Virus record (IMG/VR): IMGVR_UViG_3300028840_004512
Coordinates: 3,333 to 67,332 of that record
Reading direction: 5' to 3' (one strand)
DNA length: 64,000 nt
DNA from: a virus
Shown: positions 1-64,000 of the stretch, one piece after another
How positions within the stretch are numbered: the first letter of the stretch is position 1
Layout of the letters: every line of letters begins with the position of its first letter
The notes under the pieces: generated by a model
What the model was told of the DNA's origin: nothing
Seen by the model: the letters and a program-made list of their open reading frames with translations, nothing else
Database searches by the model: none
Position numbers and translations under genes: made by a program

Positions 1-556
1 TACGGGTCAGCATGACGGCAAGCGCCCCGGCAGGCAGGTAGCCACCTACGTGACCGTGGGTCAGCGCTGCGCTAGCGCAGCCGTACCGCCAAGCTTCCTC
101 ACGCTTATAGACGAGCCCTATAGGCGCTACACGCATCACACCGCCACAGCCCTTGCTCGTGTTGATGGGAGCCTTCACATGGCCCGCTATGCCCGAGAGG
201 AGCGAGCCGGTGCAGGTGTTGCCGGGGCCGCGGCGCGCCTTGTCGTCCTCAATCTGCGTGATCATCCACTCCACATACTCGGTGTAGATGTAGGGCGTGG
301 GGTCGACGTAGCCGCGACCCTTGTAGCGCTTATCACGATCACGAGCCGCGACAACCCCGCGCGCGGTGGCCAAGCTCATCTGGGTGTCGTCGGTATAGGC
401 GCCCATGACCCCGAAGCAGCTCTCCAGCTCCGTCACCCCGTCGAGCCCATACTTTGCGATCAGCTGCGACTGCCCCAGGAACTCCACAGGAGCACCCAAA
501 GCATCGCCACAGGCGAGCCCGAGAACGCACCCTCGTATCCTATCTCTCTTATCCAT
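1..556 (-). CDS. ADP-ribosylglycohydrolase (ARH/DraG family), runs off the left edge; absent from the ORF track
   Basis: Manual translation from ATG 556: MDKRDRIRGCVLGLACGDALGAPVEF...YTDDTQM...RRGPGNTC...SKGCGGVMRVAPIGL...AALTHGH, the ARH signature motifs. Confidence 0.93.
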   Translation of the reverse strand, partial: MDKRDRIRGCVLGLACGDALGAPVEFLGQSQLIAKYGLDGVTELESCFGVMGAYTDDTQMSLATARGVVAARDRDKRYKGRGYVDPTPYIYTEYVEWMITQIEDDKARRGPGNTCTGSLLSGIAGHVKAPINTSKGCGGVMRVAPIGLVYKREEAWRYGCASAALTHGHVGGYLPAGALAVMLTR

Positions 557-568
557 TCCTTCGTCCTT

Positions 569-802
569 TCAACCGGCCAACAGCCCAGCCTCCTCGTACA
601 CCAACGCAGCATGCGCTGGGCACAGGAGGTTCCTCGCACAACGAAAGCAGAGCGGCCTGGCACATATCTGCCCTACCTTCCTGCCCCGCAAGGGGAAGCA
701 GCACTGCGTTTGCCCCCGTCGTATCTTACACTCCGAGCACGTGACCCAGCCCCGCGTATCCGCGAAGCTCGGAAAGGCCCGCTCGCGCCACCCGCTACCC
801 AT
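569..802 (-). CDS. small Cys/His zinc-finger protein
   Basis: CxxC...GQICARPLCxxC...LCPAH; paralog of 1306..1533; start moved to ATG 802. Confidence 0.75.
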   Translation of the reverse strand: MGSGWRERAFPSFADTRGWVTCSECKIRRGQTQCCFPLRGRKVGQICARPLCFRCARNLLCPAHAALVYEEAGLLAG

Positions 803-1316
803 TCTGCTGCTCCCTTTGCGCGCGCACTTGAGCCAGATACCAGTCAGGCTCAGCCGCCAACGCCTCAATCCTCCGCCGCTGGTAAGCATCCCACTCTGGA
901 CGCCGCACCTCTGGTACCTCCCACGCAACAAAGTGCTCAATGGGCCGAGTCATCTTCTCTTGCTCAACACGACGTCGCTCCGCGCGCTCTTCGCGACGCC
1001 ACGCGTTAAACTGCGCCCACCCTTCAAAAAGAGCCTTGACTATCCTCTCATCCTTCACCCTCGGACGCCAACGCGCGTCCCAGCACCCCACGCACACAAC
1101 ATGGTAGACCCCCCCATACTCATACTCCCTTATCGTGTAGGCCGCCGTCCCCTTGAGCAGCTTCTCCCCGCAGCTACGACAACGTCCCCCCCGACGCCTC
1201 TTCCCAAAGCGCGCTGCCAGCATAGTAGGCCAATCGTCATCAAGGCCATCTCGACAAACCGCGCGCCCATCCTCGTTAAGCTCTAGACCGGCCAAAACCT
1301 CCTCGTCATTCGCCAT
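795..1316 (-). CDS. hypothetical protein with CxxC/HxxC motifs
   Basis: 173-aa ORF packed between neighbours; CRSC and HVVC motifs. Confidence 0.7.
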   Translation of the reverse strand: MANDEEVLAGLELNEDGRAVCRDGLDDDWPTMLAARFGKRRRGGRCRSCGEKLLKGTAAYTIREYEYGGVYHVVCVGCWDARWRPRVKDERIVKALFEGWAQFNAWRREERAERRRVEQEKMTRPIEHFVAWEVPEVRRPEWDAYQRRRIEALAAEPDWYLAQVRAQREQQNG

Positions 1317-1533
1317 GCCGTCGCCCTTTCACTAGCCGAGCATGTGCTGGGCACAGCCCGTCATGGCTACAGGCCGCACAGAGCGGCCGCGCGCATATCT
1401 GCCCCGCCTTCTTTCCCTTGAGCTTAAACTGGCACTCCTCGACCGCACGGCGGCCGCAGGCAGCGCAGTCAACGCGCTCTCGGCTGCAAACGAAGCCCGA
1501 GACCTCCCCAACCTGGAAGGGCTTGCAGGTCAC
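1306..1533 (-). CDS. small Cys/His zinc-finger protein
   Basis: CAAC...GQICARPLCAAC...LCPAH; GTG start overlaps the upstream stop (GTGA). Confidence 0.75.
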   Translation of the reverse strand: MTCKPFQVGEVSGFVCSRERVDCAACGRRAVEECQFKLKGKKAGQICARPLCAACSHDGLCPAHARLVKGRRHGE

Positions 1534-1811
1534 CCTCGGGCCTCCAGCTTCTTTGCAATGCAGGTGAAGCGGCTGCCCGGCCGCCAACCGTCCGGCTTGC
1601 GCTCACAGAAGCGCTGCACGTACTCAGGCCAGCAGCGCTTCACCTGCTCCCACACCTGCGCCTCCGTAGAGGCATCGATGACCGCGCACAGGGAGAACTG
1701 CGGCTCCGTGTCCCGCTCCCCCGAGCAGCCCCAAGCAGGTGTCTCTGCGTCGTCCAACAAAGGGCGGCAATCCCCCGCCGCTCCTCCCCACCAGCTGACC
1801 CAGAATCTCAT
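1530..1811 (-). CDS. hypothetical protein
   Basis: 93 aa, 4-nt overlaps with both neighbours. Confidence 0.7.
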   Translation of the reverse strand: MRFWVSWWGGAAGDCRPLLDDAETPAWGCSGERDTEPQFSLCAVIDASTEAQVWEQVKRCWPEYVQRFCERKPDGWRPGSRFTCIAKKLEARG

Positions 1812-2062
1812 GATGCGCCGCCTTTCCTCCGCCCCCGGCCCCCAAAACGCTCCGGCGCCTCAAAGCCCCGTTGGCGCAGACGCGCCAAGAGCAGCGTGAT
1901 GGCCCCACGACGGCTCGGCGAGCCCCCAAACACCACCGGGCTCTGGTCACTGACCGGAGGCGTGAAACGCCAATGCAGCTTGCGCGTCCTCTCCACGGTC
2001 CAGCCTTGCCGCTGGGCGGCACGTTTGATGGCCCTAAAACGATCGTCTTTCTCCGCTAGCAT
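1808..2062 (-). CDS. HicA-like (dsRBD-fold) small protein
   Basis: AAQRQGWTVERTRKLHWRF...GSPS...LRQRGF resembles phage HicA-like proteins. Confidence 0.55.
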   Translation of the reverse strand: MLAEKDDRFRAIKRAAQRQGWTVERTRKLHWRFTPPVSDQSPVVFGGSPSRRGAITLLLARLRQRGFEAPERFGGRGRRKGGAS

Positions 2063-2064
2063 CT

Positions 2065-2649
2065 CTATACCCTCATTGCTCCAGTCGGATGAATGTTGAA
2101 GCTCAGCCTACGCTCAGTGCGTAGGAACACCTGAACAGCCCGAGCCATGTAGGCCGCCACAGTGACGATAAAGGGGAGGTGCTCCCCATCCTCACAGGTA
2201 GCCGCCCCCTCGGCGGGCTCATCGTCAATCGTGAAGCTCTCGGACCACAGCACACGGCCAAAGGCTCCATCCGCTGCCAGGGCCCCATGTAGGCACGGCG
2301 TGGAGGTCCGAGAGGCATAGCTCTGTACGAGCCTGCGGGCCGCTCCATTGTCCAAGCAGTCAACAAGGAGGTCAGCATCACCGAGGAGCTGCTCCACATT
2401 GGCCGACGCCAGCTTATGCGGGATAACCGTCAGCTTGACCCCCCAGAGCATCTGCATGGTCTGGTTGAGCGCCAAGACCTTCGTCTTGCCTACCATCCGC
2501 GCGCCGTGGAACTGACTAACGGTATTCTTCCTCTCCACTCTGTCGTGATCAATTACCTTGAATCTCACCTCTCGCTCTGACCGCAAGAACTGGACAACGT
2601 GCGACCCGAGAGCTCCAATCCCCACGATCGTCGTCCTATGCTTCCTCAT
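2065..2649 (-). CDS. ThiF/E1-like ubiquitin-like-protein activating enzyme
   Basis: IVGIGALGS glycine loop, IDHDRVERKN..SQ, VGKTKV, VDCLDN..AR, candidate catalytic Cys in ATCED. Confidence 0.9.
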   Translation of the reverse strand: MRKHRTTIVGIGALGSHVVQFLRSEREVRFKVIDHDRVERKNTVSQFHGARMVGKTKVLALNQTMQMLWGVKLTVIPHKLASANVEQLLGDADLLVDCLDNGAARRLVQSYASRTSTPCLHGALAADGAFGRVLWSESFTIDDEPAEGAATCEDGEHLPFIVTVAAYMARAVQVFLRTERRLSFNIHPTGAMRV

Positions 2650-2948
2650 CCTCCGTCCCTTTCGTGCTGCTTGCTAAAGGCTCTCGCCCTTCGCACCATG
2701 TCCTGCCAGTTGTGCGCCGTCGTCTCGAACAGCACCTTACCCCGCTCATCGCTGAGCTTGACGTTGTAGGTGGCTATCTTCCGCGGCTTCCGCACGTGGA
2801 GGTTCCGCAGCACTAGAGTGTGGGAGCCCCCTCCCTCTAGGTCTCGCTGCCACTCCTGGCGCTTAAACGAGTGCCACGAGGGCGCCGCGTAGCCCGAGGC
2901 GCTCCACTGGTCAGGAACGCCGGGGTCAGTCATTCGCCATCGGCCCAT
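2646..2948 (-). CDS. hypothetical protein
   Basis: 100-aa ORF coupled to E1 by an ATGA overlap. Confidence 0.65.
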   Translation of the reverse strand: MGRWRMTDPGVPDQWSASGYAAPSWHSFKRQEWQRDLEGGGSHTLVLRNLHVRKPRKIATYNVKLSDERGKVLFETTAHNWQDMVRRARAFSKQHERDGG

Positions 2949-2951
2949 CGC

Positions 2952-3227
2952 TCACCGTCCTTTCCGCCGGCGCTCACGACGCTGCGCTTTACGCTGGTTC
3001 CTCGTCAACGGCTTGCGGTTTGCTGCGGCACGCAGGCGCTTGCGCTCCTTGGCCGCCCACTCCAGCCGCTGCTCTTGCGTCATGGCGTGTAGCTTCGCGC
3101 TGAGCTCCGGAGGGATAGGCACTAAGGCCGTATCGTCCCCCTGCAGCATCCGCTGCACTGACTGCTCCATCGCCTCCTTGGTCAGCTCTGTGTTGGCCTT
3201 GTAGATGCGGCCGCTCATCGGGTCCAT
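2952..3227 (-). CDS. hypothetical protein, basic C-terminus
   Basis: 91-aa ORF with RBS-like GGAGG upstream. Confidence 0.7.
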   Translation of the reverse strand: MDPMSGRIYKANTELTKEAMEQSVQRMLQGDDTALVPIPPELSAKLHAMTQEQRLEWAAKERKRLRAAANRKPLTRNQRKAQRRERRRKGR

Positions 3228-3661
3228 GTCTGAAGCCTCCTCTTTGCCCCACGTCGTCCTCTGCCGCCCTTTCGGACCTCCTCGGGGAGCGGGGGCAGGT
3301 AGCGCCTAAAACGGCGCGAGAACCGCCGCAGCGTCCGGATGTCGCGGGGGTCATCAATGTCCGAGAGGTCTTTGACTGAGTAGAGCCACGCCTGCTCGGC
3401 GAGCTCCGCGTCAATGTCCTCGTCCTCCTTCTCCCAGGGGGCATGTGCCCAACGCCCACGACAGGGGTAGCCTAGGATGTGGATGGCGTTGAGCAACGCT
3501 TGAAGGGTGAGCATGGGGTGGCGCCAGTCGCCGAGCAGCCCTTGCTCTACGAGCTTAGGGATGTCCCCGTCCACCTGCTGACACAGACCGTTGAGGTCGA
3601 GCAGCTGCTTGTCCGTGGGGGGCTCCTCAGTGAACCTAATCTCCGTCCGAAACCAAGGCAT
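3215..3661 (-). CDS. hypothetical protein
   Basis: Start moved to ATG 3661 (MPWFRTEIRF), adjacent to the upstream stop. Confidence 0.65.
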   Translation of the reverse strand: MPWFRTEIRFTEEPPTDKQLLDLNGLCQQVDGDIPKLVEQGLLGDWRHPMLTLQALLNAIHILGYPCRGRWAHAPWEKEDEDIDAELAEQAWLYSVKDLSDIDDPRDIRTLRRFSRRFRRYLPPLPEEVRKGGRGRRGAKRRLQTWTR

Positions 3662-3662
3662 A

Positions 3663-4076
3663 CTAACGCTCCAAAAGCTGTAGGCAGCCGCATAGGAAGC
3701 GCGGCTTATCGTGCGCCTCACACCACCCACACTGATGATGGCCCGCCTCCCCCGCCTGCTTACAGACCACACGGTGGAGGTCGTCCTGCTGCGGTAGCTG
3801 CCCGGCAGCTTCAACGAAACGGACGAAAGCCTCCGCATTGTCTAGCGCCGTCTTGAGGGCGCACGCAGGTAGGTGAATCACGAGCTCCCTCTTGGGGTCC
3901 CATTGGTTGTCTTTCGAGCTGGCCCCGCACTCAGGACAGAAGGACAGCTCACCGCGGCCAGCATCCTCAAAGCTCAGCTCGTTGAAGTGCTCAAGAAGCT
4001 GCTCAACCACCTCCAGAGCGACACCAGCGGAGCTGTCTGCTGCTGGGCGCTCACCAGCCCCCATCACCCCTCCCAT
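3663..4076 (-). CDS. Cys/His-rich hypothetical protein
   Basis: CPEC, HxxxC and CGWC..H...F.CGC motifs. Confidence 0.65.
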   Translation of the reverse strand: MGGVMGAGERPAADSSAGVALEVVEQLLEHFNELSFEDAGRGELSFCPECGASSKDNQWDPKRELVIHLPACALKTALDNAEAFVRFVEAAGQLPQQDDLHRVVCKQAGEAGHHQCGWCEAHDKPRFLCGCLQLLER

Positions 4077-4302
4077 CGGTCAGGCGCTGGACCGGGTTAG
4101 GCTTTGGCTCAGGGAAGGGCTTGAGGAACTCATCTAGGAGCCATAGGCGGGCAGAGAAGTCCATCCCCCTCGTGGTCTGCAGAAGGTGGTCAACAGCCTT
4201 GTCGCTGAAGTGCTGGCGTAGCAGGCGCTCCATCCTCCCCATAGCGAGGCGCTTGTTGGCCGCCCCCACCGTGCCCGACGTAATCATGTAGCCTCCGCTC
4301 AT
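4051..4302 (-). CDS. hypothetical protein
   Basis: ATG overlaps the upstream stop (ATGA). Confidence 0.6.
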   Translation of the reverse strand: MSGGYMITSGTVGAANKRLAMGRMERLLRQHFSDKAVDHLLQTTRGMDFSARLWLLDEFLKPFPEPKPNPVQRLTDGRGDGGW

Positions 4303-4487
4303 GACCTCTCCCAAAGCTCAACGAGCTTGGCAAGCTGAGCATCCGAGAGCACCGGAGCCGCATCGTACTGCTCTCGAACGCTCGCGAGGAACTCCCGCTC
4401 CCACTCGTTGTAATCCGTCCCGCCCCGGTGCAAAGGCGTCTTCGCCGCCTCCTCACAGTCCCGCAGCATAGCTCCTATATCAGCCAT
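4299..4487 (-). CDS. small hypothetical phage protein
   Basis: NEWEREFLASVREQ...LSDAQLAKLVELW; directly after a consensus promoter. Confidence 0.75.
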   Translation of the reverse strand: MADIGAMLRDCEEAAKTPLHRGGTDYNEWEREFLASVREQYDAAPVLSDAQLAKLVELWERS

Positions 4488-4493
4488 GAAGGG

Positions 4494-4522
4494 ACTCTAC
4501 CCCATAGGCTGGTGATTGTCAA
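4494..4522 (-). promoter_or_regulatory. sigma70-type promoter, leaderless
   Basis: TTGACA-17bp-TAGAGT, then 6 nt to ATG 4487. Confidence 0.8.
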
Positions 4523-4941
4523 GTAGGCTCGCGGTGCCAACCGTACAGGGAGGAGGCGTTGGGAGGGGGGAGCACCCAATACTTACCGACCGAGCTCACC
4601 ATCTTGGCGTAGCGGCGCTCCTCCGCAGCGTGGTGGGCAGCCAAGGCAGCCCCTGAGCTGGAGCTGCCCTCATTCTGCAGCATCTCCGGAGGAACGCGGA
4701 GAGCCTTGGCTACACGGCGCTGAAACTCCTCCACCTCAGCCATAAGCTCCGCAAAGCTTGGCGCCGTTGAGGGGTTGTAGGCCACCGTGTTACGCCGCAG
4801 CGTATACAGGCTCTCAAAAGGCTCAGCGATATCCACACCCACCGTAGCCTCAAACCCCGCCCCGCAGACGTAACAGCGAATCTCCGCTCCCACCGAGGCC
4901 GCTCGGCCAGGCCGACACCGCGGGCAACGTGTGATGTTCAT
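4519..4941 (-). CDS. Zn-ribbon protein (paralog of 5822..6265)
   Basis: CPRC...CYVC N-terminus; C-terminal VGKYWVL...LYGWH. Confidence 0.75.
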   Translation of the reverse strand: MNITRCPRCRPGRAASVGAEIRCYVCGAGFEATVGVDIAEPFESLYTLRRNTVAYNPSTAPSFAELMAEVEEFQRRVAKALRVPPEMLQNEGSSSSGAALAAHHAAEERRYAKMVSSVGKYWVLPPPNASSLYGWHREPT

Positions 4942-4947
4942 GATTCG

Positions 4948-4976
4948 ACGGTACCCTATACCGGCGCGGTTGTCAA
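4948..4976 (-). promoter_or_regulatory. sigma70-type promoter, leaderless
   Basis: TTGACA-17bp-TACCGT, then 6 nt to ATG 4941. Confidence 0.8.
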
Positions 4977-5020
4977 AGCAGGGTGATGGGGGTCTCGGGC
5001 CCTTATGCTATCCTCGAAGC

Positions 5021-5896
5021 ATGGACCTGGTGCAGATGACGAGGGACGGCCTGGCGCGATTCGAGTACCTACCGCTGACGGTGACGGACGGGGAGCGAAC
5101 GTTGACGGTCAACGTGATGCGAGACGCCATCAAGTTTGACGACATGCCGGCGATGCGGTGGAACCGCACGGTGCTCGACCCAAACGATCGCTATGATGGT
5201 GTGAGACCGGGAGCAGACGGCCGAGAGATTCAGCAGATTGCTGACCTGCTGGACTGCTACCTCATGACGCCGCTACTGCTGGACCGGCTGACACTGGAGG
5301 CCAAGCGGAGCGGGGTCTACATCGACGCAGTGACGGGCTACAAGGAGGGGGGTAGGTGGGTCATCGGTGCCCTGGCAGACGTGCACAAGCTCCACAGGAA
5401 GATTCAAAGGGAGCTTGAGAAGGCCGGAGGCGATAACGGCGGCCTGGTGGCCGTGGTCGGTAAGTACTGGGTTCTCAGCAACTGGCTACTCAAAGGCCGC
5501 TTCAGCAACGTCCGTGGGCGCAACGTGCAGCTAATTAACTACGGCTGGTTCTCCAAGTACGGCAACTACACCAGCGTGACCGGCAAGCTCAAGTGCTACC
5601 AGGTGGCCCACATCCAGGGGGACGCACATAACACTCCCCACTTCGACCCCGCCCAGGTCATACGGCTTGTGCACAAGGACGTAATGCTCATCGAGGAGGA
5701 CAAGGAGCCCGTCGTGATGGACCTAGCCGACATCATGACCAGCCCCGAGCTGTGCGGGCTCGTGAGCCACGAGGGGCCGCTGAAGATCACCCGCGTGCCC
5801 AGCGTAGACAAGCTCGACCCGCTACCCGCTGGGGTCTACTCCGCTCCCCCCGAGCTTGTCGGCATCACGGACTGGGGCGAGACCCCTAGCGCATAA
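5021..5896 (+). CDS. conserved-looking hypothetical enzyme-like protein, oriented opposite to its neighbours
   Basis: Extended -10 TGcTATCCT 6 nt before ATG 5021; motifs VGKYWVLSN, INYGWF, HNTPHFD..QVIRLV. Confidence 0.8.
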   Translation: MDLVQMTRDGLARFEYLPLTVTDGERTLTVNVMRDAIKFDDMPAMRWNRTVLDPNDRYDGVRPGADGREIQQIADLLDCYLMTPLLLDRLTLEAKRSGVYIDAVTGYKEGGRWVIGALADVHKLHRKIQRELEKAGGDNGGLVAVVGKYWVLSNWLLKGRFSNVRGRNVQLINYGWFSKYGNYTSVTGKLKCYQVAHIQGDAHNTPHFDPAQVIRLVHKDVMLIEEDKEPVVMDLADIMTSPELCGLVSHEGPLKITRVPSVDKLDPLPAGVYSAPPELVGITDWGETPSA

Positions 5897-6265
5897 AAGC
5901 CTCCGAGCATGCCAGCCGTACAAGCTACGAGAACACGCTGGCGGCAACACCCACCACTTACCGGACGCAACCAACGCAGCGCTAGCTCGGCTACCCGCAC
6001 CACCCGTGACCAGCAGCTCCGCGGGCACCCTTTGGGCGCGGTAGAGACGGCGCTCTAACTCCGCCACGTTGGCCACAATCTCCGCCCCGGTCGGCCGCAA
6101 CGGCTCAAAGTTTACGGTATGGGCCGGGTACAGATGCTCAAAGGGCTCGGAGATGCTGATACCGACCTCCGCCTCAAAGAGCTGCCCGCAGAAATAGCAA
6201 CGCACAGTCCAGCCTACAGCCGCCGCTCGACCCGTCCGACACCGAGGACAACGCGTGACGTTCAT
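5822..6265 (-). CDS. Zn-ribbon protein (paralog of 4519..4941)
   Basis: MNVTRCPRCRTGRAA..RCYFCG..FEAEVG..I.EPFE.LY aligns with 4519..4941. Confidence 0.75.
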   Translation of the reverse strand: MNVTRCPRCRTGRAAAVGWTVRCYFCGQLFEAEVGISISEPFEHLYPAHTVNFEPLRPTGAEIVANVAELERRLYRAQRVPAELLVTGGAGSRASAALVASGKWWVLPPACSRSLYGWHARRLLCARGLAPVRDADKLGGSGVDPSG

Positions 6266-6633
6266 CGCGCCTCCTCGGTGTGGATGCCGTCATCCACCGC
6301 GCCGAAGAAGGGGCTCGGGTGGTCGCCCGGTATCAGCGCCTCGACCATACATAGGTTCGCCGCATCCACCAGGCACTCCTGATTGCCCGTCTCAAGGTAC
6401 AGCTCCAGGCGCTTGATGGCTGAGCGGATGTTGTGGCGCCGAGGGCGCGCGGTCCTGTCGGTCTCACGGTTTGAGCCATAGCGGAAGAAGCCCATGACCA
6501 GCCTAGCCCGCATCCAGCGCTCAAAGCGCTTGCTCCACTGCATATGCCACAGCTCCTGTACGGTATAGGGAGGGGGCCCCATACCCGCCTTGAAAAGCAG
6601 GTCCTCACGCAGCTGATCGTGGACGCTCCTCAT
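6262..6633 (-). CDS. putative all-alpha NTP pyrophosphohydrolase-like protein
   Basis: MGFFRYG...RLELYLETGNQECLVDAANLCMVE pattern. Confidence 0.5.
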   Translation of the reverse strand: MRSVHDQLREDLLFKAGMGPPPYTVQELWHMQWSKRFERWMRARLVMGFFRYGSNRETDRTARPRRHNIRSAIKRLELYLETGNQECLVDAANLCMVEALIPGDHPSPFFGAVDDGIHTEEAR

Positions 6634-6929
6634 AGCGCGACCGTAGACACCACTCGGGGAGGCTCTCCCCGAACAGCGACCCCGTCCGGCAGCTCCAGCA
6701 CACCCTTCACCGGGTCCTCATGCAGCGCCAAAAAGCTCACCACGTGCCCATCCCGCAAGGACCGCAGAATGTCCACCACCTCCAGAAGCAAGCAGTCGTC
6801 GTCCTCGTCCACATACGACGTGTCATCATCGCTAGTGTAGAGCAGCTGCAACACGAAGTCCTCACAGTGCCCACAGGACTCATCGCTCAGAAAGCTCTGC
6901 ATCTCCTCAGTCGCCGTCGTGTGATCCAC
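6630..6929 (-). CDS. acidic hypothetical protein
   Basis: 99-aa ORF in operon-like packing. Confidence 0.6.
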   Translation of the reverse strand: MDHTTATEEMQSFLSDESCGHCEDFVLQLLYTSDDDTSYVDEDDDCLLLEVVDILRSLRDGHVVSFLALHEDPVKGVLELPDGVAVRGEPPRVVSTVAL

Positions 6930-7383
6930 CGCCGTCCTCCTTTATGCGCGCGGCCCCAACCTCCAAAGCCGCTTCCAACTCCGCTCCTTCCGAAGCGCCG
7001 TAGACGTACTCCTGGAAGAAGATCGACCCTTTGGGCGCCTCCAACGGCTTAAGCTCCGTCACCTCGTGCTTAGGAGGCGGCTCATCCATCGGGACCTCAG
7101 TCAGCACAGGACCCTCGGGCCACCCCTTGAAGCAGTAGCGGCGAAGGACCCTACCATCCTCACGGGTGGTGGGCTCAATCTCATCGAACGCCTCCGCAGG
7201 AATGCCTATAGGCCCGAAGGGCGCCGGTCTCCGTCGACGCACCGCCAGCGCCTTATCGCAACCGCCCGAGAGCATCTTAAAGGTGGCGAGCAGCTCGTCC
7301 TCCAAAGAGAGGTCGTCCAGCATCTTCTCGTAGAACCGCTTGATGTCCTCACCGCTCATCGGCTTGTCGTCCTTGTCAGCCAT
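6907..7383 (-). CDS. hypothetical protein
   Basis: 158-aa ORF with overlapping stop/start. Confidence 0.7.
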   Translation of the reverse strand: MADKDDKPMSGEDIKRFYEKMLDDLSLEDELLATFKMLSGGCDKALAVRRRRPAPFGPIGIPAEAFDEIEPTTREDGRVLRRYCFKGWPEGPVLTEVPMDEPPPKHEVTELKPLEAPKGSIFFQEYVYGASEGAELEAALEVGAARIKEDGGGSHDGD

Positions 7384-7598
7384 CAGTTACGGAGCTCCTC
7401 ATTCACCCGCTTGTGCACGCGCAGTAGCGTGTCCTTCACAACCTCCGGCAAAGGCTCGTCCGCACGAGCCAATGCAACCGAAAGCTCCTCCGAGAGGATA
7501 GTCTTTAAGCCCTCCTGGTCAACATCCGGGAAGCGCCGCCGTACCGCCACAACCAAGACACTCATAGCCTGCTTATACGCCTCTTGACCTATCTCCAC
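7383..7598 (-). CDS. small helical hypothetical protein
   Basis: 71-aa ORF, TGATG coupling. Confidence 0.65.
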   Translation of the reverse strand: MEIGQEAYKQAMSVLVVAVRRRFPDVDQEGLKTILSEELSVALARADEPLPEVVKDTLLRVHKRVNEELRN

Positions 7599-7602
7599 CG
7601 CT

Positions 7603-8007
7603 TCACCTCAGCGGGCAGCCTAGCTGGGCTGCCTCCTTCTTCGCCTCATCATAGGTTTGGTAGGTACCGTACGTGATATCCTCCCCCCAAGGCACCGCCC
7701 CGGTAAGAGTGTACTTGCAGGCACATCCCGCCACTTTCCGAATGACGCAGAACTCAGGCTCGCTAGGCGATGTGAACGCCATCCAGATGCTGTAGAAGGC
7801 GCCCACGATGACCGCCAGAAGCCCAAGAGCTAGGGGGATCACTAAGAGCGCGTTCTTAACCCAAGCGATTCCCCACGCGCTCCGCGCTTTACGCTCCGCC
7901 CTCCCCACATCTGCTACCAGCTGCCGTATCTCAGCGTCCTTTGCCTTCGCAACCTCACGTAGCCTACCGACCTCTTCTGCCAGCAAGGTGCTCTCGTCAT
8001 CCGCCAT
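7603..8007 (-). CDS. membrane protein (coiled coil plus one TM helix)
   Basis: ALLVIPLALGLLAVIVGAFYSIWMAF hydrophobic stretch; start at MADDE. Confidence 0.7.
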   Translation of the reverse strand: MADDESTLLAEEVGRLREVAKAKDAEIRQLVADVGRAERKARSAWGIAWVKNALLVIPLALGLLAVIVGAFYSIWMAFTSPSEPEFCVIRKVAGCACKYTLTGAVPWGEDITYGTYQTYDEAKKEAAQLGCPLR

Positions 8008-8197
8008 GTTTCCCTCGTCCGACCAGCTCGCGCACGTCGACCCCACGAGCTGCAAGCTTCCTCACATCCACAAGGGCGATGGTCGGGGCTGTGACGCCCT
8101 GAGCTATCGCCCAGTCCTTCGCGCGCGTGCGCGTGCGTTCGATGACCACAATGTTAAGGCGATCATCGAGCGCAGCGTAACGATAACACCTCAGCAC
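7997..8197 (-). CDS. small hypothetical protein
   Basis: 66-aa ORF filling the gap after the Ubl gene. Confidence 0.5.
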   Translation of the reverse strand: MLRCYRYAALDDRLNIVVIERTRTRAKDWAIAQGVTAPTIALVDVRKLAARGVDVRELVGRGKHGG

Positions 8198-8529
8198 GAG
8201 CCGAAAGGCGTCTTTGGGCGGATCACTACCCTACTAGGAAGACCGTCCTTCGCATCGAACCTATCGACCACGAAGTCCTGGAAGCTCGCGTTGGGGTCCG
8301 CGTCGATACCAGGAATCCCTCCCGTCTGCACCGCCTCCGTCGCCCACTGAAGGATGTCAGCATCCGAGGCGTCCCGCGGCACAGGGTCCGGTAGATCACC
8401 GTTAGTACCTGACCAAGTAACATTGAGCCGCGCTTGGTCCTCACCGATGGCAGTAGCAGCATTGACCAGCTGCTCAACCGTCTCATCCTGCCGTTGCTCT
8501 AGCTCGTAGCCTTCTCCGTCCATTGCCAT
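8191..8529 (-). CDS. ubiquitin-like (beta-grasp) protein with a short C-terminal extension
   Basis: ARLNVTW...FVVDRF...VVIRPKTPFG-SC; C-terminal strand ends in Gly plus 2 residues; next to JAB. Confidence 0.7.
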   Translation of the reverse strand: MAMDGEGYELEQRQDETVEQLVNAATAIGEDQARLNVTWSGTNGDLPDPVPRDASDADILQWATEAVQTGGIPGIDADPNASFQDFVVDRFDAKDGLPSRVVIRPKTPFGSC

Positions 8530-8541
8530 TGTTCTATTCTC

Positions 8542-9171
8542 CTATTCCGATGGCGGTCCACCCACCATCACTTTAACGTCCGCCAGCGCTCGCTCACTGC
8601 ACGACCGCCGGCGCAGCTCGTGTGCCCACGCGGGCTGCGCTGTTATGAGCGACCAAACCTCATAGTCGTGCCTATCTGGGCCGACCCACTCGATCTTCCC
8701 GAAGTGCTGGACAGTCACAATCCACCACGTAAGCCGGCGTCCGAGAGCAGCCTCGATAGCTGCGAAGGTGGTCACGTCCGTGTTGGACGGCCACGGCTCC
8801 CCATCGAAGGGGTGGGTGTGGGCTACGCCCTGAATACGCTCGCGGTGCTCCCACAGCACATCCCACAGCGTGCGGCTGTCGGGGATAACGCCCCATGAGC
8901 GGCCGTCTGGTAGGTGCCAAAAGATCGGCTTGTGGTCCTTGTCGATGACCACTCCAGCCTCGGTGTCCATCTTGTCGCCCACTGTCAGGATGCGGACGGG
9001 GGGATCACAGAACTCGCCCCAGTAGGCTTGATGGTCGCAGTCCTTGCAGTAGTGCGCCCCCATCTGCCACCGACCCTTGCTAACGGGGACCTTAGCTGTG
9101 TTGGTGCTCTCACACCTTGGGCAACGCAGCCCCTTTGTCGCGCGCTCCACACGTTGCGATACTGTGATCAT
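8542..9171 (-). CDS. JAB/JAMM (MPN+) metallopeptidase with N-terminal Zn ribbon
   Basis: E(AG)...AHTHP....PSNTD JAMM motif; CPRC/CKDC. Confidence 0.88.
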   Translation of the reverse strand: MITVSQRVERATKGLRCPRCESTNTAKVPVSKGRWQMGAHYCKDCDHQAYWGEFCDPPVRILTVGDKMDTEAGVVIDKDHKPIFWHLPDGRSWGVIPDSRTLWDVLWEHRERIQGVAHTHPFDGEPWPSNTDVTTFAAIEAALGRRLTWWIVTVQHFGKIEWVGPDRHDYEVWSLITAQPAWAHELRRRSCSERALADVKVMVGGPPSE

Positions 9172-9183
9172 CCCGTCGTCCTC

Positions 9184-9603
9184 TTAGTTAAGGTCCTGTT
9201 CGTCCACCAACCCCTTCAGAGCCTTCAGGTGCTCCACAATGACACCAGGGGGCGGCGCCGGAGCGTCGGGCGGCGCCTCTAGCATCAGTACGACCCCCAC
9301 CGAGCGCCCCTCCACCACGCCCTCCAGATGAATACCATCCCGGTCCCAACGGGCCTCGGGGGGAGCATCAAACACAGCCAGGGCCGCCACCAGGTCTACC
9401 TGCGCCGCCGGAGCCCAGCGCTCCCCCTCAATCACAATCGGGGCGGGAAACAGGCCCACCACCCACAAGCCGTCGTCGTCCTGCTGCGCGAAGATCCCTA
9501 TAGGTAAGTCCGCATAAAGCGCAAAGCACCCTCCAAGACGCTCCCCCACCGACCTTACCCACTCCGGTAGCCTCAAAGGCTCGTAGCAAACCTCAGTCGA
9601 CAT
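9184..9603 (-). CDS. hypothetical protein
   Basis: 139-aa ORF; its ATG overlaps the end of the orphaned E2 3' fragment. Confidence 0.7.
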   Translation of the reverse strand: MSTEVCYEPLRLPEWVRSVGERLGGCFALYADLPIGIFAQQDDDGLWVVGLFPAPIVIEGERWAPAAQVDLVAALAVFDAPPEARWDRDGIHLEGVVEGRSVGVVLMLEAPPDAPAPPPGVIVEHLKALKGLVDEQDLN

Positions 9604-9730
9604 GTCTGTGCACCACCAATCTGTCCGTCCTTCGCGCCTCGCGAATGACGCTCGGGAGCGACTCTAGCGTAAACCACCTATCACCCTGCGTCCCCTGCTC
9701 AAAGTCGGGGTCGTCGTAGTGTGCTGTGAT
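9593..9730 (-). pseudogene. orphaned 3' end of the E2-like gene, displaced by an HNH insertion
   Basis: Translates ITAHYDDPDFEQGTQGDRWFTLESLPSVIREARRTDRLVVHRHVD*, homologous to the C-terminus of 10401..11321; 20-nt identity 9639-9658 vs 10447-10466; no start codon. Confidence 0.9.
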
Positions 9731-9735
9731 CGCCC

Positions 9736-10392
9736 TTATGCCCCCATCTTCCGACGCCGCCGCTCCAACGGCCGCGAGATGGCTTCCTCGTGTGACAACC
9801 CCCGCTTCAGCCGCGCCAGGATAGTAGTATCATTCAACCCCACCTCCTCCGCCCACGCAGCCACACACTGCGTCCGCCCAAAGGCCGTCAGAAGCCTGTT
9901 GTCTCGCCTGTTACGACCCTGCTCCTTCGGTGTAGCCCAGCGCACGTTCCCAGGTACATAGTCCCCCTCACCATCTATACGATCCAGTGTGTGCTTGTCC
10001 GAAGGGGCTTCGCCTACGTGTTCCAAGAAGCGTATAAAACCTTGGGCGCCTTGCCACTCCGCAGCTACCCGCACACCCTGCGCACCGTATCTCTCGAACA
10101 TGATGAAGGCGGGGTCGACGCACCTCCGTACCATCTGCCACCAGTGCCTATGCTCGTGAGTGTTGGACCTCCCGTGCACTGCCCGCCTCTTAGCTAAGGC
10201 TGCTGCCTGCTCACGATTGTAGCAGCCGCACGACACCGTACGCCCATACCGAAGATCGTACTTGTTGGTCCTCATAGCACCTCCGCAGTCACAACGACAT
10301 TCGATGTCCCTCACACCACCCACGCGGGTTATCTCTAACCGACCGAACCTATCCCCCACCAATACCCTCGTCTCTGCTCTCTCTGTAGCCAT
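9736..10392 (-). mobile_element. free-standing HNH-type homing endonuclease gene
   Basis: GDRFGRL..CRCDCG...VSCGC; HTLDRID....YVPGNVRWATPKEQGRNR. Confidence 0.88.
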
Positions 10393-10397
10393 AATGA

Positions 10398-10426
10398 ACG
10401 TTAGCTCACATGCCGGAGTACAACAA
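10398..10426 (-). promoter_or_regulatory. putative leaderless HNH promoter embedded in the E2-like 3' end
   Basis: TTGTTG-17bp-TAACGT, then 5 nt to ATG 10392. Confidence 0.55.
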
Positions 10427-11321
10427 GCTCGCCTCGCCTATCCGCTTCGCGAATGACGCTCGGGAGACTCTCCAACGTAAACCGAGTGTCCCCGCGAACA
10501 CCCGTGCCGTGATCCTCCAAACAGATACCGCTGTCAATCACGCGCATAGTGGTCCGAGAGCAAGTGCACTGAAAGCGTTGCTCACCCAGCCGAAAGGTTA
10601 CCACCATCTCGTCGCCACCTCCCCGCGCGGGCCTGTGATCTAGGTAGGTGGCGCCCCCAACAGCCAAGGAAGCCTTGGCTGCCTCGCCAAAGTCCTCCGC
10701 CGCCAGCTCTCGACGCCCTACCGCGTCCCCAAGCTGCTCCTGAATGCGACGCCGGCGCTCCTCACGCTCCCGGCGCTCCCGCTCCTCTTGCCGACGGCGC
10801 TCCACCTCAGCACGGTGCCACGTCTCGACCCGGAAGGCCGCGTCGAGCGCTGGCGCCACCTCGGAGATGCGGTCCACGGTCTCAGCTCGGTCCTGATATG
10901 CCTGTAGCACCTCATACTCGGCTCCTAACGGCATATCCTGCTCCACATAGACCAGGGGGCCATCCTCACAGAAACGGCCCGCTACGACCCGCTCAAAGCG
11001 GTCCAGGCCCTGCTCCACAAGGTGTACGCGGGGGAAGGTGGCGAGCATGGTGACGGGGTCCGAGACGACCACGTGGTCGCGCACCAGCCGGTCCCCTATG
11101 AGGTAGCCGCTCACGCGGTCCTTAAGCATATCGGGGTCAGCCTCTCCGCGGCCTTGTAGCGTGACGTTGCGGCCCGACACACCGAAGGTCCACCACCCAT
11201 GCTCACGCGGCCTGCGGCCCTGAATACGCCACGTACGGTCAAAGGTGCGCAGAGACCTACCGCCTACCCACGGAGCCGTGACGGTCTCCCCTTCCGTCTG
11301 CAGCAGGTCTCTCCAGCTCAT
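10401..11321 (-). CDS. divergent E2/UBC-like protein (C-terminal domain) with coiled-coil linker
   Basis: DSGICL...FTLESLPSVIREA resembles the E2 active-site G.ICL...tl..vl..i; lies between vWA and JAB/Ubl. Confidence 0.6.
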   Translation of the reverse strand: MSWRDLLQTEGETVTAPWVGGRSLRTFDRTWRIQGRRPREHGWWTFGVSGRNVTLQGRGEADPDMLKDRVSGYLIGDRLVRDHVVVSDPVTMLATFPRVHLVEQGLDRFERVVAGRFCEDGPLVYVEQDMPLGAEYEVLQAYQDRAETVDRISEVAPALDAAFRVETWHRAEVERRRQEERERREREERRRRIQEQLGDAVGRRELAAEDFGEAAKASLAVGGATYLDHRPARGGGDEMVVTFRLGEQRFQCTCSRTTMRVIDSGICLEDHGTGVRGDTRFTLESLPSVIREADRRGELVVLRHVS

Positions 11322-11530
11322 CCGCTCCGTCCCTTGTTACAGCTAGCTTGATCGAAGATGTTTGGGTCCGTGCCCGAGCACGGCATACGCTCGCCGCAGG
11401 TGGTACAGACTAGCGCCTTGCCCGTCCCGCGACACTTAGGGCACGAGCGCTTGCGCTTGCAAGGGTCGCGTCCAGAGCCGCCGCACAGGTCACAGCACCC
11501 GCGCAGCTCCACATCAATTCGTCCCATCAT
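11318..11530 (-). CDS. DnaJ-type CxxCxGxG zinc-finger protein
   Basis: CDLCGGSG, CPKCRGTG, CTTCG. Confidence 0.65.
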   Translation of the reverse strand: MMGRIDVELRGCCDLCGGSGRDPCKRKRSCPKCRGTGKALVCTTCGERMPCSGTDPNIFDQASCNKGRSG

Positions 11531-11889
11531 GGGTAGTCCTCTAGGTCCAGCTCGGGGAAGATAGCCTTAGCCTCCTTAGCGGCAGCCGCGGAGACCTGCT
11601 GCATGCGGCGCTCCAGCGCCGTCAGACGCTCTTTGACCATCTTCGCTGCCTCCTGCTTCACCGCTGCCGGATAGGCTTTCGCAAGACCCTCCAGAAAAGC
11701 GCGCGGAGAGATGGGGATACCGTTGACGGTGATAGCCACCTCGACAACCCCATCCGCCGCTTTGAACTCTCGGGCAGGATCGCGCCCATGGCAATGCACC
11801 ACGAGCGCGCGGATGAGCAGCTGGTCCTCCACGCTGCTCCCCGTCATCCCCGACAGCCTGAAGACCTCACTCATACCGAGGCCCCTCAC
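11527..11889 (-). CDS. hypothetical protein
   Basis: ORF in operon; start uncertain. Confidence 0.65.
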   Translation of the reverse strand: MRGLGMSEVFRLSGMTGSSVEDQLLIRALVVHCHGRDPAREFKAADGVVEVAITVNGIPISPRAFLEGLAKAYPAAVKQEAAKMVKERLTALERRMQQVSAAAAKEAKAIFPELDLEDYP

Positions 11890-12058
11890 TTGAAGCTATC
11901 TCCGGTAACCCCGCCACCCGAGCCCTCCACGCCTCCTCACTCTCTCCCCGTCGGCGACGCCGCGCTAACCGCAGTTTACCCTCCGGCGTGTTGAGTGCTC
12001 GCGAGATCGCCGCGGCTCTCCGTTTCTTTGCCCCCGCACGTTTGTGGACCTCTTTCAT
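11867..12058 (-). CDS. small basic protein
   Basis: 63 aa, Arg/Lys-rich, RBS-like GGAG. Confidence 0.5.
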   Translation of the reverse strand: MKEVHKRAGAKKRRAAAISRALNTPEGKLRLARRRRRGESEEAWRARVAGLPEIASSEGPRYE

Positions 12059-12077
12059 CTTCGCGCTCCGTGCTTCC

Positions 12078-13964
12078 TTACTGAAAAGCGAGAGGCTTAC
12101 GCAGCAGGTCAGTCTTGATGATCTGATCGACCAACGTCTCTCGGACCCTAACCGCCCCGCGCTGCACCTGCCCGACAGGAGTAGAGGCTACCAGCGCGCG
12201 AACGGTGCGCGGGATGGCGTAGGGGTCCTCAAAGGTGCTGTTGCCAATGCGGAAGCAAGGGATGCCCAGCTCTGCCGCAGTATCCTGCACACAGGTGGCA
12301 GCCATACCGAAGTGCGACTCAACCTTGATCAAACCAAAGGCCATCGGCCTTAGCCCAGACACCTGCACATCGTGGGTGAAGGTGCGTGCCTTCTCGTCGC
12401 CGATGAAGATAAACAAGGTGTCCTCATCATCCTTCGGCGGTCGATGCTGCAGCACCCGAATGCCTGCACCGTAGGCCGTCCCGCCCCCGGCGCGGAAGCC
12501 CGTGAAGGCGTGGCGAACGCCTACAGCGGAAGGGTGCTTGATCTCCACCTCACGCCCCGTCGTGTTGAACACCGAGACGTGTAGCTTGTCGAGCGGGAAG
12601 CCCTGCAGAAAGCGCTCGATGTACTGCTTGGCCGTTGGGATGCAATCCACCATCGAGCCCGAGATGTCGACCATGACGTAGACACGCAGGCCCTTGGTGA
12701 CCTCCTCGACAGCCTTTTTGACCGCTGTGTCCGCGGCCTCTTGCAGCTTCTCTCGGGCCTCCTTCGAGCGCACGCGCTCCGCAATGTTGGCCGCACGCTG
12801 GTCCTCCGCCTTCTGGATAGCCTGCTCCCACCGCCGCTTGATGCCTGCAACCTTGAGCAGCCCCAGCTCCTCTAAGGTCGGTGTGTAGATGATCAGGTCC
12901 TTGTCCGACAGACAGCCGGCGCCAACGGACGCGGCCATAACCGCTCGCGTGATGCCTACCTCCTTGGGGACCACACTAACCAACCGCTTAAACCCTGGCT
13001 TCTCGGCCTCGATGCGCCGGCACACCTGCTCCTCGTTCAAGCCCTCCCAGGTCTCCTCTTTGGTGACAGCCTTGCCAATGGCGAGGGACCGTCGACCATC
13101 CTTGGCCTGGTCTTGCTTCCAGCGCAGAACCTCAAAGAAGGATTCACTCTGCGGCTTGTAGCCCACACCGCAGGCAAGATTGATAACCGTGCTGCGAAAC
13201 CCAGCCTTGACCAGCCCCTGCAGCATCTTGGGGTTGTCCTCGCGGTATCGAAGCCACCGCTTGACCGCCTTGGGCCACCGGCCCAGAAAAGGCTTCCGCG
13301 CCGACTGCCCGAAGCCCAGCTCGCGGTTGAGCTGCGCAATCTCAGGCAGCTCCAACAGGTAGCGGATACGCTGCAGAAGCTTCGGGCTGAGATCCTTCCC
13401 ATCCTTCCGGACGATCAAGACCATTGCCTCCCCCACATCCCGGTAATCCTCGTCCGGGAACAGAACCTTCCCGTCCTCCTTAATCGGCTCACCGCAACGA
13501 GACTGCACCAGCATGAAGGCCGCCAGAGCAACCTTCAGGTCCCTGTGCTCCTGTCCGAAAGCGTAGGAGGCCCACCGCGCCGCGAACTCGTTATCGAGCT
13601 TCCACACCTCGGCGATCTGCTTGTACACCCAAACAGCCGCCTCGGGAAACAGCCCCGGCTTGCGGTACTGCCAGCTCTGCGTACCGTTGCGAACGACACC
13701 GTCGTCACCCAGGACGCCCAGCTTAACACGCGACCGCTTCCGCCCGACCTTACGGAGCTCAAAGACAACCTTCTGGCCATCCTCCTCCTTGTACACCACC
13801 GGCTTCCAGGACGCGCCGATCGCTGAGCCGTCGGCGCTCACCACCCCTGGTCTCCCGTGGTACAGGTGATCTCCCCAGCTCAGCAGCGTCTGAATGATCC
13901 GCTCCGCTGGCCCTAACGCCTCTCGGTCCATAACACTCTCCGTCCGTTGATATCCGCCCGACAC
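12078..13964 (-). CDS. Ro60/TROVE-like helical protein with C-terminal vWA (MIDAS) domain
   Basis: VMVDISGSM, GGGT, FIGDE MIDAS elements; LGRWPKAVKRW...VK...S...L....YKP resembles the Ro60 WGR..RKA..W...KY...S..D.LRL.H.KP segment (recalled). Confidence 0.7.
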   Translation of the reverse strand: MSGGYQRTESVMDREALGPAERIIQTLLSWGDHLYHGRPGVVSADGSAIGASWKPVVYKEEDGQKVVFELRKVGRKRSRVKLGVLGDDGVVRNGTQSWQYRKPGLFPEAAVWVYKQIAEVWKLDNEFAARWASYAFGQEHRDLKVALAAFMLVQSRCGEPIKEDGKVLFPDEDYRDVGEAMVLIVRKDGKDLSPKLLQRIRYLLELPEIAQLNRELGFGQSARKPFLGRWPKAVKRWLRYREDNPKMLQGLVKAGFRSTVINLACGVGYKPQSESFFEVLRWKQDQAKDGRRSLAIGKAVTKEETWEGLNEEQVCRRIEAEKPGFKRLVSVVPKEVGITRAVMAASVGAGCLSDKDLIIYTPTLEELGLLKVAGIKRRWEQAIQKAEDQRAANIAERVRSKEAREKLQEAADTAVKKAVEEVTKGLRVYVMVDISGSMVDCIPTAKQYIERFLQGFPLDKLHVSVFNTTGREVEIKHPSAVGVRHAFTGFRAGGGTAYGAGIRVLQHRPPKDDEDTLFIFIGDEKARTFTHDVQVSGLRPMAFGLIKVESHFGMAATCVQDTAAELGIPCFRIGNSTFEDPYAIPRTVRALVASTPVGQVQRGAVRVRETLVDQIIKTDLLRKPLAFQ

Positions 13965-14018
13965 TAGGCGGCATTAGTCCGTCCGTCCAAGACAGCCGAC
14001 ACCCAAAGGTGTGACCGC

Positions 14019-14082
14019 AAAAAAGATAGGCCGCGCCGGCTGACCAATTAGGAACAACGCAACAACGACCGGCGCGACCTGA
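14019..14082 (-). ncRNA. small stem-loop RNA (Y-RNA-like candidate) or leader attenuator
   Basis: AGGUCGCGCCGGU pairs with GCCGGCGCGGCCU (13 bp, 2 G-U), 27-nt U/G-rich loop, U6 tail, right after a promoter. Confidence 0.5.
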
Positions 14083-14088
14083 TAAGCT

Positions 14089-14117
14089 AAGATACTATAT
14101 AGGTAGACAGTTGTCAA
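14089..14117 (-). promoter_or_regulatory. sigma70-type promoter
   Basis: TTGACA-17bp-TATCTT. Confidence 0.85.
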
Positions 14118-14126
14118 GCCTGTTAG

Positions 14127-14849
14127 CTAGCCGCGGAGGTAGGGCTCTATCTCCAGGGCGATGGCGGAGGCGGCCATAGCGGGGTCCTCGGCCTTGGTGA
14201 TAGGGCGTCCGACGACGATGTAGCTAGCACCATTCTTAAAAGCCTCGCCGGGGGTAGCGGTGCGGGCCTGGTCGTCCAGAGGGGGGACATCACTTCCCCG
14301 CGGACGGGGGCGGATACCGGGGACAACCAGGGCCGCTTTGGGGTAGAGTCCGCGGAGAGTCGCCACCTCCTTGGGGGAGCACACAAAGCCGGTGATGCCT
14401 TGGCTCTGTGCGACGCCTGCGACGTAGCGGACATACGTGTTGGGAGTGGCCCCCTTGACCTGCAGCTCTGTGTTGAGCTGCTCTGCGCTGATAGAGGTCA
14501 GCAACGTAACAGCCAGCAGCTGGACGCGGCTTGCAGCCTCCGCGGCGGCCTTGAGCATCTTAGAGCCCCCCGCAGCGTGAACCGTGAGGAACCGGGCCCC
14601 GAGCCTGTCTGCGCTCTCGACAGCACGAGCGACGGTGTTGGGGATATCGTGAAGCTTGAGATCAAGGAAAACATCCACCCCCAGGTCTCGCGCCCATCGG
14701 ACCGCATCGGGCCCCTCTGCTATGAACAGCTGGAGGCCAATCTTAAGGACACCCACGCGCCCGACGAGACCCCGCATGAGGGCCTTAGCCTCGGCCATAC
14801 TAGGCACGTCCACAGGTAGGACTATTCGACTGTACGCGACTCGCGACAT
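14127..14849 (-). CDS. pyrF: orotidine-5'-phosphate decarboxylase
   Basis: LKIG, FLDLKLHDIPNTV, TVHAAGG, AVTLLTS, VCSPKE, VPGIR, DDQAR..TP, IVVGRPIT; RBS GAGGAGG. Confidence 0.96.
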   Translation of the reverse strand: MSRVAYSRIVLPVDVPSMAEAKALMRGLVGRVGVLKIGLQLFIAEGPDAVRWARDLGVDVFLDLKLHDIPNTVARAVESADRLGARFLTVHAAGGSKMLKAAAEAASRVQLLAVTLLTSISAEQLNTELQVKGATPNTYVRYVAGVAQSQGITGFVCSPKEVATLRGLYPKAALVVPGIRPRPRGSDVPPLDDQARTATPGEAFKNGASYIVVGRPITKAEDPAMAASAIALEIEPYLRG

Positions 14850-15237
14850 AAGATCCTCCTCTTCGCTTCCGAGCATCCCCTCCAACCACCTCCCGGACAG
14901 TGTAGCGCTCCCCACGGCGCAGGGCATGAGCTACAGCACGCACCACTCGCGCGCTCACAACCAACGGCTCACCAACGCGCGACGGCTGCGGCTTGCGGGC
15001 CCGCAAGCAGATGCGCTTGAAGCCCCGTAGCCTCCACCAGCTAACGATGTTCCAGGCCACGATGACGGCTGTGTCCGGATGAATTGTGTCCCCCATCCGC
15101 TTATCAGGCCACCTCCAGCTGCCCTCCTGGCAGGGGCACGCGACCCAGCAGGGGCGGCCAAAAAGCCAACGGTCGACCAGCATCCGCGCCACCCCAGCCT
15201 CTACGCCGACGTCCGATTGCGTCCACTGCTTGCACAT
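14800..15237 (-). CDS. hypothetical protein
   Basis: Best ORF filling the gap; overlaps both neighbours, frame uncertain. Confidence 0.4.
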   Translation of the reverse strand: MCKQWTQSDVGVEAGVARMLVDRWLFGRPCWVACPCQEGSWRWPDKRMGDTIHPDTAVIVAWNIVSWWRLRGFKRICLRARKPQPSRVGEPLVVSARVVRAVAHALRRGERYTVREVVGGDARKRRGGSYVASRVQSNSPTCGRA

Positions 15238-15503
15238 ACGCGATTCCTCCCACGTAAAGAGGCCCGCAGGGCCTCCGGCGGAGGCGACGGTACCCGACGA
15301 CGGTTGTCGACCCCAAGCGCTCTAGAGAGCGTGCAGGGTGCCTCCAAACGCGCAGGCTTGACCGCCACCTTCTCGAACGCCCGAAAGAAGCTGCGGTCTA
15401 GGTGCCTCCTGGTAAGCTCGCTAACCTCCTGGCGAAAGCGTTCGAAGGCCCTGACGAGCCGCTCAAACGCCTCGTCCAGGTCTGGCACATCCGCGGACCT
15501 CAC
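15201..15503 (-). CDS. hypothetical protein
   Basis: GTG start overlapping the nucleotidase stop; helical N-terminus. Confidence 0.55.
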   Translation of the reverse strand: MRSADVPDLDEAFERLVRAFERFRQEVSELTRRHLDRSFFRAFEKVAVKPARLEAPCTLSRALGVDNRRRVPSPPPEALRASLRGRNRVCASSGRNRTSA

Positions 15504-16078
15504 AGCAGAGGCTCCAGGGCCTCCACGATCGTGGCCCACGCTTGCACAGGCTCTCGCCAGCTCTGGGCCATCATGTCTACATCCGCACCATGATTGTAGG
15601 GCCAGGCTATGGCCAACAGCTTCGCCTCGGGCCACGCCTTACGATATTTGAGGAGCTGGTCGGGCGCGTCATCAATCAGCACGTCCCCACGACATAGCTC
15701 CTTCCGACGAGTGATGATGATGTTCTTCTGGGGTAGAAAGGGAAGATGCTTGTAGACCCACCGCATCTTCTCCATAGCCGCGCGAGGGTAGTTGCCGGGC
15801 GAGGAGCAGATGACCACCTCCGCCCCCAAGCTGTCCAACGCATAGAGCGCATCGGAAGCGCCGGAGATGAGGGGTAGAGCCTCCCACCAGCCCTCGCGCC
15901 CCATATAGTCGTAGATCGACCCACCTTCGGGGAGGGCCCTAGAGAACTCGTAGTCAGTGAGGTCCTCGACCGAGACCTCGTCTCCACCTTCACGCTCAAG
16001 ATTGACGGTGTCCACGAACGCCTGCGGCAGGTTTACGCAGATACCGTCCAGGTCAACCAGAATCGTCAGCTTGCTCAT
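15500..16078 (-). CDS. 5'(3')-deoxyribonucleotidase (HAD, NT5C-like)
   Basis: ILVDLDG, ICSSP, EKMRWV, GDVLIDD, WPYN. Confidence 0.9.
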   Translation of the reverse strand: MSKLTILVDLDGICVNLPQAFVDTVNLEREGGDEVSVEDLTDYEFSRALPEGGSIYDYMGREGWWEALPLISGASDALYALDSLGAEVVICSSPGNYPRAAMEKMRWVYKHLPFLPQKNIIITRRKELCRGDVLIDDAPDQLLKYRKAWPEAKLLAIAWPYNHGADVDMMAQSWREPVQAWATIVEALEPLL

Positions 16079-16700
16079 CCACCACGTCCTCCAGCAGCAC
16101 CAACGTACCGTAATCGGGACTATAAGATACAACGCCGGTCTCCTTGCACCAAGTATCCAGATACCGCTGCAGCTCGTCCTTCTCGGCCTCGGATATACGG
16201 TCGTAAGCCTCCTCGTGGTGGTCCTCCAGAGCGCTCTCTAGGATATCCTCCACATCCATGCTCAAGAGCTCGGACTTACTACCCCAGACCTCCTTGGGAG
16301 GGCTAACCTCGCCGTAGTCGCAGTGATCGTAAAGGTAGTCTAAGGTTTGATAGTACTCGTCCTCCCAGAAGAAGCCGGCGCCCTCATACTCCGACAGCGG
16401 CACGCGCTTGACCTTCGCTCGCCTCTTACGGTCCATCTCCGCGTCGTGCTCAGTCCACCTCCGCTTGCGACAGGGCTCACAGGCTGTCCAGCTGTTACCG
16501 CCGGTCAGCGCCCCACAAGCACAGCGCCGGTAGCAGCAGTCAAGCGCCATCTCCCGCGCATTCTCGGGGAAGGACAAGGTGGTAAAAAGCTGCCCGCACT
16601 TTCCGCAAGCAAAGGCGACCGTCACACGGTCGCCTTTAAGCTCCCGAAAGATCGGGAAGGGTTGCTTTATGCTGCCTTCGTCGCCTGCTCCTGTGTCCAT
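16053..16700 (-). CDS. Cys-rich hypothetical protein
   Basis: 215 aa; CGKC, CACG, CEPC; acidic C-terminal domain. Confidence 0.75.
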   Translation of the reverse strand: MDTGAGDEGSIKQPFPIFRELKGDRVTVAFACGKCGQLFTTLSFPENAREMALDCCYRRCACGALTGGNSWTACEPCRKRRWTEHDAEMDRKRRAKVKRVPLSEYEGAGFFWEDEYYQTLDYLYDHCDYGEVSPPKEVWGSKSELLSMDVEDILESALEDHHEEAYDRISEAEKDELQRYLDTWCKETGVVSYSPDYGTLVLLEDVVDEQADDSG

Positions 16701-17608
16701 CTCTTGCGCTCCTCAATTGGTGTTGATGCCAAACGCTCCAACCGTATGTGGTCCGGCTTAGGCTCCTGCAGTAGCCAGCAGTACCAGCCGTAGATCACAC
16801 TGTCAGACCCCCGCTCGTCAAAGGACGGCCGATTAGGAAGCTGATAGATGACGTGAGGTAGGTGCTCTTCGAAGAACGGCACGCGCTTTTCGGACCCGAG
16901 GAAGTTCATACTCAGCAGCATAAAGACCGCCCGAGAGGCTACCTTGAAGGAGTGCCGGATAAACTCCTCAGCTAAGCGATACGGAGGGTTCCCGAGCACA
17001 ATCGTGTGCTCCCCTTGGGGGTACCAGTGCAGGTAGTTCTGCGGGCAGATGATGCGACTGCTACGCAGCGCCGACAGGGCCGGAAGACAATCATCCAACA
17101 GCTCTACCGCAGCCCAGGGAATATCGGGGCGGTATTCCTGCACGGTGTTGATAATGCCCCCAAAACCTGCGCCAGGCTCAATCCAAGGCCCCTCAGCATG
17201 GCGAAGCAGCTCACAGTGCTCCATCAGCCGCCTCACCACCCAAGGAGGACTGGAATATCGGTCAGCCGCAGATCGCTGACCTCCCCTATTAGTGCTAGAC
17301 ATCGGTTCAGTATTATCCTTTACCTCAAAGTGCTCACCCAGGAAGGTCACACCTCCTGGACAGAAGGCCAGGCACGCCAAGCCCTCAGCTAGATGATTGA
17401 AAGCCTCCGCTGTTCCCCGCGTCCTCGTGCCGTCCTTCCCGCGTTTAGCGGGTGTTGCGTACAAGATCTTATCCCCATCACTAGCCAGGACCTGCGCACA
17501 CTCTCGCGCTCGCTGCAGCCGATAATCCCAACCCTGAAGGCGCACGCGCTCCACCCACATAGGAACCGCCGCACACAACGATATCCGCAGCAGCTCCTCA
17601 CTCACCAC
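16667..17608 (-). CDS. DNA amino-methyltransferase (N6-adenine type) with an extra N-terminal domain
   Basis: DRYSSPPW, IEPGAGFGGI (motif I), GNPPY (motif IV), RPSF, YGWYCW. Confidence 0.85.
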   Translation of the reverse strand: MVSEELLRISLCAAVPMWVERVRLQGWDYRLQRARECAQVLASDGDKILYATPAKRGKDGTRTRGTAEAFNHLAEGLACLAFCPGGVTFLGEHFEVKDNTEPMSSTNRGGQRSAADRYSSPPWVVRRLMEHCELLRHAEGPWIEPGAGFGGIINTVQEYRPDIPWAAVELLDDCLPALSALRSSRIICPQNYLHWYPQGEHTIVLGNPPYRLAEEFIRHSFKVASRAVFMLLSMNFLGSEKRVPFFEEHLPHVIYQLPNRPSFDERGSDSVIYGWYCWLLQEPKPDHIRLERLASTPIEERKRWTQEQATKAA

Positions 17609-17915
17609 CAGCCTCCCGACAATGGCGGCATGTCACATCGTCCAGTCGCCCTCGAACCCAATAGTGTCCGATAGGCCAATCACACGGCGCGTCCTCAGTG
17701 AAGCCACATGCGGGCCGCCCTCCTACCAGCAGGTGCACCTCACGCACCCCTTCTCGCCGCGCAGCCTGCATCTCCTCAGCCCACGTGCTCGCACCCTGCG
17801 CAGCGAACGCAATCACCGCCTTCCGCGCGCAGTCCTGACATATGCTAGACGCTCCCTGGTCCACCACATCCCCATATTCATGGCAAAAGTCGCACCGCCC
17901 CTCGCCAAAGGTCAT
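17598..17915 (-). CDS. zinc-finger protein (ClpX-type C4-like N-terminus)
   Basis: CDFC...ICQDC; ATG 5 nt after the -10 box. Confidence 0.7.
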   Translation of the reverse strand: MTFGEGRCDFCHEYGDVVDQGASSICQDCARKAVIAFAAQGASTWAEEMQAARREGVREVHLLVGGRPACGFTEDAPCDWPIGHYWVRGRLDDVTCRHCREAGGE

Positions 17916-17920
17916 GCGAC

Positions 17921-17949
17921 ACCTTACCAAGTGGTCAAGGGATTGTCAA
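17921..17949 (-). promoter_or_regulatory. sigma70-type promoter heading the early/accessory region
   Basis: TTGACA-17bp-TAAGGT, with TG just upstream of -10. Confidence 0.8.
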
Positions 17950-17962
17950 CAAACCGTCCCCA

Positions 17963-18003
17963 GAAACACGAAAACCCCGCCAAGCTCCTCGCCTGACAGG
18001 GTC
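17963..18003 (-). terminator. intrinsic terminator-like hairpin
   Basis: GACCCUGUCAGGC-GAGGA-GCUUGGCGGGGUU followed by UUCGUGUUUC. Confidence 0.6.
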
Positions 18004-18076
18004 CCGCTGGGCTACCGCCCCAACCTCAGCACGCCGCTCGTTTCAATCCTTGTTGTAATGGATTAATCAGTGGCGC
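18004..18076 (-). CRISPR. solitary CRISPR-like repeat (18040-18076) plus 36-nt spacer-like segment (18004-18039)
   Basis: GCGCCACTGATTAATCCATTACAACAAGGATTGAAAC: 37 nt, AT-rich in GC-rich DNA, AATCC/GGATT hairpin, ATTGAAAC 3' end typical of class 1 repeats. Confidence 0.7.
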
Positions 18077-18383
18077 CAAGGCCCCGCGCTAACCTCACCA
18101 CTCCTTCGTCTCCTCCAGAGGGCTCAGCCGCCCGGCTCTCCGCTCGTCCACCCGCTCCGGTCCAGCTTCCACCTTCCCTTCGCGACCTTCGCCTGCCCGG
18201 CTTCCCTGCGGTCTCCCGCTCCACCGCGCCTGCCCGAACGCCGCTTCCTCACCTTCCTCCGCTTAGCGGTCTCCAGCTCGGCTACGGCCCGTGAATACCC
18301 CAGCTCGGCTCTCGCCTCCCCGTTGCACCACCACCGCCCGCCACCTCTCGGTCGCGCACGGCCCCGTCGAACGAAGCGAGGGC

Positions 18384-18434
18384 ATACTGTCAGAAAGCGG
18401 TGAGCTGTGCAAGCAAAAAAGAAACTTTTTTTTT
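18384..18434 (-). promoter_or_regulatory. putative promoter with A/T UP-element upstream of the non-coding leader
   Basis: A9-GTTTC-T6 tract, then TTGCAC-17bp-CAGTAT. Confidence 0.5.
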
Positions 18435-18439
18435 GAGGA

Positions 18440-18745
18440 CTACGCTCCTCGGCGCCGGCGCAGCTTTGCGGACTTTGCTGCAGACTTCTTTCCGCCCGCA
18501 CTCTTACGCCACCGTGCCTTGGCTTTGGCCAGCTTCCGAAGCTGCGCAGAGGGCACTGTCTGACACGAGCCTCCGACCATGTGCTGGCCCTTTGGACACT
18601 GCTTGCCTGTCCTCGTGCCCATGCCTCCCGCCACGCGGCGCTTGACCGTTCGAGCCGCCTCCTCTGTCTCATCGCCGTCCAGCTCTGGCGGCTCGACGCT
18701 ATCCATCAGCTCTCGGACCTCGTTAATTAGCCTCTGCAGACTCAT
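18440..18745 (-). CDS. small protein, acidic N-terminus and basic C-terminus (putative head-associated)
   Basis: MSLQRLINEVRELM...; K/R-rich tail. Confidence 0.7.
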   Translation of the reverse strand: MSLQRLINEVRELMDSVEPPELDGDETEEAARTVKRRVAGGMGTRTGKQCPKGQHMVGGSCQTVPSAQLRKLAKAKARWRKSAGGKKSAAKSAKLRRRRGA

Positions 18746-18757
18746 CTCGTGCTTCTC

Positions 18758-19159
18758 CTATAGCGTATATTCTGCCGCCACCTCGGGGTCGACAGGCGCT
18801 GGGCCTCCTTGAAGCCAGCGCTCCTCGGCATCGTCGTCCTCGGGGTAGCCTAACAGCTGGTTGCAGTCGATCCAACCAAAGTGTGTCCCATCCGCCATCC
18901 GCTGGCGGCTCGCGAAGTGGAGGCGCTGAAAGCAAACACGCTCTCCCACCTTCACCGTCGCGGTAGGCCCCACCGCACAGACAACTCCCTTGACAACCCG
19001 CTTGTGAGGCAGGCCGCCGTAGAAGTCCACCTGCTTATGGGGAAGCCAAACTCCCCCCTCCGTCCGTCGATACGGGGGCTCTGTCCGCACGAAAACCCAG
19101 TACTTGAGGGGCCTAATCCGATAGCCCAGCTCATCCCACGTCCGCTCTACAACGTCCAT
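18758..19159 (-). CDS. GroES-like co-chaperonin
   Basis: IRPLKYWVFVR....TEGGVWLP...GVVCAVGP..VKVGERV. Confidence 0.8.
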   Translation of the reverse strand: MDVVERTWDELGYRIRPLKYWVFVRTEPPYRRTEGGVWLPHKQVDFYGGLPHKRVVKGVVCAVGPTATVKVGERVCFQRLHFASRQRMADGTHFGWIDCNQLLGYPEDDDAEERWLQGGPAPVDPEVAAEYTL

Positions 19160-19189
19160 AACTGCTCCCTCGTCCTCCCTTCAGCGCGC

Positions 19190-19726
19190 CTACTCTTTCA
19201 GCGCCTGGTCAATCGGTTTCGCCAGCGCCGCAACGGTCTTAGGAAGATCGTTGATTGCAGCGCCTACCTTGCTCGCCGGGATGTCTACCCATATCTTCAC
19301 CACATCGTCTCGACCAACAGAGGGGAACTGGGCCTTCCCCATCCTCCCAAAGCTGCTGAGAGCCCCCTTGAGGACCTGAGACGCCTGCCAGTGAAGCTCC
19401 GCCACATCCCCACGCTGGTTGAAGGTAGGCGTCCACAGCTCGATGTAGAACACGTAGTCGTCTCTATTCTGCTGGCTCCCAATCTCAAACGTGAGCCTAG
19501 AGGGAGGGTTGAGCTCCGGAAGGGCTATCTCCACACCCTTGTTCCAGCCGCCGCCGAACACTGCAGCCTTGCGGCCGAGACGATTGAAGGCCGCTGCCAG
19601 GGCCTCTGCAGCCTTGTCACGCGCCGCATCCAGCGCCTGGGCACCCTCCTCTCCCTCAACCACATAGTCGCTGTACCGTGAGGCCACACCCGCAAGCCTC
19701 AACTGCTCCTGCAAAAGCTTGTTCAT
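19190..19726 (-). CDS. hypothetical protein
   Basis: 178 aa; N-terminal QLRLAGV motif. Confidence 0.75.
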   Translation of the reverse strand: MNKLLQEQLRLAGVASRYSDYVVEGEEGAQALDAARDKAAEALAAAFNRLGRKAAVFGGGWNKGVEIALPELNPPSRLTFEIGSQQNRDDYVFYIELWTPTFNQRGDVAELHWQASQVLKGALSSFGRMGKAQFPSVGRDDVVKIWVDIPASKVGAAINDLPKTVAALAKPIDQALKE

Positions 19727-19738
19727 GATCCTATACCC

Positions 19739-19945
19739 CTAACCACAATTGCGGCAGCCCGTCCGGCGCCGACGACGAAAAGACACTTTATCATTCAGCC
19801 AACGGCGACGCTCCCGACAGCCCGCGCACTCCTTAATGCCCAGCTTCTTCGTGACCTTGGAGACCACGTCTCCAAGCCCCTCCAGCTGGTCCGCCTCATC
19901 AAGCAGCTCTCGGACACCCTGCTCTGCACTGCTAGTGTTAGCCAC
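19739..19945 (-). CDS. small Cys-containing phage protein
   Basis: GLGDVVSKVTKKLGIKECAGCRERRRWLN. Confidence 0.7.
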   Translation of the reverse strand: MANTSSAEQGVRELLDEADQLEGLGDVVSKVTKKLGIKECAGCRERRRWLNDKVSFRRRRRTGCRNCG

Positions 19946-20668
19946 CTACTCCTCCTCCCACCACGAGGCGCGGGGGCCGATGCCCGAGAGGCGCCGCAGC
20001 TCCGCCATGCCTTCGCGGCTCTCCAGCACGGTCGCGCCAAACTCCCCTATACAGCTGAACGCCTTCCGGTTGGCCTGGACGGCCTCGCGGCAAGCCTCCT
20101 TAGCCTTCTTGAGCGCGCGCTTCTGCCGCGGCCTCATAGGCTTCTCGGTTAGCTCACAAAGCGAGTCATACAGCACCTTCGAGGTGCTGGCGAGCTTCAT
20201 CGCCCGCGCCTGCAGCTTGCGCGCGGGGTCCCAGTGCTGCTGCCCAACAGGGTCGCCTGGCTCGTCATCCTCGGGCTCCAGCAGCACCTTCTTCTTATCC
20301 TTGGACTTGCCCTTAGACTTTGCCTTCGGCTTGTCTTGGGGCTCCTTATCCAAGGGCTCATCACTCTCGGGCTCCTCGGGCTCATCCTTCTTCTTAGGAG
20401 GCTCCTTTTTCACGGGAGCTTTCTTCGCCTTCGGCTCTGGCTCCTCCGGCTCCTTGTCCGAAACAGGCTCTTGCAGAGTGTCGTCGTCCTCGGGCTCCTC
20501 GGGCTCGTCCTTCTCTGGCTCCTTCTTCTTCGGAGGTGCCTTCTTGCCCTTCGCCTTCTTATCCTTGACCATGCCGGGCAGGTGCCCGTCGTAGACCAGC
20601 TCATCCAGGCGCCAGTCGTCAAACCGAGGCCCGAGACCTGCTAGCTGCCTAAGCTGCTTCATACCCAT
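19946..20668 (-). CDS. low-complexity K/E/P-rich protein (scaffold/internal-head-like)
   Basis: QLRQLAGL and ELRRLSGI motifs; EPEEPE repeats. Confidence 0.75.
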   Translation of the reverse strand: MGMKQLRQLAGLGPRFDDWRLDELVYDGHLPGMVKDKKAKGKKAPPKKKEPEKDEPEEPEDDDTLQEPVSDKEPEEPEPKAKKAPVKKEPPKKKDEPEEPESDEPLDKEPQDKPKAKSKGKSKDKKKVLLEPEDDEPGDPVGQQHWDPARKLQARAMKLASTSKVLYDSLCELTEKPMRPRQKRALKKAKEACREAVQANRKAFSCIGEFGATVLESREGMAELRRLSGIGPRASWWEEE

Positions 20669-20679
20669 GCCTGTCTCTC

Positions 20680-21066
20680 CTAAACCTGTGTATCGATGAT
20701 AACCCGAACCCTGGAGCCTACACGCGTCACCTGAATCCGAAAGTTGATGTCGTTGGGGAGCTCCTCCACTGCAGCCCCCATCCCCCGCAGCTCTACATGG
20801 CCGCGCAGGTTGCGCGTAACCACCCCCTCCTCTAGAGGACGAGGCTCGGAGCCGAAGCCTAGGGCCTTAGCCACCGACTCGACAGCGTCGGCTGGGAGGT
20901 CAAACGAGGTCGCGCTCACCTGTACCCCCACCGCTCCAGGAAGAGGATCGCCAGCTCCCGAACGTAGGCGTCCGAGAGAGGTGAGCTGTAGGGCGGGCCC
21001 TTCGTCTTCCCATACTTGGTGCAGCCCGCATAGCTGAGGTCCTTGTACATACAGAACCGTTGCCAC
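20680..21066 (-). CDS. hypothetical protein (true start probably further downstream)
   Basis: ORF overlaps 20916..21176; C-terminal half looks coding. Confidence 0.45.
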   Translation of the reverse strand: MATVLYVQGPQLCGLHQVWEDEGPALQLTSLGRLRSGAGDPLPGAVGVQVSATSFDLPADAVESVAKALGFGSEPRPLEEGVVTRNLRGHVELRGMGAAVEELPNDINFRIQVTRVGSRVRVIIDTQV

Positions 21067-21176
21067 GCTACACGAGAGCAGTATCCCTTGCTCTTATCCG
21101 GCTGCTTCTCCCGACAGTCAGCATAGTAGCGGTTGACATCCGCCGGGGCGCCCTTGATGTGCTCTTTACCGGGCAC
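20916..21176 (-). CDS. small hypothetical protein
   Basis: YYADC....DKSKGYCSRVAW. Confidence 0.65.
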   Translation of the reverse strand: MPGKEHIKGAPADVNRYYADCREKQPDKSKGYCSRVAWQRFCMYKDLSYAGCTKYGKTKGPPYSSPLSDAYVRELAILFLERWGYR

Positions 21177-21179
21177 CGG

Positions 21180-21683
21180 TCACCACGCCTCGATGTGATA
21201 GGTTGCAGCAAACGTGGGGACGGCCCGCCTAACGGATATCCCCGACTCGTGGCGGTCGCGAAAGATCGCATCCGTGTTCGCAAGCACCACCCCGTGGACG
21301 TTAACCCCATCAAAGGATACCTCCAGGGCTCCAGGCCCGGCATTGTAGACTCGAATAGCGCCAGACCACAGCTGCGCCTTGGGAGACGCTTGCTGCGTCT
21401 CCGGGTAGTTCTGATGCTGCGGGGGTGCCGCATCCTCAGCTATCTCCCTCCCACCCATCGGGGAGCCCCCACGGTTAAGATTGCCTATGCTGACCTTGGT
21501 CGTCTGGTCCCCAGGCGCTAAGTAGGGTGTGGGATCTACAGTGTTGGCCGTCGTCTGGTTAATAAACAGCCACGCGTGATCGCCGAAGGACGCTGAAAGG
21601 TCAGTGCTAGTCCCCGTAACGTAGAAGCGTATAGACCGACGTCCTGACGCCGGACGGGGAGGCCAGAAGATGGGGAAGGGCAT
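21180..21683 (-). CDS. virion-protein-like, tandem paralog A
   Basis: High identity to 21687..22178. Confidence 0.85.
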   Translation of the reverse strand: MPFPIFWPPRPASGRRSIRFYVTGTSTDLSASFGDHAWLFINQTTANTVDPTPYLAPGDQTTKVSIGNLNRGGSPMGGREIAEDAAPPQHQNYPETQQASPKAQLWSGAIRVYNAGPGALEVSFDGVNVHGVVLANTDAIFRDRHESGISVRRAVPTFAATYHIEAW

Positions 21684-22013
21684 CGATCACCAAGCCTCCA
21701 CATGAAAGGTGGGAGTGGCCCCTCCTACACCCCGGACGCATATCCCAGCCTCAAAGCGCTCGCGGTAGGTAACCTCCATCCCAGCGGCCACATAGCCGTG
21801 CACGTTGGTGCCATCAAACGACAGCTCTAGGTCCCCCACCCCCTCGTTGACCACGCGGATACTGTTGGCCCACAGCTGCTCTTTTGGGGATGCTTGCTGC
21901 GTTGCTGGTGGGTTCTCATGCTGCGGGGGTGCCGCATCCTCCGCTATCCGACGGCCACCCATCGGGGAGCCCCCACGGTTAAGATTGCCTATGCTGACCT
22001 TGGTCGTCTGGTC
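21451..22013. repeat. 59-bp perfect direct repeat shared by the tandem paralogs (21451-21509, 21955-22013)
   Basis: ccacccatcggggagccccc...ggtcgtctggtc is identical in both. Confidence 0.9.
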
Positions 22014-22178
22014 TCCTGGCGCAAGATAAGGAGTAGGGTCCACCGTGTTGGCCGTCGTCTGCTCGACGAACAACCACGCGTTGTCCCCAAAGGAGACCGT
22101 ACACGTACCAGTCTCGTAGAATCGGATAGATCGCCGCCCGGAGGAAGGTCGCGGGGGCCAGAAGGTGGGGAAGGGCAT
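21687..22178 (-). CDS. virion-protein-like, tandem paralog B
   Basis: MPFPTFWPPRPSSGRRSIRFY...FHVEAW; start set at ATG 22178 by paralogy. Confidence 0.85.
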   Translation of the reverse strand: MPFPTFWPPRPSSGRRSIRFYETGTCTVSFGDNAWLFVEQTTANTVDPTPYLAPGDQTTKVSIGNLNRGGSPMGGRRIAEDAAPPQHENPPATQQASPKEQLWANSIRVVNEGVGDLELSFDGTNVHGYVAAGMEVTYRERFEAGICVRGVGGATPTFHVEAW

Positions 22179-22182
22179 TGAT

Positions 22183-22446
22183 CTACTTCTCCTTAGTGCC
22201 GGGCGCTGTACGCCGCAGATAATCCTCAACAGCTCGCGAGAGCAGCTCCGCTAGCCGCATATTGCGCGCCGCTGCGTCCTGCTGCAAGCGCTGATAGAAG
22301 TCCAGCGGCACCGCAAGAAACACCAGCTGATTGCTGAAGCCCGCAGCCTTCGCCGCCGCCTCGTAATCCTCGGGCTGCCCATCCTCCTGCTGAAGCTGCG
22401 GTAACGCGGAAACCTTTGTCATGATCGCAACGAGCCTATCCTCCAA
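22183..22446 (-). CDS. ribbon-helix-helix-like DNA-binding protein
   Basis: VFLAVPLDFYQRLQQDAAARNMRLAELLSRAVEDYL. Confidence 0.6.
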   Translation of the reverse strand: MEDRLVAIMTKVSALPQLQQEDGQPEDYEAAAKAAGFSNQLVFLAVPLDFYQRLQQDAAARNMRLAELLSRAVEDYLRRTAPGTKEK

Positions 22447-22626
22447 ACCACTTTATCACGACGCAGCGCCGCGCGTAATGATTCAGGGAGCTCCACGTTT
22501 GCCTAGCTCGCGCCCCGCTATATCCTGCGTCCCCTTCATCCGTTCTGCTAAACTTACCAAAAACCGCGGTCGGGCTGCTTTCGCGTTAGCTTCCTGCCCA
22601 AACGGAAGAGCCGCCAAGGCGTACAG

Positions 22627-22824
22627 ATGGTCAGTAAGACCCTCCACCTCCCTCTAGCGTTGATTGAGAAGGTAGACCGCTACGCTGAGGTCCGAGGCGT
22701 AAGCCGCAACGTAGCGTTCGAGGAACTCCTAACGGTAGCCACCGACGGTCCCCAAAGCCTCCCCTTCCCTGTCGAAATGTTGCGGATTGCCCTCAAGGCG
22801 GCCGGCCTAAAGAATCCCGACTAA
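22627..22824 (+). CDS. CopG/RHH-like regulator
   Basis: KTLHLPLALIEKVDRYAEVRGVSRNVAFEELL. Confidence 0.65.
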   Translation: MVSKTLHLPLALIEKVDRYAEVRGVSRNVAFEELLTVATDGPQSLPFPVEMLRIALKAAGLKNPD

Positions 22825-23653
22825 CCTTCCCTGTACCCTTCATCCCAGCGTACGAGCGCTGCTTCCCCACAGGCGGAGGCTCCGGCTGCGGATCTTTACC
22901 CGACAGCTCCCAGCTGATGGCAAGGTCCATCATCGCCTTGTCCCCCTTTGACAGCTTCCCCACCCCCGTCGCCTTCAAAGCACGGTCATAAACGCTCTTT
23001 ATCGAGCTCCCGCTGTCCTTGGCGGCGATCTTTCGCGCTGCTGTGTACACCGTCTTCGCCGCCTGCGATTGGAAGGGGTAGACCGGCGGCTCATCCGCCG
23101 CCCGCGTAGCCTGCGGCATCACGATCGAGTAGCCCCCTATCCGACGGTCGAAGTACTCCCCCAGCCCACGCTCTATCGCTGCGACCACGTGGTCGCGCGT
23201 CTGCTCCAGCTTCTTGCTGAACACGTCGACGATGTAGCGCCACCCCGCCGCTATCTCGTCCGGCCCCATCCCGCGCCGACGTGCCGTCTCCTCCCAGTCC
23301 GGCTTGTCGAACGGCGGCCGATGCCCTGTCCTCACCTTCTCTCGGGCCCACACGTGCGCCTCCGTGCGCGTATCAGGACCCAAAGGCGCCACCGGGCTAC
23401 CGAGCCCCACCCCGCCACGCTTCGGTGGCCTCACGAGGGCCTCTGAGCGCCTTTTGCGGAGGTCCTCAACCCCTAGACCCCCCACAGCAAGACCAGCCTT
23501 AGAAGGGCCGCCAGCAGCCTCTGAGGAGTAGGGGGGACGATGGGTGGGCCACGAGGGCTTGTCGCACAGCCGCTCAGCCTCGGCCCGAGAGGTACCGGCC
23601 GCTACGCGGCGCCTAACGCAGTCGTCAAACAGATCGCTCAGCTCAACCAGCAC
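22793..23653 (-). CDS. hypothetical protein
   Basis: 286-aa ORF with RBS GGAGG. Confidence 0.7.
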   Translation of the reverse strand: MLVELSDLFDDCVRRRVAAGTSRAEAERLCDKPSWPTHRPPYSSEAAGGPSKAGLAVGGLGVEDLRKRRSEALVRPPKRGGVGLGSPVAPLGPDTRTEAHVWAREKVRTGHRPPFDKPDWEETARRRGMGPDEIAAGWRYIVDVFSKKLEQTRDHVVAAIERGLGEYFDRRIGGYSIVMPQATRAADEPPVYPFQSQAAKTVYTAARKIAAKDSGSSIKSVYDRALKATGVGKLSKGDKAMMDLAISWELSGKDPQPEPPPVGKQRSYAGMKGTGKVSRDSLGRPP

Positions 23654-23662
23654 ACTCGCCTC

Positions 23663-24421
23663 CTACTTCTTGAGTACGTCTGGAGCCAGCTTATACCCAA
23701 AGGACTTCTCCGGCCCAGGACTCCCCTCTCGCTCGTACCACATATGTATCCCTCCTGCCGGGAAGGTCACCGCCCCCGACGGATTCTGCGCGACCTGAGC
23801 AAAAGCCAGGGACACCGTAGCCACCCGAGGTAAGCCTGACGGGAACCACGCCTCGTAGTTAACATCACACTGAGTCATCACACACTGAAGCTCGTCCGGC
23901 ACGTTTCCCGTGATGTAGGCTCCTCCTGCTGTCCCCATGCCGCTCTTCGGGAACACCAACAGCAGACGAGGGGGCGCCGTAGCAGCAGGTACACCCAGAG
24001 GTCCTTCAGTATCATAGGTAGGCAACATGAACGCCCGCAGCCAAAGGACCGCCGCCCGTATATCCACGTTTCGGTCCTCCGCCTTAATATTCTTTAACCG
24101 CGTCGCTATGTCCGATGTCCCGAACCCCTTGTTCTTCTCCGCCACCACCAAATCAACATCCGTGGTAAAGACCGCCGTAAACGAGATGGTGCGCTCCCCC
24201 GAGGATATCCAGTTGTAGATGGGCAGCGAGGCTCCCGGTATCTCACGCGGGGCCCAGTTGACAGCCTTGGTGTCCGAGACAGACTCGGGAAAGTACTGAA
24301 ACCGTAGAGCGTCCCCTGTCTCCGGCTCGCCGTTGGCCTTCAGCGGCACGATGTAGGCCGCTACCTTCCTCTGGGAGACCTTGGAGAACGGAGGGCGAGT
24401 GAGAGACGAAAGCGCTACCAT
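23663..24421 (-). CDS. contractile-tail tube-initiator / CIS tube-like protein
   Basis: FQYFPESVSDTKAVNW...IPGASLPIYNW..GERTISF...PPRLLL...CVMTQCDVNY...GLPRVATVSLAF. Confidence 0.75.
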   Translation of the reverse strand: MVALSSLTRPPFSKVSQRKVAAYIVPLKANGEPETGDALRFQYFPESVSDTKAVNWAPREIPGASLPIYNWISSGERTISFTAVFTTDVDLVVAEKNKGFGTSDIATRLKNIKAEDRNVDIRAAVLWLRAFMLPTYDTEGPLGVPAATAPPRLLLVFPKSGMGTAGGAYITGNVPDELQCVMTQCDVNYEAWFPSGLPRVATVSLAFAQVAQNPSGAVTFPAGGIHMWYEREGSPGPEKSFGYKLAPDVLKK

Positions 24422-24459
24422 GGGTTACCTCAGTACTACAGTAACACGAGCCGCGAGCC

Positions 24460-24831
24460 TTACGCAGTCGTTAGATAGTCAAGCGCTCGGGTGATGAGGT
24501 CCGACAGAAGCCTCGTTGCTACCTCCCTACGCCCTCCCGTGGCGGGAGCCCGCTCCCACTCCTGCAATAGACGACGCCCCTCCCGTGCCAGGTCTAGAGC
24601 ATCCGCGGTGCCGCGCAGCTCTAGCCGCTCGACCACATCGGCAACCACCCCAGGGAGGAACTCATAGGTGGTAGATATCAGCCGCATCCGCTCGCGGAAG
24701 TGCGCCCAGCGTAGATACTGCGCCGGGGTCTGGAAGCCGTCGTCGCACCAGCGGCAAGGGCTCGATAGCCGCTCGCCGCCACACGCCTCGCAAGGTCTAA
24801 GAGTGTCGGGGGGAAGATCGCTCGGGGTCAA
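24460..24831 (-). CDS. hypothetical protein with CxxC pairs
   Basis: CEACGG, CRWCDDG. Confidence 0.65.
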   Translation of the reverse strand: MTPSDLPPDTLRPCEACGGERLSSPCRWCDDGFQTPAQYLRWAHFRERMRLISTTYEFLPGVVADVVERLELRGTADALDLAREGRRLLQEWERAPATGGRREVATRLLSDLITRALDYLTTA

Positions 24832-24837
24832 GCAGGG

Positions 24838-25353
24838 CTACTTCTTCTTAGCCTTCTTCTTTTTCTTGGCTAGGATCTTCGCCTTGTTCTTCTTGTAGTA
24901 CTCCTTGGCGTACGCCTTAGCTACAGCCTTCACGGCCTTAGCGTTCTTGGAATTGACAGACTTCCCCGCGCCCTTGCTACGCCACGGCTTGTACTCCTGG
25001 TTGTAATCACCCTTCCAGGGCTTATCGATGATGACCTTACGGATCTCCCCCTTCTTCCCTTTGCAAGTGTACTTGTAATTCTTACCCTTGCACTTCCAGT
25101 ACTTGGTCTCCTTATTCGTGCCGCCGCGCGGCCCGACACCAAGGTCCTTCTTGTGCTGGAAGGGATTGCGGTTGGGGGCCTCCAGCAGCATCTCGGCCCG
25201 GCGGACGCAACGTGCAGCCTCATCGAGACGCCCTGCCGCCAGGTGCCCCTCGGCCTCGTCCAGCATTGCGTGAACATCCGGCAGCTCCACCGCGTCAAGA
25301 AGCCCTTGGACCTCGTCGGCCGCTCTCCGCCCTTCAGTTATTGATCTCGACAT
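24838..25353 (-). CDS. Lys-rich protein with acidic N-terminal segment
   Basis: 171 aa; MSRSITE...MLLE, then a highly basic domain. Confidence 0.75.
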   Translation of the reverse strand: MSRSITEGRRAADEVQGLLDAVELPDVHAMLDEAEGHLAAGRLDEAARCVRRAEMLLEAPNRNPFQHKKDLGVGPRGGTNKETKYWKCKGKNYKYTCKGKKGEIRKVIIDKPWKGDYNQEYKPWRSKGAGKSVNSKNAKAVKAVAKAYAKEYYKKNKAKILAKKKKKAKKK

Positions 25354-25430
25354 ATAAGCTCCCGACGGGTCGTGGGATACGCTCCCACCCTGTTCTCATA
25401 CCACTCAGCAATGAGGCGCACACAGAGCCG

Positions 25431-25844
25431 CTAAGCCGTACCCTCCACCATCCGCGGGGTTCGGCGGGCCTTGTCGCCTGGTAGTCTGTCCTTCTTTCCG
25501 GAGTCCGCCTCAACAAAGCGTGAGCCCCAATCCGCCTCAACGAGCCGATATATCTCGATAAGACGGTCGGGGAACGCAGCATCTTGCTTAAGCAGCCACC
25601 CGATCTTGTTCGACCGGTCCGGGTTCCACACCGTGAAAAGGACCTCACGCCCAGACCGTGAGCCCTTGCATCGCCCGATGAAGGACCCAAGCCTAGCCTG
25701 CCGCAGCCGAAGCAGGTTGTGGGGAAGCCTGTTGGGCGCCAGCTTGGCAATAAGCTGGCGCCCGTCCAGCTCGACCGGCGGGTCCTTGGTAGGCACCACT
25801 CGGTCCCCACGGATCTTACAAGGCTGCAGAACAAACTTAGCCAT
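25431..25844 (-). CDS. hypothetical protein
   Basis: 137-aa ORF. Confidence 0.65.
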   Translation of the reverse strand: MAKFVLQPCKIRGDRVVPTKDPPVELDGRQLIAKLAPNRLPHNLLRLRQARLGSFIGRCKGSRSGREVLFTVWNPDRSNKIGWLLKQDAAFPDRLIEIYRLVEADWGSRFVEADSGKKDRLPGDKARRTPRMVEGTA

Positions 25845-25886
25845 AGCTTCTAGGCTACCGGCTCGAAGAGCCTGCTAGAGGACGGC

Positions 25887-26528
25887 CTAGACCAAGCGGC
25901 CCTCCGTTTCCACGTTTGTTTCATTATGTTCGGTAATGTAACGCATTAGCTTCCTCACACGATCAGGATCCTCTCGAAGAAGCCCCAGAGCCGTATTGCA
26001 ATGGTGACAGAGGACTGCCCGCACCTTCCCCGTCTTGTGACAATGATCCACAGGAGGCGCACCCCGCAAGGTAGTAGAGACATTCAGCCTATCCCCACAA
26101 GCCCCGCAACGACCCTCTTGCTTGCTCACCAGCTCTTCGTAAAAATCCAACGTAACGCCGTACTTGGTCTTCAGGTTAACGCCACGGACGCAGCGCTTGC
26201 AATAGGTATAAAGACCGTCCTTGTTCGTTCGACACTTGTGAAACTGCCCCGTCGGCTTAACGACACCGCAGCGTGCACAGGTCTTCTCTCCGGAAGCCGC
26301 CAAGCTCCCCTTACCCCTGCCGCGGTGATACTTACTCGACTGACGCCTCTGCAAACACCCACACGACTGGGTACGACCTTTGGTCAGGTCCTGTCCGTAA
26401 ACAGCCTTCGAGCTTCCGCAGTCACATACGACATTCCACCGCATATGCTTACCTGCGCCCTGACCGGCTGGAGACACAACCGTTAACATACCAAAACGAC
26501 GATCTGTTAGATCAACTCTAGGAGGCAC
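25887..26528 (-). mobile_element. free-standing endonuclease VII-type (HNH) homing endonuclease gene
   Basis: DLTDRRFGML..CDCG..SCGC; CGAC...VDHCHKTGKVRAVLCHHCNTALG; own promoter TTCGTC-17-TACCTT (26535-26563). Confidence 0.88.
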
Positions 26529-26579
26529 CCTTAAAAGGTACCACGGAACGTTCTCAAGACGAAGAAGAATCGTAGCGCG

Positions 26580-26912
26580 TCAAAGTACAGCGTCGATGTA
26601 GATCTCCTCCTCGTCCGTGTTGCCTGTCTCGGTGGCCACGGTCATGGTCACCACACCAGCCTGAACCAGCTGCTGCCACTCAATGCTGGGCTCGGGCATG
26701 TAGGCCGAGCGCTGGTAGCGCCAATCACGGTTATGCATGGGGAGCTGACTGTTGGCAGTGTCCGCCAGCGTACCGATGTGCGCAAAGGGGTAGGGTAGAG
26801 GATCGGTCACATTGCCGCCTGTAGCAAGCAGCGCAGAGGGTCCCGAGCCTCCAGTCATCTGCTCAAGCACGTTGATATCACGGCCAGAGGTGTTGGTAAT
26901 CGTCATTAGCAC
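26580..26912 (-). CDS. hypothetical virion-region protein
   Basis: 110 aa, RBS GAGG; ends in DAVL*. Confidence 0.75.
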   Translation of the reverse strand: MLMTITNTSGRDINVLEQMTGGSGPSALLATGGNVTDPLPYPFAHIGTLADTANSQLPMHNRDWRYQRSAYMPEPSIEWQQLVQAGVVTMTVATETGNTDEEEIYIDAVL

Positions 26913-27010
26913 CGGAATAACCTCGCAAAGCTGAGCTTGCTCGTCACGCGCAGGCGCCTCGCCTCACCCAACACGACCAGCAAAGCCGCAAAAAAGTGCC
27001 GCATATTATG

Positions 27011-27039
27011 TTGCGGGACAAAAAACATCAGCATACGTT
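27011..27039 (+). promoter_or_regulatory. leaderless promoter of the HNH gene
   Basis: TTGCGG-17bp-TACGTT, then 6 nt to ATG 27046. Confidence 0.6.
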
Positions 27040-27045
27040 CAACTT

Positions 27046-27690
27046 ATGGCGAGACCTGTTGTAAATCTTAAAGGCAAGAGGTTCGGACGTCTAGTTGTTA
27101 TCGACCGAGCCGGATCTATTGAGTACGCAGGGGGTAATAAGGTAGCTGGATGGAAAGTCCACTGCGATTGCGGCGCGGAGAAAGTAGTTGCAGGAGCCAG
27201 CCTATCACAAGGAAAAACCTCGTCCTGCGGATGCTCCCGTCGACGAAAACGCCGTCCCGCCGAAAACATCCCAGGGAATAAACGCTGCTGCACATGCCAA
27301 GAGATAAAAGAGATCAAATCGTTCTACCGTCTGAAGTCCAGCCCAGATGGCAGATACCCGAACTGCATCCAATGCTACCGCAAAGCACGAAAACCCAAGA
27401 CCGCGCAGATAAGAGCCACCAGAAAAAAGTGGCACCGTAAGCTCCGGCTCGAAGTCCTCCAGCATTACGGAGGAGCGTGCGACTGCTGCGGAGAAGCCCA
27501 CATGGAATTCCTCGCCATCGACCACATCGACGGCGGAGGATCCCAGCACCGAAAGAAGATACGTGCCGACATTACGTGGTGGCTCAAAAAAGAAGGCTTC
27601 CCGGAAGGCTTCCGAGTCCTTTGCCACAATTGCAACCAGGCCCTCGGTCGCTACGGGTACTGCCCACACACAGCCCAAGGGCATAGCTAG
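27046..27690 (+). mobile_element. free-standing HNH endonuclease gene, inverted and lower in GC
   Basis: NLKGKRFGRL..CDCG..SCGC; CDCCGE...LAIDHIDG...RVLCHNCN. Confidence 0.88.
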
Positions 27691-27700
27691 GAAGCATGGT

Positions 27701-27799
27701 GCTTTAATCCTTGTTGTTGCCCGTTGCTATGCCCCAGACATGGAAGATCCAAGGAGGCTTGTCCCTCTGAATCTACAGCCTAATCCTCGACGTTTCAAT
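27701..27799 (-). CRISPR. degenerate CRISPR-repeat-derived element
   Basis: ATTGAAAC (27792-99), a 33-nt segment, then an interrupted repeat sharing AATCCTTGTTGT and ATGGA with 18040-18076. Confidence 0.4.
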
Positions 27800-27810
27800 G
27801 CCCTACGTCG

Positions 27811-28221
27811 CTAGTCCCCAATAACCGCCACCGCGAGCTTCATGTCAACGCCGCCCGCGTTGCTTGCATACAGCGAGGTCAGGCCCGAGGTAGACAGCAG
27901 CAGATGGCCCTGCGCCGTCTCCGACAGCGGGGTTATGGCGATCTCCTCACCACCCACCCCGTTGCGCTTAACAGTGATCTCCACCGGGTCCTCCAGCGGG
28001 TCTCGCGCGCGCGTGCGAATGGCTAGGAAGGATGCCGTAGCTATGTTGCCCAACGCCACCTGCACATCCGAGGAGCTGGCCGCCAGCACAAACTCCCGCA
28101 GACCGCCCTCACCGTACTCGTCCGAGACCACCTCGTATGAGGCGTTCCCGAGGTCCTTGTCCTCCACCGTTGCGTCGGAGGATATCTGCACCTTGACGCT
28201 GTACCTAATCCTAACTGCCAT
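27811..28221 (-). CDS. beta-rich virion-protein-like
   Basis: 136 aa from MAVRIRY. Confidence 0.75.
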   Translation of the reverse strand: MAVRIRYSVKVQISSDATVEDKDLGNASYEVVSDEYGEGGLREFVLAASSSDVQVALGNIATASFLAIRTRARDPLEDPVEITVKRNGVGGEEIAITPLSETAQGHLLLSTSGLTSLYASNAGGVDMKLAVAVIGD

Positions 28222-28231
28222 GAGATCAATC

Positions 28232-28435
28232 CTAGCTGTCGTCGCTGTCCACAATCAAGCCCAGATGCACCGCGACAGCCTTGAGCAGCCGGCCCTTCTC
28301 CGCCTCCGTCAGGTCCTCAAAGGTCTTGCCCTTCAAGAAGTCCTTCCGGCTATCCTCGCGACCCTTGGCCGCCTTACGCTTAGATCTCTCCGCCGTCCAG
28401 CCGGGTATATCATGCGGTGTCAATGCCTTAGCCAT
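28232..28435 (-). CDS. small hypothetical protein
   Basis: 67 aa with RBS GAGG. Confidence 0.7.
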   Translation of the reverse strand: MAKALTPHDIPGWTAERSKRKAAKGREDSRKDFLKGKTFEDLTEAEKGRLLKAVAVHLGLIVDSDDS

Positions 28436-28447
28436 CGTCCTCTACCT

Positions 28448-30484
28448 CTAGGTCGTCTGCTGCCCACAGACAATGAAGCTGAAGTACACCACCTCAGCAT
28501 TCGGATCTACGGCAGCCCCTGTAGGCGCTAACCAAAACAGCATATCGAAGCCACCAGGGAGCTTACTAGCGTAGGGCACCGTGATGAATACAGGAAAAGC
28601 GGGGTCCCCGCTTGTAGCCACCACCGAATAAGGCGCATCCATCACCACCCCTGGAAAAGCAACATGGACAAGCCCAGGGCTCACAGACGCCACAGCGTTA
28701 AACCCGTCGTCCAACGTAATGCCCCCCACAGGCGTCGTGTAGCCACTACCCCAGCTCTTGACCATGCTCTTGGGGTACAGCGCATTTCCCGGCACGACCG
28801 TGGCCGGCGCCGGATTGCTAGCGACTGTGGTGCCTGTGATCTTCATGTACAGATCGTCAGCGCTAAAGAGCGGCGACCGCAGATCGTAGAATGCTTCATG
28901 TGTCCACGCGTTATCAGCCCAAGGTTGTGGCGCCGTATCCACCGTATAAGAAACCTTCCAGCCCACGCTCGTAAGCTCAGTCTTCGACGAGTAGTCAGCA
29001 TTGTCCCGCTCCCACCCACCGGGCGTCCAGATGGCGTTGAGGGTGTGAACATAACCTCCCGAGGAGTTGTCGAGATATATGCGCCCAGGATCGGCGTCGG
29101 TCCCATCTGCCTCCCATAGGAGTGTGTAATCCTCTGTAGCAACGGCAGGAACCCACGTCCGGATGCGTGGCGTGAGCGCCTGAGCCGAGCTGTACTGAAG
29201 GGCACTCCCCAGGTCATACAGCCGTCCCTTTACCTCCAGCGCGGGTGGGTCATAGGCAGAGCCTGTCTCCTGATCGTTGCGCTCCAGACGCAAGAGCATG
29301 TTCGAGCCATCAACGTCCGCGCGGGTAAGTATACCCCGGTCGGCAAACTCCGTCTGCGTTGCCTCCTTCCAAACGATCGCGTTGCGTAACTCAACACCTT
29401 TGCGGCTCTGCTGAAGATAGGGCTCCGTGGCCCCCGTCTCCAGCCACGCCTGAACATCGTCAAAGCGGACCGCATCCCCCGAGGTGCTGAAGGAGACACT
29501 ATCAGCCCGAAAGCCTACATAGGCAAGGTGCGTCGCACTAGCTGGGATCTCGATTATCCTGTCAAACATCACATAGGACGCGTCGGTGCTCGTGATACTG
29601 ATCGATATATCGGTCGGCGTCAGGTCAACACCAGCGTCGTCCGTACACTGGACCCGAAACACCAGAGTGCCTGTCACCCTAGCCCTAATCACCCTCTTGT
29701 AGAAGCGTACCCGCAAACGTTGCCCTGGCGTTACAGGCACCCCCAGATACTGATTCGCGGTACCCCCGTGAGTGCCGCCCGAGGTCCACTCCAGCACCAG
29801 GTGATAGGTACCCACAAGCGGGTCAGTGTTCGACACCTTCCACGCTAAGTCTCCCGCGCCAAGGGTGGCTCGACGCTTCTCCCAGTACAGCGCGCCAAAC
29901 ATGTTGTAGTCGCCGCCCACAGTCTCGTTCAGATACCCAAAGTCGGTGTTGCGCAGCAACGGTACCCACGCCACCTGCTCCGAGGTCTTGTTCATCCACG
30001 CCATCCGGCGCTCGTTACCCGTGATAGCAGAGGCTGGGAGAGCCCCCGTAGCAGCAATAACGACCTTGCCTAGGATGACTGCCTCCGCTGCCTCGGGCGC
30101 AACCGCAAACTCGGCCTCTGTGTAAACCCGGATGGTGGCGGCCGTCGTTGCCCCAAGAGAGTAGGACGCGTAGAGCGTAACGTAGACCGTAACGGTAGGA
30201 GAGTAGCTGCTGAGGTCTATCAGGAAGTCCCCAGTCGTGCGACGGACCGTCAAGCTGTGGCCGGTGGCAGACTGGTAGACTGCTACGTGGTCACCCACAA
30301 CCGAGTCGGCCTCCACGTTGACGGTACGGTCACCTGCCCCCCCGTCCACCCCAAGCTTGAATCCTCGATGAACACCCCAGGGAAGAATGACGGCTGATCG
30401 CCTATTTAGCGCATCGCTAGCGAAGGGCTCGCGGTACCTTACGGTGGTCTCAGTTGATAGAAACGTTACGACGTCTGTAGCCAT
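28448..30484 (-). CDS. tail fibre / receptor-binding protein, paralog 3
   Basis: Shared N-terminus MATD...RY.EPF, CBM-like jelly-roll, C-terminal NALYPKSMVKSWG domain. Confidence 0.8.
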   Translation of the reverse strand: MATDVVTFLSTETTVRYREPFASDALNRRSAVILPWGVHRGFKLGVDGGAGDRTVNVEADSVVGDHVAVYQSATGHSLTVRRTTGDFLIDLSSYSPTVTVYVTLYASYSLGATTAATIRVYTEAEFAVAPEAAEAVILGKVVIAATGALPASAITGNERRMAWMNKTSEQVAWVPLLRNTDFGYLNETVGGDYNMFGALYWEKRRATLGAGDLAWKVSNTDPLVGTYHLVLEWTSGGTHGGTANQYLGVPVTPGQRLRVRFYKRVIRARVTGTLVFRVQCTDDAGVDLTPTDISISITSTDASYVMFDRIIEIPASATHLAYVGFRADSVSFSTSGDAVRFDDVQAWLETGATEPYLQQSRKGVELRNAIVWKEATQTEFADRGILTRADVDGSNMLLRLERNDQETGSAYDPPALEVKGRLYDLGSALQYSSAQALTPRIRTWVPAVATEDYTLLWEADGTDADPGRIYLDNSSGGYVHTLNAIWTPGGWERDNADYSSKTELTSVGWKVSYTVDTAPQPWADNAWTHEAFYDLRSPLFSADDLYMKITGTTVASNPAPATVVPGNALYPKSMVKSWGSGYTTPVGGITLDDGFNAVASVSPGLVHVAFPGVVMDAPYSVVATSGDPAFPVFITVPYASKLPGGFDMLFWLAPTGAAVDPNAEVVYFSFIVCGQQTT

Positions 30485-30486
30485 CG

Positions 30487-30882
30487 CTAGCTCTCCTCAG
30501 AGGGGTTCGGGATCACACGGCGCACGGTTAGATCTGCCTCCTCCAACGAGGGCGCGCCCGGAGGCACCACCAGGCTAAAGAGCTTGTCAAGCAGCTGGAA
30601 CGGCCCGTCCGACATGAAAACGTAGGGCTCCTCTCCATCCTCATAACGATCTACAAACAGGCGGGCCTGGCGACCCACCTTGACCAGGAACCCCACCGCC
30701 CCCGTAATTTTGTTGGTGTGTGAGCCTCCGTGGTCGTAGGTGTGCTCCTTCAGATCTAGATCCTCACCTGCAATCCGTACGGTGCCCGCCGCAACCGCCA
30801 ACGTCCAACCCTCCACCGAAACCTTAAGCTCAAAGACGTGACGGCCCGAGGAGTCGAAGGTGGTTAATGTTCTGATCGCCAT
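30487..30882 (-). CDS. fibre-associated small protein (paralog of 33361..33765)
   Basis: TL.V.AG...G...L.E..YD...VPPGA.SL....RRV....EES. Confidence 0.75.
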   Translation of the reverse strand: MAIRTLTTFDSSGRHVFELKVSVEGWTLAVAAGTVRIAGEDLDLKEHTYDHGGSHTNKITGAVGFLVKVGRQARLFVDRYEDGEEPYVFMSDGPFQLLDKLFSLVVPPGAPSLEEADLTVRRVIPNPSEES

Positions 30883-30889
30883 AGCTCTC

Positions 30890-33358
30890 CTAAGTGATCT
30901 GCTTAGCCAGCACCACAAAGTGAATCTCACGCGACACAGATCTCAGGTCCACCCACGAGCCCGAGACGAGATAAACCCGGATGCTGAAGGTGCTGCTGGT
31001 CTGATTTGTAACGAGAGGCACCGCTACCTGACCAGACACCCAGGTGTAACCAAACACCACCGCATAGTTTGCACTAGCTAGGTTCTGCAGAACGTTAATG
31101 TCCAGCTCTCCAGTACCCGCATTCACGATCGCTGTGTAGTTCAGCCCCTCACTCGTTGTTATACCTCCTGAACCGTCCGTCTGAACATACCCCCACACCT
31201 TAACGATGGCAGAGGCGTACAACGCGTTGCCTGCCACCGTCGTGGTGTGGGCCGGATTAGTCCCTGTAGTGGTGTTGTGGATACGCCAAACCGCATCGTC
31301 GATGTACCACTCCCCAAAAGCCGTTGGGATCTGATGGTGGTACGTGTCCCAGCCCGACACGCCCACCGTGTCATCCCAGGTACCAGCTCCGAGGGAACGC
31401 CCGTACAGATAGATACCCTCTCCCCGAAACACGAACCTGCTCGCATTCTCTGCTGCCTTGTCCTTGTCCCAGTTCGTCCCTGACCACTCAGCATTGACTG
31501 TGATCTCGAAGTAGTCATCCGTACTACCGTTGTAATGATAAAACCGCGTTGCTGCCTGAGTAGCCGACGGAGCTGCACACTCAGCAATAAGGGTACGCTG
31601 AGGATCTACCCCAGTCGTAGAGTGGTCCGCAGCATCCAGCTGAATACGCGCAATGCGGGCATTCGCATCCGTGCCTCGAAGCTCCGCACCAAGCTTCACG
31701 TAGCCCTTAAAATCCGTATATTGCAGCCCAACGATGTTTGAGCCTACAGAGCCCGAACTCAGCTTAAACGCCAAGCGATCCCAACTAGCCTCTGTCCAAG
31801 TAGTTGGTGCAGGACTAGCCTTCACCAGATATTCCAGTCCTCCATCGCGGGTAAATCGCAGAATACCGGCCCCAGCCGCAGCATCCCGAGCCCACACCGT
31901 TCCCGTCCAGCGCGCATTGATTGCTACAGACCACCCAGGCCCCACATAACCGTCCGCATAGATCCGCACAGTCTGCGAGCCACCAAGATCATCAGCAATC
32001 TCCCACAAAAGCGTCCTCGTGTATGACCCCGAGCTAGCCTTGGGCGTAGTGAAGCGCGCCGTCAGTGCCTGCGCTGAGCTGTTGCGAAGATTCTTACCAA
32101 TATTAAGCAGCTGCCCAAACAGCTCCATTCCCACAGGATCTAGCGACGATCCACTCTTCGCGTCCAGACGCCTAATCTGCACATTCCCTTGGTAGGTACG
32201 AAGAAACGGCTGCTCGCCAAGCTCATCAAAGTCGGGATTGTTTAGGTCCGCAAGCAGAATAGACATCACGGACTGCACCCCCCGCGCGTCTCGGAATGGA
32301 TAGGGGTCATCCACATACACCTGCAGCCACACTTGAAAGTCATCTATCCGAATAGCCGGCCCTGGCGTCGAGAAGTCAATCAGATTGGTTGCAAACCAGA
32401 CCCCCAGAATCTCGACGATATCCAGCCCGGACGGGACCGCAAAGGTGCGATCGAACTCCTCGTAGACCGCATCAGCCGCCGTGCTAAGATAGGTGGTCGT
32501 CGCCGCGGGCGCGACATAGCTGCCATCCTTATCGAGGAAGTAAACCACGACGAGCACGTCGCCACTCGACGCCGCCTGCACCATCTTCTTGTAGAGACGA
32601 ATGCGGAACCGCTGCCCTTCCGTCACCGGCACCCCCAGCGGCTGGGTCAGAATCCAGTTAGCCGTGCCCGAGACGTAGGTAATCTCCATGCACTTGTAGC
32701 CACTGTGCGGGTCCGTCTCGGACGGCTGCATCGTATTGGAGCCTCCACCCTCAATCAGCCAAGGAAAGGCAGGGTAGGCATAGGTGCCGTTCGGAAGGAC
32801 CGCGTCCGAGATCTCAAAGCTTGCGTTCTCGTGCAGAGGTGCCCACACGAACGTCTCCGGTGCCCGCTGGGCCCACGCCATGGTCCGACGACCATACGTG
32901 ATCATCGAGGAATCAATCTGCCCCGAGGTGGGCACCGCCACCTCCCCAATCACAACCAGCTCGTCCTTCTCCGTCGCCCCATCATACTCCGTCTCGGTGT
33001 ATGCTCGCACAACAGCGGTAGTGTCCGCCCCCAACGCATAGGTGGCGTAGATGGTGAGGACCACCGTCTCGTTAGAGTAGGAGGACAGGTCCAGCAGAAA
33101 GTCGCCGCCTGTGTAGCGGATCGTGAGCGAGTAGCCCGTCTCGGTCTGGTAGACCGCCACCATATCCCCGGCATCCGCGTCAGCAGTAAGCAGAACCGTG
33201 CGCTCCCCACTAGAAGGGTCTTCATCCAGGCCGAAGCCTTGGTAGATGCCTGGAGGGATGACCACCGCATGCTTCTCATTGAGACCAGCCGTCACGAACG
33301 GCTGGCGATACCGCATCGTGAACACGTCAGAGGCAAAGGGCGCGAGGTCTGTGGTCAT
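30890..33358 (-). CDS. tail fibre / receptor-binding protein, paralog 2
   Basis: MTTDLAPFASD..TMRYRQPFVTAGLNEKHAVVIPPGIY; start set by paralogy. Confidence 0.8.
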   Translation of the reverse strand: MTTDLAPFASDVFTMRYRQPFVTAGLNEKHAVVIPPGIYQGFGLDEDPSSGERTVLLTADADAGDMVAVYQTETGYSLTIRYTGGDFLLDLSSYSNETVVLTIYATYALGADTTAVVRAYTETEYDGATEKDELVVIGEVAVPTSGQIDSSMITYGRRTMAWAQRAPETFVWAPLHENASFEISDAVLPNGTYAYPAFPWLIEGGGSNTMQPSETDPHSGYKCMEITYVSGTANWILTQPLGVPVTEGQRFRIRLYKKMVQAASSGDVLVVVYFLDKDGSYVAPAATTTYLSTAADAVYEEFDRTFAVPSGLDIVEILGVWFATNLIDFSTPGPAIRIDDFQVWLQVYVDDPYPFRDARGVQSVMSILLADLNNPDFDELGEQPFLRTYQGNVQIRRLDAKSGSSLDPVGMELFGQLLNIGKNLRNSSAQALTARFTTPKASSGSYTRTLLWEIADDLGGSQTVRIYADGYVGPGWSVAINARWTGTVWARDAAAGAGILRFTRDGGLEYLVKASPAPTTWTEASWDRLAFKLSSGSVGSNIVGLQYTDFKGYVKLGAELRGTDANARIARIQLDAADHSTTGVDPQRTLIAECAAPSATQAATRFYHYNGSTDDYFEITVNAEWSGTNWDKDKAAENASRFVFRGEGIYLYGRSLGAGTWDDTVGVSGWDTYHHQIPTAFGEWYIDDAVWRIHNTTTGTNPAHTTTVAGNALYASAIVKVWGYVQTDGSGGITTSEGLNYTAIVNAGTGELDINVLQNLASANYAVVFGYTWVSGQVAVPLVTNQTSSTFSIRVYLVSGSWVDLRSVSREIHFVVLAKQIT

Positions 33359-33360
33359 CT

Positions 33361-33765
33361 CTAGCTCTCCTCCGATAACGCAACAACGCGCCGCCGTCGT
33401 GCCTCCACCGCATCTAACGATACCGCCCCTGGAGGCACGGCGAGAACCGCCTGCAGATGCAGATGCTCCCAAGGACACGCATCATCAAACCTAAAAAGGT
33501 CCGCACCCTCTGCCGGCACGGTGTCCACAACCAGTACGCCCACGCCGCCATCCGCCTTGACACGCACAAGGTAGACGTCAAGCCACATAACCTCCGTCTC
33601 GTGCGGCACTACCTCGTAGTCGTAGTCCTCCAGCAACACATAGCTCGTCCCATCAACCAGGAAGGAACCTGCTCCCACTGTGAGGGTCATGCCCGAGAAG
33701 ATGAGAGGTAGATCCACCTGCATGCGCCCTCCTAGGCTTTTGATTGTGACCTCGTTCACCGCCAT
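33361..33765 (-). CDS. fibre-associated small protein
   Basis: Paralog of 30487..30882, follows a fibre gene. Confidence 0.75.
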   Translation of the reverse strand: MAVNEVTIKSLGGRMQVDLPLIFSGMTLTVGAGSFLVDGTSYVLLEDYDYEVVPHETEVMWLDVYLVRVKADGGVGVLVVDTVPAEGADLFRFDDACPWEHLHLQAVLAVPPGAVSLDAVEARRRRVVALSEES

Positions 33766-33774
33766 AGCCTGCTC

Positions 33775-36228
33775 CTAGGAAGACTGCCTCCCAATAACAA
33801 GAAAGAAGACGTACCAGTTGTCCGTAGCAAAGCTGTCTTCCGAGGCCGTCGTTGGATCTATCGCCGCCAGGCGAAAGTAGGTGGTAGCTCGGGTGTTCAC
33901 GACCACAAACCTGTAGGGCGTGAACTGCATCATCGCCACGACACTGTAGTCGTCGTTGTCTAAAGCTACTCGAAAGTCGATTTGCAGATAATTCCCCGAG
34001 ATACTCGCCGAGATATTGAAGCCATCATACACATTGACAGCCCCTCCCCCCGTCGTATAAACCTGCCCCCACGCCTTGATCATGTTGATGGCGTAGAGCG
34101 TGTTGGGCTCCGGCGTTACCGTGTACACCGGATTGGTGTTCGACCCCGAGTCAGTGAACTGCACCCGCGGATCCCACAGCTTGAGGTCGCACCTACCAGT
34201 CGACTCCAGACCCCACGTATGACTGGTAGTCCAAGCTGACGGAGGATCCGCCCAAGGAGATCCAGTAGATTCCTGCTCATCTAGCTCAAAAGAAGCCCCA
34301 AGCCACAGAAGCCTCTGGGCAGGGCCGCCAGTATTGTCCGCCTCCCAGGCGGTCCCATTCCACCGCGCATTAGCAGTTAGCTCTAACATGTCTGGGTTCG
34401 TGCTGTACCCTGCGCGATACAAACGAAAGTGGGACCTTACCCCAGTCGTGTCCGGTGCAGGAAGCTCCAGTATCAAAGTGCGCGTAGGGTCTACCCCTGT
34501 AACAGCCTCGTCCGCCCGCTCCACACTGAGCCGAGCAACCCGCGCCCAAGCCTCGCTTTGAAGCATCGCGCGCCCGAGATAGGTGACCCCCCAGTCGATC
34601 CAGTTACCTGTGGCGTCCGCTCCAAAAGACCCCTGATCTGCATCCCACTGCGACTCGGTCCAAGGCGAAGCGCTAGCGGAGTCGTGAAATCTCTGCTCAA
34701 AGCCGAAGCGGCTAACCCTAAAAAGGGTCGAATCCTCCGCAGCGTCACGTGACCAAGATGCCCCATTCCACGCAGCATTGACCGTAAAAGCCCAACCGCC
34801 GTTGTAGGGAGAACCGGTCACTGCATAGAGCCGCGCAGTACTAGCCGTCGAGCCCAGGTCGTCCTCTGCCTCCCAAAGCAGCGTGTAGTCGTAGGAGCCG
34901 CTATCCGCTACTGGAGTAGTGATACGCGGTGTAGCAGACGGGTGTGTCGCTCCGCGCAGATACTTCCCGAGGTTCAGCAGCTGCCCAAACAGCTCCAGCC
35001 CTATCGGGAGGTCCGTAGCGGAGTCCTGCTGGTCAAGACGCTCAACGCGTAGGTTCCCGCCCTCCTCCTTCACCAGGATGCGGTCGCCTAGGTCGCTATA
35101 GTCGCCGGTGCTCCCAGCATCATAGAGAACGATTGAGGAGGCTAGCTGCGCCCGCTGTGCGTCTCCGAAGGGGTAAGGGTCCGAGAGCGAGGTCTCAAGC
35201 CACACCTGCAGGTCATCCAGCCGGATGGCCGGGCCGGACGCGGCAAACTCTAAAGAATCTCCCTGCACCCTGACCATAAACACCTCGCGGATGTCATAGC
35301 CTGACGGAATGGTGAGGATATGCTCCAGCTCCTCATAGGCTGAGTCGGCGGACACGTCGCACTCAACATAACCCCAAGGGCCTACTAGGTCCCCCAAGCT
35401 GTCGCGGTAGAAGATATACACGTACAGGTTACCCGCTGTTGCTGCCTGCACCATCTTCTTGGCAATGTTTATGCGGTAGCGCTGCCCCTCCTCCACCAAG
35501 ACCCCAAGCGTCTGCGACAGCAGGAAGATTACCGATCCCGACGTATAGTCCAGCTCCATGCATCTCGGGCTGCTGTTAGGGTCGGTGGTCGATGGGCCAA
35601 ACGTAGCAGTCCCCGACACCACCCGCGCCTCCCAAGGATGCGCTGCCCAATCGTACGGGGTGCTAACCGCGTCGGAGACCTCAAAGGCGCTGTTCTTAAC
35701 CAAGGGCGCCCACATCAGCGCCTCGGGGGCCTGGTTGGCCCACGCCATGGTCCGATACTCGTAGGCAAGCATCGAGGCGTCTATAGGGTTCCCAGCAGCA
35801 GGCACGTCCACCGTCCCAATCACCACCAGCTCATCCTTCTCCGTCGCCCCGTTGTACTCGGCCTCGGTGTACGCACGCACCCACGCCTCCGTCGTCGCGC
35901 CGAGCGCATAGGTGGCGTAGATCGCCAACACTACCGTCTCTGAGTCGTACGCCGTCAGGCTGAGTAGAATAGCGCCCGAGGTGTAACGGATCGTAAGCGA
36001 GTAGCCCGTCTCGGTCTGGTAAACCGCCACCATGTCGGCCGCGGCCGTGTCTAGCGTTAGCTCAACCGTACGATCCCCTCCCAAGCCGTCTACTCCCAGA
36101 CCAAAGCCCCGGTAGATGCCTGGAGGGATGACCACCGCATGCTTCTCGTTGAGACCAGCCGTCACGAACGGCTGGCGAAACCGCATCGTGTACTCGTCAG
36201 AGGCGAAGGTGGTTAGGTCCGTGGCCAT
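33775..36228 (-). CDS. tail fibre / receptor-binding protein, paralog 1
   Basis: MATDLTTFASDEYTMRFRQPFVTAGLNEKHAVVIPPGIY; C-terminal NTLYAINMIKAWG. Confidence 0.8.
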   Translation of the reverse strand: MATDLTTFASDEYTMRFRQPFVTAGLNEKHAVVIPPGIYRGFGLGVDGLGGDRTVELTLDTAAADMVAVYQTETGYSLTIRYTSGAILLSLTAYDSETVVLAIYATYALGATTEAWVRAYTEAEYNGATEKDELVVIGTVDVPAAGNPIDASMLAYEYRTMAWANQAPEALMWAPLVKNSAFEVSDAVSTPYDWAAHPWEARVVSGTATFGPSTTDPNSSPRCMELDYTSGSVIFLLSQTLGVLVEEGQRYRINIAKKMVQAATAGNLYVYIFYRDSLGDLVGPWGYVECDVSADSAYEELEHILTIPSGYDIREVFMVRVQGDSLEFAASGPAIRLDDLQVWLETSLSDPYPFGDAQRAQLASSIVLYDAGSTGDYSDLGDRILVKEEGGNLRVERLDQQDSATDLPIGLELFGQLLNLGKYLRGATHPSATPRITTPVADSGSYDYTLLWEAEDDLGSTASTARLYAVTGSPYNGGWAFTVNAAWNGASWSRDAAEDSTLFRVSRFGFEQRFHDSASASPWTESQWDADQGSFGADATGNWIDWGVTYLGRAMLQSEAWARVARLSVERADEAVTGVDPTRTLILELPAPDTTGVRSHFRLYRAGYSTNPDMLELTANARWNGTAWEADNTGGPAQRLLWLGASFELDEQESTGSPWADPPSAWTTSHTWGLESTGRCDLKLWDPRVQFTDSGSNTNPVYTVTPEPNTLYAINMIKAWGQVYTTGGGAVNVYDGFNISASISGNYLQIDFRVALDNDDYSVVAMMQFTPYRFVVVNTRATTYFRLAAIDPTTASEDSFATDNWYVFFLVIGRQSS

Positions 36229-36237
36229 ACCAAAACC

Positions 36238-36813
36238 TCAGAAGATGATCCGAACGACGTTGAGAATCTGCTTGGAGCTGTCCTTGACCTGCACCGGGAA
36301 GGTCCCATAGGCCACCATAAGCCCCTCGTCTGAAGCTAGCCCGCTCTCGGTCGGGTGGTCGCCGAACACACCGATCTCCCATATCTCGGGGCTGTTCCCG
36401 TAGCCGTCATCATTAAAGTCCCCGAGGTCAAGGAGACAGTCTATCTCCACCGTGTACGCAGCTGGATAGGAGATGTCCGAGATCGTCAGATCCTTCTTGA
36501 ACGTGGCCCGCTCCTGAGTCCCGTAACGCTGATTGGCCGGAGCCCGCGTCGGGTCCACCACACAGTCCAGGTCCTGGATAAGCGGAGACGTCAGACGCCG
36601 AAGCGTCGCATCAGGCGTGCGACGCTCCTTCCCCGTCCCTGGATCGACCCAGCCCCCCTCCCCCACCTTAAAGAACTTAAAGCGGGGGTCCCAGGTAGTG
36701 GGCTGCGGGCTCGCTGGCACCGTGGGGGTCCCCGGCGTCCCAAAGATACCACCAAGGAACTGCGGCCAGTATATCCGCGCGTCCTCCGTCACTGTCGCTA
36801 CTACAACCGCCAT
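36238..36813 (-). CDS. tail-collar / fibre-anchoring baseplate protein
   Basis: FKVGEGG...IWEIGVF...MVAYGTFP...K pattern; position before the fibres. Confidence 0.7.
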   Translation of the reverse strand: MAVVVATVTEDARIYWPQFLGGIFGTPGTPTVPASPQPTTWDPRFKFFKVGEGGWVDPGTGKERRTPDATLRRLTSPLIQDLDCVVDPTRAPANQRYGTQERATFKKDLTISDISYPAAYTVEIDCLLDLGDFNDDGYGNSPEIWEIGVFGDHPTESGLASDEGLMVAYGTFPVQVKDSSKQILNVVRIIF

Positions 36814-36841
36814 CTTACCTCACCTTTGAAGTATCCCCAGG

Positions 36842-38626
36842 TTACTCTCGCCAATGCCACTTACGCAACAGATAGTCGACCAAGCCCACGAGCTCCCCCT
36901 CAGCAAGGGCGCGAGGAATAGCCGCCATCTCCCCCAGATAGCCTCTCAACCCACCAACGACAGGGTTGTCGCCAAGATACAGGTTGGGTCCCGTCGCGCC
37001 AGTATCCGGCGTTCCCGGAGACGTCGTATCGCTCCACACACCCCGTTCCTCCCCCTGCGGCTCTAACGGCCACCAGCCGGGAGCACTAGAGATATCCAGC
37101 GGATGCGCTCGAATCTCACACACTGGGGTCGATGGGTCGAAGACCACCGTGATAACACCCACGAAAGGAGGCAATATCGAGTTTATAGGTGTCGACCACG
37201 AATAGTAGTAGCTACCTCCCCCCAAGGAGGAGCCAATCCTGATGACAAAGTACTTCTTATCTCCATCAAACCAGAGCCAGAACCCCGTCGTCGTGGGCGC
37301 CGGCACCGCAACGTGCGTAATCGCAAGGTAGCGGTTGGCATAGGTGTCCACCGGAAGACCTACCAGAAACGCCAACGTGAACGCCGACCCATCAAACAGA
37401 AAGCTGAAGTCGTCCGTGCCCGAGATCTGAATACGCTCGGATAGGGTCAGATAAAGCGCGCGTTTGCTGTTGATCGTACTGGTGGTTAAAGCTGTCGACA
37501 CCGTTCCCGACGAGCTACCCTGCGGCGCTAGGTTGGTGATCCCATCAACAAGGTCCCCGGCAAGGCTCACATCCTCCCCACTAGCGTCCACCCAGGCAAC
37601 CGCATCTACCAACGCCGGATCTGGGTAAGGCGACAGCGGTGGGTCACTAATCACCAGCACAGCATTAGCAGGCGGCCCAGCACCCGCGCTAAAGTTGAAC
37701 GACTCCACCAAGGTTAGGGTGCTCGGGTCATACTTGTCCACCCGGTTCGGCCCGACGTCGGATGGGGCATCAAGACCTGTAACGGCTGCATAAAGGTAAT
37801 TAGCATCATGCGAGAAGTCCACGATGCGCAGCGCCGTTGGAACCGACAGACTATCCAACACAGCGGTGCCCCCAAACGCTGTCTTGAGGATCTGTGGAGG
37901 CGATGACCCGACAGCGACATTACCCCCGATCCATTCATATCCAAAAGCTCGGTGCATCCCGACCAGCCCCGCAGAAGGCGAGAAACCGGTGAGCGTCTGT
38001 ATCGACGGCGAGAGCGCAGTGGTGAAAGCATACACCTGGTCAACCCTATTAACATCAGCGCAGCGGAGAAGAATAGAGCCAGTGTCCGTAGGCGACAGCT
38101 GCATCCTATCCCGCCGCGTCCCTACCGTGGTTATGGTCGAGGCACCCCAGGAGTCGACCGCCTCCGACCCCGGAGTGACGTCGATCTTGAACAGTCGATA
38201 GTTAGCATCGTCGGACCGAACACCAATCACATATAGCCAGCCTCCCAAGGACACCATACCCAGAGGATTGTAGGTGTTTGAACCGTCCGTCACGGTCATG
38301 CTAGCCACCAGCTTCGTACCATCGTAGGCTAGCTTTGAGATAGATCCTACAGACGTCTCCCCCACCCACATGAAGCCGTTGGCGTCCACAGCTCCACACC
38401 CCACGGTGCTACCCCCCGCAAGGATATGACGAGCTATCAGCTCCCCCCGACTATCCCACCTAGCCGCCACGATCTGCACGTTTGTGGAGTTGTACTCAAC
38501 GGACCAATACTGCCCGGCACCGTCCGGGCCAAACAGCCCCCGAAGCCAGTACGTGCTCAGCGCCTCGTAGGCTAAAACGTAGCCTTCGTTACGCTCCAGC
38601 CGCTCGAACGCGTCATTCGTCACCAA
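36842..38626 (-). CDS. virion protein with beta-propeller-like and LamG-like domains
   Basis: Blade-like repeats; AWVDAS...GYLGEMAAIPRAL....VDYLLRKW. Confidence 0.7.
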   Translation of the reverse strand: MVTNDAFERLERNEGYVLAYEALSTYWLRGLFGPDGAGQYWSVEYNSTNVQIVAARWDSRGELIARHILAGGSTVGCGAVDANGFMWVGETSVGSISKLAYDGTKLVASMTVTDGSNTYNPLGMVSLGGWLYVIGVRSDDANYRLFKIDVTPGSEAVDSWGASTITTVGTRRDRMQLSPTDTGSILLRCADVNRVDQVYAFTTALSPSIQTLTGFSPSAGLVGMHRAFGYEWIGGNVAVGSSPPQILKTAFGGTAVLDSLSVPTALRIVDFSHDANYLYAAVTGLDAPSDVGPNRVDKYDPSTLTLVESFNFSAGAGPPANAVLVISDPPLSPYPDPALVDAVAWVDASGEDVSLAGDLVDGITNLAPQGSSSGTVSTALTTSTINSKRALYLTLSERIQISGTDDFSFLFDGSAFTLAFLVGLPVDTYANRYLAITHVAVPAPTTTGFWLWFDGDKKYFVIRIGSSLGGGSYYYSWSTPINSILPPFVGVITVVFDPSTPVCEIRAHPLDISSAPGWWPLEPQGEERGVWSDTTSPGTPDTGATGPNLYLGDNPVVGGLRGYLGEMAAIPRALAEGELVGLVDYLLRKWHWRE

Positions 38627-41388
38627 CCACCTCCTACCCAGACCGTGTCCGTCGCATCCACCTCAACCACGATGGCCGTATCAAGCGCGATGTCATCCAG
38701 CGCAATGTCGTCAAAGTAAGCCGTCAATGGTGCTAGAAGCAGGTTCTGGAGCGCATCTGCGTTGACCTCGGCCCGAATGTTTAGCGACGCCTCCAGCGTC
38801 TGCTTAAGGATGGGCACCAGCCGCACATGCTTAGGCTTGGCCAACGTCTGAAGTCGCTCAATAACACGCTCAAGCACCCGCTCAACCGCCACCCCAGTCT
38901 CGTTGATCACGTCCCCCGCGGAGATGATGGCCACCACCACGCTCGCCGCGCAGTAATCGCAGGTCGACTGGATACTGCACTGATACTCAAGCCGCGCGTC
39001 CTGCGTAGCCGGAGGCGACGCGGTTGGGAGGGCGGCAGGGTCCGCCACAATCTCGAAGGTCCAATCAGCGCCGTCCGCCTCCGGCGCGGTCTCGACCACG
39101 AACTCCTTTCCATCAGAGTCGATAAGCTTCCAGAAAGGGCCATCCAGCACCTGGCGGGTCGGACCTGCGGGGTTCCGCGGGATAACATCAGCCTCCCCAT
39201 TAACCTTCACCTCGTAGGTTAGGCCACTCAGATTCGTAACCGAGAGGATCTCAACCGTCACGTAGGCGGCAAAGTCCTCCTCCCAGCAGTAACGGTCAAT
39301 CCCAAACACCTTCCCCGGTAGGTTGGCGTCCACCCAATCGGTGAGCTGGTCAGCCACCACCTCATCAAAGTTGGGCTGAGTTGGCGGCTGGTCACTGTAG
39401 AACCTAACAAGAGACCAGCGGATTGTCGGGATGCCTATGGTGCCCCCTGAGCCGTAGTCTGGCAACGAGCCCGCGGGGGTAGGGAGCTCAAACACTAAGG
39501 TGTTCGAGTCCTCCACCGTCGCGATGTCGTAGAGGCCGTTGTTATCGGAGTCCGCGCAGTTGTACAGCTGCACGCTCAGGGCCTCATCCGAGGCCCGAAA
39601 GGCAGCTGCTGGATCATACAGCTGTCCTGCCGTGCCCGAGAGAGTAAGGGAGCCCCCCGTTCCGGAGCGCCCGGCTCCTTCCTCAGCCACCCCATATATC
39701 TCCGCAGTCCCTCGGAGCTCCTCCGCAATAGCAAAGGTGACGCGGTACACATTGAAGACCTCAACCTCAAAGCCGCTGATAGCCCCAAGAACCTCGTAGC
39801 CGTGCTCGTTGCCCTTAAGGTCCAGCCACGCGTTGACATGGTCAACGAAGCTCCGCTGGCGGTCCTCGCTCTCCTGCGTGTCGATTGCAAGGCCGAAGTC
39901 CGGCGCCATAAACTTTATGATCGACTCCGCCCGAGCATTCTGCTTTGTGAAGTCGCCCGAAACCAGGTTCCAAGTGAGCGGGCCCTCGTCCAACGTCAAC
40001 GCTGTCCCTACGATAGCCGTCTCCTCATCCGTCACGTCCACGATCGAGACCGTCGTGTTGTTGCTGGTTATCGAGCCGGCCAGCACCAGAGACATGCCCA
40101 CCTCAGATGGGTCCCAACCCCCCGTCGGCGCTATAACCTCGCTCTGTCCTGCGACAGGATAGTCAATGCGGGTGATCTCTAGGTCACGGCCACCGCGCTC
40201 AATGATTCCGGCGCCCGTTGCTGCCCGCAGCTCCCAATATATGCCCGTCTCACCGGTGGCGAAGGTGGTGTCTAGCTCAACCGTGCTCACGCCCATAACG
40301 GAGACGATCCGATAGTGCCCATCCTGCCCGGCACTAGACCCCCGAAGGTCAACATACTTCCCCACGTCCTCCGTGCTATCGAACGAGGCGTTGGTGTCCG
40401 ACACAGTTGCAGCACCCCCTCCCGTGATGACCATGGAGGTCCCCTCTTGCTCCACCACACCAACAGGCACCGCCCGCCCGCTCAGGTCGAGCTGTGGGTG
40501 GGGGAGGAGCGCCCAGGTAAGAGGACCGGCGTCCGTCGTCAAAAAGCCCTTCAAGAGCAATCTAGGGGGCGCCACAGACATGTCCACCGACACGATCTCA
40601 AAGCGGCCGTTGTTCTCGTCGGTGGAGGACCCCGAGATGGTGATGAAGCGGCCTACGTCCTTCGGCGTAAACTCCCCAGACGCCGCTGTAAAATATCCTC
40701 CGGAGATTGCACCGTCGCTGCCCTCCTTATCCGTCTGGAAGGCCAGACCCCCAACAGCAGCAAACTGCCGTCGGGCCACCACAGTAAAGTCCGCGTAGCC
40801 ATCATTGATGAGCCAGCCCGGCGTGATATCTGAGACCGAGCCGCCTCGGACCTCGACCGTGACGTAGTCGGAGGGCGCCGACACCATCTCTCGGAGTTCC
40901 CACCGCAGGAACCCCGCATCAGGCGCCAACGCGGGGTCGGTGGCAATCGTGTGCAGGTCCACATCCACCGTAACGACCACGCTGCGGTTGTTGGCTGGGT
41001 TGGAGGACCCCCGAACCACCAGCTCCTTCCCTACCGCGGTCTCACGAAACCGCCCAGTCGGTGAGACAAACCGCCCAAGGGCGTCCACATAGCCATCCAG
41101 ACCCGATTGCTCTATCTCCCCCTGCACCACAATGTGCCGGCCGAGCTTGAGGCGCGCAACCCAGTCATACTGCGTCCTAACCTTAAGCGGGTCGCGGAGG
41201 TCTGTAAAGTTGCGGACGCTGCGTCGCAGATGGTCAAACGAGGGGAAAAGCCCCTCGATGAAGGCTTGAAGTAGCCCGGTGGTGTCTGCGTCGCGCTGCA
41301 GTTCCGGGATTAGCAGCCAAAGCGTACGACGAGACCAAGCCGCCTCCCCAAAAGGATCGCGTCCCCACCGATCGTGACCAAATGACAT
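38620..41388 (-). CDS. baseplate wedge (P2 gpI-like) protein with inserted beta repeats
   Basis: LIPELQRDAD...; DFGL.ID....RQR......LKG; KPKHVRL; repeated F...DVG..I.I.GS....NG.F.I..V units. Confidence 0.7.
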   Translation of the reverse strand: MSFGHDRWGRDPFGEAAWSRRTLWLLIPELQRDADTTGLLQAFIEGLFPSFDHLRRSVRNFTDLRDPLKVRTQYDWVARLKLGRHIVVQGEIEQSGLDGYVDALGRFVSPTGRFRETAVGKELVVRGSSNPANNRSVVVTVDVDLHTIATDPALAPDAGFLRWELREMVSAPSDYVTVEVRGGSVSDITPGWLINDGYADFTVVARRQFAAVGGLAFQTDKEGSDGAISGGYFTAASGEFTPKDVGRFITISGSSTDENNGRFEIVSVDMSVAPPRLLLKGFLTTDAGPLTWALLPHPQLDLSGRAVPVGVVEQEGTSMVITGGGAATVSDTNASFDSTEDVGKYVDLRGSSAGQDGHYRIVSVMGVSTVELDTTFATGETGIYWELRAATGAGIIERGGRDLEITRIDYPVAGQSEVIAPTGGWDPSEVGMSLVLAGSITSNNTTVSIVDVTDEETAIVGTALTLDEGPLTWNLVSGDFTKQNARAESIIKFMAPDFGLAIDTQESEDRQRSFVDHVNAWLDLKGNEHGYEVLGAISGFEVEVFNVYRVTFAIAEELRGTAEIYGVAEEGAGRSGTGGSLTLSGTAGQLYDPAAAFRASDEALSVQLYNCADSDNNGLYDIATVEDSNTLVFELPTPAGSLPDYGSGGTIGIPTIRWSLVRFYSDQPPTQPNFDEVVADQLTDWVDANLPGKVFGIDRYCWEEDFAAYVTVEILSVTNLSGLTYEVKVNGEADVIPRNPAGPTRQVLDGPFWKLIDSDGKEFVVETAPEADGADWTFEIVADPAALPTASPPATQDARLEYQCSIQSTCDYCAASVVVAIISAGDVINETGVAVERVLERVIERLQTLAKPKHVRLVPILKQTLEASLNIRAEVNADALQNLLLAPLTAYFDDIALDDIALDTAIVVEVDATDTVWVGGGW

Positions 41389-41530
41389 TAGGAGTACTCC
41401 TCACGGTACACCGTGGCCTTACGGTCGCAACTAAGTGCCGACGGAACCCCCTCATATAACCACGGGGCCAACACCGCGGACCGTTTCGGACTGTAAGCTA
41501 AGCGCATTGTTCCATGGTACCTCCGGTATC

Positions 41531-41743
41531 CTACCTAAGCCACCGCTGGGCTACCTGAATGTCAACAACGTCTGTCGCCGGGTCCACCCCACAAGGAAGG
41601 TCCGCTGGATCAAGCTCAGATGCATGGGGGTCTGGCTCCCCCTCCACAACCCAGTAGACATAAGCGGGCTGCTGCCTGGACGGGCAAGTCTGGTCAATCC
41701 CTCGCATCTTGAAGCAAGTCTTCTGTAGCGTAGGTGGTGCCAT
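41531..41743 (-). CDS. small protein, paralog of the 41747..42049 C-terminus
   Basis: KMRGIDQTC...QPAYV.WV...PD...PADLPCG..P.TDV.DI. Confidence 0.75.
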   Translation of the reverse strand: MAPPTLQKTCFKMRGIDQTCPSRQQPAYVYWVVEGEPDPHASELDPADLPCGVDPATDVVDIQVAQRWLR

Positions 41744-41746
41744 CGG

Positions 41747-42049
41747 TTACTCCCTCCACACCGCAGCTATGTGGATATCGATTACGTCCGTCGAAGGGTT
41801 AGATCCACAGGGCAGGTCAGCCGGAGTAAGCAGAGATGCTGTTAGGTCTGGCTCCTCCTCAGACACCCAGTGAACATAGGCAGGCTGCAACCCCGCGGCG
41901 CATGTTTGGTCAATCCCTCGCATCTTGTAATAGGTCCGCAAGACCACACCACCAGGCGGCAAGATAAAGGCTCCCGGCTTCCGGGTATCCTGAATCGCCC
42001 CGTAAGGAGAGGTAACATCATAAACCACTGACCCTGGAACATCAGCCAT
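41747..42049 (-). CDS. small virion-region protein
   Basis: 100 aa, paralogous to the downstream gene. Confidence 0.75.
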   Translation of the reverse strand: MADVPGSVVYDVTSPYGAIQDTRKPGAFILPPGGVVLRTYYKMRGIDQTCAAGLQPAYVHWVSEEEPDLTASLLTPADLPCGSNPSTDVIDIHIAAVWRE

Positions 42050-42051
42050 AG

Positions 42052-43020
42052 CTACGCCGTCTGTAAAACTGTCGATTCATCCCAAGGCACAATCAGATCC
42101 CCTATCTGAGTGAACTGCTTCAAGGTACCCGTATCTGGGTATTGATCCCCATCGCTCCGAGCCTGTACCCCCCACCAGAAGTCTGACGGATGCCCCATGT
42201 GACCCCGGTAGCCCACAGTGTTCGCCACCAATCCCATAGGCATGATAGGGTTGTTGCTATCCCACTCGCTAGGAACACCCGGAGAGAGCAACACGGCCGT
42301 CTCTGTGGTACCCCGCGCCTCGTAGGTTAGATAAGGCTGAACAAGCGTTCCGCCTTCCTGCGCAAAGTTGTCTGTCTGGTCAGCCACGAAGCTAAACTCC
42401 GCACAGCTCGCCGTATTGCTGGCTGAAGTATCAAATCGCAGCAGCACTCCGTCAGTCCACCCCGAAACCTTGTCCACGACCACTTCCATCCGCCACAACG
42501 ACACCACATAGTTGGACCTATAGGTGATCACCATCGTAGCGTCTCCGTCCTCCGAATGTAGAGCCTGAATCTTTGTTGCAGTGGTCCCCCAATAACCGTC
42601 TACGGCGATCCAGTTCCAATCACTGTGGAGCACAATCTCATCGGCCGCTGTCGGACGAGCAGTTATCGTCCCAGCTCCGAAAGCCCCTGAAGGGGACCAC
42701 ACGATATCCAACCTGTAGGGAAAGAAGCGGTTCAGATCTATGCAAATCTCGTAGCCCTCACTACCCGGAGCCTTGAGTACAATCCAGCTGCGTGTAGACG
42801 TACCCCAGACCAGGTCTCCCCATACTGTCCAGTTGTCGTTGCTATCCGCCGTCGTACCATCAGAGGAGCTAGACACCGTCCAGGGAAGAATTGCGAACCC
42901 CTTAAGAGCGTTCTTAACCGAAAGTAGATGCTCGGCATAGTCCTGCGCTTGTGAGACTGCCGCCCCTCCCACCCTATTGAGATCAAACTGCCAGGTCTTC
43001 TGTAGTGTTGGTAGCGCCAT
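42052..43020 (-). CDS. virion structural protein-like
   Basis: 322 aa, Trp/Gly/Thr-rich beta protein. Confidence 0.75.
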   Translation of the reverse strand: MALPTLQKTWQFDLNRVGGAAVSQAQDYAEHLLSVKNALKGFAILPWTVSSSSDGTTADSNDNWTVWGDLVWGTSTRSWIVLKAPGSEGYEICIDLNRFFPYRLDIVWSPSGAFGAGTITARPTAADEIVLHSDWNWIAVDGYWGTTATKIQALHSEDGDATMVITYRSNYVVSLWRMEVVVDKVSGWTDGVLLRFDTSASNTASCAEFSFVADQTDNFAQEGGTLVQPYLTYEARGTTETAVLLSPGVPSEWDSNNPIMPMGLVANTVGYRGHMGHPSDFWWGVQARSDGDQYPDTGTLKQFTQIGDLIVPWDESTVLQTA

Positions 43021-43031
43021 CTTCCCTTCTC

Positions 43032-43931
43032 CTATACCCAGGTAAGCCGCAACGAGGCCCGCTTGCAGGTGATAACGTCCGTAGGACCTGGGCTACCCGA
43101 CGAGTCGTCCAGGATAATCTGGACCTCGTAGTCGATCTCGTCGTCCTGCAGGTCCACGCCCCCACCGGTACCTATCGAGAGCACTCCAGACGACACAATC
43201 TCAGGCGTCTCCGACGAGGATGTTATCTCCGAACTCGTTACCGCCGCACCGTTGGTGAGATCATAAAGCCGCGCCTTGGCGGGCAGGGGTGTTGTCCCGT
43301 CGGTGGTCTCCAGCATCGCCTGGAAGCGCACCTCACGCGTTAGCCCGAGACCTCCGGGGTAGTAGATGCGGGGGTCAAACTTAAAACCCCCGTGACCCTC
43401 CCACGTCACGCTGTCGGTTATCTCGGCCCCCGCTATACCCACCACCTCGTACACCTGCGTCAGCACACGAGGACCGAAGATGTAGATGCTCTGCCCATCG
43501 CCTATCACGGAGCCGTTGCGCCAGATAACCGCGTCATCCAACCGCTGCGCAAGCACGATAGCATTGTCGCTAACCGGGATACGAGAGCCAGTCTCCGCCG
43601 CGATGCTCTGAGTAGACTGGGGTGCCCGCGTCAGCTCGACGTAGAGAAACTCCCCATCCTCCAGCGTCACCGTATCACCGCTAGTAGAGTTCGGGACGTA
43701 CCAGCGGTAGCCCGTCGTAGCTGCAACAGCCTGCAGCGGCTCGGCCCAGGTGAGGTCTCCCGAGGTAGCGTTGAAGCTCACCAGGCCGCCGCCAAAGAGG
43801 ACGAAGTTCTTATCCTCACGCGTGGTAAAGAAGCTGGCATCCACCGCATTGACGAAGGACACAAAGGAGTCCCAATACGGATCCGAAAACTGTTTAGGGT
43901 ACGGCCAATTTAGACGAGGAGAAGTAGGCAT
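43032..43931 (-). CDS. virion structural protein-like
   Basis: MPTSPRLNWPYP..., a fibre-like N-terminus. Confidence 0.8.
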   Translation of the reverse strand: MPTSPRLNWPYPKQFSDPYWDSFVSFVNAVDASFFTTREDKNFVLFGGGLVSFNATSGDLTWAEPLQAVAATTGYRWYVPNSTSGDTVTLEDGEFLYVELTRAPQSTQSIAAETGSRIPVSDNAIVLAQRLDDAVIWRNGSVIGDGQSIYIFGPRVLTQVYEVVGIAGAEITDSVTWEGHGGFKFDPRIYYPGGLGLTREVRFQAMLETTDGTTPLPAKARLYDLTNGAAVTSSEITSSSETPEIVSSGVLSIGTGGGVDLQDDEIDYEVQIILDDSSGSPGPTDVITCKRASLRLTWV

Positions 43932-44740
43932 CAGACCGCCTCCTTGAGCATCTCTTGAAAGTGCGTAGTCCAGTAAGCTCGCCGACCGTTAGCCCGTGCG
44001 TTGCACGCCTGACACAGCGCTATCAGATTAGATTCAGAGCAATTACCCTTATCGTAGTCAATGTGATGCACAGACAGGTTCTGACCACCCATCCCGTTGT
44101 AAGGCGAAGGGTATCGAATACGGTGATCCGCCTCGGCGAGACCACACTCCCGACAACAGTAACCGTCGCGCCGACGAATACGATCCTTCAGCTGATTGTT
44201 AAACTCTGGTGGATACGGATGAAAAGATACGCCCCCCCGCCAGTTAGGGTTCTTAGAGCCCACTTGATGAACCAGGTACGAAGCCGTCGTGCGGCCCACC
44301 CCCGATTGCCAAATAAACTTACTGACCGTCCCTTTAGGAACACCCAACTTGCGTGCAACGTCCCCAACCTTATCCCCCGCACCATAAAGCCGCAACGCCT
44401 CTGCCTCCCACGATCTGTCAGGCTCTCGCCGGTCGACGCCCCCTTCCTGAAGACGTAACAACACCAAGCGTTTAGACACCCCAACGCGTTTGGCAACCTG
44501 TTCCGCTGACAAACCGGACAGATACAACGCCGCCACCGTCTCCACCCCGACCTTACGACGCCCCTTCTGAATCTGCACAGGGTCTCGCAGCTTGACGCCC
44601 TCCTTAACCATGCGATACCTGACCGTAGAAATAGGCTTCCCAGCCAGCTCCGCAATCTGCTTGAGGGACTTCCCTGCATCGTAAAGCTCTTGCAGGAGCT
44701 CCTTCGGATACGGCCAATTAAGTCGCGGACTTGTGGGCAT
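43931..44740 (-). mobile_element. HNH homing endonuclease with HTH repeats, fused to a copy of the first 13 codons of the downstream gene
   Basis: Three HTH-like repeats, NPNWRGG, RRDGYCCRECG, SVHHIDY...NLIALCQACN; RBS AAGGAG before ATG 44740. Confidence 0.9.
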
Positions 44741-44752
44741 AGCTACACTCCT

Positions 44753-44776
44753 TAGTGCGACCACGCGGTCGCACTA
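44753..44776. repeat. perfect 10-bp inverted repeat (hairpin)
   Basis: TAGTGCGACC-acgc-GGTCGCACTA. Confidence 0.7.
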
Positions 44777-45163
44777 CACGATCACAGTAACTCCAGCCTC
44801 CAGAGTTAAGGTGCTCGGCGGTATGACAGCATACCGCTTACCGCTCGACAGGATAACCCACACGTCGAAGAGGTAGTCCCCAGCGTCCAACGTATGGGTG
44901 TCCGAGGGGACAAGGTAGATATCCGCCTTGCCGGCCTTCGTGGGAGTTTGAATCGCCACCTGTGACGCACCGGCCTGGCTGTCCTTCTTGATGAGCGGCA
45001 TCTTCTCATCCAGCGCGCGCTTGACCGAGAAGATGACCCGAGCCCCGTTTAGGTCGATGGGCTCACTATCCTCATCCGTCACGGACAGCTCGAAGGTCTT
45101 GCTCGTGCCCCGGATGATACGGATGGTGTTCTTAGGCTGTGTTATCCCCGGCTTCAACGTCAT
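44774..45163 (-). CDS. BppU-like Ig-fold virion protein
   Basis: IIRGTS..F.L.V.D....IDL.G....F.VK...G...I.L...DT..L..G.Y.FDV. Confidence 0.65.
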   Translation of the reverse strand: MTLKPGITQPKNTIRIIRGTSKTFELSVTDEDSEPIDLNGARVIFSVKRALDEKMPLIKKDSQAGASQVAIQTPTKAGKADIYLVPSDTHTLDAGDYLFDVWVILSSGKRYAVIPPSTLTLEAGVTVIV

Positions 45164-45164
45164 C

Positions 45165-45626
45165 TCAGCAAACCCCTATGATCTCTCCGTCGAGGGCCTC
45201 CACCTCTTGTACCACACCCTGCAGCAGCCCTACGCCCTCAATGGCCCCGTCCAGCTCCACCGCCGTGTCGTCAATGGTGCCCGACAGCACCACCTCCAAG
45301 GTTATCTCCCCACTCAGCTCATCCTTAGTCCGGATGACCCCCTCCAGACGCGTATCGATGACCGTCTCAGGCAGCGCCGGTGAGGTGTCGATGTAGAATA
45401 TCTGGACCACATCCTCACAGCCCGGCGAGCCCAGCGGCGCCTCCTTGAGGTCCACCACACCACCCGCAGGGCTCGTCTCCACCCAACCATCGTCCAGCAG
45501 CTGGCTCTTAAGCTGCCCGTTCAAGAAAACCGCCGTGGTGCCCGGCTGATACGGGCGTGAGACGGTGAACGTTGTGTTCAGACCGTCTATCACCCCCACA
45601 GGTACCTCAAACCGCGGCACAGGCAT
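45165..45626 (-). CDS. virion protein with P.G..DG.N..F domain
   Basis: Paralogous to 45662..45898; promoter TTTACT-17-TACCTT 6 nt upstream. Confidence 0.75.
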   Translation of the reverse strand: MPVPRFEVPVGVIDGLNTTFTVSRPYQPGTTAVFLNGQLKSQLLDDGWVETSPAGGVVDLKEAPLGSPGCEDVVQIFYIDTSPALPETVIDTRLEGVIRTKDELSGEITLEVVLSGTIDDTAVELDGAIEGVGLLQGVVQEVEALDGEIIGVC

Positions 45627-45661
45627 GGCTAAAAGGTAACTTACCTCAACCGTGAAGTAAA

Positions 45662-45898
45662 CTACAGGGGGATGTAATAAGCCTGAACCACATCAACCGA
45701 GCCTGGTGCCGGAAGCGGGGCCTCCTTAAGGCGCACACGTCGACCTCCCAGCTCAGTCCAACCATCCTCAAGATCCACGCGTTTAAGCTGTCCATTGATG
45801 AACACCCGGACCGAGCCGGGGACATAGGCCGTCGGCGTCTCAAAGATGGTGTTAGCGCCGTTTACCGGCCCACTCATGGGTTGGATAAGGGGGAACAC
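45662..45898 (-). CDS. small virion protein
   Basis: GPVNGANTIF...YVPGSVRVFINGQL. Confidence 0.75.
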   Translation of the reverse strand: MFPLIQPMSGPVNGANTIFETPTAYVPGSVRVFINGQLKRVDLEDGWTELGGRRVRLKEAPLPAPGSVDVVQAYYIPL

Positions 45899-45919
45899 CT
45901 TGGCGCCTCCTAGCCCCCT

Positions 45920-46570
45920 TTACGCGCCGGTAAAGACCACCTTGAGAGAGGAGCCTCCACCTTTGCTCACTCCCTGCCATTGGCAGGGCACCTCGGGGTC
46001 ATACTGCGACCCGGCCTTGCAGCCATCCTTCCCCGGCTTCTGGTCACACGGGGGGTTCTGTCGCGCGGTGCAGATGTCACAGCCAAGCGGATAGACCCCA
46101 AACACCTTCTCGTTGCCCTCGACCCCGTTTGGCGGCCCCAGCTTGGCCGCCTTACCGCCGTCCGTGGCCTCGATCCAAACCTTGTTGCTGTAGCCGTCAA
46201 CCAGGCTGACATCGACCACATCAAACCAGGCAGGGTTGTTGACATTGACCTCTGCCTTAGTCGACCCACAGCTGACGGGGGCGTCGAAAGCCATCGTCGC
46301 ATTGAAACGTTTGCCCGAGAGCGGCAGAGGCTGCGCGGCCCCCGCCTTGAGAGGGAAGGAGCAGTTGAGCTTGGCGGTCGCCTTGCAGAAGGGCCAGTCC
46401 GCCGGGAGCACCACCGAGTCCGCCCCAAAGGACAGATAGACCGTGGCGTCAGCCCCCGAGCTGTTGACCACCTCCACGGTTGTCGAGACAGCCGCGCCCG
46501 ACGGCGCCATCACCAGCGAGCTGCACGAGACCACCAAAAGCGCGAGGGTACAGGCTAGTAGGTACCGCAT
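45920..46570 (-). CDS. exported thaumatin-like protein (possible lipoprotein)
   Basis: Signal peptide LALLVVSC; TKAE...DVVDVSLVDGY thaumatin-like motif; Cys-rich. Confidence 0.65.
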   Translation of the reverse strand: MRYLLACTLALLVVSCSSLVMAPSGAAVSTTVEVVNSSGADATVYLSFGADSVVLPADWPFCKATAKLNCSFPLKAGAAQPLPLSGKRFNATMAFDAPVSCGSTKAEVNVNNPAWFDVVDVSLVDGYSNKVWIEATDGGKAAKLGPPNGVEGNEKVFGVYPLGCDICTARQNPPCDQKPGKDGCKAGSQYDPEVPCQWQGVSKGGGSSLKVVFTGA

Positions 46571-47424
46571 CAGAAGTTCTCCTTGTAGGCTTCCTTGTAG
46601 CCTTGCTTGATCATCGCTCGGATGTTCTCAGGGCTGAACTCTAGGGAGTCCAGCACCGAGTTGCGTGGCTGCTGGACCCTAATGTTAACGTCCGCATACT
46701 CCGGCTTAAGCTCCACGAAGGGGTTGTTAACCCCCAAGCACTTCAGGTCTGTGCGGATAATCTCATCCGAGCTGATGCCAAGGTACCTAAAGAGGTAGTG
46801 CTGCGTCAGCTTCCCCTCGGGGTCCCAATTGCTCGGCAGGTCGGGGTTAGACGCCATGACGACGTCTATCTCCTTAGCTCCCAGCTCGATCGCCGAGCGT
46901 AGCGGAGTTACGTTGCGCGCGCCGCCGTCTGTCCAGACATTGCCCCCGATACGCACGGGCTCAAAGACGACCGGATAGGCCGCGCTCGCGGCCACCCACC
47001 ACCCGAGGTTGTCGTGGCGCTCCGTCGCGAGCTTGTACTCGCCCGTGTTCCAGCTCACCGCCCCCACCCGTAGAAGCTTACCCGAGGTTCGCACAGACGC
47101 CTCGTTGAGATTGTCCAGGATGAGCTTGCGAAGCGGCTCGGTGTCGTACACGGACGCCTTACAGGTAACCACTGAGAGCGGCCAGCCTAGCCACCTCTCG
47201 AAGATCTTATCATTGTCGATAGTCAGCCAGAGGTCGTGAAGCCACCCCCACGCCTCGGCTGCCGAGCCCTTCGGAAACTGGGCGAGGCCCGCGGCGTTGA
47301 TGGCCCCAACGGAGACCCCACACAGAAGGTCATAATCACGCCCCTCGTCCTTCATTACCTTCTGAAGGACCCCTATCTGATAGGCGCCCCGCGCGCCGCC
47401 GCCGCTGAGTACGAGAGCTCTCAT
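46570..47424 (-). CDS. patatin-like phospholipase
   Basis: LVLSGGGARG, GVSVG, ASAAYP..F, DGG. Confidence 0.93.
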   Translation of the reverse strand: MRALVLSGGGARGAYQIGVLQKVMKDEGRDYDLLCGVSVGAINAAGLAQFPKGSAAEAWGWLHDLWLTIDNDKIFERWLGWPLSVVTCKASVYDTEPLRKLILDNLNEASVRTSGKLLRVGAVSWNTGEYKLATERHDNLGWWVAASAAYPVVFEPVRIGGNVWTDGGARNVTPLRSAIELGAKEIDVVMASNPDLPSNWDPEGKLTQHYLFRYLGISSDEIIRTDLKCLGVNNPFVELKPEYADVNIRVQQPRNSVLDSLEFSPENIRAMIKQGYKEAYKENF

Positions 47425-48242
47425 TCAACACCTACCCATGTTCTCCCCACCTGCACAAACCTCACCGAGTTGAGGCTAACACCCAACCGTTCCGCCAACG
47501 CTCTCCGCGACAGTTTCTCTGGGTTCCGACGAATGTACCTAACGTCCTCCAACGTTAAGGGAGAAAGCTTCTCCCTGTGCGCCACAGACAACCGCCGACC
47601 CTTCGTATGTTGGTTGCCTAGATTAGCACGCCGCAAAGCCTCCTTGTTCTCTGACGACATCCTAGTCCCCCGCATACGCGCCGCTAACTGCCCCCGCACC
47701 TCAGCAGTATGGGTACGCCCATAGAAAGGATTACCCTCACCAGAGAACCTAGCACTAAGCTTTGCCCTGGCGCTCTCCAACGCCTCGGGCGTGTGACTCC
47801 TACCATAAAACGGATTCTTCTCCCCCTTCGTAGCCCGTGATACCGCACGCCGGTGGGCGTCTGACCGAGGCTTACCTAGACAGGCTGCAGACATCCGCCT
47901 CCTGGTCTCTGCACTTACCTCATATCCTTCCCCACCCTCCGTGCAGTTGTAGCCGCGGGGGCCTAGAGTCCCCAACTCTGAGATCCAACGAGACTCCGCC
48001 TCGTTCAGCGCCTCCAATGACGCGCACTCCTCTAAGACGACAAACTCAAACGCGGTCCTCGTGTACTTCCTGAGAGCCCTATGGAAGGGCACCTCGGAGC
48101 CTTCTCTGACTGCATCGACGTGACCCTTAATCCGCTTCTCCAGGGGCTGTATTGTCTGCCCCACGTACCGCTTGCCGCTGACGCTACAAGTGGCGCAATA
48201 GATCACCCCGTAAGGCTTGTTCTCTTTCTCAAGTGCTCTCAT
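47421..48242 (-). mobile_element. GIY-YIG homing endonuclease with NUMOD3 repeats
   Basis: GVIY...KRYVGQT...R..H...E...GYN; KNPFYGRSHT repeats; start MRAL at 48242. Confidence 0.9.
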
Positions 48243-49657
48243 GCTTCGCTCTCGCTGATGCTCGTGCAATAGAAGGTTATCGTTAACGATTCGCCCCCCA
48301 TGTTCGAGTCGTCCCCCACCAGCACCCGCAGCTCCATCCCGTACGAAGAATACAGGTCTCGGGCCGTCGAGTAGTTGAAGGGGACTGCTTGGATCGCATT
48401 CTTCATCCCCCGCGACTTGCGGCGGAACTCCTTGATGTCCGACAGCGCCTTGTGCTCAGCTGTCGCCCCGATAGCGTTGATGGTCGGAAGCGCACCACGA
48501 GCCTCCGTCACGATCTGCGTGACGCGGTGATAGTAATCCTGCTGGATGGGTATCTGCGTCCCCGACGGATAAGGGGTCATGTTCCACTGGTTGCTGCGGT
48601 AGGTGTAGTACATCGACTCATCCACCACCGTCGTCCAGTCCTCCGCGCTAGGGGTCGTAAAGTCCCAGGAGGACCCGTTGTACTGGGCAATATCGTCCTC
48701 ATGAGAGGCCCAATCCCCCGTTGCGGGTGATGCCACGATGTAGCGGTCTCCTGTATCCGGGCTACCCGGCGGCGCTGTCAGGTCCTTGTCCAGCACCGCC
48801 GACAGCTCGTTGGAACCCCGCATGTACTGCGGCGCAAACACGTCCACGTAGCCCACCACCTGGTACTCAAAGGTACCATACTGGATCATGTCCTCCGAGA
48901 AGTCCGCCTCGGCATTCTCGATGCGCAGGATCTTACCAGTGTCCGGCGTGACGAAGAAGGTGCTCCCGTTAGCGTAGCTAAAGGAGGCCGTGACCGTGTT
49001 CCCCGTCTGGTCCACAAAGAAGTTTATCTCCCCGTTGTCGTAGTCGATCCAATAGTCGTACGACCCGCTCCCGTCATCAAACACGAACGGAGGGCACGGT
49101 GTCTTGACCACACTGTCGACCTTCACCTCTACGGCGTAGCCGTGGCCCACCAGCGCCACCCAGTGCTCCTGGTTGTGGATGCGGCCCGAGACCGCATCTA
49201 TCCAGTTTACATGGTCGCTGTTGGTGCTCTCCCACTGCTTACCGCCCGTGCCCGCCTTAAGCTGCATCGCCTGGTCCGTGGCCCGCAGTGAGGCGCCATA
49301 GCGCGTCACCATGTCACAGAAGTTGTGCGAGCCTATGACAATCTCCGAGCCCAGGCGTGGCTGGTGCGCCACCAGCTGAGCCCCATCTGACTGCAGCGGC
49401 ACAGGCTTGACCCCCGAAAGGCCCACTATCTGCGCAACAGCATCATCCGGCCGCGCTACCTGCGTCGAGCCTGAGCCAAAGTTGGTGTTCCAATCTGAGT
49501 AGTCGTCCGCCCCCACAAAGCTCTCGTAGACGTGATCTCGGTCCCCGGTCCACACCGTGCAGCTAGTTGCCCCCTCGGGATAGTCGTAGGTAGCCCACGA
49601 GTTGCTCTGCGCCACCTGCTTCCAGATGCTGTAGGTAACGTTAAGATGAAACTTCAT
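48239..49657 (-). CDS. virion protein with DUF2793-like domain
   Basis: DLTAPPGSP.TGDRYIVA..ATGDWA.HED.IA.Y.G..W.F..P. Confidence 0.75.
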   Translation of the reverse strand: MKFHLNVTYSIWKQVAQSNSWATYDYPEGATSCTVWTGDRDHVYESFVGADDYSDWNTNFGSGSTQVARPDDAVAQIVGLSGVKPVPLQSDGAQLVAHQPRLGSEIVIGSHNFCDMVTRYGASLRATDQAMQLKAGTGGKQWESTNSDHVNWIDAVSGRIHNQEHWVALVGHGYAVEVKVDSVVKTPCPPFVFDDGSGSYDYWIDYDNGEINFFVDQTGNTVTASFSYANGSTFFVTPDTGKILRIENAEADFSEDMIQYGTFEYQVVGYVDVFAPQYMRGSNELSAVLDKDLTAPPGSPDTGDRYIVASPATGDWASHEDDIAQYNGSSWDFTTPSAEDWTTVVDESMYYTYRSNQWNMTPYPSGTQIPIQQDYYHRVTQIVTEARGALPTINAIGATAEHKALSDIKEFRRKSRGMKNAIQAVPFNYSTARDLYSSYGMELRVLVGDDSNMGGESLTITFYCTSISESEA

Positions 49658-50025
49658 CGGTAACCCATACAGGTAAAGCCTCGGTACAGTGTCTTCGTGC
49701 CAGAGTACGACTTAACCTTCACCACGAAGTCTCCCTGAAGCTGCACCGGCTCCGGGAACTCCAACGCAAAAACCCCAGAAGCTAACGAATAGAGCCAGCG
49801 TGGGATCGTGCCCGTCCCCGCTCTAAGCTTATAGGAACCTTCAATGATGCCCAGATCTGCCTCCCAGGTCACAGCGGGGTACTCAATACGTAGATGGGCG
49901 TCGGACGTGTCTAGGTGGAAGACCACGCCGAAAAGGTTAATCATAAGCCCCTGACTTATCGAGTAGACCGTGGTCCAGCTCCCACTCCCAAACTCCTGGT
50001 CCTCTGTCCAATGTATGATCTTCAC
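49654..50025 (-). CDS. hypothetical virion-region protein
   Basis: 123 aa, coupled overlaps. Confidence 0.7.
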   Translation of the reverse strand: MKIIHWTEDQEFGSGSWTTVYSISQGLMINLFGVVFHLDTSDAHLRIEYPAVTWEADLGIIEGSYKLRAGTGTIPRWLYSLASGVFALEFPEPVQLQGDFVVKVKSYSGTKTLYRGFTCMGYR

Positions 50026-51389
50026 CGACTCTCACCCCACGTCAAAGAAGCTCGCATGCTCGTGCTGCCCGACGTCTTCTCGTAGCGGCCCGCAATCGTA
50101 AGACTCCGACGATCAGTCCCAAAAGCCTCGCGCCGCAGCGCTCGGCCGAGGTCCGCAAAGAACTTGGAGATATCCTCCGTCAAAGAGTCCTCCGAGGCCG
50201 GAAGAAACAGGCGCATAAGCGTCGTACCGCCCGAGAGAGCAGTTGCTGAGGTGTCATACTCAGTACCCGACTCGCTAGACACCGAGCTCCACGATGCCCC
50301 CGTCAAGGTGGCATCCAGCACGAGCCTTATAGCAGACCGGCCGCCCTCATTGCTTGCCGTCAAAAGGAGCGGCAGAATGCTCATGCGGTTGTCGATGCTG
50401 TTGAAGGTCAAGCTGGGCCTGATGGACAGCAACGGCCGCTCAGTGGTCCCCACCGTCACATCCGCATCATTGTACGCCCCATAGCTGTACTCGGGCATCT
50501 CAGACGTACCCTCAATATTGACCGATGTGCAGATGCTATAGAACGAGCTGGCCGTCGAGGCCCCATCGTTCTCAATCTCCCAGCTACACGGCAGCACCGC
50601 CGTCCGCATGTACGGGCCCGCTATCGTGTTGGGGTTTTCAAAGGTATGACCTAGGATCCCGTTAACGAAAAAGTTAACCCTACCAACCCCCAACCACTGG
50701 AACTGGATCTCGTATATCTGCCCCTTGGTGATGTCCAAGGTCACCTCCGAGAGGCCCGTCCCATCCAGCTTGTCGCCGTTCCAGCTCGACTGCGCAACCT
50801 TGGTCTCGACCACTGACCCGCTCGTCGACGAGCGGGTCACGACATAGAGCGTCGTCCCGTTAAGCTCAAAGAAGAGCCCGTCGTTGTCATCAAAGAAGCC
50901 CCAACGCCGAATCTGATTCGTCTGCCCCGTGTCCGTATGATAGCCCGTCGTCAGGATCCTGGTCCCCTTTCCTGCCTGATAACGATAATACGCATGCGTG
51001 CGCGCGCGAGCCTGGTCGCCATCCGCCCCCGTCACCTCCAGCTTCATGGCACTCTGGAGCGGGATGTGGGTGATCGCCCCCGAGCCTGACAGGTCTGTCC
51101 CTATCTCCTTCGAATCTATCTCGTACTTGTGGATGATGTTCGCTGCCGACTCTGAGACCGCCGTCCGCAGCTCCCCAAACGCGCCTCCCGTCGTGTCGGA
51201 CGCCTGGATAGTGATCGAACCGTCGAGGTTGGCCTTAACGACCCGCGCCTTCCCTAGACTGTCCTCACCGACCGACAGAAGACCGCGGGTCCCAGCAGGG
51301 ATAGTATCGCCAGGCGTGACGGCCATAGCCTCATCATCCTGGTCATAAGGGACCATCGCCACCTTTGGTGTTCCATCAGGTACCGTCAT
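50022..51389 (-). CDS. phage structural protein (lectin-like beta sandwich)
   Basis: AFGELR, YRYQAGK, WGFFD..DGLFF, V.QSSWN.DKLDGTG, IQFQWLGVG. Confidence 0.75.
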   Translation of the reverse strand: MTVPDGTPKVAMVPYDQDDEAMAVTPGDTIPAGTRGLLSVGEDSLGKARVVKANLDGSITIQASDTTGGAFGELRTAVSESAANIIHKYEIDSKEIGTDLSGSGAITHIPLQSAMKLEVTGADGDQARARTHAYYRYQAGKGTRILTTGYHTDTGQTNQIRRWGFFDDNDGLFFELNGTTLYVVTRSSTSGSVVETKVAQSSWNGDKLDGTGLSEVTLDITKGQIYEIQFQWLGVGRVNFFVNGILGHTFENPNTIAGPYMRTAVLPCSWEIENDGASTASSFYSICTSVNIEGTSEMPEYSYGAYNDADVTVGTTERPLLSIRPSLTFNSIDNRMSILPLLLTASNEGGRSAIRLVLDATLTGASWSSVSSESGTEYDTSATALSGGTTLMRLFLPASEDSLTEDISKFFADLGRALRREAFGTDRRSLTIAGRYEKTSGSTSMRASLTWGESR

Positions 51390-51391
51390 CG

Positions 51392-52636
51392 CTAATCCAC
51401 GTAGTATTGCACCCCATAAACGAAGTCCAGCGACCCCGATCCACTAACGAGCGTAGCCCGCAGCAGCACGTCGCCCACCGCCGGTGTGACATCATTACCC
51501 AGTATGTCCTTGAACGTCACCCCGGTGTTAACTGCCGTGACCCCAGTCTCCTTGTAGCCGTCGGTGATCTTCGTAAAGTCGCCGCCCGAGACAGTAAGGT
51601 CAGCAAACATAGGGAACAGCACCTCCACAGTCTCGGAGAAGAGACGCATCGTATCCTCCAGCGAGAGGTAGCCCAAGGCCAAGACACCTAGGTCCGCATC
51701 CGTCCCATCTATCCGCAGAACCACCGCAAGCTCCGCCGTCCACAGCGAGCCCGAGTTACTCTTCCCGACCCGGCCCGACACCGCTGTCAGATACGCCTGC
51801 GTCCCCGACGTGTGCTTGTAGCCCGAGCCGTTCAGGTCAATAAGCACGTAGTAGGTCGTGGCCGACACACTGCTCTGCGAAAAGGTCAAGCGGACAAGAA
51901 GATCTCGGTCGTCAATAAAGTCGTGCTTGACCCGCAGCGTGCCGTCCGTCTCGGTCAGCAGCGTCTGGACGTTGGTGCCATCCTGCCCCGCCACCAACAC
52001 AGGGTTGCCGGCGGGGGTAGCCCCATCCGCTGCCCCTCCAATGACCTCCTGCCTGCCTATTGTGTCGGTTTTGAACGTCTGGACGTTGGTGCCGTCTTGC
52101 CCCGCAGTAAGCACCGGGTTCTCCGTCGGCGCCGCCCCGTCTGCATCCGTCCCCTCGACCTTCCAGGGAGGCGTACCCTGCTGGATGGTCCACGTCCCGC
52201 TCTGCGACACAGACACCGCGCTCTGGTCCGACGCAATCACCACCGGCACCGACGCGGCCATCGCCTTCTGCCCGACGGTCGGTGTGGTCGATCCTAACCA
52301 CGCGCCGAGGTTCACATCGAGCCGAGCGCCTACCAGCGCCGCAGGTAGCTGGTCCGTGTCTACCGTTATCGAGCCTCCCCCATCCTCAATAGGGATTGCT
52401 TGGCCTCCAGATACCCCCTGAACGCTCAGAACGCCACCAGCCGGGCTGCCGGCCGTCCCAGCTCCCGCGACCACCTGGCGCCCGCTAGAGTCCACCACAA
52501 TGAAGCGCGACGTCGTGCCGTCCACCCCCACGCTCACGAAGCCGCGAGCATCCGTTGGGAGCGTCGTCGCATCCTTCAGCGCCACCTCAACCGAATCGGT
52601 CGAGTACAGGATCCTGGCTACAGTGTCTGCGCTCAC
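51392..52636 (-). CDS. fibre-like virion protein with internal repeats
   Basis: DGA.P..NPVL.AGQDGTNVQT twice; GTG start overlaps the HNH stop. Confidence 0.75.
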   Translation of the reverse strand: MSADTVARILYSTDSVEVALKDATTLPTDARGFVSVGVDGTTSRFIVVDSSGRQVVAGAGTAGSPAGGVLSVQGVSGGQAIPIEDGGGSITVDTDQLPAALVGARLDVNLGAWLGSTTPTVGQKAMAASVPVVIASDQSAVSVSQSGTWTIQQGTPPWKVEGTDADGAAPTENPVLTAGQDGTNVQTFKTDTIGRQEVIGGAADGATPAGNPVLVAGQDGTNVQTLLTETDGTLRVKHDFIDDRDLLVRLTFSQSSVSATTYYVLIDLNGSGYKHTSGTQAYLTAVSGRVGKSNSGSLWTAELAVVLRIDGTDADLGVLALGYLSLEDTMRLFSETVEVLFPMFADLTVSGGDFTKITDGYKETGVTAVNTGVTFKDILGNDVTPAVGDVLLRATLVSGSGSLDFVYGVQYYVD

Positions 52637-53226
52637 GCGATAGTCCTCCAAGACTCTCCGCGGAGTATCGCTCCAACAGTACCGTGGGTCACTCCGAACT
52701 CCGACCCAATAGCACGCTGAGACAAACCCGCGGCGGCAAGCTGCTTGATCCGGACCACGTCTCCAGACGTTAGCTTAGCACCACTATGGTCCTCCCCACG
52801 CCGAGTCCGCTCGGGGCACGTGTACCGCCCATTCCGCCTACCATATGGACGCCGCTCAGGGTGCTTAACAAGACCGTTCCTAGCACCCCTAGCCACCGCC
52901 TCGGGACACGTCACACTACCATGCCGCATACCACGCGCTGTCCGCCCTTTTCGATCCCGATCTCGGTTGTTCTCTACCACCGTACCGACAAACAGATGAG
53001 CCGGATTAACGCACGAAGGGTTATCACACGTGTGGCAAACACACAGACCGTTAGGAATATCCCCAAAGGTAAGAAACCAAGCCAAACGCGACGCTACCCA
53101 AACTTCCCCCTGATACCTAACAGACCCGTACCCCTTCTTGCTACGAGCTGCCGTCCAGGGCCAGCAATCCTCCGGCGCCCCCCGTCGACACCTGGCCCAA
53201 AAATCCTCTGGAGTGCTACGCCTCAC
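52633..53226 (-). mobile_element. HNH homing endonuclease (HNH_3-type) with C-terminal HTH
   Basis: DCWPW...GYG...ASRLAW...VCHTCDNPSCVNPAHL..GT..EN..D; AKLT..DV..I. Confidence 0.92.
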
Positions 53227-53717
53227 GATATCGCCCTAACCCGCGAAGTCTCGAAGATCCCACTATACGTGATAGTGTCTGTTATTGTCTCAACTACACT
53301 GCTGCCGTCCGTGTCATATACGCGCCATTGTATCGTATTGGTCGTCTTGTTGGCGTTATAGGTGATAGTCTTGTCGACGATCTTCTTTAGCTTTAAGCTG
53401 CTCTCCCACCACGTAACGGTCGTCGGGAAGGGGTCAGCTGCCGGGAGAGTCTCACGGTAGGCGCCCGAGGTGAACCCACCGAACGGGCCACCCACCCCAT
53501 CCGCAAGGTGGATGCCCTGGCGCAGCGTCTTATGCTCAGCCGCTGTGATGCCCCCACCACCGGAGCGCGGGTCATACTCTCCGGTGCTGTCGTAGAAGCT
53601 GAAGCGGCCGCCCACATAGCGAATCTCGCCCTCCGCCGTAGCGACCACGGTCGAGGCGGTGTAGATCGCTGTGTCCTCGTAGAGAGCCCCAGCGCGTCTA
53701 TCCGGTGTTCTGCCCAT
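53223..53717 (-). CDS. virion-region protein
   Basis: 164 aa, beta-rich C-terminus. Confidence 0.75.
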   Translation of the reverse strand: MGRTPDRRAGALYEDTAIYTASTVVATAEGEIRYVGGRFSFYDSTGEYDPRSGGGGITAAEHKTLRQGIHLADGVGGPFGGFTSGAYRETLPAADPFPTTVTWWESSLKLKKIVDKTITYNANKTTNTIQWRVYDTDGSSVVETITDTITYSGIFETSRVRAIS

Positions 53718-54474
53718 CCTTCCCAGCCACCTTCCGAGCCGCCTTCCGGGGCCCCTTTTTGGCTACCCTCTTCGCTGCGCGCTTCCGAGGCGTACGCCCC
53801 TTAGCCTTGACAGCCCCTTCTGCCTCCTGCTCCCCCGACTCGGGCGGAGCCTCCTCCTTAACCGGCGGCACCAGCGCTCGGGCGTCAACATCCTCTTGCT
53901 CGCCCGAGGCTGGCTCCTGCTGCCCCTCTGCGGCCGGCGCAGGGATCGGGGCTGCCCCCGTCCGCCGAGCTTTTAGCGGCGCCGCTGGGCGCACACCAAG
54001 CGGCCTTCGAGCTGGGCCCTTAGCCTCCGAGGGGACCGCCTCCGGCGCACCGTCGGCACCCTCCACAACAGCGCCATCCTGCAGCGCCTGCTTAACGGCG
54101 GCCGCCTTGCTCTCCTCCGCCTCGCGCTTCTTGCGTAAGATCTCAGCATGGTTGTTGGCCTCATCTATTCGGCCCTCCTGGATGGGCCGCTGATCAGCCA
54201 GCTGCTTGTGCAGATGCTGTGTGAAGTGGACACAGGTCTGCAGATAACGGTGGACCTGCGGCGCAACCACCTCCTTGTCGATCTTCCCCTCATCAATATC
54301 GCGCTTAAAGCGCGCGTAAACATCCCGCTCGATGCTCGTCTTGAGAGTCTCCAAAGCGCTTAGGCCGCCCTCTATCCGATACAGCTCGATACCCAAAGCC
54401 TCCCACCGCTCGCGAACCTCCCTCTCCAGCTGCCCAAGCATAGCAGCCTTAAGCTCCGACTTCTCAACGCCCAT
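53698..54474 (-). CDS. coiled-coil protein with low-complexity basic tail
   Basis: 258 aa, RBS GGAGG. Confidence 0.75.
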   Translation of the reverse strand: MGVEKSELKAAMLGQLEREVRERWEALGIELYRIEGGLSALETLKTSIERDVYARFKRDIDEGKIDKEVVAPQVHRYLQTCVHFTQHLHKQLADQRPIQEGRIDEANNHAEILRKKREAEESKAAAVKQALQDGAVVEGADGAPEAVPSEAKGPARRPLGVRPAAPLKARRTGAAPIPAPAAEGQQEPASGEQEDVDARALVPPVKEEAPPESGEQEAEGAVKAKGRTPRKRAAKRVAKKGPRKAARKVAGKDGQNTG

Positions 54475-54492
54475 TCTCTACCTCCTACGTCC

Positions 54493-54532
54493 AAAAGACA
54501 ACACGCCCACCTGCCATCGTAGCAGGTAGGCG
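54493..54532 (-). terminator. intrinsic terminator-like hairpin
   Basis: CGCCUACCUGC-loop-GCAGGUGGGCG then UGUUGUCUUUU. Confidence 0.6.
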
Positions 54533-54558
54533 CATCCTAACACAGCTGGCTCAGCCTA

Positions 54559-56547
54559 CTAGGTCAAGGCGCCCGTGATGAACATCTGGATCACATCAGC
54601 GTTTCCAGGCGACGCTAGCAACGGGAACTCCGCGTAGAAACACCCATACTGCTGGTCCGGCGTGGCCGTCGCGGAGGGGTAGACATCGTTGTTTGCCGCC
54701 GCATCTGCACCGTTGCGCATCAGCTGGCCGTTGACGAAGATCTCAACGTCGTCCACAAAGGTCACGTTGCGGTAGTCAAGGAGATCTGCAGAGGTGTTCG
54801 CAGACCCTGGACCGTTCGGCCCTTCGACCAGAGTGTCCGCGGCAATGTTGGAGGTCACCTCGGAAACGGCTCGGTGCCGGTTATCGTTCTCAGACGCCTG
54901 CACGATAGCGTTTAGCAGTGACACCTCGCCAAACGCCGTCTCATAGTCATCCCACTCTGTGCTGCTGTCCGATAGGACCAGGTCTGTGGTGTAGCCGGAG
55001 CCAGATTGCCACTGGTCAGTGACGACTAGCTGAGCGACACTAACAAGGTCTAGATCCCCCGATCCTCCGGAGGTCACCGTCAGCGCGCCGCCAGAGTCAA
55101 TCTGATTGGCCGTCGTGCCGATGTTGATGGTGGTACCGGCTGCACCCGTATCAAAGCTCGCACCGTTCAGGAAGTCGTTGTCGACCGCGTCAACGTCGAA
55201 GTTGTCAGTGTCCGCCCCAATCTGCACCGTGCTGTTGCTGCCCGAGGAGCCCTCCGTGATGCCGAACAACACCGCCTCCGCGTCATCGCGAATCTGCCAG
55301 ACAAGCCCCGAGCTCTCCAGGTCGAGGTAGGCGTTGTTAGTCAGATCAACAGGGGTCGTGCCCTGATTATCGTAGGCGTTCTGCCGCGTGGGTGTTACCG
55401 CTCCGCCACCGATGTCGATAGCCGCGCCACGCAGGAAGTCTTGCTCGTTCAGGTCCTGCAGCGCCTTGCGCTCGGTGTAGGTGTAGTTGATATCGTCCCC
55501 ACCAATGTACTGGCCATCTACGATCTCCAGGTCGTCCGCCTCGTCGGTCAGAACCACGAAGGTGAGCTGCACCCGTGTGGGGGTCGTATCGGTGATGGTA
55601 TGTCCATCTGTGTTCGACTCGGACTGAAACAGCGCCCAGATCTGCTTCCCGTTGGCCAATATCGGGTCGTGCGTATCAGCATCGACGATCTGCATCATAT
55701 TCTTCGGGTTAACCGCAGAGCTGCCCGCCACCTCATCGAGCGTGGCCGTCCCGAAGGACGAGTTGTAGGCCACCACCGTCCCAAGGGTGGTTACAGCGCC
55801 TACGGCCGCGGTGGTCTGCGACGGCAGCTCGCCGGTGCCCAGGATAACCATATCACCTGCACCGCCCGAGAGCGTCGCGCCGGACCAGTTCAAAACTCCC
55901 CCCACATCCACAGGATCGGTAGTGCTGACGGTATTGCCCGCCGTGCCGTACTTGATGGCCGTAGCAACAACCGTCGTGGCTGTATCCGTTGCCGTAACAT
56001 ACGCGTTGGCAACGGTACCCGTGCCGTAGTTCACCCCAGCCACGCCGTCGTCATTGATGGCCCTACGAAGGTTCTCCATAGAGGTCGCCTGCGATGCACC
56101 AATAAGCACCTCGTCGGCAGCACCGGTAAGCGTGGTCTTGTAAGTGTAGGTCTGCCCTCCAATCTGAACCTGGTCATTGTTGGACGGCGTGCCCGTGCTT
56201 GTCAGCGTCCCCGTCGCCTGCACAGCAGAGGGTACCGTGATGTCGGTCAGGTTCTGCACCCAACGCAAGATGCGCTTGCGCTCAAGATCGTGCAGGTCTT
56301 GGTTGGTCTCGTCGATACCTCGCTGCGCCCCGTTCTCGAAGGTGGTCGGGGCGGTAAGGTCCGCAAACCAGTCGTTGCCCGAGACCGACGTATTCAGAAA
56401 GCGGTTGAGCTGTGAGATGACACCACCGAGGAACTGCTCCATGTTCCAGGTCGTGGTCTCCATCGTCGAGCCCGCGGCCTTCTGGTCATCGAAGGTGTCG
56501 ACGGTTTTGATCTGCGTTACAGGGCGAATCCAGGATCGACCAGCCAT
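54559..56547 (-). CDS. large acidic Thr/Gly-rich virion structural protein
   Basis: 662 aa; contains ATGTL.....P.NND.V.IG..TY.Y beta-insert and a C-terminal IFVNGQL domain. Confidence 0.8.
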   Translation of the reverse strand: MAGRSWIRPVTQIKTVDTFDDQKAAGSTMETTTWNMEQFLGGVISQLNRFLNTSVSGNDWFADLTAPTTFENGAQRGIDETNQDLHDLERKRILRWVQNLTDITVPSAVQATGTLTSTGTPSNNDQVQIGGQTYTYKTTLTGAADEVLIGASQATSMENLRRAINDDGVAGVNYGTGTVANAYVTATDTATTVVATAIKYGTAGNTVSTTDPVDVGGVLNWSGATLSGGAGDMVILGTGELPSQTTAAVGAVTTLGTVVAYNSSFGTATLDEVAGSSAVNPKNMMQIVDADTHDPILANGKQIWALFQSESNTDGHTITDTTPTRVQLTFVVLTDEADDLEIVDGQYIGGDDINYTYTERKALQDLNEQDFLRGAAIDIGGGAVTPTRQNAYDNQGTTPVDLTNNAYLDLESSGLVWQIRDDAEAVLFGITEGSSGSNSTVQIGADTDNFDVDAVDNDFLNGASFDTGAAGTTINIGTTANQIDSGGALTVTSGGSGDLDLVSVAQLVVTDQWQSGSGYTTDLVLSDSSTEWDDYETAFGEVSLLNAIVQASENDNRHRAVSEVTSNIAADTLVEGPNGPGSANTSADLLDYRNVTFVDDVEIFVNGQLMRNGADAAANNDVYPSATATPDQQYGCFYAEFPLLASPGNADVIQMFITGALT

Positions 56548-56633
56548 ACTTTAGCGCTCCCTATCTGTTGGGTATTTGCCTAGCTGCTACGTCCTTCGAA
56601 CCAACCTACGTCCGCTATCGCCATCGTACACCA

Positions 56634-58901
56634 TCAGGAGGAGGTCTGCACTACCTCGGGCAATACCGTAACCGAGTCTGGAGTCTTGGTGATGACCTCA
56701 GACTCCTCAATGACCAGGTTGCCGTCAGAATCCAGCTTATCCGTCTGCAAGGTGCTGCTCAGTAAAGTAGTGTAGCCAGAGATCGTCACGTTGGCAAAGC
56801 TCACGCCCTCGACCGCTAGGATAACGTCCATCAGATCTGAGACGTAGAGGGACACCCCAAACTCCCTGTCCTTCAGCACGCCATCAATCGCAGTCTCCCC
56901 CGCTGTGCGCACCTGCTCAAGGGAGTATCCGATATCCACCCCAACACGAGCGGTGATCCACGGGTATACCAGGAACTTCCCGCCCGAGACCACCTCCACG
57001 GTCTGCGTGACCTCCTTCCTAGCCGTAAGGTAGGTCTCAAGGGAGTCTATGAGCCCGTTGCTGGGCTCGGCGTAGAAGCCCGCCGCATCACGCGTGAGAA
57101 CGGGGACCGTTACCAGGTTCGCCTTGCAATCGGCTGACAGGATCTTGTCCAGGTGCTCGTCTATGGTATCCAGAGCCAGCGTAACCGTCGCCGCAGCGTT
57201 GTTGGCCAAGGCCGGGTCGATGGTATCCGCAACGTCCGAGAGGGTTACCTGGAAGCTCTTAAACAGCCCTGTGCTGTCGGACGGCGTGGTGCTGTCGTAG
57301 TAGCCAATGACCACGTCCCCAGCAGCCCGCGCATCCTCCAGGCTCTTGAGGTAGCTGTCCGCACCGTCCAGCTGGATAGCCGTCTTCGAGAGCCCTATCT
57401 TATCTACCTCGTCCGTGATGAGGCCCCCGGCCGCCACCTGCGAATCCGCCGCTCCTCGCATCGTGGCGGTCTGAGAGATAATGTCATCCTGATGGCCGTC
57501 GATAGTGTCCAGGTAGACCTTCAAGGCATCCTTGGTTGGGTCTGTCAGCTGATCTGCCCCCGTAGCGATCGCGTCAATAGCCGCCTTACCATCCGTCACC
57601 TCCACCTTGGCGGCATTAGCCGACACGTCCACATCCAGGGACAGGTTGCGGTTGCCGCGAATGCCCGAGATGATAGCCGTGTTGTTGGTGTCGATGGTGT
57701 TCATCGACGTGACGACGTTGTCGAGCGCCGTCGTGATGGTTGAGGAGTAGGAGAGCAGCAGGTTGAGCAGTCCCGTGGTAGCTGTGGTGGCCGCTGTTAT
57801 CTCACCACGGATGATATCCGTCGCGCCCTCCAGGGCGCTTGTGATCTCCAGGATAGCGTCCTGCAGTACCAGGTCCGTCGCTGCCGACCGCGAGGAGATA
57901 GCCTTGGCCACCGCCACACGCCCATATACCGGGTCTGCATAGGAGCCCGCCAGCGCGTCGTAGTCCTCCCCGGTGACCGCCACCCGGCGGGAGTTAAACA
58001 CCCGCCCGGCAAATGCCTTAGCGCGGTCGATGCTCTCCAGGTCATCACCGCCCGAGCTCTTGGCGCCATTGTTGATGGTCAGGTCAACCGTCTCCCCCAC
58101 CACCACAAGCGGCGTGACCACGTCCTGGATCGTATCCTTGGCCACAATCCCCGCCTTCCCCGCAGTCGCAACATAGGTGACCTCAATCGAGGCGTTGGTA
58201 GCAGGGATATTGCCAGCCGAGCCGTCCCCAAAACGAAGGGTTGGAGGATCGTCGTTGTAGCCCACCTCGTACTGGTCGGTCTCGTCGAAGGTGAGGAAGT
58301 CCTCCTCATCCCAGCTCGCCCCATCGACCTTCACCTCCACCGAGCCAGAGGCCACATACCGCTCATCAGGGACACGGCTCAGCTCGAAGACCTGGTTTGC
58401 TGTTCCGTCTGAGGTGAAGGTCTCAGTCGTGGTCTCACCCTCGTACACAGGGATGAGCTTGGATGTTCCTGCCGTCTGCTCTGCCGGGGAGAACTCGACG
58501 GCCTTTCCCGCCTCAAAGATAAGGTCGTTAGGCCCCTGAAACTGTAAGCCCTCGGTGATCTCCACCGTGAAGGTCTTCGCCACGGCCACACTGACCGTTA
58601 GGTCCGTGGAGGACGCCACCGCACCGCCCATTTTGTAGCCCAGCTGTCGACAGATACGCGAGACAGCCCTCCGGGTCCTAGCGGTCTCCAGGTAAACCTC
58701 AGTGGCTCGACGGTCGAGGTAGAAGCTGAGCGAGTCTAGACCAAAAGCGATGAGGTCCAGAAGCATCATCCCTAAGCTGGCCAGCGCGAAGTCGTTGTAA
58801 TAGGCCGCAAACTTGACCTGCAGGCGCGCGCGGAGGTCGTCAACGTGGGAGTCGAAGTCGTAAGAAATAAAACGGACGCGGTTAATCGACGCGGTGGCCA
58901 T
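56634..58901 (-). CDS. baseplate J/gp6-like wedge protein with a long helical insertion
   Basis: DFDS...L, YLDRRATEVYLETA, FGDG..G..P, GGDD.ES....K, RVAVT.EDY. Confidence 0.9.
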   Translation of the reverse strand: MATASINRVRFISYDFDSHVDDLRARLQVKFAAYYNDFALASLGMMLLDLIAFGLDSLSFYLDRRATEVYLETARTRRAVSRICRQLGYKMGGAVASSTDLTVSVAVAKTFTVEITEGLQFQGPNDLIFEAGKAVEFSPAEQTAGTSKLIPVYEGETTTETFTSDGTANQVFELSRVPDERYVASGSVEVKVDGASWDEEDFLTFDETDQYEVGYNDDPPTLRFGDGSAGNIPATNASIEVTYVATAGKAGIVAKDTIQDVVTPLVVVGETVDLTINNGAKSSGGDDLESIDRAKAFAGRVFNSRRVAVTGEDYDALAGSYADPVYGRVAVAKAISSRSAATDLVLQDAILEITSALEGATDIIRGEITAATTATTGLLNLLLSYSSTITTALDNVVTSMNTIDTNNTAIISGIRGNRNLSLDVDVSANAAKVEVTDGKAAIDAIATGADQLTDPTKDALKVYLDTIDGHQDDIISQTATMRGAADSQVAAGGLITDEVDKIGLSKTAIQLDGADSYLKSLEDARAAGDVVIGYYDSTTPSDSTGLFKSFQVTLSDVADTIDPALANNAAATVTLALDTIDEHLDKILSADCKANLVTVPVLTRDAAGFYAEPSNGLIDSLETYLTARKEVTQTVEVVSGGKFLVYPWITARVGVDIGYSLEQVRTAGETAIDGVLKDREFGVSLYVSDLMDVILAVEGVSFANVTISGYTTLLSSTLQTDKLDSDGNLVIEESEVITKTPDSVTVLPEVVQTSS

Positions 58902-59919
58902 TAGATACTCCGGTAGTCAGCGCGGTCACCTCGTCCCAGCCCCGCTGGAGACGTGAACGGACGACGCGATGGTTTATGCCTAGGCGCTCGGCCCACTCCT
59001 GAAGACACCGAGTCTCCCCACCCATAGCGATGAGACGATTGTTCCGCCGGTTGCGCTGCTGTGTCCGCGAAACGGCCCACCGGCAATTGTCTGGAGAGTA
59101 GCCCAGATCCGCGTCAATACGATCCAATGAGTGCTTCGCAGAGGGCCTAGGACCCACATCCCCTAAAAAACACTCAAACGACCCCTCCCACTCCGAACAT
59201 ACCTGGACACCGCGACCACCGTACAGAGGAAAGTCCTTGTTGGTGGGGTTGAGGCAACGGTTCCGCATAAACAACCACGCCCGATATTCAGCTGGAAACT
59301 GCTTCCTGACCGAGACGCTTCGCTCGAAGGTTCCGTGTAACGGAGGGGTCTCTAGAGCCTTTTCAACCGACCACCCCGCTTGGAGCCTAGCCGCTACAGT
59401 AGTCGGAGCGAGCCCCGCCTCCCGAGCCAGCTGAGACAAACACTTGACCTCGCCCTTATACCTAAACTCTCGGTTAGACCTTATGTTCTGCGTCTGCTGT
59501 CTCCGAGAGGCCCACCGACAGTTGTCCGGCTCGTAGTGACCCGCAGAGTCAATACGGTCCAGCGTGGCCTCTGGATAGGGCTTGCGCCCCATGTCCGCCA
59601 AAAAGCCCTCGTAGGAGGCCGCCCAACGTTCTGCTACGCACACGCGCCCGCGAGACAGCTTGGCTCGGCGCTTCATGAGCTGCCAAGCCCGATACTCGGG
59701 GACATCGAAAGACTCCCCATGCTTTCTCATCCCCTGACCGACGGTGATACACCCGCAGGACTGCGTATTACCGCTCCGCAGGCTGTCCGTGCGGACCTCC
59801 AATCTAGCGCCGCAATCACACAGTACTTCCCAAGCCGTACAAGGTCCCTGGTTGGGGGCGCGCTCCCCTACAAGTAGCCTACCAAACCGCTGCCCTGTAA
59901 GGTCCAACCGCGGAGGCAT
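58882..59919 (-). mobile_element. homing endonuclease with two tandem HNH-like domains
   Basis: DLTGQRFGRL..CDCG..SCGC; LDRID....Y.PDNCRWA twice. Confidence 0.9.
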
Positions 59920-59921
59920 GG

Positions 59922-59969
59922 CTACTGCACCCCCACGTACCGAACCCTGTTTACGCTAGCTGTCGCCAT
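59922..59969 (-). pseudogene. orphaned 5' end of the baseplate J gene
   Basis: MATASVNRVRYVGVQ* versus baseplate J MATASINRVRFI. Confidence 0.85.
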
Positions 59970-59970
59970 C

Positions 59971-60378
59971 TTATACAACCCCTTGGTCGGCCGTCAGGGC
60001 CACCGTCACATTGTCCTGCTCTTGCGTAGCTATCACCACGTAGTTGATGGTGACGATCACCATATCCTCGTACTTCCCATCGCTGCTATCCTTCTCCACA
60101 TCGATGCGCTGCACGATAACACGCGGCTCATACTTCGCGATGACGTTAGCAATGGACGCCCGAATAGCCGCAGCCATCAGCTCATTGTTGCTCTCGAACA
60201 CATAGCTGTAGGCTCCCGACCCGAGATCCGGACGCATTACCCGCTCCCCGTTACCCGTGATGATCAGCTGCGTTAGCGTGTCCTTGATCAAAGCATCGTC
60301 CACTGCCGGGGCTGGTAGCGCGCCATCCCCCACCGAGAAGGGGAATGCGATGCCTTTGTAGATGTTGGTAAGGGCCAT
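59971..60378 (-). CDS. gp25/W-like baseplate protein
   Basis: GIAFPF...T..GERVMRPDLGS....FE...YEPRV. Confidence 0.92.
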   Translation of the reverse strand: MALTNIYKGIAFPFSVGDGALPAPAVDDALIKDTLTQLIITGNGERVMRPDLGSGAYSYVFESNNELMAAAIRASIANVIAKYEPRVIVQRIDVEKDSSDGKYEDMVIVTINYVVIATQEQDNVTVALTADQGVV

Positions 60379-60395
60379 AGGTTCTCCTGATGGTA

Positions 60396-60773
60396 CTATG
60401 CCGCCGCGGCGAGGTCATCCGCAGGGCAGGTGGGACGCGAGGGCAGCGCCGGAAGCGACGGCAACGCTGGCAGACCAGGCAGCGAGGGGAGCCCCGGCAA
60501 CGCCAAGCTAGGGAAGGGAATGGACGGGAAAGGTAGATCTGTCGTGGGAAGCGAGGGACGCGGCGGGAGGCTCGGAATAGCTGGCAGACCAGGCAGCGAG
60601 GGAAGCCCTGGCAACGCCAGACTAGGGAAGGGAATGGACGGGAACGGGAGGTCTATCGTAGGAAGCGACGGTAGCGGCGGGAGAGACGGTATTGCAGGAA
60701 GCCCTGGCAGCGACGGCAGCCCCGGCAAAGCTAGAGACGGGGGAAAGGGCGGCAGCGCGCAAAGAGAGGCCAT
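60396..60773 (-). CDS. Pro/Leu/Ser-rich tandem-repeat protein
   Basis: About 2.7 copies of a 38-aa (114-bp) unit of LPx triplets; RBS GGAG(A)/coupled packing. Confidence 0.65.
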   Translation of the reverse strand: MASLCALPPFPPSLALPGLPSLPGLPAIPSLPPLPSLPTIDLPFPSIPFPSLALPGLPSLPGLPAIPSLPPRPSLPTTDLPFPSIPFPSLALPGLPSLPGLPALPSLPALPSRPTCPADDLAAAA

Positions 60774-60776
60774 CCA

Positions 60777-61748
60777 CTAGGTCCTCACCTTCACCGACCG
60801 CGAAGCCATCGTAGGCGGAGGAGGCGCCACCGGAGGTGATACTGGAGTCCCTGTAACAGGCACCACGATGTTGTGCACGTGTGCCGCGAGCCACGGTAGG
60901 AGCATGTCAGCTATCGCCACCCCCAAGGCCGCTGTATCGCCAAGGAACACCCCCCCACCCTTCAGGTTGATGTTGGGAGCGTTGATGTTGACGTTCTTGC
61001 TCGCAATGATGTTGACGTTGCCCGCAGCGTCCAACGAGATAGAGCTAGCCGGCGAGGCTGCATCCACCATCGAGATACCCGAGGGCCCGAGAGCCACATA
61101 GCCGCCACTCGCGTCCTGCAGTAAGATCTCCTTCTTCTCAGTGTTGATGGTTATCAGCGCCCCGTCCGCATCCCGCAGCTGGATGGACTTCTCGTCAAAG
61201 GACAGCATGGAGAACTTGTCCCCAGCGGCTATCTCCTGAGCCACCTTGTCGGGGTCGGTCTTCGCCTCATCACCGTCAGCAATCTTGTGCCAGACCAGCC
61301 GCACCTTCTCGTCCCCTGCGGTGTCATCAAACATCAGCAGATGCCCCGCGCGCGATCGGAAGCCGCGCTTCTGCGGCTTCCCGTCCACATAGCCTAGCTC
61401 CTTTGGCACTGGCGACGCCTTGTCGCTATCGCTGAACCAGCCTCCCACATAGCCTTTCGGGGCACTCGGGTCCCCATTATCGAAGAACACGCGAACCACC
61501 GAACCGACCAGCGGGGGATTGAACCACCCAAAGCGATCTCCGGTCACGTCCACCATCGGCGATACCCACACGTCCACCGCTGTCTTCTCATCGTGCCCTA
61601 CCTGCGGGCAGCTGATCTGAATACGACCCCGCTCCTTGGGGTCGTCATTACGCATCACAAGCGCCCGATAGGTGCTGTAGTACACCCGCAGCACATCCTC
61701 GATACCGTAGGCAATGACCGCCTCACGAAGCTCTTCCAACGTCATCAT
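60777..61748 (-). CDS. baseplate spike (gp5/gpV/VgrG-like OB-fold plus beta-helix)
   Basis: YRALV..NDDP.ERGRI, PP.VGS.V.V.F.NGD...P, SRAGH..MFDD..G.E, C-terminal HVH. Confidence 0.9.
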   Translation of the reverse strand: MMTLEELREAVIAYGIEDVLRVYYSTYRALVMRNDDPKERGRIQISCPQVGHDEKTAVDVWVSPMVDVTGDRFGWFNPPLVGSVVRVFFDNGDPSAPKGYVGGWFSDSDKASPVPKELGYVDGKPQKRGFRSRAGHLLMFDDTAGDEKVRLVWHKIADGDEAKTDPDKVAQEIAAGDKFSMLSFDEKSIQLRDADGALITINTEKKEILLQDASGGYVALGPSGISMVDAASPASSISLDAAGNVNIIASKNVNINAPNINLKGGGVFLGDTAALGVAIADMLLPWLAAHVHNIVVPVTGTPVSPPVAPPPPTMASRSVKVRT

Positions 61749-61753
61749 AGCTA

Positions 61754-63178
61754 CTAACCCTTCTTCGACTGCGTGCTGCTGCCGCCACTCCCTTCCTTAG
61801 CCGGCTGGTTGGACACCTGCCCCGCAGCCTTAGCAGCCTCCTTCAAAGCTGAGGTGTTATACCAAGCCTCAACGTTGGTCGAGAAACCACCGCTCCCCAA
61901 AGAGTGAGTGACCTTGAACACCCCATACTTGTAATCATAGAGATTCTTACCCAAGCCCCTAACCTCAATACAGTTGCCGGGGAACAGGTCCGGAATACCC
62001 AGCGATCCGATCTCCACCTTTAGACCGCCTGCCCGCAGCTGCTGCTCCAGCTGCCCGAGAATCTTGGTTCGTATAGGCTCAAAGGTCTCGTCATCCACTC
62101 CGTCCACATTGTAGGTCTCGGCCCCCGCAAAGGTCCTGTCGTCCACGTCGGGGAAGAACGGCCCCACAGGTACCGCTCCCCCCGGCCCCGCTCTGTCCGG
62201 CGGCGGCGACGGGTCCGTTACCCCTTTTGCCCCTTTCTTCCCTCCCGCCTTTCGGTTGGCCTCCAGCTTCTTTTTCTTAGCTGCCGCCTCTGCATCAGAG
62301 ATGCCCTTGACCACCGCCCCCCACAACGACGTTGGGTAGTGAACCCCTGTGGTCGGAGAGTTAAAGGTGAGAACAGGATACACACCCTCCACAGGCCCCA
62401 AGGTCAACCCCTTCTTCCCAGACACGCTTCCGGGGTACATCACAAAGGCATGCGTCGGCTCCGCCGCCCACATCCCACTCCACGAGTAGAGCTTAAGCTT
62501 GGCAGGCTTCTGGGAGTCCTCCTGCTCAAACCTCATCCAGCAGCCCGCATCCCGCACGACCTTACGAATATTTACCCAATCCGTCACGTACGACGGTGCA
62601 TAGCTCGGAAGAATCACGTCGTTTAAGGCGGCCCACGCGGGGGAGCCTTTCTCCACACCGCTCTTATCCAGGATGATCTTCCGCGGGTTGTTCTTGTCGG
62701 GACCTCGAAGAAGCTTGTCGATGATACACAGCCGGTTACCGGCCAGCTGCGTGCCGCTAGCAGACTGCCGTTGGGCGCTAAAGGCGAAGACCCCCGTACC
62801 TGTCAACGTGATGGACACCCCCTCTGGCGCTATGCTCACATCCGGCGTGGTCAGCAGCCCCGTGTAGACCGGCGAGAGCTTGGGGGCGCCCCCCTTCCCA
62901 ATGTACCCAAACTGCACCTGCAGCGATGACAGGCCATATTGGATCTTACGATCGGTCAGGAACTTGAGAATGTCCTGGTAGTTGGCGGCCAAGGTGGCCG
63001 TTATCTTTGGCATGAAGTTAGGCTGCAGCTCGATGGTGAGCTCTGTCAGCACCGGCAACGCAGGCAGGTCTCCCTTCCCGAATGAGTTGGTCCACAGCGG
63101 GATACGCTCCCCATCCGGGTTGACAATGATCGCCATCATCACCGGGTTCGAGAAGTCGTAGACGGGAGAGTCGGGCAT
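61754..63178 (-). CDS. baseplate hub (gp27/D-like)
   Basis: Position between LysM and spike; GIPDL.PG..IEV.GLG.....Y.V.KVTH.....FST. Confidence 0.75.
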   Translation of the reverse strand: MPDSPVYDFSNPVMMAIIVNPDGERIPLWTNSFGKGDLPALPVLTELTIELQPNFMPKITATLAANYQDILKFLTDRKIQYGLSSLQVQFGYIGKGGAPKLSPVYTGLLTTPDVSIAPEGVSITLTGTGVFAFSAQRQSASGTQLAGNRLCIIDKLLRGPDKNNPRKIILDKSGVEKGSPAWAALNDVILPSYAPSYVTDWVNIRKVVRDAGCWMRFEQEDSQKPAKLKLYSWSGMWAAEPTHAFVMYPGSVSGKKGLTLGPVEGVYPVLTFNSPTTGVHYPTSLWGAVVKGISDAEAAAKKKKLEANRKAGGKKGAKGVTDPSPPPDRAGPGGAVPVGPFFPDVDDRTFAGAETYNVDGVDDETFEPIRTKILGQLEQQLRAGGLKVEIGSLGIPDLFPGNCIEVRGLGKNLYDYKYGVFKVTHSLGSGGFSTNVEAWYNTSALKEAAKAAGQVSNQPAKEGSGGSSTQSKKG

Positions 63179-63498
63179 TAGAACACCGCATCCGTAAAAA
63201 GCCGCTGCTGCACATAGGTCTTCGACGGGATGCGCAGCACCGCCCCCTCATTCAACGCCGTAGGCACCAGCTCCAGATCGTTCGCGACCGCGATGACCCA
63301 CCACAGCACCGCGTCCCCATAGAAGCGGTACGCTAGCAGATCAATACGATCCACCCCCGTCACCCGATAGAACTTGTCGTCGTCCTGCACGGGCACCTCG
63401 GGAAGCTCCTCGGGGCCGTCCCAAAAGGTGTACTCGTCGACATCCACCAGATCGTAGAACCTGAGCCGACTTGTCTGCTTTACCGTTGCCTCAGCCAT
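63178..63498 (-). CDS. LysM-type baseplate protein (gp53/X-like)
   Basis: DRIDLLAYRFYGD..LWWVIA.AN....G..LRIP. Confidence 0.9.
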   Translation of the reverse strand: MAEATVKQTSRLRFYDLVDVDEYTFWDGPEELPEVPVQDDDKFYRVTGVDRIDLLAYRFYGDAVLWWVIAVANDLELVPTALNEGAVLRIPSKTYVQQRLFTDAVF

Positions 63499-63499
63499 G

Positions 63500-64000
63500 T
63501 CACACCATATCCCTGTACGGTAGCCACGACGCCTCTACACCGCCCGCAGCCGCCGTCCGAACCGCTGCCATCCCTGGCGCCGGCTGCGGCGCCGCAGCCG
63601 GCGCCCTACGGGGCGCCATACCCCTCTTTATCTCCTGCAGCTCGTGCCGCATACCAAGGAAGATGTTGCGGGCCTCAGCGGTCCACCAGTCGGGCTGATT
63701 AACCGCGTCCCGAAGCGTCTTGGTGGTGATGTTGAGATCAACAGCGCCCGCGGTCTCGACCAGGTACCTAGAATCCCTCAGCCCTGTCTTGGCCTTGCTG
63801 ACCGCGTCGGTCGCATCCAACGCTACACCCATCGCGTGAGCAAGCTGATAGGCGTCCCCCTCCGCCACCCCTATCCCATGATGCGCGGCCCTCTCAACAT
63901 CTCCGAACATCCCCTCAAACTCTGGCCCGATGCGCTTGCGGGCCGCCTTGGTGTACGTAAACAGCTTATCCAGAGACTCCTCAGCGTCTGTGTGAATAGA
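63500..64000 (-). CDS. probable tape measure protein C-terminus (partial)
   Basis: Ala-rich ORF apparently open to the window edge, immediately upstream of LysM/hub/spike. Confidence 0.55.
   Translation of the reverse strand, partial: SIHTDAEESLDKLFTYTKAARKRIGPEFEGMFGDVERAAHHGIGVAEGDAYQLAHAMGVALDATDAVSKAKTGLRDSRYLVETAGAVDLNITTKTLRDAVNQPDWWTAEARNIFLGMRHELQEIKRGMAPRRAPAAAPQPAPGMAAVRTAAAGGVEASWLPYRDMV

What the first reader, a model, noticed from the sequence alone, without database searches (positions are those of the whole stretch)
9593..59969. Intron-less homing endonucleases that land in gene ends and supply a recoded replacement end (5 clear and 1 weak of 7)
Seen: a recoded duplicate of the neighbouring gene terminus flanks HNH 9736 (E2 C-terminus, about 45 codons), EndoVII 25887 (AVL*), HNH 43931 (MPTSPRLNWPYPK), GIY-YIG 47421 (MRAL), double-HNH 58882 (MATAS.NRVR) and weakly HNH 52633 (R.I.*). 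Amino acids are kept while codons differ. No intron or intein features were seen. Known: similar end-replacement by homing endonuclease genes has been reported in fungal mitochondrial genes; phage free-standing HEGs are usually described as intergenic. Inference: several unrelated nuclease families use the same strategy here, where the element destroys its target site yet restores the gene with a cleavage-resistant copy.
Basis: partly seen in the sequence, partly recalled or inferred. Interest (0 to 1): 0.88.

Follow-up and report, generated by a model that had tools for sequence, protein, structure and literature searches.

The report
Homing endonucleases with duplicated gene ends
Several selfish nuclease genes in this phage sit just inside the ends of ordinary genes, each leaving a short dead copy of the gene end on one side and a working, differently spelled copy on the other, which shows how such elements can invade tightly packed genomes without breaking genes.

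Summary
The window is 64 kb of a 67-kb phage. All seven nuclease ORFs are homing-endonuclease-like.

The duplicated gene ends are real, but graded rather than "5 clear + 1 weak":
- Three are clear: 44, 13 and 13 codons.
- Two are very short but exactly placed: 4 codons, and 3 codons plus stop.
- One is weak and one HEG has none.

Relatives lacking the nuclease carry one copy of the gene end at four sites. At the baseplate site the orphan resembles the empty alleles more than the working copy does. At the 44-codon site the two copies are different natural allele types.

The architecture recurs elsewhere:
- 5 of 54 loci of the same HNH family in IMG/VR.
- 1 of 10 GIY-YIG loci in cultured phages. 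In Bacillus phage BCP78 the orphan is base-identical to two of nine HEG-less relatives and 35-38 of 39 in five more.
- 1 of 11 free-standing HEGs in T4, mobC/nrdG.

Best reading: intron-less homing into diverged genomes. One-sided homologous repair leaves the recipient's gene end as an orphan and installs the donor's. Cleavage resistance is untested. This is a new variant of a known kind.

The parts
10401..11321 (-). S1 host gene (306 aa, no family hit). Its last 44 codons (10404-10535) are the working C-terminal end, of the short-loop allele type.
   Evidence: No Pfam or PHROG hit. Intact homologues in 5 of 5 relatives. This end best matches L021 and L022, 70-72%.
9736..10392 (-). S1 homing endonuclease gene (218 aa), a single-module relative of the double nuclease at S6.
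   Evidence: PHROG 374 and 3377 HNH endonuclease, E 8e-49. 36-43% identical to both halves of the S6 protein. Absent at this place in 5 of 5 relatives.
9593..9727 (-). S1 orphan: 44 codons plus stop of a second, long-loop-type C-terminus of the host gene. It starts 8 bases after the nuclease stop.
   Evidence: 30 of 44 residues identical without gaps to the end of the L023 homologue, the only relative with the six-residue longer loop.
26580..26912 (-). S2 upstream gene (110 aa, no family hit). Its last three codons plus stop (26580-26591) are the ones repeated.
25887..26528 (-). S2 endonuclease VII-type homing endonuclease gene (213 aa).
   Evidence: Pfam PF02945, E 1.5e-20. PHROG 2633.
25875..25886 (-). 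S2 possible orphan: the same three residues plus a stop, directly after the nuclease stop and in its frame.
   Evidence: Positional null 5 of 7832 ordered pairs. No relatives found to test it.
27046..27690 (+). Seventh homing-endonuclease-like gene, on the opposite strand, with no flanking duplicate.
   Evidence: PHROG 2255 and 374. No duplicate at its junctions.
44702..44740 (-). S3 orphan: first 13 codons of the downstream gene with its ribosome-binding site. They now serve as the first 13 codons of the nuclease ORF.
43931..44740 (-). S3 homing endonuclease gene (269 aa from the ATG): several helix-turn-helix modules plus HNH. Its last codons hold the ribosome-binding site of the displaced gene, and its stop overlaps that gene's start by one base.
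   Evidence: Pfam HTH families and PF01844. PHROG 8446. Junction read. An internally deleted remnant sits at the same place in G001.
43032..43931 (-). S3 host gene (299 aa, no family hit). Working start at 43893-43931.
   Evidence: 65% identical homologue in G001. No Pfam or PHROG hit.
47421..48242 (-). S4 GIY-YIG plus NUMOD3 homing endonuclease gene (273 aa). Its first four codons (48231-48242) are the orphan start of the downstream gene, and its ATG overlaps the stop of the upstream gene by four bases.
   Evidence: Pfam PF01541 and PF07460. PHROG 314. Junctions.
46570..47424 (-). S4 host gene, a patatin-like phospholipase (284 aa). Working start at 47413-47424, overlapping the nuclease stop by four bases.
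   Evidence: Pfam PF01734, E 1.9e-29. Empty alleles in G001, L017 and L019 join the upstream gene directly to this gene.
53223..53717 (-). S5 upstream gene (164 aa).
   Evidence: Homologues in G001, L002 and L003 are followed directly by the next gene.
52633..53226 (-). S5 HNH_3 homing endonuclease gene (197 aa). Its last codons weakly resemble the upstream gene's last codons. Four-base stop/start overlaps at both junctions.
   Evidence: Pfam PF13392. PHROG 1872 and 59. Junctions.
51392..52636 (-). S5 downstream gene. Its likely GTG start at 52634-52636 overlaps the nuclease stop.
   Evidence: Alignment of its start with G001, L002 and L003.
59922..59969 (-). S6 orphan: first 13 codons of the baseplate gene plus two codons and a stop. 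It forms a small leader ORF ending two bases before the nuclease start.
   Evidence: Nearer to the empty alleles than the working copy is: 26 and 28 of 39 bases against 22 and 18.
58882..59919 (-). S6 double HNH-like homing endonuclease gene (345 aa). Its last 20 bases overlap the start of the displaced baseplate gene.
   Evidence: PHROG 3377 and 374, E about 1e-85, two stretches. 69% identical copy at the same place in G001. Absent in L002, L003 and L007.
56634..58901 (-). S6 host gene, a baseplate wedge (gpJ-like) protein of 755 aa. Working start at 58863-58901.
   Evidence: PHROG 219. Relatives.

Best explanation
These are free-standing homing endonuclease genes that spread by intron-less homing.

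Proposed mechanism (inferred):
- In its donor genome the nuclease gene lies beside a host gene.
- The enzyme cuts the nuclease-free allele a few to a few dozen codons inside that gene's end.
- When the element enters a genome too diverged on the outer side, the break is repaired by homologous copying on the inner side only. The donor's gene end and the nuclease gene are copied in, and the outer side is joined illegitimately.
- The recipient's own gene end, from the terminus to about the cut site, is left behind as an orphan. The working gene becomes a chimera with a donor-type end.
- From then on the orphan serves as a homology arm, and the whole cassette can home normally.

Consequences:
- The codon differences between the copies are mostly ordinary divergence between donor and recipient.
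- That divergence probably also protects the working copy from re-cutting and prevents deletion of the element by recombination between the repeats.
- The orphans are put to use. N-terminal orphans give the nuclease the host gene's start codon and ribosome-binding site (S3, S4) or a coupled leader ORF (S6). The nuclease's 3' end carries the new translation start of the displaced gene.

What is shown: the anatomy, the single copy in nuclease-free relatives, orphan resembling the empty allele, two allele types, and recurrence elsewhere.

What is inferred: the cut position, the one-sided repair, immunity, and expression coupling.
For: (1) All seven ORFs are nuclease-family members.

(2) Presence is patchy at the same locus, and nuclease-free relatives hold one copy of the gene end:
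- S1: 5 of 5.
- S4: 3 of 3.
- S5: 3 of 3.
- S6: L002, L003 and L007 viewed directly, and L004-L006 and L008 by coordinates.

(3) S6. Orphans match the empty alleles in 12-16 of the 18 bases next to the insertion point; working copies match in 7-11 of 18. The working copies of the window and of G001 share derived codons.

(4) S1. The orphan is of the long-loop allele type seen in L023 (30 of 44 residues, no gap). The working end is of the short-loop type seen in L021 and L022.

(5) S3. The orphans of the window and G001 share codon choices that the two working copies lack. G001 holds an internally deleted remnant of the same nuclease between the two copies.

(6) Outside the window, same HNH family. 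5 of 54 IMG/VR loci exceed the maximum (44) of 300 cross-locus controls. Host genes are a GT2 glycosyltransferase, gp25, a metallophosphoesterase and an unknown protein.

(7) Outside the window, GIY-YIG family. 1 of 10 cultured-phage loci, BCP78.
- 9 of 9 fetched relatives lack the nuclease gene.
- The orphan's 13 codons and the 45 bases upstream are base-identical to TsarBomba.
- The working copy is nearer to the BCP8-2 allele, from another genus.

(8) T4. mobC begins with the first 7 codons of nrdG. This is 1 of 11 free-standing nuclease genes; the others score 19-29 against 40. 4 of 4 fetched mobC-free relatives have one copy.

(9) In all nine duplicate pairs measured, most identical residues use different codons. 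None of the nine is a near-identical DNA repeat.

(10) Logan contigs of two runs bridge every S3-S6 junction without a difference. Both runs may be the source, so this is not independent support.
Against: - No cleavage, homing or expression data exist for any of these enzymes. The cut site, the immunity and the one-sided repair are all inferred.
- S2 and S4 are 3-4 codons long and S5 is weak. S4 could equally be a microhomology used in joining.
- No truly empty allele was found for S3, and no relatives at all for S2.
- At S3 and at T4 mobC the sequence does not say which copy is native. In T4 the empty alleles are marginally nearer to the working copy: 19-20 against 17-18 of 21 bases.
- "Empty" relatives may be precise losses rather than never-invaded alleles.
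- A 20-base block is identical in both S1 copies. Simple donor/recipient divergence does not predict this.
- Most loci of the same nuclease families show no duplicate: 49 of 54, 9 of 10 and 10 of 11. The architecture is one outcome, not the rule.
Confidence: 0.72

Rival explanations
1. Expression capture only. The nuclease genes copied or fused to the host gene's start region because that gives them a ribosome-binding site and start codon. The duplicates would then be selected for translation and would have nothing to do with the cut site or with a donor allele.
For: At S3, S4, BCP78 and T4 mobC the nuclease ORF starts with the host gene's own start codons. At S6 the orphan is a leader ORF ending at the nuclease start. 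The T4 review notes overlapping and coupled starts for free-standing endonucleases (passages read).
Against: - It does not explain the C-terminal cases, S1 (44 codons downstream of the nuclease) and L077.
- It does not explain why the S6 and BCP78 orphans match the empty alleles while the working copy is the divergent one.
- It may well be true as a secondary use of the orphan.
Confidence: 0.12
2. In-situ duplication first. A short tandem duplication of the gene end arose by slippage or unequal recombination, the copies then drifted apart, and a nuclease gene later landed between them or merely persisted there.
For: Tandem paralogues and repeats are common in this window. A 20-base identical block inside the S1 pair shows the copies can exchange sequence.
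Against: - None of the nuclease-free relatives examined has a duplicate without a nuclease gene.
- The S1 copies differ by an indel that matches two natural allele types.
- In BCP78 the orphan is identical to a relative while the working copy is of another genus's type. Drift from one ancestor inside one genome cannot produce that.
Confidence: 0.08
3. Chance resemblance or an artefact of ORF reading or assembly. The short matches mean nothing.
For: In the general junction score, S4, S2 and S5 do not stand out from 87 genes.
Against: - S3 and S6 rank 1st and 2nd of 87, and S1 has E 9e-10.
- Positional nulls for S4 and S2 are about 1 in 1000 per ordered pair.
- The same architecture is present in G001.
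- Contigs of two runs bridge the junctions.
Confidence: 0.05

Closest known systems
Intron-less homing by free-standing endonucleases of T4 (seg and mob genes)
   Same: Free-standing GIY-YIG and HNH genes between or beside conserved genes. Patchy presence among relatives. Cleavage inside a neighbouring gene, co-conversion of flanks, and overlapping or coupled starts (T4 review PMC2988022, passages read).
   Different: The review describes them as intergenic and does not use the word stem "duplicat" at all (0 occurrences). Here the insertion is inside the coding end and leaves an orphan. T4 itself has one such case, mobC/nrdG with 7 codons. I did not find it described in the texts I could search. 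The 2005 SegH/Hef paper was not held.
MobA / gene 60 cassette of T4-like phages
   Same: An HNH homing endonuclease cassette that enters a coding sequence. It carries an insert-derived, divergent stand-in for the host sequence around the nick site, and its insertion protects against self-cleavage (bioRxiv 10.1101/2022.08.31.505936, passages read; that text cites Bonocora 2011, which I did not read).
   Different: MobA splits the gene into two working ORFs with added tails and a translational bypass, and deletes 55-75 bases of host sequence. Here the gene stays in one piece, nothing is bypassed, and the replaced host sequence is kept as an orphan.
Partial gene-end duplications beside free-standing endonuclease genes in fungal mitochondria
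   Same: C-terminal duplicates of atp6 and cob flanked by GIY-YIG and LAGLIDADG ORFs (PMC6279837). GIY-YIG genes overlapping atp9 or duplicated along with its N-terminus, and partial duplications of atp6 and cox1 creating pseudogenes (PMC7487136).
   Different: Those are organelle genomes with mostly LAGLIDADG or GIY-YIG genes, and in the passages read they are described as duplication or degeneration. Here the genomes are phages, HNH-type nucleases are also involved, empty alleles are in hand, and the orphans are re-used for translation.
Genes-in-pieces insertions (mobE in nrdA of phage Aeh1)
   Same: A free-standing endonuclease gene inside a coding region with host function kept (T4 review).
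   Different: There the host protein is made as two polypeptides. Here it is one polypeptide with a replaced end.

Membership tests
Free-standing homing endonuclease gene (intron-less homing) | Encodes a nuclease of a homing-endonuclease family with DNA-binding modules | tested here: met
   Pfam: EndoVII, HNH, HNH_3, GIY-YIG plus NUMOD3, HTH modules. PHROG nuclease families for 7 of 7.
Free-standing homing endonuclease gene (intron-less homing) | Present or absent at the same locus among related genomes | tested here: met
   S1 absent in 5 of 5. S4 absent in 3 of 3. S5 absent in 3 of 3. S6 present in 1 and absent in 3 viewed plus 4 by coordinates. S3 degraded remnant in the one relative. S2 and the seventh gene have no relatives.
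Free-standing homing endonuclease gene (intron-less homing) | Not inside a self-splicing intron or an intein | tested here: met
   0 Rfam families at gathering score in 64 kb. Each nuclease ORF has its own start and stop. No RNA data were available.
Free-standing homing endonuclease gene (intron-less homing) | Cuts the nuclease-free allele site-specifically and is copied in by repair | not testable with these tools
   Needs enzyme assays or mixed infections.
MobA-type coding-sequence cassette | Splits the host gene into two functional ORFs with added tails and a translational bypass | tested here: not met
   Host genes are full length beside the nuclease gene. Orphans are 3-44 codons long. No coding gap was seen in the ORFs.
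MobA-type coding-sequence cassette | Carries a divergent stand-in for the host sequence at the target | tested here: met
   The working ends differ from the orphans and from the empty alleles.
Fungal-mitochondrion-type gene-end duplication beside an endonuclease gene | Partial duplicate of the neighbouring gene's terminus flanking the endonuclease gene | tested here: met
   S1, S3 and S6 clear; S4 and S2 short.
Group I intron or intein with endonuclease | Ribozyme core, or in-frame protein-splicing domain | tested here: not met
   One search gave no intron family. Stops separate the nuclease ORFs from the host genes, except for the orphan fusions, which lie outside the working gene.

The most novel reading that the evidence does not exclude
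Replacement of a gene end, with an orphan left behind, is a general further way for free-standing homing endonucleases to enter coding sequence. It would stand beside introns, inteins, gene splitting and translational bypass. It would be used by unrelated nuclease families in phages from T4 to Bacillus and environmental phages. Two things would follow. The inner edge of each orphan would mark the enzyme's cut site, so target sites of thousands of uncharacterised endonucleases could be read from genome sequence alone. And each event would graft a foreign end onto a host gene, making homing a direct source of chimeric phage genes.
Probability: 0.4. Interest if true: 0.72.

Novelty: new variant of a known kind. 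Interest (0 to 1): 0.6.

Why it matters
Free-standing homing endonucleases are usually described as intergenic passengers. These cases show a simple route by which they settle inside the ends of genes in genomes with no intergenic room, while keeping the gene whole.

If the orphan edge marks the cut site, it gives a sequence-only way to predict target sites of uncharacterised endonucleases. Such enzymes are of interest as rare-cutting tools.

It also explains some small unannotated ORFs and odd N-terminal extensions in phage annotations.

Finally, it documents homing as a source of chimeric gene ends, that is, mosaicism at sub-gene scale. The BCP78 and T4 mobC cases make the idea testable in culturable systems.

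Tried and rejected
CLOSE RELATIVES
- Megablast of 20 kb of the window against cultured phages found nothing.
- tblastn with the baseplate protein found only distant hits.

LOCUS SCANS WITH SINGLE PROTEINS
- S1, S3 and S2 found no relatives.
- S4 found only G001.
- Alignments as queries reached further for S1 and S4, but not for S3.
- No truly empty S3 allele and no S2 relatives were obtained.

JUNCTION SCORES
- The general junction score does not lift S4, S2 or S5 above background.
- In G001 only the S6-type nuclease gene stands out, apart from a low-complexity antisense ORF.
- L074's high score is two tandem nuclease genes, not a host-gene duplicate. I dropped it from the count of positives but kept it in the 54.

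ASIDE
- PADLOC gave nothing for the S1 host gene or its window neighbours. Only the G001 E1-like protein hit.

SEQUENCING RUNS
- No RNA holder was listed.
- Contigs of runs X1 and X2 showed no joint that skips a nuclease gene. Contigs drop rare variants, so this says nothing about nuclease-free variants.

LITERATURE (five answered searches)
- I read passages by word search in PMC10448857, PMC6279837, PMC5626475, PMC2988022, PMC12724721, PMC8351571, PMC2248197, PMC7487136, PMC3468402 and bioRxiv 10.1101/2022.08.31.505936.
- I found no description of orphan gene ends flanking phage free-standing endonuclease genes.
- The search covers open-access text only. Supplements were closed. The 2005 SegH/Hef paper was not held.

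TOOLS NOT AVAILABLE
- The look-up of encoding contigs is marked closed and I did not call it.

NOT DONE
- No structure, complex or atlas jobs were run. None bore on the question.

Full report
WHAT THE WINDOW IS

The window is bases 3333-67332 of a 67,332-base virus record. It is about 60% G+C, and nearly all genes lie on the minus strand, tightly packed. No cultured phage is close at the DNA level. The best relative is an 81,879-base IMG/VR contig, here G001, with 50-73% protein identity in shared genes.

The region from 43 to 64 kb holds baseplate and tail-fibre genes.

Seven ORFs are homing-endonuclease-like:
- Pfam finds endonuclease VII, HNH, HNH_3 and GIY-YIG with NUMOD3 in four of them.
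- PHROGs places all seven in nuclease families.
- No Rfam family reaches its gathering score in the whole window.
- Each nuclease is its own ORF.
So introns and inteins are not in play.

THE OBSERVATION, SITE BY SITE (coordinates checked)

S1. The 306-residue gene at 10401-11321 is followed by an HNH-like gene at 9736-10392. Eight bases after that gene's stop comes a 44-codon second copy of the first gene's C-terminus (9596-9727, stop 9593-9595).
- A blind self-comparison of all frames found it at E 9e-10.
- Over the last 34 codons, 23 residues and 63 of 102 bases are identical.

S3. The HNH gene at 43931-44740 begins with the same 13 residues as the next gene, 43032-43931. That is 13 of 13 residues but only 29 of 39 bases.

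S6. Between the gp25-like gene and the double HNH-like gene (58882-59919) lies a 15-codon ORF (59922-59969). Its first 13 codons repeat the start of the baseplate gene 56634-58901.

Control for these sites. I compared the two junctions of each of 87 ORFs in all frames. S3 and S6 ranked first and second. The next two were true tandem paralogues.

S4. The GIY-YIG gene and the patatin-like gene behind it share their first four codons.

S2. The three last codons and stop of the gene before the EndoVII gene recur directly after the EndoVII stop.

Both S4 and S2 are too short for the general score. In position-specific nulls they occur in 12 and 5 of 7832 ordered gene pairs. Most of the 12 are S3, S4, paralogues or homologous nucleases.

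S5 is weak, and the seventh nuclease gene has nothing.

My count is therefore three clear, two short but exactly placed, one weak and one none.

RELATIVES WITHOUT THE NUCLEASE GENE

S6.
- L002, L003 and L007 run from the gp25-like gene straight into the baseplate gene.
- G001 has the same nuclease gene, the same orphan and the same overlapping new start.
- L004-L006 and L008 also leave no room for a nuclease gene, judged from match coordinates only.
- The window orphan matches the two close empty alleles in 26 and 28 of 39 bases; the working copy matches in 22 and 18.
- In the 18 bases next to the insertion point the figures are 12-16 for the two orphans and 7-11 for the two working copies.
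- The working copies of the window and G001 share the same changed codons there.

S1.
- Five of five relatives have an intact gene followed directly by the next gene, with one copy of the C-terminus.
- The two window copies are not one sequence that drifted. The orphan carries a six-residue longer loop that only L023 has, and it matches L023 in 30 of 44 residues without a gap.
- The working end is of the short-loop type of L021 and L022, 70-72%.

S4.
- G001, L017 and L019 join the tail-fibre-like gene directly to the patatin-like gene.
- Besides two silent changes in the four codons, the window's working copy uses the other serine codon box at codon 7.

S5. G001, L002 and L003 are empty, with the two genes overlapping or nearly so.

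S3.
- The only relative, G001, is not empty. Between two copies of the gene start it holds a 41-codon ORF.
- Its first 14 residues align to residues 1-14 of the window nuclease, and its last 26 align to residues 243-268.
- It is an internally deleted remnant.
- The orphans of the two genomes share codon choices that the two working copies lack.

S2. No relatives were found.

IS IT PECULIAR TO THIS PHAGE?

HNH family in IMG/VR. With an alignment of the S6, G001 and S1 nucleases I fetched 54 loci of this family and scored the two junctions of each.
- Three hundred cross-locus pairings gave a maximum of 44 and a 99th percentile of 36.
- Above that lie L055 (97), L041 (80), L077 (75), G001 (52) and L052 (48).
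- L074 (62) is two tandem nuclease genes and is not counted.
- Reading the four new loci with Pfam gave:
  - N-terminal orphans of a family-2 glycosyltransferase, of a gp25 baseplate protein, and of an unknown 509-residue protein.
  - One C-terminal case, in which the orphan end of a metallophosphoesterase is fused in frame to the end of the nuclease. By analogy this makes the weak S5 reading more plausible.

GIY-YIG family in cultured phages. Of ten loci taken from a spread of 378 matching records, one scored 63: Bacillus phage BCP78.
- Nine of nine fetched relatives at 76-86% identity lack the nuclease gene.
- BCP78's orphan, 13 codons, together with the 45 bases upstream, is base-for-base identical to TsarBomba.
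- After codon 13 the orphan runs into the nuclease.
- BCP78's working copy differs from TsarBomba at 15 of 39 bases (my count from the rows). It is nearer to the BCP8-2 allele of another genus: 30 of 33 bases in codons 10-20.

T4. Of 11 free-standing nuclease genes, one scores 40 and the others 19-29.
- That one, mobC, begins with the first seven codons of nrdG, with two silent differences.
- Four of four fetched mobC-free relatives have a single copy, and the nrdD stop overlaps the nrdG start.

A REGULARITY

In all nine duplicate pairs measured, most identical residues are spelled with different codons. The counts are 9 of 11, 7 of 8, 2 of 3, 11 of 23, 6 of 10, 14 of 15, 8 of 13, 10 of 14 and 6 of 9. 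The search was made at protein level and would have found identical DNA repeats, yet none of these pairs is one.

MECHANISM

The simplest account of all this is intron-less homing across a divergence gap.
- The enzyme cuts the nuclease-free allele a short way inside the gene next to its own gene.
- The inner break end copies the donor's gene end and the nuclease gene by homology.
- The outer end, lacking usable homology, is joined illegitimately and keeps the recipient's own gene end.
- The result is orphan (recipient), nuclease gene, working end (donor).

This account explains several things:
- why the orphans match the empty alleles;
- why the two copies look like two natural alleles;
- why synonymous sites are near saturation while residues are kept;
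- why the duplicates are short and sit at gene ends;
- why both N- and C-terminal forms exist.

Divergence between the copies should also keep the enzyme from cutting its own genome. It should keep recombination between the repeats from deleting the element. The G001 remnant, deleted inside the nuclease gene rather than between the repeats, fits that.

The orphans are re-used:
- At S3, S4, BCP78 and mobC the nuclease ORF starts on the host gene's own start.
- At S6 in both genomes the orphan is a leader ORF that ends at or just before the nuclease start.
- The displaced genes start on signals embedded in, or overlapping, the nuclease's last codons.

The cut sites, the one-sided repair, the immunity and the translational coupling are all inferences.

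RIVALS

- Expression capture explains the N-terminal fusions. It does not explain S1 or L077, nor the match of orphans to empty alleles.
- Duplication first, nuclease later, is contradicted in two ways. No nuclease-free relative examined has a duplicate. And BCP78 has an orphan identical to a relative beside a working copy of another type.
- Chance is excluded for S1, S3 and S6. It remains possible for S5 and, less so, for S2.

WHAT IS KNOWN

- The T4 review describes free-standing endonucleases as intergenic. It notes overlaps with neighbouring ORFs and promoters embedded in the nuclease genes, and it never uses the stem "duplicat".
- The MobA/gene 60 cassette carries a divergent stand-in for host sequence and protects against self-cleavage, but it splits the gene and needs a bypass.
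- Fungal mitochondrial genomes show partial duplicates of atp6, cob, cox1 and atp9 ends beside free-standing endonuclease genes.
- A study of Xanthomonas phages found no conserved flanks around HNH genes.
- In five text searches and ten papers read by word search I found no account of orphan gene ends around phage free-standing endonucleases. The library holds open-access text only, supplements were closed, and one directly relevant paper was not held.

VERDICT

"Recoding" is better read as the donor lineage's own spelling of the gene end.

This is a new variant of a known kind. It is unusually concentrated in this phage, and examples exist in T4 and a Bacillus phage that can be tested at the bench.

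Noticed in passing
window 10446-10466 and 9638-9658: A 20-base block is identical in the working and orphan copies at S1. Most other shared residues use different codons, and the five relatives spell this stretch differently. It could be a short gene-conversion patch, or a DNA site kept in both copies, such as a binding site of the nuclease 54-74 bases upstream of its start.
   Followed up: partly
window 2065-2649, 8542-9171, 10401-11321; L021-L025: The S1 host gene sits in a neighbourhood conserved in relatives. It includes a weak Prok-JAB protein, a small protein ending in glycine, and an E1-like protein. The G001 homologue of the E1-like protein hits PADLOC E1-E2 models. This may be a phage-borne ubiquitin-like conjugation set.
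   Followed up: partly
L020 2872-2997 (G001 79152-79277): An internally deleted 41-codon remnant of the S3-type nuclease gene, still flanked by both copies of the host gene start. It looks like a snapshot of endonuclease decay.
   Followed up: yes
L080 42906-43538 (T4 mobC) and 42895-42916 (nrdG start): T4 mobC starts with the first seven codons of nrdG. mobC-free T-even phages have one copy.
   Followed up: yes
L086 871-1548 (Bacillus phage BCP78): The annotated GIY-YIG homing endonuclease begins with the first 13 codons of the downstream tail protein gene. Nine relatives lack it. Megablast matches of several relatives start only 17-42 bases into the BCP78 tail gene, as expected if its 5' end is foreign.
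   Followed up: yes
window 28448-30484, 30890-33478, 33775-36228: Three paralogous tail-fibre-like genes of 678-862 residues in a row, 37-46% identical.
   Followed up: no
window 21180-21683/21687-22229; 41531-41743/41747-42049; 45165-45626/45662-45898; 4519-4941/5822-6265: Four pairs of neighbouring paralogous small genes, 47-73% identical.
   Followed up: no
window 52019-53152: In run X2 the contig covering the S5 nuclease gene has depth 5.4, against 7.4 and 9.2 beside it, and contigs break at both its ends. A nuclease-free minority variant is one possible cause. Contigs cannot show it.
   Followed up: no
L024 4911-5861 and L023 4802-5746: G001 and L023 carry a 314-316-residue ORF with helix-turn-helix-like repeats between the small glycine-ending protein and the E1-like gene. 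L021, L022 and L025 lack it. It may be another mobile nuclease gene.
   Followed up: no
L074 2483-3691: Two nuclease genes of the same HNH family in tandem.
   Followed up: no
window 9184-9603: A 139-residue ORF with no family hit lies between the S1 orphan and the JAB-like gene and is absent from G001. It may have arrived with the nuclease cassette or separately.
   Followed up: no

Follow-up and report, generated by a model that had tools for sequence, protein, structure and literature searches.

The g306 locus and its candidate ubiquitin-like cassette

We analysed a window of 64,000 nt (positions 3,333 to 67,332 of IMG/VR record IMGVR_UViG_3300028840_004512), in which a complete 306-aa gene, g306, is followed by a gene of the HNH nuclease family and then by a second, startless end of a g306-type gene. 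The features of the locus, in window coordinates, are:

2065..2649, minus strand: ThiF/E1-like protein, 194 aa (PF00899, 80.7-81.7 bits, exceeding the cut-off)
8191..8529, minus strand: ubiquitin-like (Ubl) candidate, ending in ...PFGSC
8542..9171, minus strand: JAB/MPN-type peptidase with N-terminal zinc ribbon, cassette member (Prok-JAB E 1.4e-4, below the Pfam cut-off)
9184..9603, minus strand: 139-aa ORF, its start overlapped by the end of the remnant
9593..9730, minus strand: remnant: 45 codons and TGA from the 3' end of a g306 allele with the long loop
9639..9658, plus strand: 20-nt exact direct repeat, remnant copy (codons for LPSVIRE)
9731..9735, minus strand: 5-nt junction (GGGCG on the minus strand) from the HNH stop to the first remnant codon
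9736..10392, minus strand: 218-aa gene for a predicted free-standing HNH homing endonuclease (phrog_374)
10393..10400, minus strand: 8-nt spacer from the g306 stop TAA to the HNH ATG
10398..10426, minus strand: promoter-like TTGTTG-17-TAACGT, a chance-level match
10401..10517, minus strand: live tail, codons 269-306 and stop, short-loop type (EDHGTGVRGD...HVS), given as the minimum stretch differing in type from the remnant
10401..11321, minus strand: g306, the live 306-aa gene (from the ORF list)
10447..10466, plus strand: 20-nt exact direct repeat, live-tail copy, in identical codon phase
10521..10523, minus strand: Cys267 codon TGT, in the motif GICL (from the sequence)
12078..13964, minus strand: 628-aa protein with C-terminal VWA domain, upstream of g306 (VWA_2 E 3.8e-4, below the cut-off)

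We found that the DNA of 8500-11400 has no match among deposited phages, and that it is present identically, on one contig each, in two runs from two studies, either of which could have supplied the record; no RNA data set was listed among the runs that contain it. The 139-aa ORF matched only itself among 5.8 billion proteins, with 0 related loci in viral contigs or among the metagenome loci listed, and a region scan for terminator-like sites returned 2 where 1.7 were expected.

Judged by its homologues (858 at E<=1e-3, in 401 representative clusters at 50% identity), g306 is a member of a large unannotated giant-phage family, and it has no match in Pfam, PHROG or NCBIfam. Its closest relative, P0002, shares 74% identity; metagenomes scanned with the five nearest g306 proteins yielded at least 32 loci, with a best identity of 61% among the matches listed and the contigs of P0002, P0003 and P0004 not among them, and the single g306 protein as a query in viral contigs returned no related loci. 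In the AF2 model (pLDDT 88), a beta-rich domain at the N-terminus is followed by a long helix and by the C-terminal domain that holds Cys267. This residue is kept in 84/84 aligned C-terminal domains, where it is the sole invariant Cys, and in all 241 parsable homologues (of 270). The loop that follows it measures 13 aa in 162/241 and 19 aa in 38/241 of the parsable homologues, and its length class changes at least 5 times on a tree built from the rest of the protein.

When examining the neighbourhood, we observe a candidate Ubl cassette (VWA protein, Cys protein, JAB, Ubl and mini-E1) in more than 100 giant-phage loci, for which no description was found in the literature searched. JAB, the Ubl and the 628-aa VWA protein, the last always paired with g306, each have a homologue in 68/70 loci; the Ubl family ends in ...RPKTPFG plus 0 to ~60 extra residues, and ThiF adjoins the Ubl gene, directly after it, in the relatives L020, L039 and L046. 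The surroundings of g306 are of E2 type (E1, Ubl, deconjugating peptidase), Cys267 is an invariant Cys as in an E2, with a putative catalytic role, and the motif IDSGICL of g306 resembles the E2 active-site signature. An E2 role is thereby suggested as putative by gene context and the invariant Cys. The initial annotation had likewise spoken of a putative E2, an assignment for which we obtained no significant fold or profile support. The model runs from a helix at 200-221 through four strands (225-263) and the loop with Cys267 to a helix at 286-296; in searches for a UBC fold the best Z was 4.4, and Ubc9 (4y1l_C; Z 3.5, rmsd 4.0, 81 aligned), Tsg101 UEV (Z 3.5, 88 aligned) and FANCL and RWD entries (Z 3.3-3.7) all scored, like that best hit, within the tool's stated noise range. 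Foldseek gave a best E of 0.056 for the same question, which is non-significant, and a best E of 3.4e-3 for the whole model, to RNase II OB domains at TM 0.15; with VIA-align the N-terminal domain of the whole model was weakly like the Mpa/ARC double-OB inter-domain (Z 5.5, rmsd 4.3, 105 aligned). None of the 84 C-terminal domains matched E2 families (UQ_con, Prok-E2 families) at E<=5, a PDB profile search with g306 returned nothing below E 0.07, ESM Atlas yielded no usable match and NCBIfam nothing relevant. When the Ubl was modelled in complex with the C-terminal domain of g306, the prediction scored 0.13, 0.62 and 0.00.

Two gene ends and the endonuclease slot

The C-terminal end of g306 reads IDSGICLEDHGTGVRGDTRFTLESLPSVIREADRRGELVVLRHVS before its stop, and the remnant frame (9593..9730, minus strand) translates as ITAHYDDPDFEQGTQGDRWFTLESLPSVIREARRTDRLVVHRHVD before its own. 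The remnant lacks any start codon giving at least 30 aa, its end (TGA at 9593-9595) overlaps the start of the ORF at 9184..9603 on the minus strand (ATG at 9601-9603), and it retains all family-invariant tail residues despite the missing start. All sequence statements of the initial annotation on the order g306 (GICL...), HNH gene and startless gene end were reproduced; it had also counted on a fragment with no start of its own and on homologues that keep the Cys, and this is what we found (84/84 for the Cys). Full-length homologues carrying GICLTAHYDDPDFE... were found, which puts the first remnant codon immediately past that of the invariant Cys267, and homologues reading through GICL into a remnant-type tail are those with the 19-aa loop (38/241 parsable homologues). 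The breakpoint thus falls inside codon 268 or immediately ahead of it, directly 3' of the Cys267 codon, as had been proposed (just after GIC), with the correction that remnant codon 1 is ATC (Ile), where homologues have Leu. Both tail types occur as full-length alleles elsewhere, and the evidence supports the remnant as a displaced gene end without a start codon.

The live tail and the remnant share 74% DNA identity and are a 7-codon indel apart, so that they are not a fresh in-place duplication. Within them, the 20-nt identity noted earlier proved exact (9639-9658 equals 10447-10466; 0 expected by chance), and excision via this repeat, which would be in frame, is possible. Neither a joint lacking 9659-10466 nor an HNH-free form was present in the contigs of the two sequencing runs, contigs being assemblies that drop rare variants.

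Next, we investigated the 218-aa ORF. By sequence it belongs to the HNH nuclease family in PHROG (phrog_374, 'HNH endonuclease', E 8.4e-49; phrog_3377, E 4.2e-45), and against Pfam it had no HNH match. Its translation contains the motif DRIDGEGDYVPGNVRWATPKEQGRN, which we take to resemble HNH motifs, its C-terminal end carries a helix-turn-helix-like module (TAFGRTQC.AAWAEE), and its N-terminal 39 aa are conserved in L030. A protein search returned 274 matches at E<=1e-20, the best non-self one at 54% identity, and the donor of the HNH was not found among them.

Across the related loci, a nuclease ORF (HNH or EndoVII-type) begins at or overlaps the g306 stop in 5/70 viral loci (L020, L030, L039, L042, L046) and directly follows g306 in 0/32 metagenome loci among the matches listed; with the window, this amounts to patchy presence at one genomic site. 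The HNH clade itself directly follows g306 in 3/70 giant-phage loci (L030, L039, L042). The five post-g306 HNH segments (one each in the window, L030 and L039, two in L042) form one clade (SH-aLRT 97), separate from 21 other relatives that include the window's own paralogue, and HNH-free near relatives of L030 are present (L022, L077, L033, L088). L020 and L046 carry a different nuclease type (phrog_1035, E 8e-16 and 7e-20), whose N-terminus matches the C-terminal, DNA-binding module of the HNH. Taken by sequence and position, the HNH is predicted to be a free-standing homing endonuclease at the g306 3' end.

A search of the 70 loci for self-remnants found a second one in L042 (E 4e-7), situated after an HNH-HNH and SNase insert; it spans only about the last 25 codons, with a breakpoint unlike that of the window. 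Weaker hits in L016, L017, L028 and L048 (E 0.007-0.014) lie upstream, on the opposite strand or at a distance, and were treated as chance.

Origin of the arrangement

We consider it probable (about 0.7) that a free-standing HNH endonuclease and one-sided homing left an intact short-loop g306-HNH unit beside a stranded long-loop tail, with one-sided repair as the most likely source of the HNH/remnant arrangement. The HNH slot lies directly downstream of the conserved g306. Its upstream joint is to an intact g306 with a short-loop tail, and its downstream joint, made without homology, leads into the final 45 codons of another g306 allele, one of the long-loop type. A co-infecting relative would have carried a g306 allele lacking the HNH, and the endonuclease would have cut this allele either at codon 268 or upstream of it, a putative cleavage. 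The upstream break end would then have invaded the HNH-bearing genome and copied the 3' part of the donor g306 together with the HNH. Since the recipient had a private 139-aa ORF on the downstream side, homology would have been missing there, and for that reason the new strand would have been attached to the remaining break end by illegitimate joining. The g306 end native to the recipient would have been left as a startless remnant, presumably still supplying the next ORF with its ribosome-binding region and overlapped start. The searches found no HNH-free close relative, nor any relative above 74% identity, and hence the direction of transfer, that is, which tail is native, is something we infer.

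It is unlikely that the polarity is the reverse, with the live g306 native and the HNH and remnant, perhaps along with the 139-aa ORF, as foreign passenger DNA, coming from a donor whose long-loop g306 had been split or truncated by the HNH. Such an import would agree with the uniform identity between the live g306 and P0002 (0.68-0.80 over six segments, 0.74 in the tail), in which no chimera boundary appears, so that the whole of g306 may be donor-derived or wholly native; the 139-aa ORF, without relatives, is also what imported accessory DNA would look like. However, the canonical joint in L030, L039 and L042 is an intact g306 followed by the HNH, which makes the downstream joint the irregular one under either polarity. 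The remnant and the 139-aa ORF moreover resemble the surrounding genes in GC3, whereas the live tail and the HNH are lower (live tail 0.615, HNH 0.667, g306 codons 1-268 0.743, remnant 0.717, next ORF 0.729), a contrast that rests on 39-81 codons, is marginal at an estimated 2 standard errors or so, and gives a weak hint as to which tail is foreign and which native. The overlap of the remnant stop with the start of the next ORF is ordinary for this gene row, which again speaks against an imported remnant. The tails themselves are too short and too conserved for placement. Counting against the one-sided course, the tails of HNH-bearing loci showed no excess similarity (z <= 1.5), and no conversion boundary is visible when L030 is compared with its HNH-free relatives by sliding identity.

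With its first codon immediately following that of the invariant Cys267, the remnant might mark the true break there, the HNH lineage homing on codons around the single invariant Cys of the cassette; this we hold to be improbable, and repeated 3'-end exchange would in that case also explain the at least 5 loop-length switches. The initial annotation had proposed that the HNH was inserted at the putative E2 catalytic-Cys codons. That the HNH cuts exactly at E2 active-site Cys codons and has its own promoter inside the replacement tail seems doubtful to us, even with JAB, a Gly-ending Ubl and a ThiF-type E1 accompanying g306. The HNH starts 8 nt past an intact g306 stop, as it does in L030, L039 and L042, and this slot, common to its clade-mates, together with the different breakpoint in L042, indicates that the insertion was not aimed at the Cys codons; the junction is better read as one end of an irregular repair than as a choice of target. 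HEG+-specific codons at GICL were not found either, which also counts against Cys-codon targeting, and the fold and profile searches described above gave no significant match to an E2 enzyme. The breakpoint, offered earlier as independent support for a catalytic GICL, adds little beyond the conservation itself. As for the promoter, the string TTGTTG-17-TAACGT is indeed present, but it matches 3+3 of 12 consensus positions (sigma-70-type), a level that equal or better sites reach 629 and 633 times per strand in the 64,000 nt, about once per 100 nt, and a scan of 8000-12200 found 0 promoter-like sites at 9/12 or better; its identity as a promoter is therefore not supported. The 8-nt spacer contains no Shine-Dalgarno-like sequence, and an HNH start 8 nt past the g306 stop without such a sequence fits translational coupling, by which the HNH is probably translated.

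We find it very unlikely that the g306 3' end was tandemly duplicated in place, diverged and later received the HNH between the copies. As such a history would leave them, the tails form same-orientation direct repeats around an identical 20-nt core, but a 7-codon loop indel and 26% of bases set them apart, and each matches a distinct allele class that is full-length in other phages; a non-coding copy so diverged should also have lost invariant residues or its frame, and neither is lost. An assembly artefact joining two strains is conceivable for a metagenome-assembled virus record, but is highly improbable given that the contigs of two runs, either of which may be the record's source, are identical over 8500-11400 and that the HNH separates the two copies of the 20-nt repeat, a length below the usual assembly word length.

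Related systems and significance

In Aeromonas phage Aeh1, insertion of mobE reportedly splits nrdA ('genes in pieces'), both pieces being expressed and reassembling into a working enzyme. The window resembles that case in that a free-standing HNH-family gene is tied to the disruption of a conserved phage gene; in contrast to nrdA, g306 reaches its end ahead of the HNH as a complete gene, and the remnant lacks a start.

The HNH/tail arrangement appears to follow a pattern already known from fungal mitochondria, the closest known case, in which endonuclease ORFs carry a foreign C-terminus and leave the native one downstream (PMC3630166). The mORF cases described there are atp6 of Allomyces macrogynus, atp6, atp9, cox2 and nad3 of Glomus sp., atp9 of Rhizopus and cox2 of Mortierella (PMC3630166). 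Like them, the window combines a gene core, an in-frame replacement C-terminus, an endonuclease ORF and a displaced C-terminus, the last lying outside the coding gene in both; the order of the Allomyces atp6 type (replacement tail, endonuclease ORF, displaced tail) is present at the window locus, and the C-termini have diverged in both systems (63.5% at the nucleotide level in Glomus atp6, 74% in the window; PMC3630166). Compared with the mORFs as described, the host here is a giant phage and not a mitochondrion, the endonuclease is HNH and not LAGLIDADG or GIY-YIG, it is a separate ORF 8 nt past the stop and not an in-frame fusion, and no close uninvaded relative was found by which the native tail could be told (PMC3630166).

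Free-standing endonucleases are described as cutting hundreds of bp away from their own gene, and one-sided homing as ending in illegitimate repair at microhomology (PMC2988022). As in T-even Seg/Mob intronless homing, the window has a free-standing endonuclease gene between conserved genes, with cleavage presumed in the neighbouring conserved gene and flanks co-converted, both putative here, and, as in one-sided double-strand-break repair, one-sided homology would yield junctions without homology; in contrast to the T4 cases, the window keeps a remnant of the target gene, which is not among the features described for T4 in that source (PMC2988022).

The cassette, for its part, is like the prokaryotic E1/E2/JAB/Ubl operons in having a ThiF-type E1, a JAB, a Gly-ending small protein and a protein with one invariant Cys, and the class 6d E2-like proteins described with those operons also lack the classical His (PMC1779556). 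The Bub pathways offer a related comparison for its parts list (PMC11601596). Unlike these E1/E2/JAB/Ubl operons, g306 matches no E2 profile (0/84), which keeps its membership putative, and it has a large N-terminal beta-rich domain and a 628-aa VWA partner.

Overall, the locus would be a clean natural footprint of a free-standing homing endonuclease moving between diverged giant phages under one-sided homology, the moving endonuclease dragging the end of its neighbour gene along and stranding the end of another allele. Remnants of this kind may be usable to bound cleavage sites and to spot gene-end exchange in metagenomic phage genomes, and they advise caution to annotators and phylogeneticists, as the last 40 codons of g306 may differ in history from the rest. 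The more promising subject is the cassette and not the endonuclease, g306 being part of a cassette that is widespread and unannotated and whose parts list is that of ubiquitin-like conjugation.

A displaced gene end beside g306

All genes around g306 (the 306-aa protein of a giant-phage family), the HNH gene and the startless remnant of a g306 end are carried on the minus strand, as follows.

10401-11321, minus: g306, ORF of 306 aa with the C-terminal end ...IDSGICLEDHGTGVRGDTRFTLESLPSVIREADRRGELVVLRHVS before the stop
9736-10392, minus: HNH gene, 218 aa, matching PHROG 374 'HNH endonuclease' (E 8.4e-49)
9593-9730, minus: remnant frame without a usable start, reading ITAHYDDPDFEQGTQGDRWFTLESLPSVIREARRTDRLVVHRHVD to its stop
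9184-9603, minus: next ORF, 139 aa, its ATG overlapped by the remnant TGA
2065-2649, minus: ThiF-type E1 (81.7 bits)

The HNH ORF starts 8 nt past the g306 TAA, and the remnant frame begins 5 bases past the HNH stop. Upon alignment, the live g306 tail and the remnant are 74% identical in DNA with a 7-codon indel, and share an exact 20-nt block (9639-9658 and 10447-10466; 0 expected by chance). The ORFs, both tails, the overlap of stop and ATG and the 20-nt identity described in the initial annotation were thus all reproduced. The public gene call for the HNH gene uses a later ATG (179 aa); the 218-aa start is favoured by the N-terminal GxRFGRL segment, conserved in the related locus L030, and this ORF had 0 Pfam matches. 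The 139-aa ORF, between the remnant and the JAB peptidase gene, resembles its neighbours in GC3 (0.729), and neither the fetched loci nor the 5.8 billion proteins searched contain a relative of it.

We found that the g306 family is large and unannotated, with 858 proteins at E<=1e-3 (90% clusters) and 401 representative clusters at 50% identity; the best 120 of the 858 homologues are all 303-330 aa long, with query coverage of 98-100%. Loop classes were defined by the length between G[IV]CL and GD..TLESLP in the C-termini, which could be parsed in 241 of 270 sequences, the other 29 being truncated, frameshifted or outside the pattern. A 13-residue loop, as in live g306, occurs in 162 of the 241, and full-length homologues with a remnant-type tail do exist, the 19-residue loop reading GICLTAHYDDPDFEGGTRGD being found in 38. 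By this class assignment the remnant is the end of a long-loop g306 allele, and the live tail a short-loop one. The stretch homologous to long-loop alleles starts inside codon 268, which follows the Cys267 codon, or immediately ahead of it, and the remnant retains every family-invariant tail residue. Neither finding that would have refuted the reading as a displaced gene end turned up: the remnant lacks a start codon, and the homologues do have the Cys. Mapped on a tree built from the remainder of the g306 protein, the loop-length class needs 9 changes (21 with shuffled labels), well-supported branches forcing at least 5 of these, which indicates that the gene end or loop switched type repeatedly.

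An endonuclease lineage at the g306 3' end

An alignment-based scan yielded 70 related viral loci, whose contigs range from 5.5 to 619 kb and mostly exceed 100 kb; the gene row in them was established by tblastn with the window proteins. The 628-aa VWA protein, JAB peptidase and small protein were each found in 68/70 and g306 in 70/70, and no locus has a counterpart of the window's ORFs of 139, 70 and 120 aa (0/70). A nuclease ORF starts at or overlaps the g306 stop in five of the 70. In three of these loci (L030, L039 and L042) the nuclease is an HNH of the same PHROG as the window HNH; in the other two (L020:5950-6747 and L046:5969-6790) it is of EndoVII/HNH type (phrog_1035; E 8e-16 and 7e-20), with an N-terminus that matches the helix-turn-helix-like DNA-binding module found at the C-terminus of the window HNH. 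This looks like domain shuffling between endonucleases with a common target site. No HNH gene follows g306 in the 32 further metagenome loci listed, four of which repeat viral loci. When 26 HNH segments were placed in a tree, those located after g306 (five) formed one clade (SH-aLRT 97), separate from the 21 others, among them those of the window's second HNH gene. The latter (58882-59919, minus, 345 aa) consists of two HNH-like segments in tandem, which share 45% and 36% identity with the window's first HNH; it falls outside the post-g306 clade. Slot and clade are the mark of a free-standing homing endonuclease lineage associated with the g306 3' end, and not of an intragenic element inserted at the Cys codons, as initially annotated.

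Each of the 70 loci was also scanned for any further copy of the g306 tail it carries. Such a copy lies 2.5 kb downstream in L042 (E 4e-7; region L042:5996-8589), where g306 is followed by a double HNH ORF of 387 aa and then by an ORF of 416 aa that resembles staphylococcal nuclease (PF00565, E 3.4e-15). The remnant, 3' of both nuclease ORFs, is an acidic g306 tail (RGGKLVVWRHVAGDPG...DWDDDD) recognisable over only the last ~25 codons, so its breakpoint differs from that of the window; stranding of the gene end therefore recurs, and the codon is not fixed. Four weaker matches look like chance. Among them is L016:9813-9845 (E 0.013), where 11 aa (DPERRLVVFRQ) situated 3.9 kb downstream match that locus's own tail end, probably by chance, although a decayed remnant is conceivable. 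As for targeting of the Cys codon, the window breakpoint is compatible with a cut there, but the L042 breakpoint lies elsewhere and HNH-bearing g306 alleles have no special codons at GICL.

The cassette around g306 and its candidate E2

The gene context favours a ubiquitin-like pathway. The family of the small protein (~85 aa) ends ...RPKTPFG, then 0 to about 60 extra residues; its gene adjoins that of the JAB peptidase, and a ThiF-type protein of 190-194 aa comes next in relatives. The cassette (VWA, Cys protein, JAB, small protein, E1) spans 2065-13964 (minus) in the window, with counterparts in loci L006-L107; it is present in 68/70 viral loci and is split up in the window by lineage-specific inserts. 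In the JAB protein (8542-9171, minus), a zinc ribbon (CxxC...CxxC) extends the N-terminus by ~60 aa; the JAB proteins of most relatives match it only from about residue 65, that of L050 from residue 1. We found no description of the phage cassette in the open-access text searched, and a 2021 jumbo-phage review mentions neither 'JAB' nor 'E1-like'.

Cys267 is the only invariant Cys across 84 C-terminal domains of the g306 family. In the AF2 models, with pLDDT 88 for full-length g306 and 76 for its C-terminal domain, two helices come first, then a four-strand meander, the Cys loop and another helix, an order compatible with a UBC-like core. Foldseek gave no significant match (best E 3.4e-3 for the whole model, 0.056 for the domain), VIA-align on the domain reached at best Z 4.4, with Ubc9, Tsg101-UEV, FANCL and RWD entries at only Z 3.3-3.7, a PDB profile search gave 0 matches, and E2 Pfam families matched 0/84 domains. 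We put the odds that g306 is an E2 close to even, the candidate role coming from context and conservation, and not from the endonuclease breakpoint that had been offered as support for a catalytic GICL. The N-terminal domain of g306 (residues 11-136) bears a weak likeness to the double-OB inter-domain of Mpa/ARC (Z 5.5 and 5.2), the mycobacterial proteasome ATPase that handles the Pup tag, but one too faint to build on.

Expression, proposed transfer and meaning

The promoter previously assigned to the new tail, TTGTTG-17-TAACGT, agrees with 6/12 consensus positions, and equal or better sites number 629 and 633 per strand in the window; a scan of 8000-12200 at the tool threshold gave 0 sites, and the assignment is not supported. 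The HNH gene lacks the Shine-Dalgarno sequence that its neighbours have, and the HNH genes of L030 and L039 begin before g306 ends; translation coupled to g306 is the simpler reading. Excision through the 20-nt repeat would be in frame with loss of 808 bp, but the contigs of two runs, either of which may be the source, have the full arrangement and no such joint, rare forms being invisible in contigs.

The canonical joint (intact g306, then HNH) marks the upstream side and the irregular joint the downstream side. Free-standing endonucleases are described as cutting at sites hundreds to thousands of bp away from the gene that encodes them, and one-sided homology in homing as leading to illegitimate repair at microhomologies (PMC2988022, a T4 mobile-element review). 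We propose that an HNH-free long-loop g306 allele was broken at or upstream of codon 268, that the upstream end would have invaded an HNH-bearing genome, copying the donor gene end and HNH, and that the new strand was joined without homology to the other end, because the recipient had the private 139-aa ORF downstream. The remnant would then have been kept, at least partly because it holds this ORF's ribosome-binding region and overlapped start.

GC3 is 0.615 in the live tail and 0.667 in HNH, versus 0.743 in g306 codons 1-268, 0.717 in the remnant and 0.729 in the next ORF, a pattern that agrees weakly with this direction. Identity of live g306 to its nearest relative, P0002, is uniform (0.68-0.80, tail included) with no visible chimera boundary, which counts against a simple 'tail only' exchange; the converted tract may span much or all of g306, or the polarity of transfer may be reversed, as the even similarity to P0002 would allow. 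Since related-locus, metagenome and HNH protein searches found no close HNH-free relative or donor, we infer both direction and age.

The observation is real, and known biology accounts well for the locus. In fungal mitochondria, 'mobile ORF' endonucleases bring in a foreign C-terminus for atp6, atp9, cox2 or nad3, and the native C-terminus remains downstream (PMC3630166). The locus matches this anatomy of replacement tail, endonuclease and displaced tail, but differs in host, nuclease family and the separate reading frame of HNH. The cassette around g306 merits separate study; under the proposed mechanism, the locus would be a footprint of one-sided homing in giant phages.

What the first reader, a model, noticed from the sequence alone, without database searches (positions are those of the whole stretch)
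17963..18434. Solitary CRISPR repeat transcription unit without cas genes: promoter, ~300-nt leader, repeat, 36-nt spacer, terminator
Seen: a non-coding gap between late and early regions holds an UP-like tract with promoter, one 37-nt repeat ending ACAACAAGGATTGAAAC, exactly 36 nt, then a terminator hairpin. Known: ATTGAAAC is the 8-nt 5' handle left by Cas6 in many type I/III systems; phage solitary repeat units can act as RNA anti-CRISPRs (Racr), and mini-arrays can borrow host Cas against competitors. Inference: host Cas6 processing would give a crRNA mimic or a single guide.
Basis: partly seen in the sequence, partly recalled or inferred. Interest (0 to 1): 0.8.

Follow-up and report, generated by a model that had tools for sequence, protein, structure and literature searches.

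The report
Solitary CRISPR repeat in a phage
A large uncultured phage carries one genuine copy of a bacterial type I-B CRISPR repeat inside a small non-coding insert, most likely an RNA decoy or borrowed guide aimed at the host's CRISPR system, which is a kind of element already known from other phages.

Summary
Window 18076..18040(-) is a real 37-nt CRISPR repeat. It is the only Rfam hit in the window (CRISPR-DR7, full length, E 0.0042). It also carries the family's invariant TCCA, which was not part of the search pattern (52 of 52 consensus repeats). The arrays examined sit beside type I-B cas genes.

The repeat is solitary. About 310 nt of G-rich non-coding sequence precede it. A 34-36-nt tail and the strongest terminator-like hairpin of the 20 kb scanned follow it. 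The whole ~490-nt cassette is missing from the one syntenic relative and from three more distant ones.

The proposed promoter is weak. No target was found for the "spacer", no host was identified and no RNA data exist.

Best reading: a type I-B solitary repeat unit, that is a Racr-like or crRNA-like anti-CRISPR RNA. It is a new member of a known kind, of moderate interest.

The parts
18440..18745 (-). Context: upstream 101-aa gene with stop TAG at 18442..18440. This is the last conserved gene before the cassette.
   Evidence: ORF list. 45% identity over 40 aa to the L145 gene 6397..7008.
18415..18434 (-). A9-GTTTC-T6 tract at the 5' edge of the cassette. It may be an UP-like element; its role is unknown.
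   Evidence: Read directly.
18384..18412 (-). Weak promoter-like pair TTGCAC-17 nt-CAGTAT.
   Evidence: Read directly. It matches 3 of 6 positions in each hexamer (my count) and was not reported by the scan.
18077..18383 (-). G-rich non-coding 'leader' of about 310 nt.
   Evidence: 70% GC and 47% G, with no codon-position signal. No tandem repeats. Fold z-score only -1.74. No similarity to 9 genuine leaders of the family or to phage records.
18040..18076 (-). Solitary 37-nt CRISPR repeat of the type I-B family. The conserved stem ATCC/GGAT is at 18063..18060 and 18049..18046. The predicted Cas6b cut lies between 18048 and 18047, leaving the handle ATTGAAAC at 18047..18040.
   Evidence: Rfam CRISPR-DR7, model 1-37/37. 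17-mer shared with arrays. Invariant TCCA present.
18004..18039 (-). 36-nt spacer-like tail. Its last 2 nt are already in the terminator stem.
   Evidence: Read directly. The length equals the family's spacers (periods 72-75 minus 37). No target found.
17961..18005 (-). Intrinsic-terminator-like hairpin (15 pairs, 7 of them G-C, loop of 5) followed by a U-rich tail.
17921..17949 (-). Context: TTGACA-17-TAAGGT promoter of the next operon, 5 nt before the ATG at 17915. It marks the 3' edge of the insert.
   Evidence: Read directly. The TTGACAATCC promoter is conserved in L145, where it follows the upstream gene's stop codon by about 10 nt.
17601..17915 (-). Context: 105-aa Cys-rich ORF of unknown function, not shared with L145.
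   Evidence: No Pfam or PHROG hit. The Atlas gave only weak zinc-ribbon-like leads. No tblastn match in the relatives.

Best explanation
The cassette at about 18439..17950(-) is an accessory, non-coding insert in a large phage. It carries one genuine repeat of a type I-B CRISPR family.

Proposed mechanism (every step is inferred):
1. The minus strand is transcribed, either from the weak promoter behind the A/T tract or by read-through from the upstream late genes. Transcription stops at the strong hairpin 18005..17971.
2. The host's Cas6b binds the repeat's 3' stem (ATCC/GGAT) and cuts 8 nt before the repeat's end.
3. This releases an RNA of about 85 nt: the ATTGAAAC handle, a 34-36-nt tail and the terminator hairpin.
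4. This crRNA look-alike, together with the Cas6b-bound 5' product, takes up Cas6b, Cas5 and Cas7. That weakens loading of the host's own crRNAs, as a Racr-type RNA anti-CRISPR does.

Whether the tail also guides Cascade to a target is left open (see rival 1).
For: The repeat is real:
- Rfam CRISPR-DR7 hits full length on the minus strand and is the only hit in the window.
- The 17-mer recurs with a period of 72-75 nt in arrays of many phyla.
- TCCA at repeat positions 15-18 was not in the search pattern. It is invariant in 52 of 52 distinct array consensus repeats and is present here.

The family is type I-B:
- 19 of the 20 flanking ORFs tested, from 8 of 9 loci, are Cas proteins: Cas3, Cas7, Cas5, Cas8b (TM1802), Cas6b, Cas4 and Cas1. 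No Cas10 was among them.
- A published I-B array has a like repeat end (PMC4832164, passage).

The repeat is solitary, intergenic and on the gene strand.

It is a discrete insert:
- In the syntenic relative L145 the upstream gene's stop is followed within about 10 nt by the same TTGACAATCC promoter.
- None of the 4 related records holds the repeat or the cassette.

The neighbourhood is variable and holds another counter-defence-type gene, a DNA methyltransferase (phrog_799).

Precedents:
- Viral solitary repeat units act as Racrs that bind Cas proteins. 2,103 were catalogued on viral sequences (PMC10651486, passages).
- In Haloferax type I-B the crRNA 3' handle is 'completely dispensable' and Cas6b is needed only for maturation (PMC4326828, passages). 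A repeat with no downstream partner can therefore still give a loadable RNA.

Five other IMG/VR records carry single copies of this same family and one carries two.
Against: - No promoter lies next to the repeat. [quoted passage not shown] Three sister SRUs (L014, L024, L005) have AT-rich, promoter-like sequence about 13 to 40 nt upstream (my reading of the sequences printed). Here about 310 nt of G-rich sequence intervene, and the candidate promoter is weak.
- If the cassette is expressed only by read-through from the structural-gene operon, the RNA would come late. That suits an anti-CRISPR poorly. No terminator-like site lies on the minus strand between 22323 and 18005.
- The 5' third of the repeat differs from every array seen. 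The best identity is 31 of 37. G at position 3 occurs in 1 of 52 family consensus repeats and C at position 7 in 2 of 52.
- No host is known, so the match between the SRU and the host's CRISPR subtype is untested.
- No acr gene is recognisable next to it.
- The cassette is absent from all relatives, so conservation gives no evidence of selection.
Confidence: 0.55

Rival explanations
1. One-repeat guide gene. The processed RNA (handle plus 36-nt spacer, with the terminator hairpin standing in for the 3' handle) is a working crRNA. It uses the host's type I-B Cascade and Cas3 in one of two ways: to destroy a competing phage or plasmid, as viral mini-arrays do, or to repress a host cas or creT promoter through partial pairing, as Cracr/crlRNA elements do.
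For: - That is the spacer length of this family (periods 72-75 minus 37).
- In Haloferax type I-B the 3' handle is dispensable (PMC4326828).
- Viral mini-arrays and Cracrs are established (PMC11656645 passages; bioRxiv 10.1101/2024.10.29.618823 sections 3 and 7). That preprint lists I-B among the predicted Cracr targets.
Against: - There is no exact protospacer in IMG/VR and no credible one in 50,697 phage records (best E 0.03, Mycobacterium phages).
- None was found in the full records of 4 related phages or elsewhere in the phage's own record.
- Seed-anchored matches in 1.04 Mb of fetched loci, including cas neighbourhoods, are no better than for shuffled spacers (12 nt against 9-13).
- There is no second repeat or pseudo-repeat, which both mini-arrays and Cracrs have.
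- The first half of the tail can pair with the 12 nt that straddle the repeat's 5' edge (z -2.74). This hints at a structural rather than a guiding role.
- All database searches were either exact-match or covered small collections, so a target could easily have been missed.
Confidence: 0.25
2. Inert relic. A fragment of a host CRISPR array (one repeat with neighbouring sequence) was picked up by illegitimate recombination and is decaying. It persists only because it sits in a tolerant intergenic spot next to a useful terminator.
For: - The cassette is unique to this phage.
- The 5' third of the repeat is divergent.
- There is no nearby promoter.
- A second, degraded near-copy of the repeat's 3' end (15 of 17) lies at 27717..27701(-). 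This suggests such fragments come and go.
Against: - The 24 nt that matter for the stem and handle are intact, including every invariant family position.
- The leader shows no homology to genuine leaders, and nothing beyond repeat positions 5-37 resembles array DNA. This is therefore not a simple leader-repeat-spacer capture.
- The unit is on the transcribed strand and is neatly followed by a terminator.
Confidence: 0.12
3. Part of the phage's own CRISPR-Cas system. The unseen ~76% of this large genome encodes cas genes, and this is an orphan one-unit locus serving them.
For: - The record is estimated to be 24% complete.
- A relative is 179 kb at 88% completeness, so these are large phages.
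- Some phages encode CRISPR-Cas systems (PMC11656645 passages).
Against: - No Cas6b_C, Cas7 or Cas1 was found in the 67 kb available.
- No CRISPR repeat was found in the 12-21-kb loci of the relatives.
- A phage-encoded system would be expected to have a proper array.
Confidence: 0.05
4. Chance resemblance. The cassette is only an operon-end 3' UTR with a terminator.
For: The Rfam score is 2.5 bits under the gathering threshold.
Against: - E is 0.0042 for the whole window.
- The exact 17-mer is expected far less than 0.01 times.
- The independent TCCA lies at the right offset.
- The orientation agrees with the genes and the terminator.
Confidence: 0.03

Closest known systems
Solitary repeat units / RNA anti-CRISPRs (Racr), Camara-Wilpert et al. 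2023 (PMC10651486; passages read)
   Same: A single CRISPR repeat in an intergenic region of a virus, with no cas genes nearby and no partial repeat within 100 nt. The repeat belongs to a known subtype's family. The expected action is binding of Cas6 and Cas7-type proteins.
   Different: No promoter lies directly upstream; about 310 nt of G-rich sequence precede the repeat. A tail of spacer length and a strong terminator follow it. The host and its CRISPR subtype are unknown. No acr neighbour is recognised. Activity is untested. The validated Racrs mentioned in the passages I read are type I-F and I-C, not I-B.
Virus-borne mini-CRISPR arrays (PMC6858448, search listing and start of abstract only; review PMC11656645, passages)
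   Same: A phage-borne CRISPR part that relies on host Cas proteins, with one spacer-length unit after a repeat.
   Different: Mini-arrays have two or more repeats identical to the host's, and their spacers mostly match related viruses. Here there is one repeat and no match in 4 relatives.
Cracr / viral crRNA-like regulatory RNAs (bioRxiv 10.1101/2024.10.29.618823; abstract and sections 3 and 7 read)
   Same: A phage RNA with a CRISPR-repeat-derived handle plus a short guide. The preprint lists type I-B among the predicted targets.
   Different: Cracrs were found by similarity to host CreA/CreR and need at least 9 PAM-proximal matches to a cas or creT promoter. No such match could be tested against the true host, and none was seen in the fetched loci. 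No flanking pseudo-repeat is present.
Type I-B CRISPR repeat family, Rfam CRISPR-DR7 (RF01320)
   Same: 37 nt, an ATCC/GGAT stem with a 10-nt loop, and the 3' end ATTGAAAC. The alignment is full length.
   Different: It is not in an array. The score is 34.5 bits against a gathering score of 37. The 5' 13 nt are unlike any array seen (best overall identity 31 of 37).
Cas6b-independent minimal crRNA (icrRNA) of Haloferax volcanii type I-B (PMC4326828; passages)
   Same: It shows that an 8-nt 5' handle plus a spacer, without a 3' handle, is enough for type I-B interference. That is the architecture this cassette would yield.
   Different: That RNA is an engineered construct in an archaeon. Here the unit is natural, the 3' end is a terminator hairpin, and Cas6b would still be needed to make the 5' end.

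Membership tests
CRISPR repeat of the type I-B family (Rfam CRISPR-DR7-like) | Full-length sequence and structure match to the curated repeat model. | tested here: inconclusive
   Model 1-37/37, 34.5 bits, E 0.0042 in the window, but 2.5 bits below the gathering score.
CRISPR repeat of the type I-B family (Rfam CRISPR-DR7-like) | Invariant core (TCCA-NN-ACAACAAGGATTGAAAC) and the ATCC/GGAT stem shared with genuine arrays. | tested here: met
   The 17-mer is exact. TCCA is invariant in 52 of 52 consensus repeats and present here; the stem is predicted.
CRISPR repeat of the type I-B family (Rfam CRISPR-DR7-like) | The family's arrays lie beside type I-B cas genes (Cas8b, Cas7, Cas5, Cas3, Cas6b). 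| tested here: met
   19 of 20 flanking ORFs, from 8 of 9 loci, are Cas proteins. They include Cas8b TM1802 (1 locus), Cas6b (1), Cas7 (2) and Cas3 (5).
CRISPR array | Two or more repeats at regular spacing. | tested here: not met
   No second copy within 160 nt. The only other near-match lies 9.6 kb away.
Solitary repeat unit (SRU) / Racr candidate | A full-length match to a known repeat, intergenic, in a mobile element, with no partial repeat within 100 nt. | tested here: met
   The record is a virus record with phage structural genes.
Solitary repeat unit (SRU) / Racr candidate | No associated cas genes. | tested here: inconclusive
   None in the 67 kb available, but the record is about 24% of the genome.
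Solitary repeat unit (SRU) / Racr candidate | Own promoter close upstream (frequent, not obligatory). | tested here: not met
   The scan found none. The nearest candidate is weak and lies about 310 nt upstream.
Solitary repeat unit (SRU) / Racr candidate | The repeat matches the CRISPR subtype of the host. | not testable with these tools
   The host is unknown. The best array repeat is 31 of 37. There was no better match in 151 sampled Gammaproteobacteria.
Solitary repeat unit (SRU) / Racr candidate | Expressed as a small RNA that binds Cas proteins and inhibits interference. | not testable with these tools
   This needs RNA data and assays.
Viral mini-CRISPR array | A spacer flanked by two repeats. 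| tested here: not met
Viral mini-CRISPR array | The spacer matches related viruses. | tested here: not met
   No match in the 4 related records, in IMG/VR by exact search or in INPHARED. Closer relatives were not available.
Cracr / crlRNA | At least 9 PAM-proximal matches to a host cas or creT promoter. | not testable with these tools
   The host genome is unknown. In 1.04 Mb of fetched loci the best anchored match (12 nt) lies within the range for shuffled controls.

The most novel reading that the evidence does not exclude
The cassette is a natural 'one-repeat guide gene': repeat, spacer, terminator. Host Cas6b makes the 5' handle and the intrinsic terminator replaces the downstream repeat. 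A single repeat would then be enough for a phage to arm the host's type I-B Cascade and Cas3 with a guide of its own, aimed at a competitor or at a host defence promoter. This would blur the line between Racr, mini-array and Cracr. It would also show that solitary repeats with a spacer-length tail should be read as guides.
Probability: 0.22. Interest if true: 0.6.

Novelty: new member of a known kind. Interest (0 to 1): 0.35.

Why it matters
It adds a clear type I-B example, from a large marine-sediment phage, to the catalogue of phage-borne solitary CRISPR repeats. Two features are unusual: a long G-rich leader, and a spacer-length tail closed by a terminator. If the RNA is processed and loaded, it would show how little CRISPR sequence a phage needs to tamper with, or borrow, a type I-B system. 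It would also offer a compact natural design for single-guide cassettes. As it stands it is a candidate, not a demonstrated function. The class itself is already described: 2,103 viral SRUs in PMC10651486.

Tried and rejected
Host prediction from the repeat.
The best full-length identity was 31 of 37, in Marichromatium bheemlicum (L091) and Candidatus Contendobacter (L035).
- An exact 28-mer of the repeat gave 0 metagenome contigs.
- A 26-mer gave 10 contigs. Eight of these have 31-38% GC. Eight carry the GTCTGAAAGAC... form of the repeat that is also seen in Nitrosopumilaceae/Nitrososphaerota loci L027 and L114; seven of those eight are among the low-GC contigs. They are unlikely hosts for a 60% GC phage.
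- A single-sequence model (R1) found nothing better in 151 sampled Gammaproteobacteria. This means 'not found in those searched', not 'absent'.
- The nearest Atlas clusters to the phage's pyrF are mostly Pseudomonadota. This is a weak lead only.
- None of 1,624 spacers from the fetched arrays matches the window over more than 15 nt.

Spacer target. See rival 1. The IMG/VR search was exact-match only, so imperfect protospacers would be missed.

Expression. No RNA holder was listed by the look-up of sequencing runs. The two DNA holders may be the source sample. Their contigs carry the cassette with 0 differences, and they also include one 279-288-nt minor contig that is 90% like 18303..18394.

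Coding potential of the leader. Three frames on each strand were examined. The open frame that continues from ORF 18124..18672 has GC2 of 0.70 and gives an Arg/Gly-rich product, so I rejected it as a gene.

Structured-RNA reading. The whole cassette folds with z -1.74. There are no tandem repeats, no other Rfam family and no similarity in phage records.

'Seed array' reading (leader plus one repeat as a substrate for host Cas1-Cas2). The leader has no similarity to 9 genuine leaders, which are less G-rich (16-31% G against 43%) and mostly AT-rich next to the repeat. 5 of those 9 end in TGCG or AGCG at the repeat junction; the window's leader does not.

Class-level geometry. Only 10 solitary family copies had enough flank to analyse. 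3 of the 10 have a terminator-like site within 130 nt, starting 35 nt (the window), 19 nt and 89 nt after the repeat. There is no general rule.

Second site at 27717..27701(-). It has no CRISPR-DR hit, a fold z of -0.35, no TCCA core, and no array among the fetched loci ends in its variant handle. It is left unexplained.

Things I could not do.
- Faure et al. 2019, the first SRU survey, was seen only as cited in PMC10651486.
Full report
WHAT IS THERE

The window is part of an IMG/VR virus record of 67,332 nt that CheckV rates 24% complete. It has about 60% GC and a steady negative GC skew, and nearly all convincing genes lie on the minus strand. The finding is also on the minus strand. Reading 5' to 3' on that strand:
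- A 101-aa gene ends with TAG at 18442..18440.
- An A9-GTTTC-T6 tract follows at 18434..18415.
- The hexamer pair TTGCAC-17-CAGTAT lies at 18412..18384.
- About 310 nt of G-rich sequence run to 18077.
- The 37-nt repeat lies at 18076..18040.
- 36 further nt lie at 18039..18004.
- A 15-pair hairpin with a U-rich tail lies at 18005..17971 and beyond.
- TTGACA-17-TAAGGT (17949..17921) lies 5 nt before the ATG of a 105-aa Cys-rich ORF.

IS IT MORE THAN CHANCE?

Yes. With up to three mismatches allowed, the 17-mer is expected 0.01 times per window. Rfam's CRISPR-DR7 model aligns end to end to exactly 18076..18040(-), at 34.5 bits against a gathering score of 37. E is 4e-05 in a 601-nt search. E is 0.0042 in the whole window, where it is the only family with E<=1.

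Of these, 54 hold three or more copies, and the commonest spacings are 72-75 nt. So the repeats are 37 nt and the spacers about 36 nt.

From arrays with three or more copies I derived 52 distinct consensus repeats. In all 52, TCCA occupies positions 15-18. The window has it too, although it was not part of the search pattern. The predicted stem ATCC/GGAT with a 10-nt loop is also kept. Similarity to arrays covers repeat positions 5-37 at best and does not extend into the leader. The first 13 nt are unlike any array seen. The best overall identity is 31 of 37, to Marichromatium bheemlicum and Candidatus Contendobacter.

WHICH CRISPR TYPE?

I tested 20 ORFs that flank arrays in nine loci. Nineteen are Cas proteins: Cas3 with HD and helicase domains, Cas7 (PF05107), Cas5, Cas8b (TM1802), Cas6b (both domains), Cas4 and Cas1. 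The twentieth is carbamoyl-phosphate synthase. No Cas10 appeared. A published type I-B locus has a repeat with a like 3' end (PMC4832164).

IS IT SOLITARY AND NON-CODING?

The repeat aligns to 160 nt on either side no better than to shuffled flanks.

The leader has 70% GC and 47% G, and GC at the three codon positions is almost flat (0.65/0.70/0.73). Eleven neighbouring genes have GC2 of 0.39-0.55. It has no tandem repeats and no significant fold (z -1.74). It has no Rfam family besides the repeat and no similarity to 50,697 phage records. It also has no similarity to nine genuine leaders of the family. Those are less G-rich (16-31% G against 43%), mostly AT-rich next to the repeat, and in five cases end in TGCG or AGCG at the repeat junction.

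No Cas6b_C, Cas7 or Cas1 is encoded in the 67-kb record, but three quarters of the genome is unseen.

CONTEXT AND COMPARISON

Upstream on the minus strand lie structural genes: a baseplate wedge subunit, a virion structural protein and tail fibres. Small genes follow, including a GroES-like one. Downstream lie a DNA methyltransferase, a 5'-deoxynucleotidase (NT5C) and an OMP decarboxylase.

No terminator-like site lies on the minus strand between 22323 and 18005. The 18005 hairpin has the longest stem of the 14 sites in 8001-28000. The cassette could therefore also be transcribed by read-through and would mark the end of that operon.

One IMG/VR record (L145/L157) is collinear with window ~25,800..14,500 at 30-70% amino-acid identity. 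There the homologue of the 101-aa gene stops about 10 nt before the same TTGACAATCC promoter. So the ~490 nt from 18439 to 17950 are an insertion in this phage, or a clean deletion in the other.

Three more distant relatives were found with a two-sequence profile. One is 179 kb at 88% completeness. None has a CRISPR-DR hit or a near-match to the 17-mer in the fetched 12-21 kb. None of the four full records has any meaningful match to the cassette. The 105-aa ORF after the cassette is also not shared. This is a variable spot in the genome.

SISTER ELEMENTS

Of the 22 IMG/VR stretches with the exact 17-mer, six have the TCCA core. Five are single copies (L005, L006, L013, L014, L024) and one has two repeats (L008). 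Three of the singles have AT-rich, promoter-like sequence 13-40 nt upstream; this is my reading of the printed sequences, not a promoter scan. One (L005) has a terminator whose stem starts 19 nt after the repeat. The window's element belongs to this set but differs in its long leader.

HOW IT MOST LIKELY WORKS

The sequence features and the family assignment are shown. Everything else is inferred. The minus strand is transcribed and terminated at 18005..17971. Host Cas6b binds the repeat's 3' stem and cuts 8 nt from its end. The 3' product (handle, 34-36 nt, hairpin) and the Cas6b-bound 5' product compete with host crRNAs for Cas6b, Cas5 and Cas7. This is the mechanism shown for RacrIF1 and proposed for the 2,103 viral solitary repeat units catalogued in PMC10651486 (passages).

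Type I-B tolerates this architecture. In Haloferax the 3' handle is completely dispensable, and Cas6b is needed only for maturation (PMC4326828). I put this reading at 0.55.

THE MAIN RIVAL (0.25)

The tail may be a true guide, directed at a competitor as in mini-arrays (PMC11656645) or at a host cas or creT promoter as in Cracrs (bioRxiv 10.1101/2024.10.29.618823, sections 3 and 7). The spacer-like length before the hairpin speaks for it.

Against it:
- No target was found in IMG/VR by exact search.
- No credible target was found in phage records.
- None was found in the phage's own record or in the four relatives.
- None was found in 1.04 Mb of fetched loci beyond what shuffled controls give.
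- There is no second repeat.
- The tail can pair with the repeat's 5' edge.

These searches are weak, and the true host is unknown. A relic (0.12), a part of an unseen phage-encoded system (0.05) and chance (0.03) remain.

HOST

The host is not identified. An exact 28-mer is absent from JGI metagenome contigs. A 26-mer finds mainly low-GC arrays that carry the GTCTGAAAGAC... form of the repeat also seen in Nitrosopumilaceae/Nitrososphaerota loci. A single-sequence model found nothing better than the 31-of-37 repeats in 151 sampled Gammaproteobacteria. None of 1,624 spacers from the fetched arrays hits the phage. The two best repeats come from Gammaproteobacteria, and the phage's pyrF sits nearest to Pseudomonadota clusters. 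These are weak, merely concordant hints. The DNA occurs in sediment and seawater metagenome runs that may be its source.

VERDICT

Phage-borne solitary repeats, RNA anti-CRISPRs, mini-arrays and viral crRNA-like RNAs are all described. This is therefore a new member of a known kind, with an unusual layout (long G-rich leader, spacer-length tail, terminator). I could not check whether the published SRU tables already list this record, because supplements are closed. Interest is 0.35.

Noticed in passing
window 27701..27717 (-), context 27690..27810: A second near-copy of the repeat's 3' end (ACAACAAGGATTAAAGC, 15 of 17) lies in a 120-nt gap between a minus-strand structural gene and a plus-strand HNH gene. 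It sits about 50 nt downstream of a promoter-like TTGAAA-17-TAGATT (27798..27770) and is flanked by the 9-nt inverted repeat GGGCATAGC/GCTATGCCC. It lacks the TCCA core, has no CRISPR-DR hit and no significant fold, and no fetched array ends in its variant handle. A match this close is expected about 0.01 times per window. It remains unexplained and may be a decayed repeat fragment.
   Followed up: partly
window 27046..27690 (+): A 214-aa ORF with an HNH-like C-terminus (my reading of the translation, not a family search) lies on the opposite strand amid minus-strand structural genes. It is probably a homing endonuclease insertion.
   Followed up: no
window 28448..36228 (-): Three tandem paralogous large genes (28448..30484, 30890..33478, 33775..36228) lie about 2,870 nt apart with up to 84% DNA identity in patches. 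Two of them hit phrog_19162. They look like diversified tail-fibre or receptor-binding genes.
   Followed up: partly
window 21180..22229 (-): Two adjacent paralogous small genes (167 and 180 aa, about 74% DNA identity, 504 nt apart) have a single homologue region in L145.
   Followed up: no
window 14127..16132 (-) and 12078..13964 (-): Auxiliary nucleotide-metabolism genes lie in the phage: OMP decarboxylase (pyrF, E 5e-50) and an NT5C-type 5'-deoxynucleotidase. Next to them is a 628-aa protein with a weak vWA domain.
   Followed up: partly
window 17913..17949 (-); L145 7021..7056: A near-consensus promoter TTGACAATCC... ends only 5-6 nt before the ATG in both phages. This implies leaderless or nearly leaderless mRNAs in this phage group.
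   Followed up: no
window 60430..60771: Three tandem copies of a 114-nt unit (83% and 61% identity to the first) lie apparently within a coding region.
   Followed up: no
L014 3456..3560 (+) and L008 10660..10767 (+): Other IMG/VR records carry this repeat family. L014 (65% GC) has a TATAAT-like box about 13 nt upstream of a single repeat, and the sequence GTTTGAAAC ends 62 nt after that repeat, which may be a degenerate second repeat. L008 is a two-repeat, one-spacer mini-array.
   Followed up: partly
window 18303..18394: Both DNA runs hold a low-depth contig of 279-288 nt that is 90% identical to this part of the leader but has different flanks. A diverged variant of the cassette or of its leader therefore exists in the same samples.
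   Followed up: no
leaders in L091, L137, L129, L139, L124: Five of nine genuine leaders of this type I-B repeat family end in TGCG or AGCG directly before the first repeat. This may be a leader-repeat junction motif.
   Followed up: no
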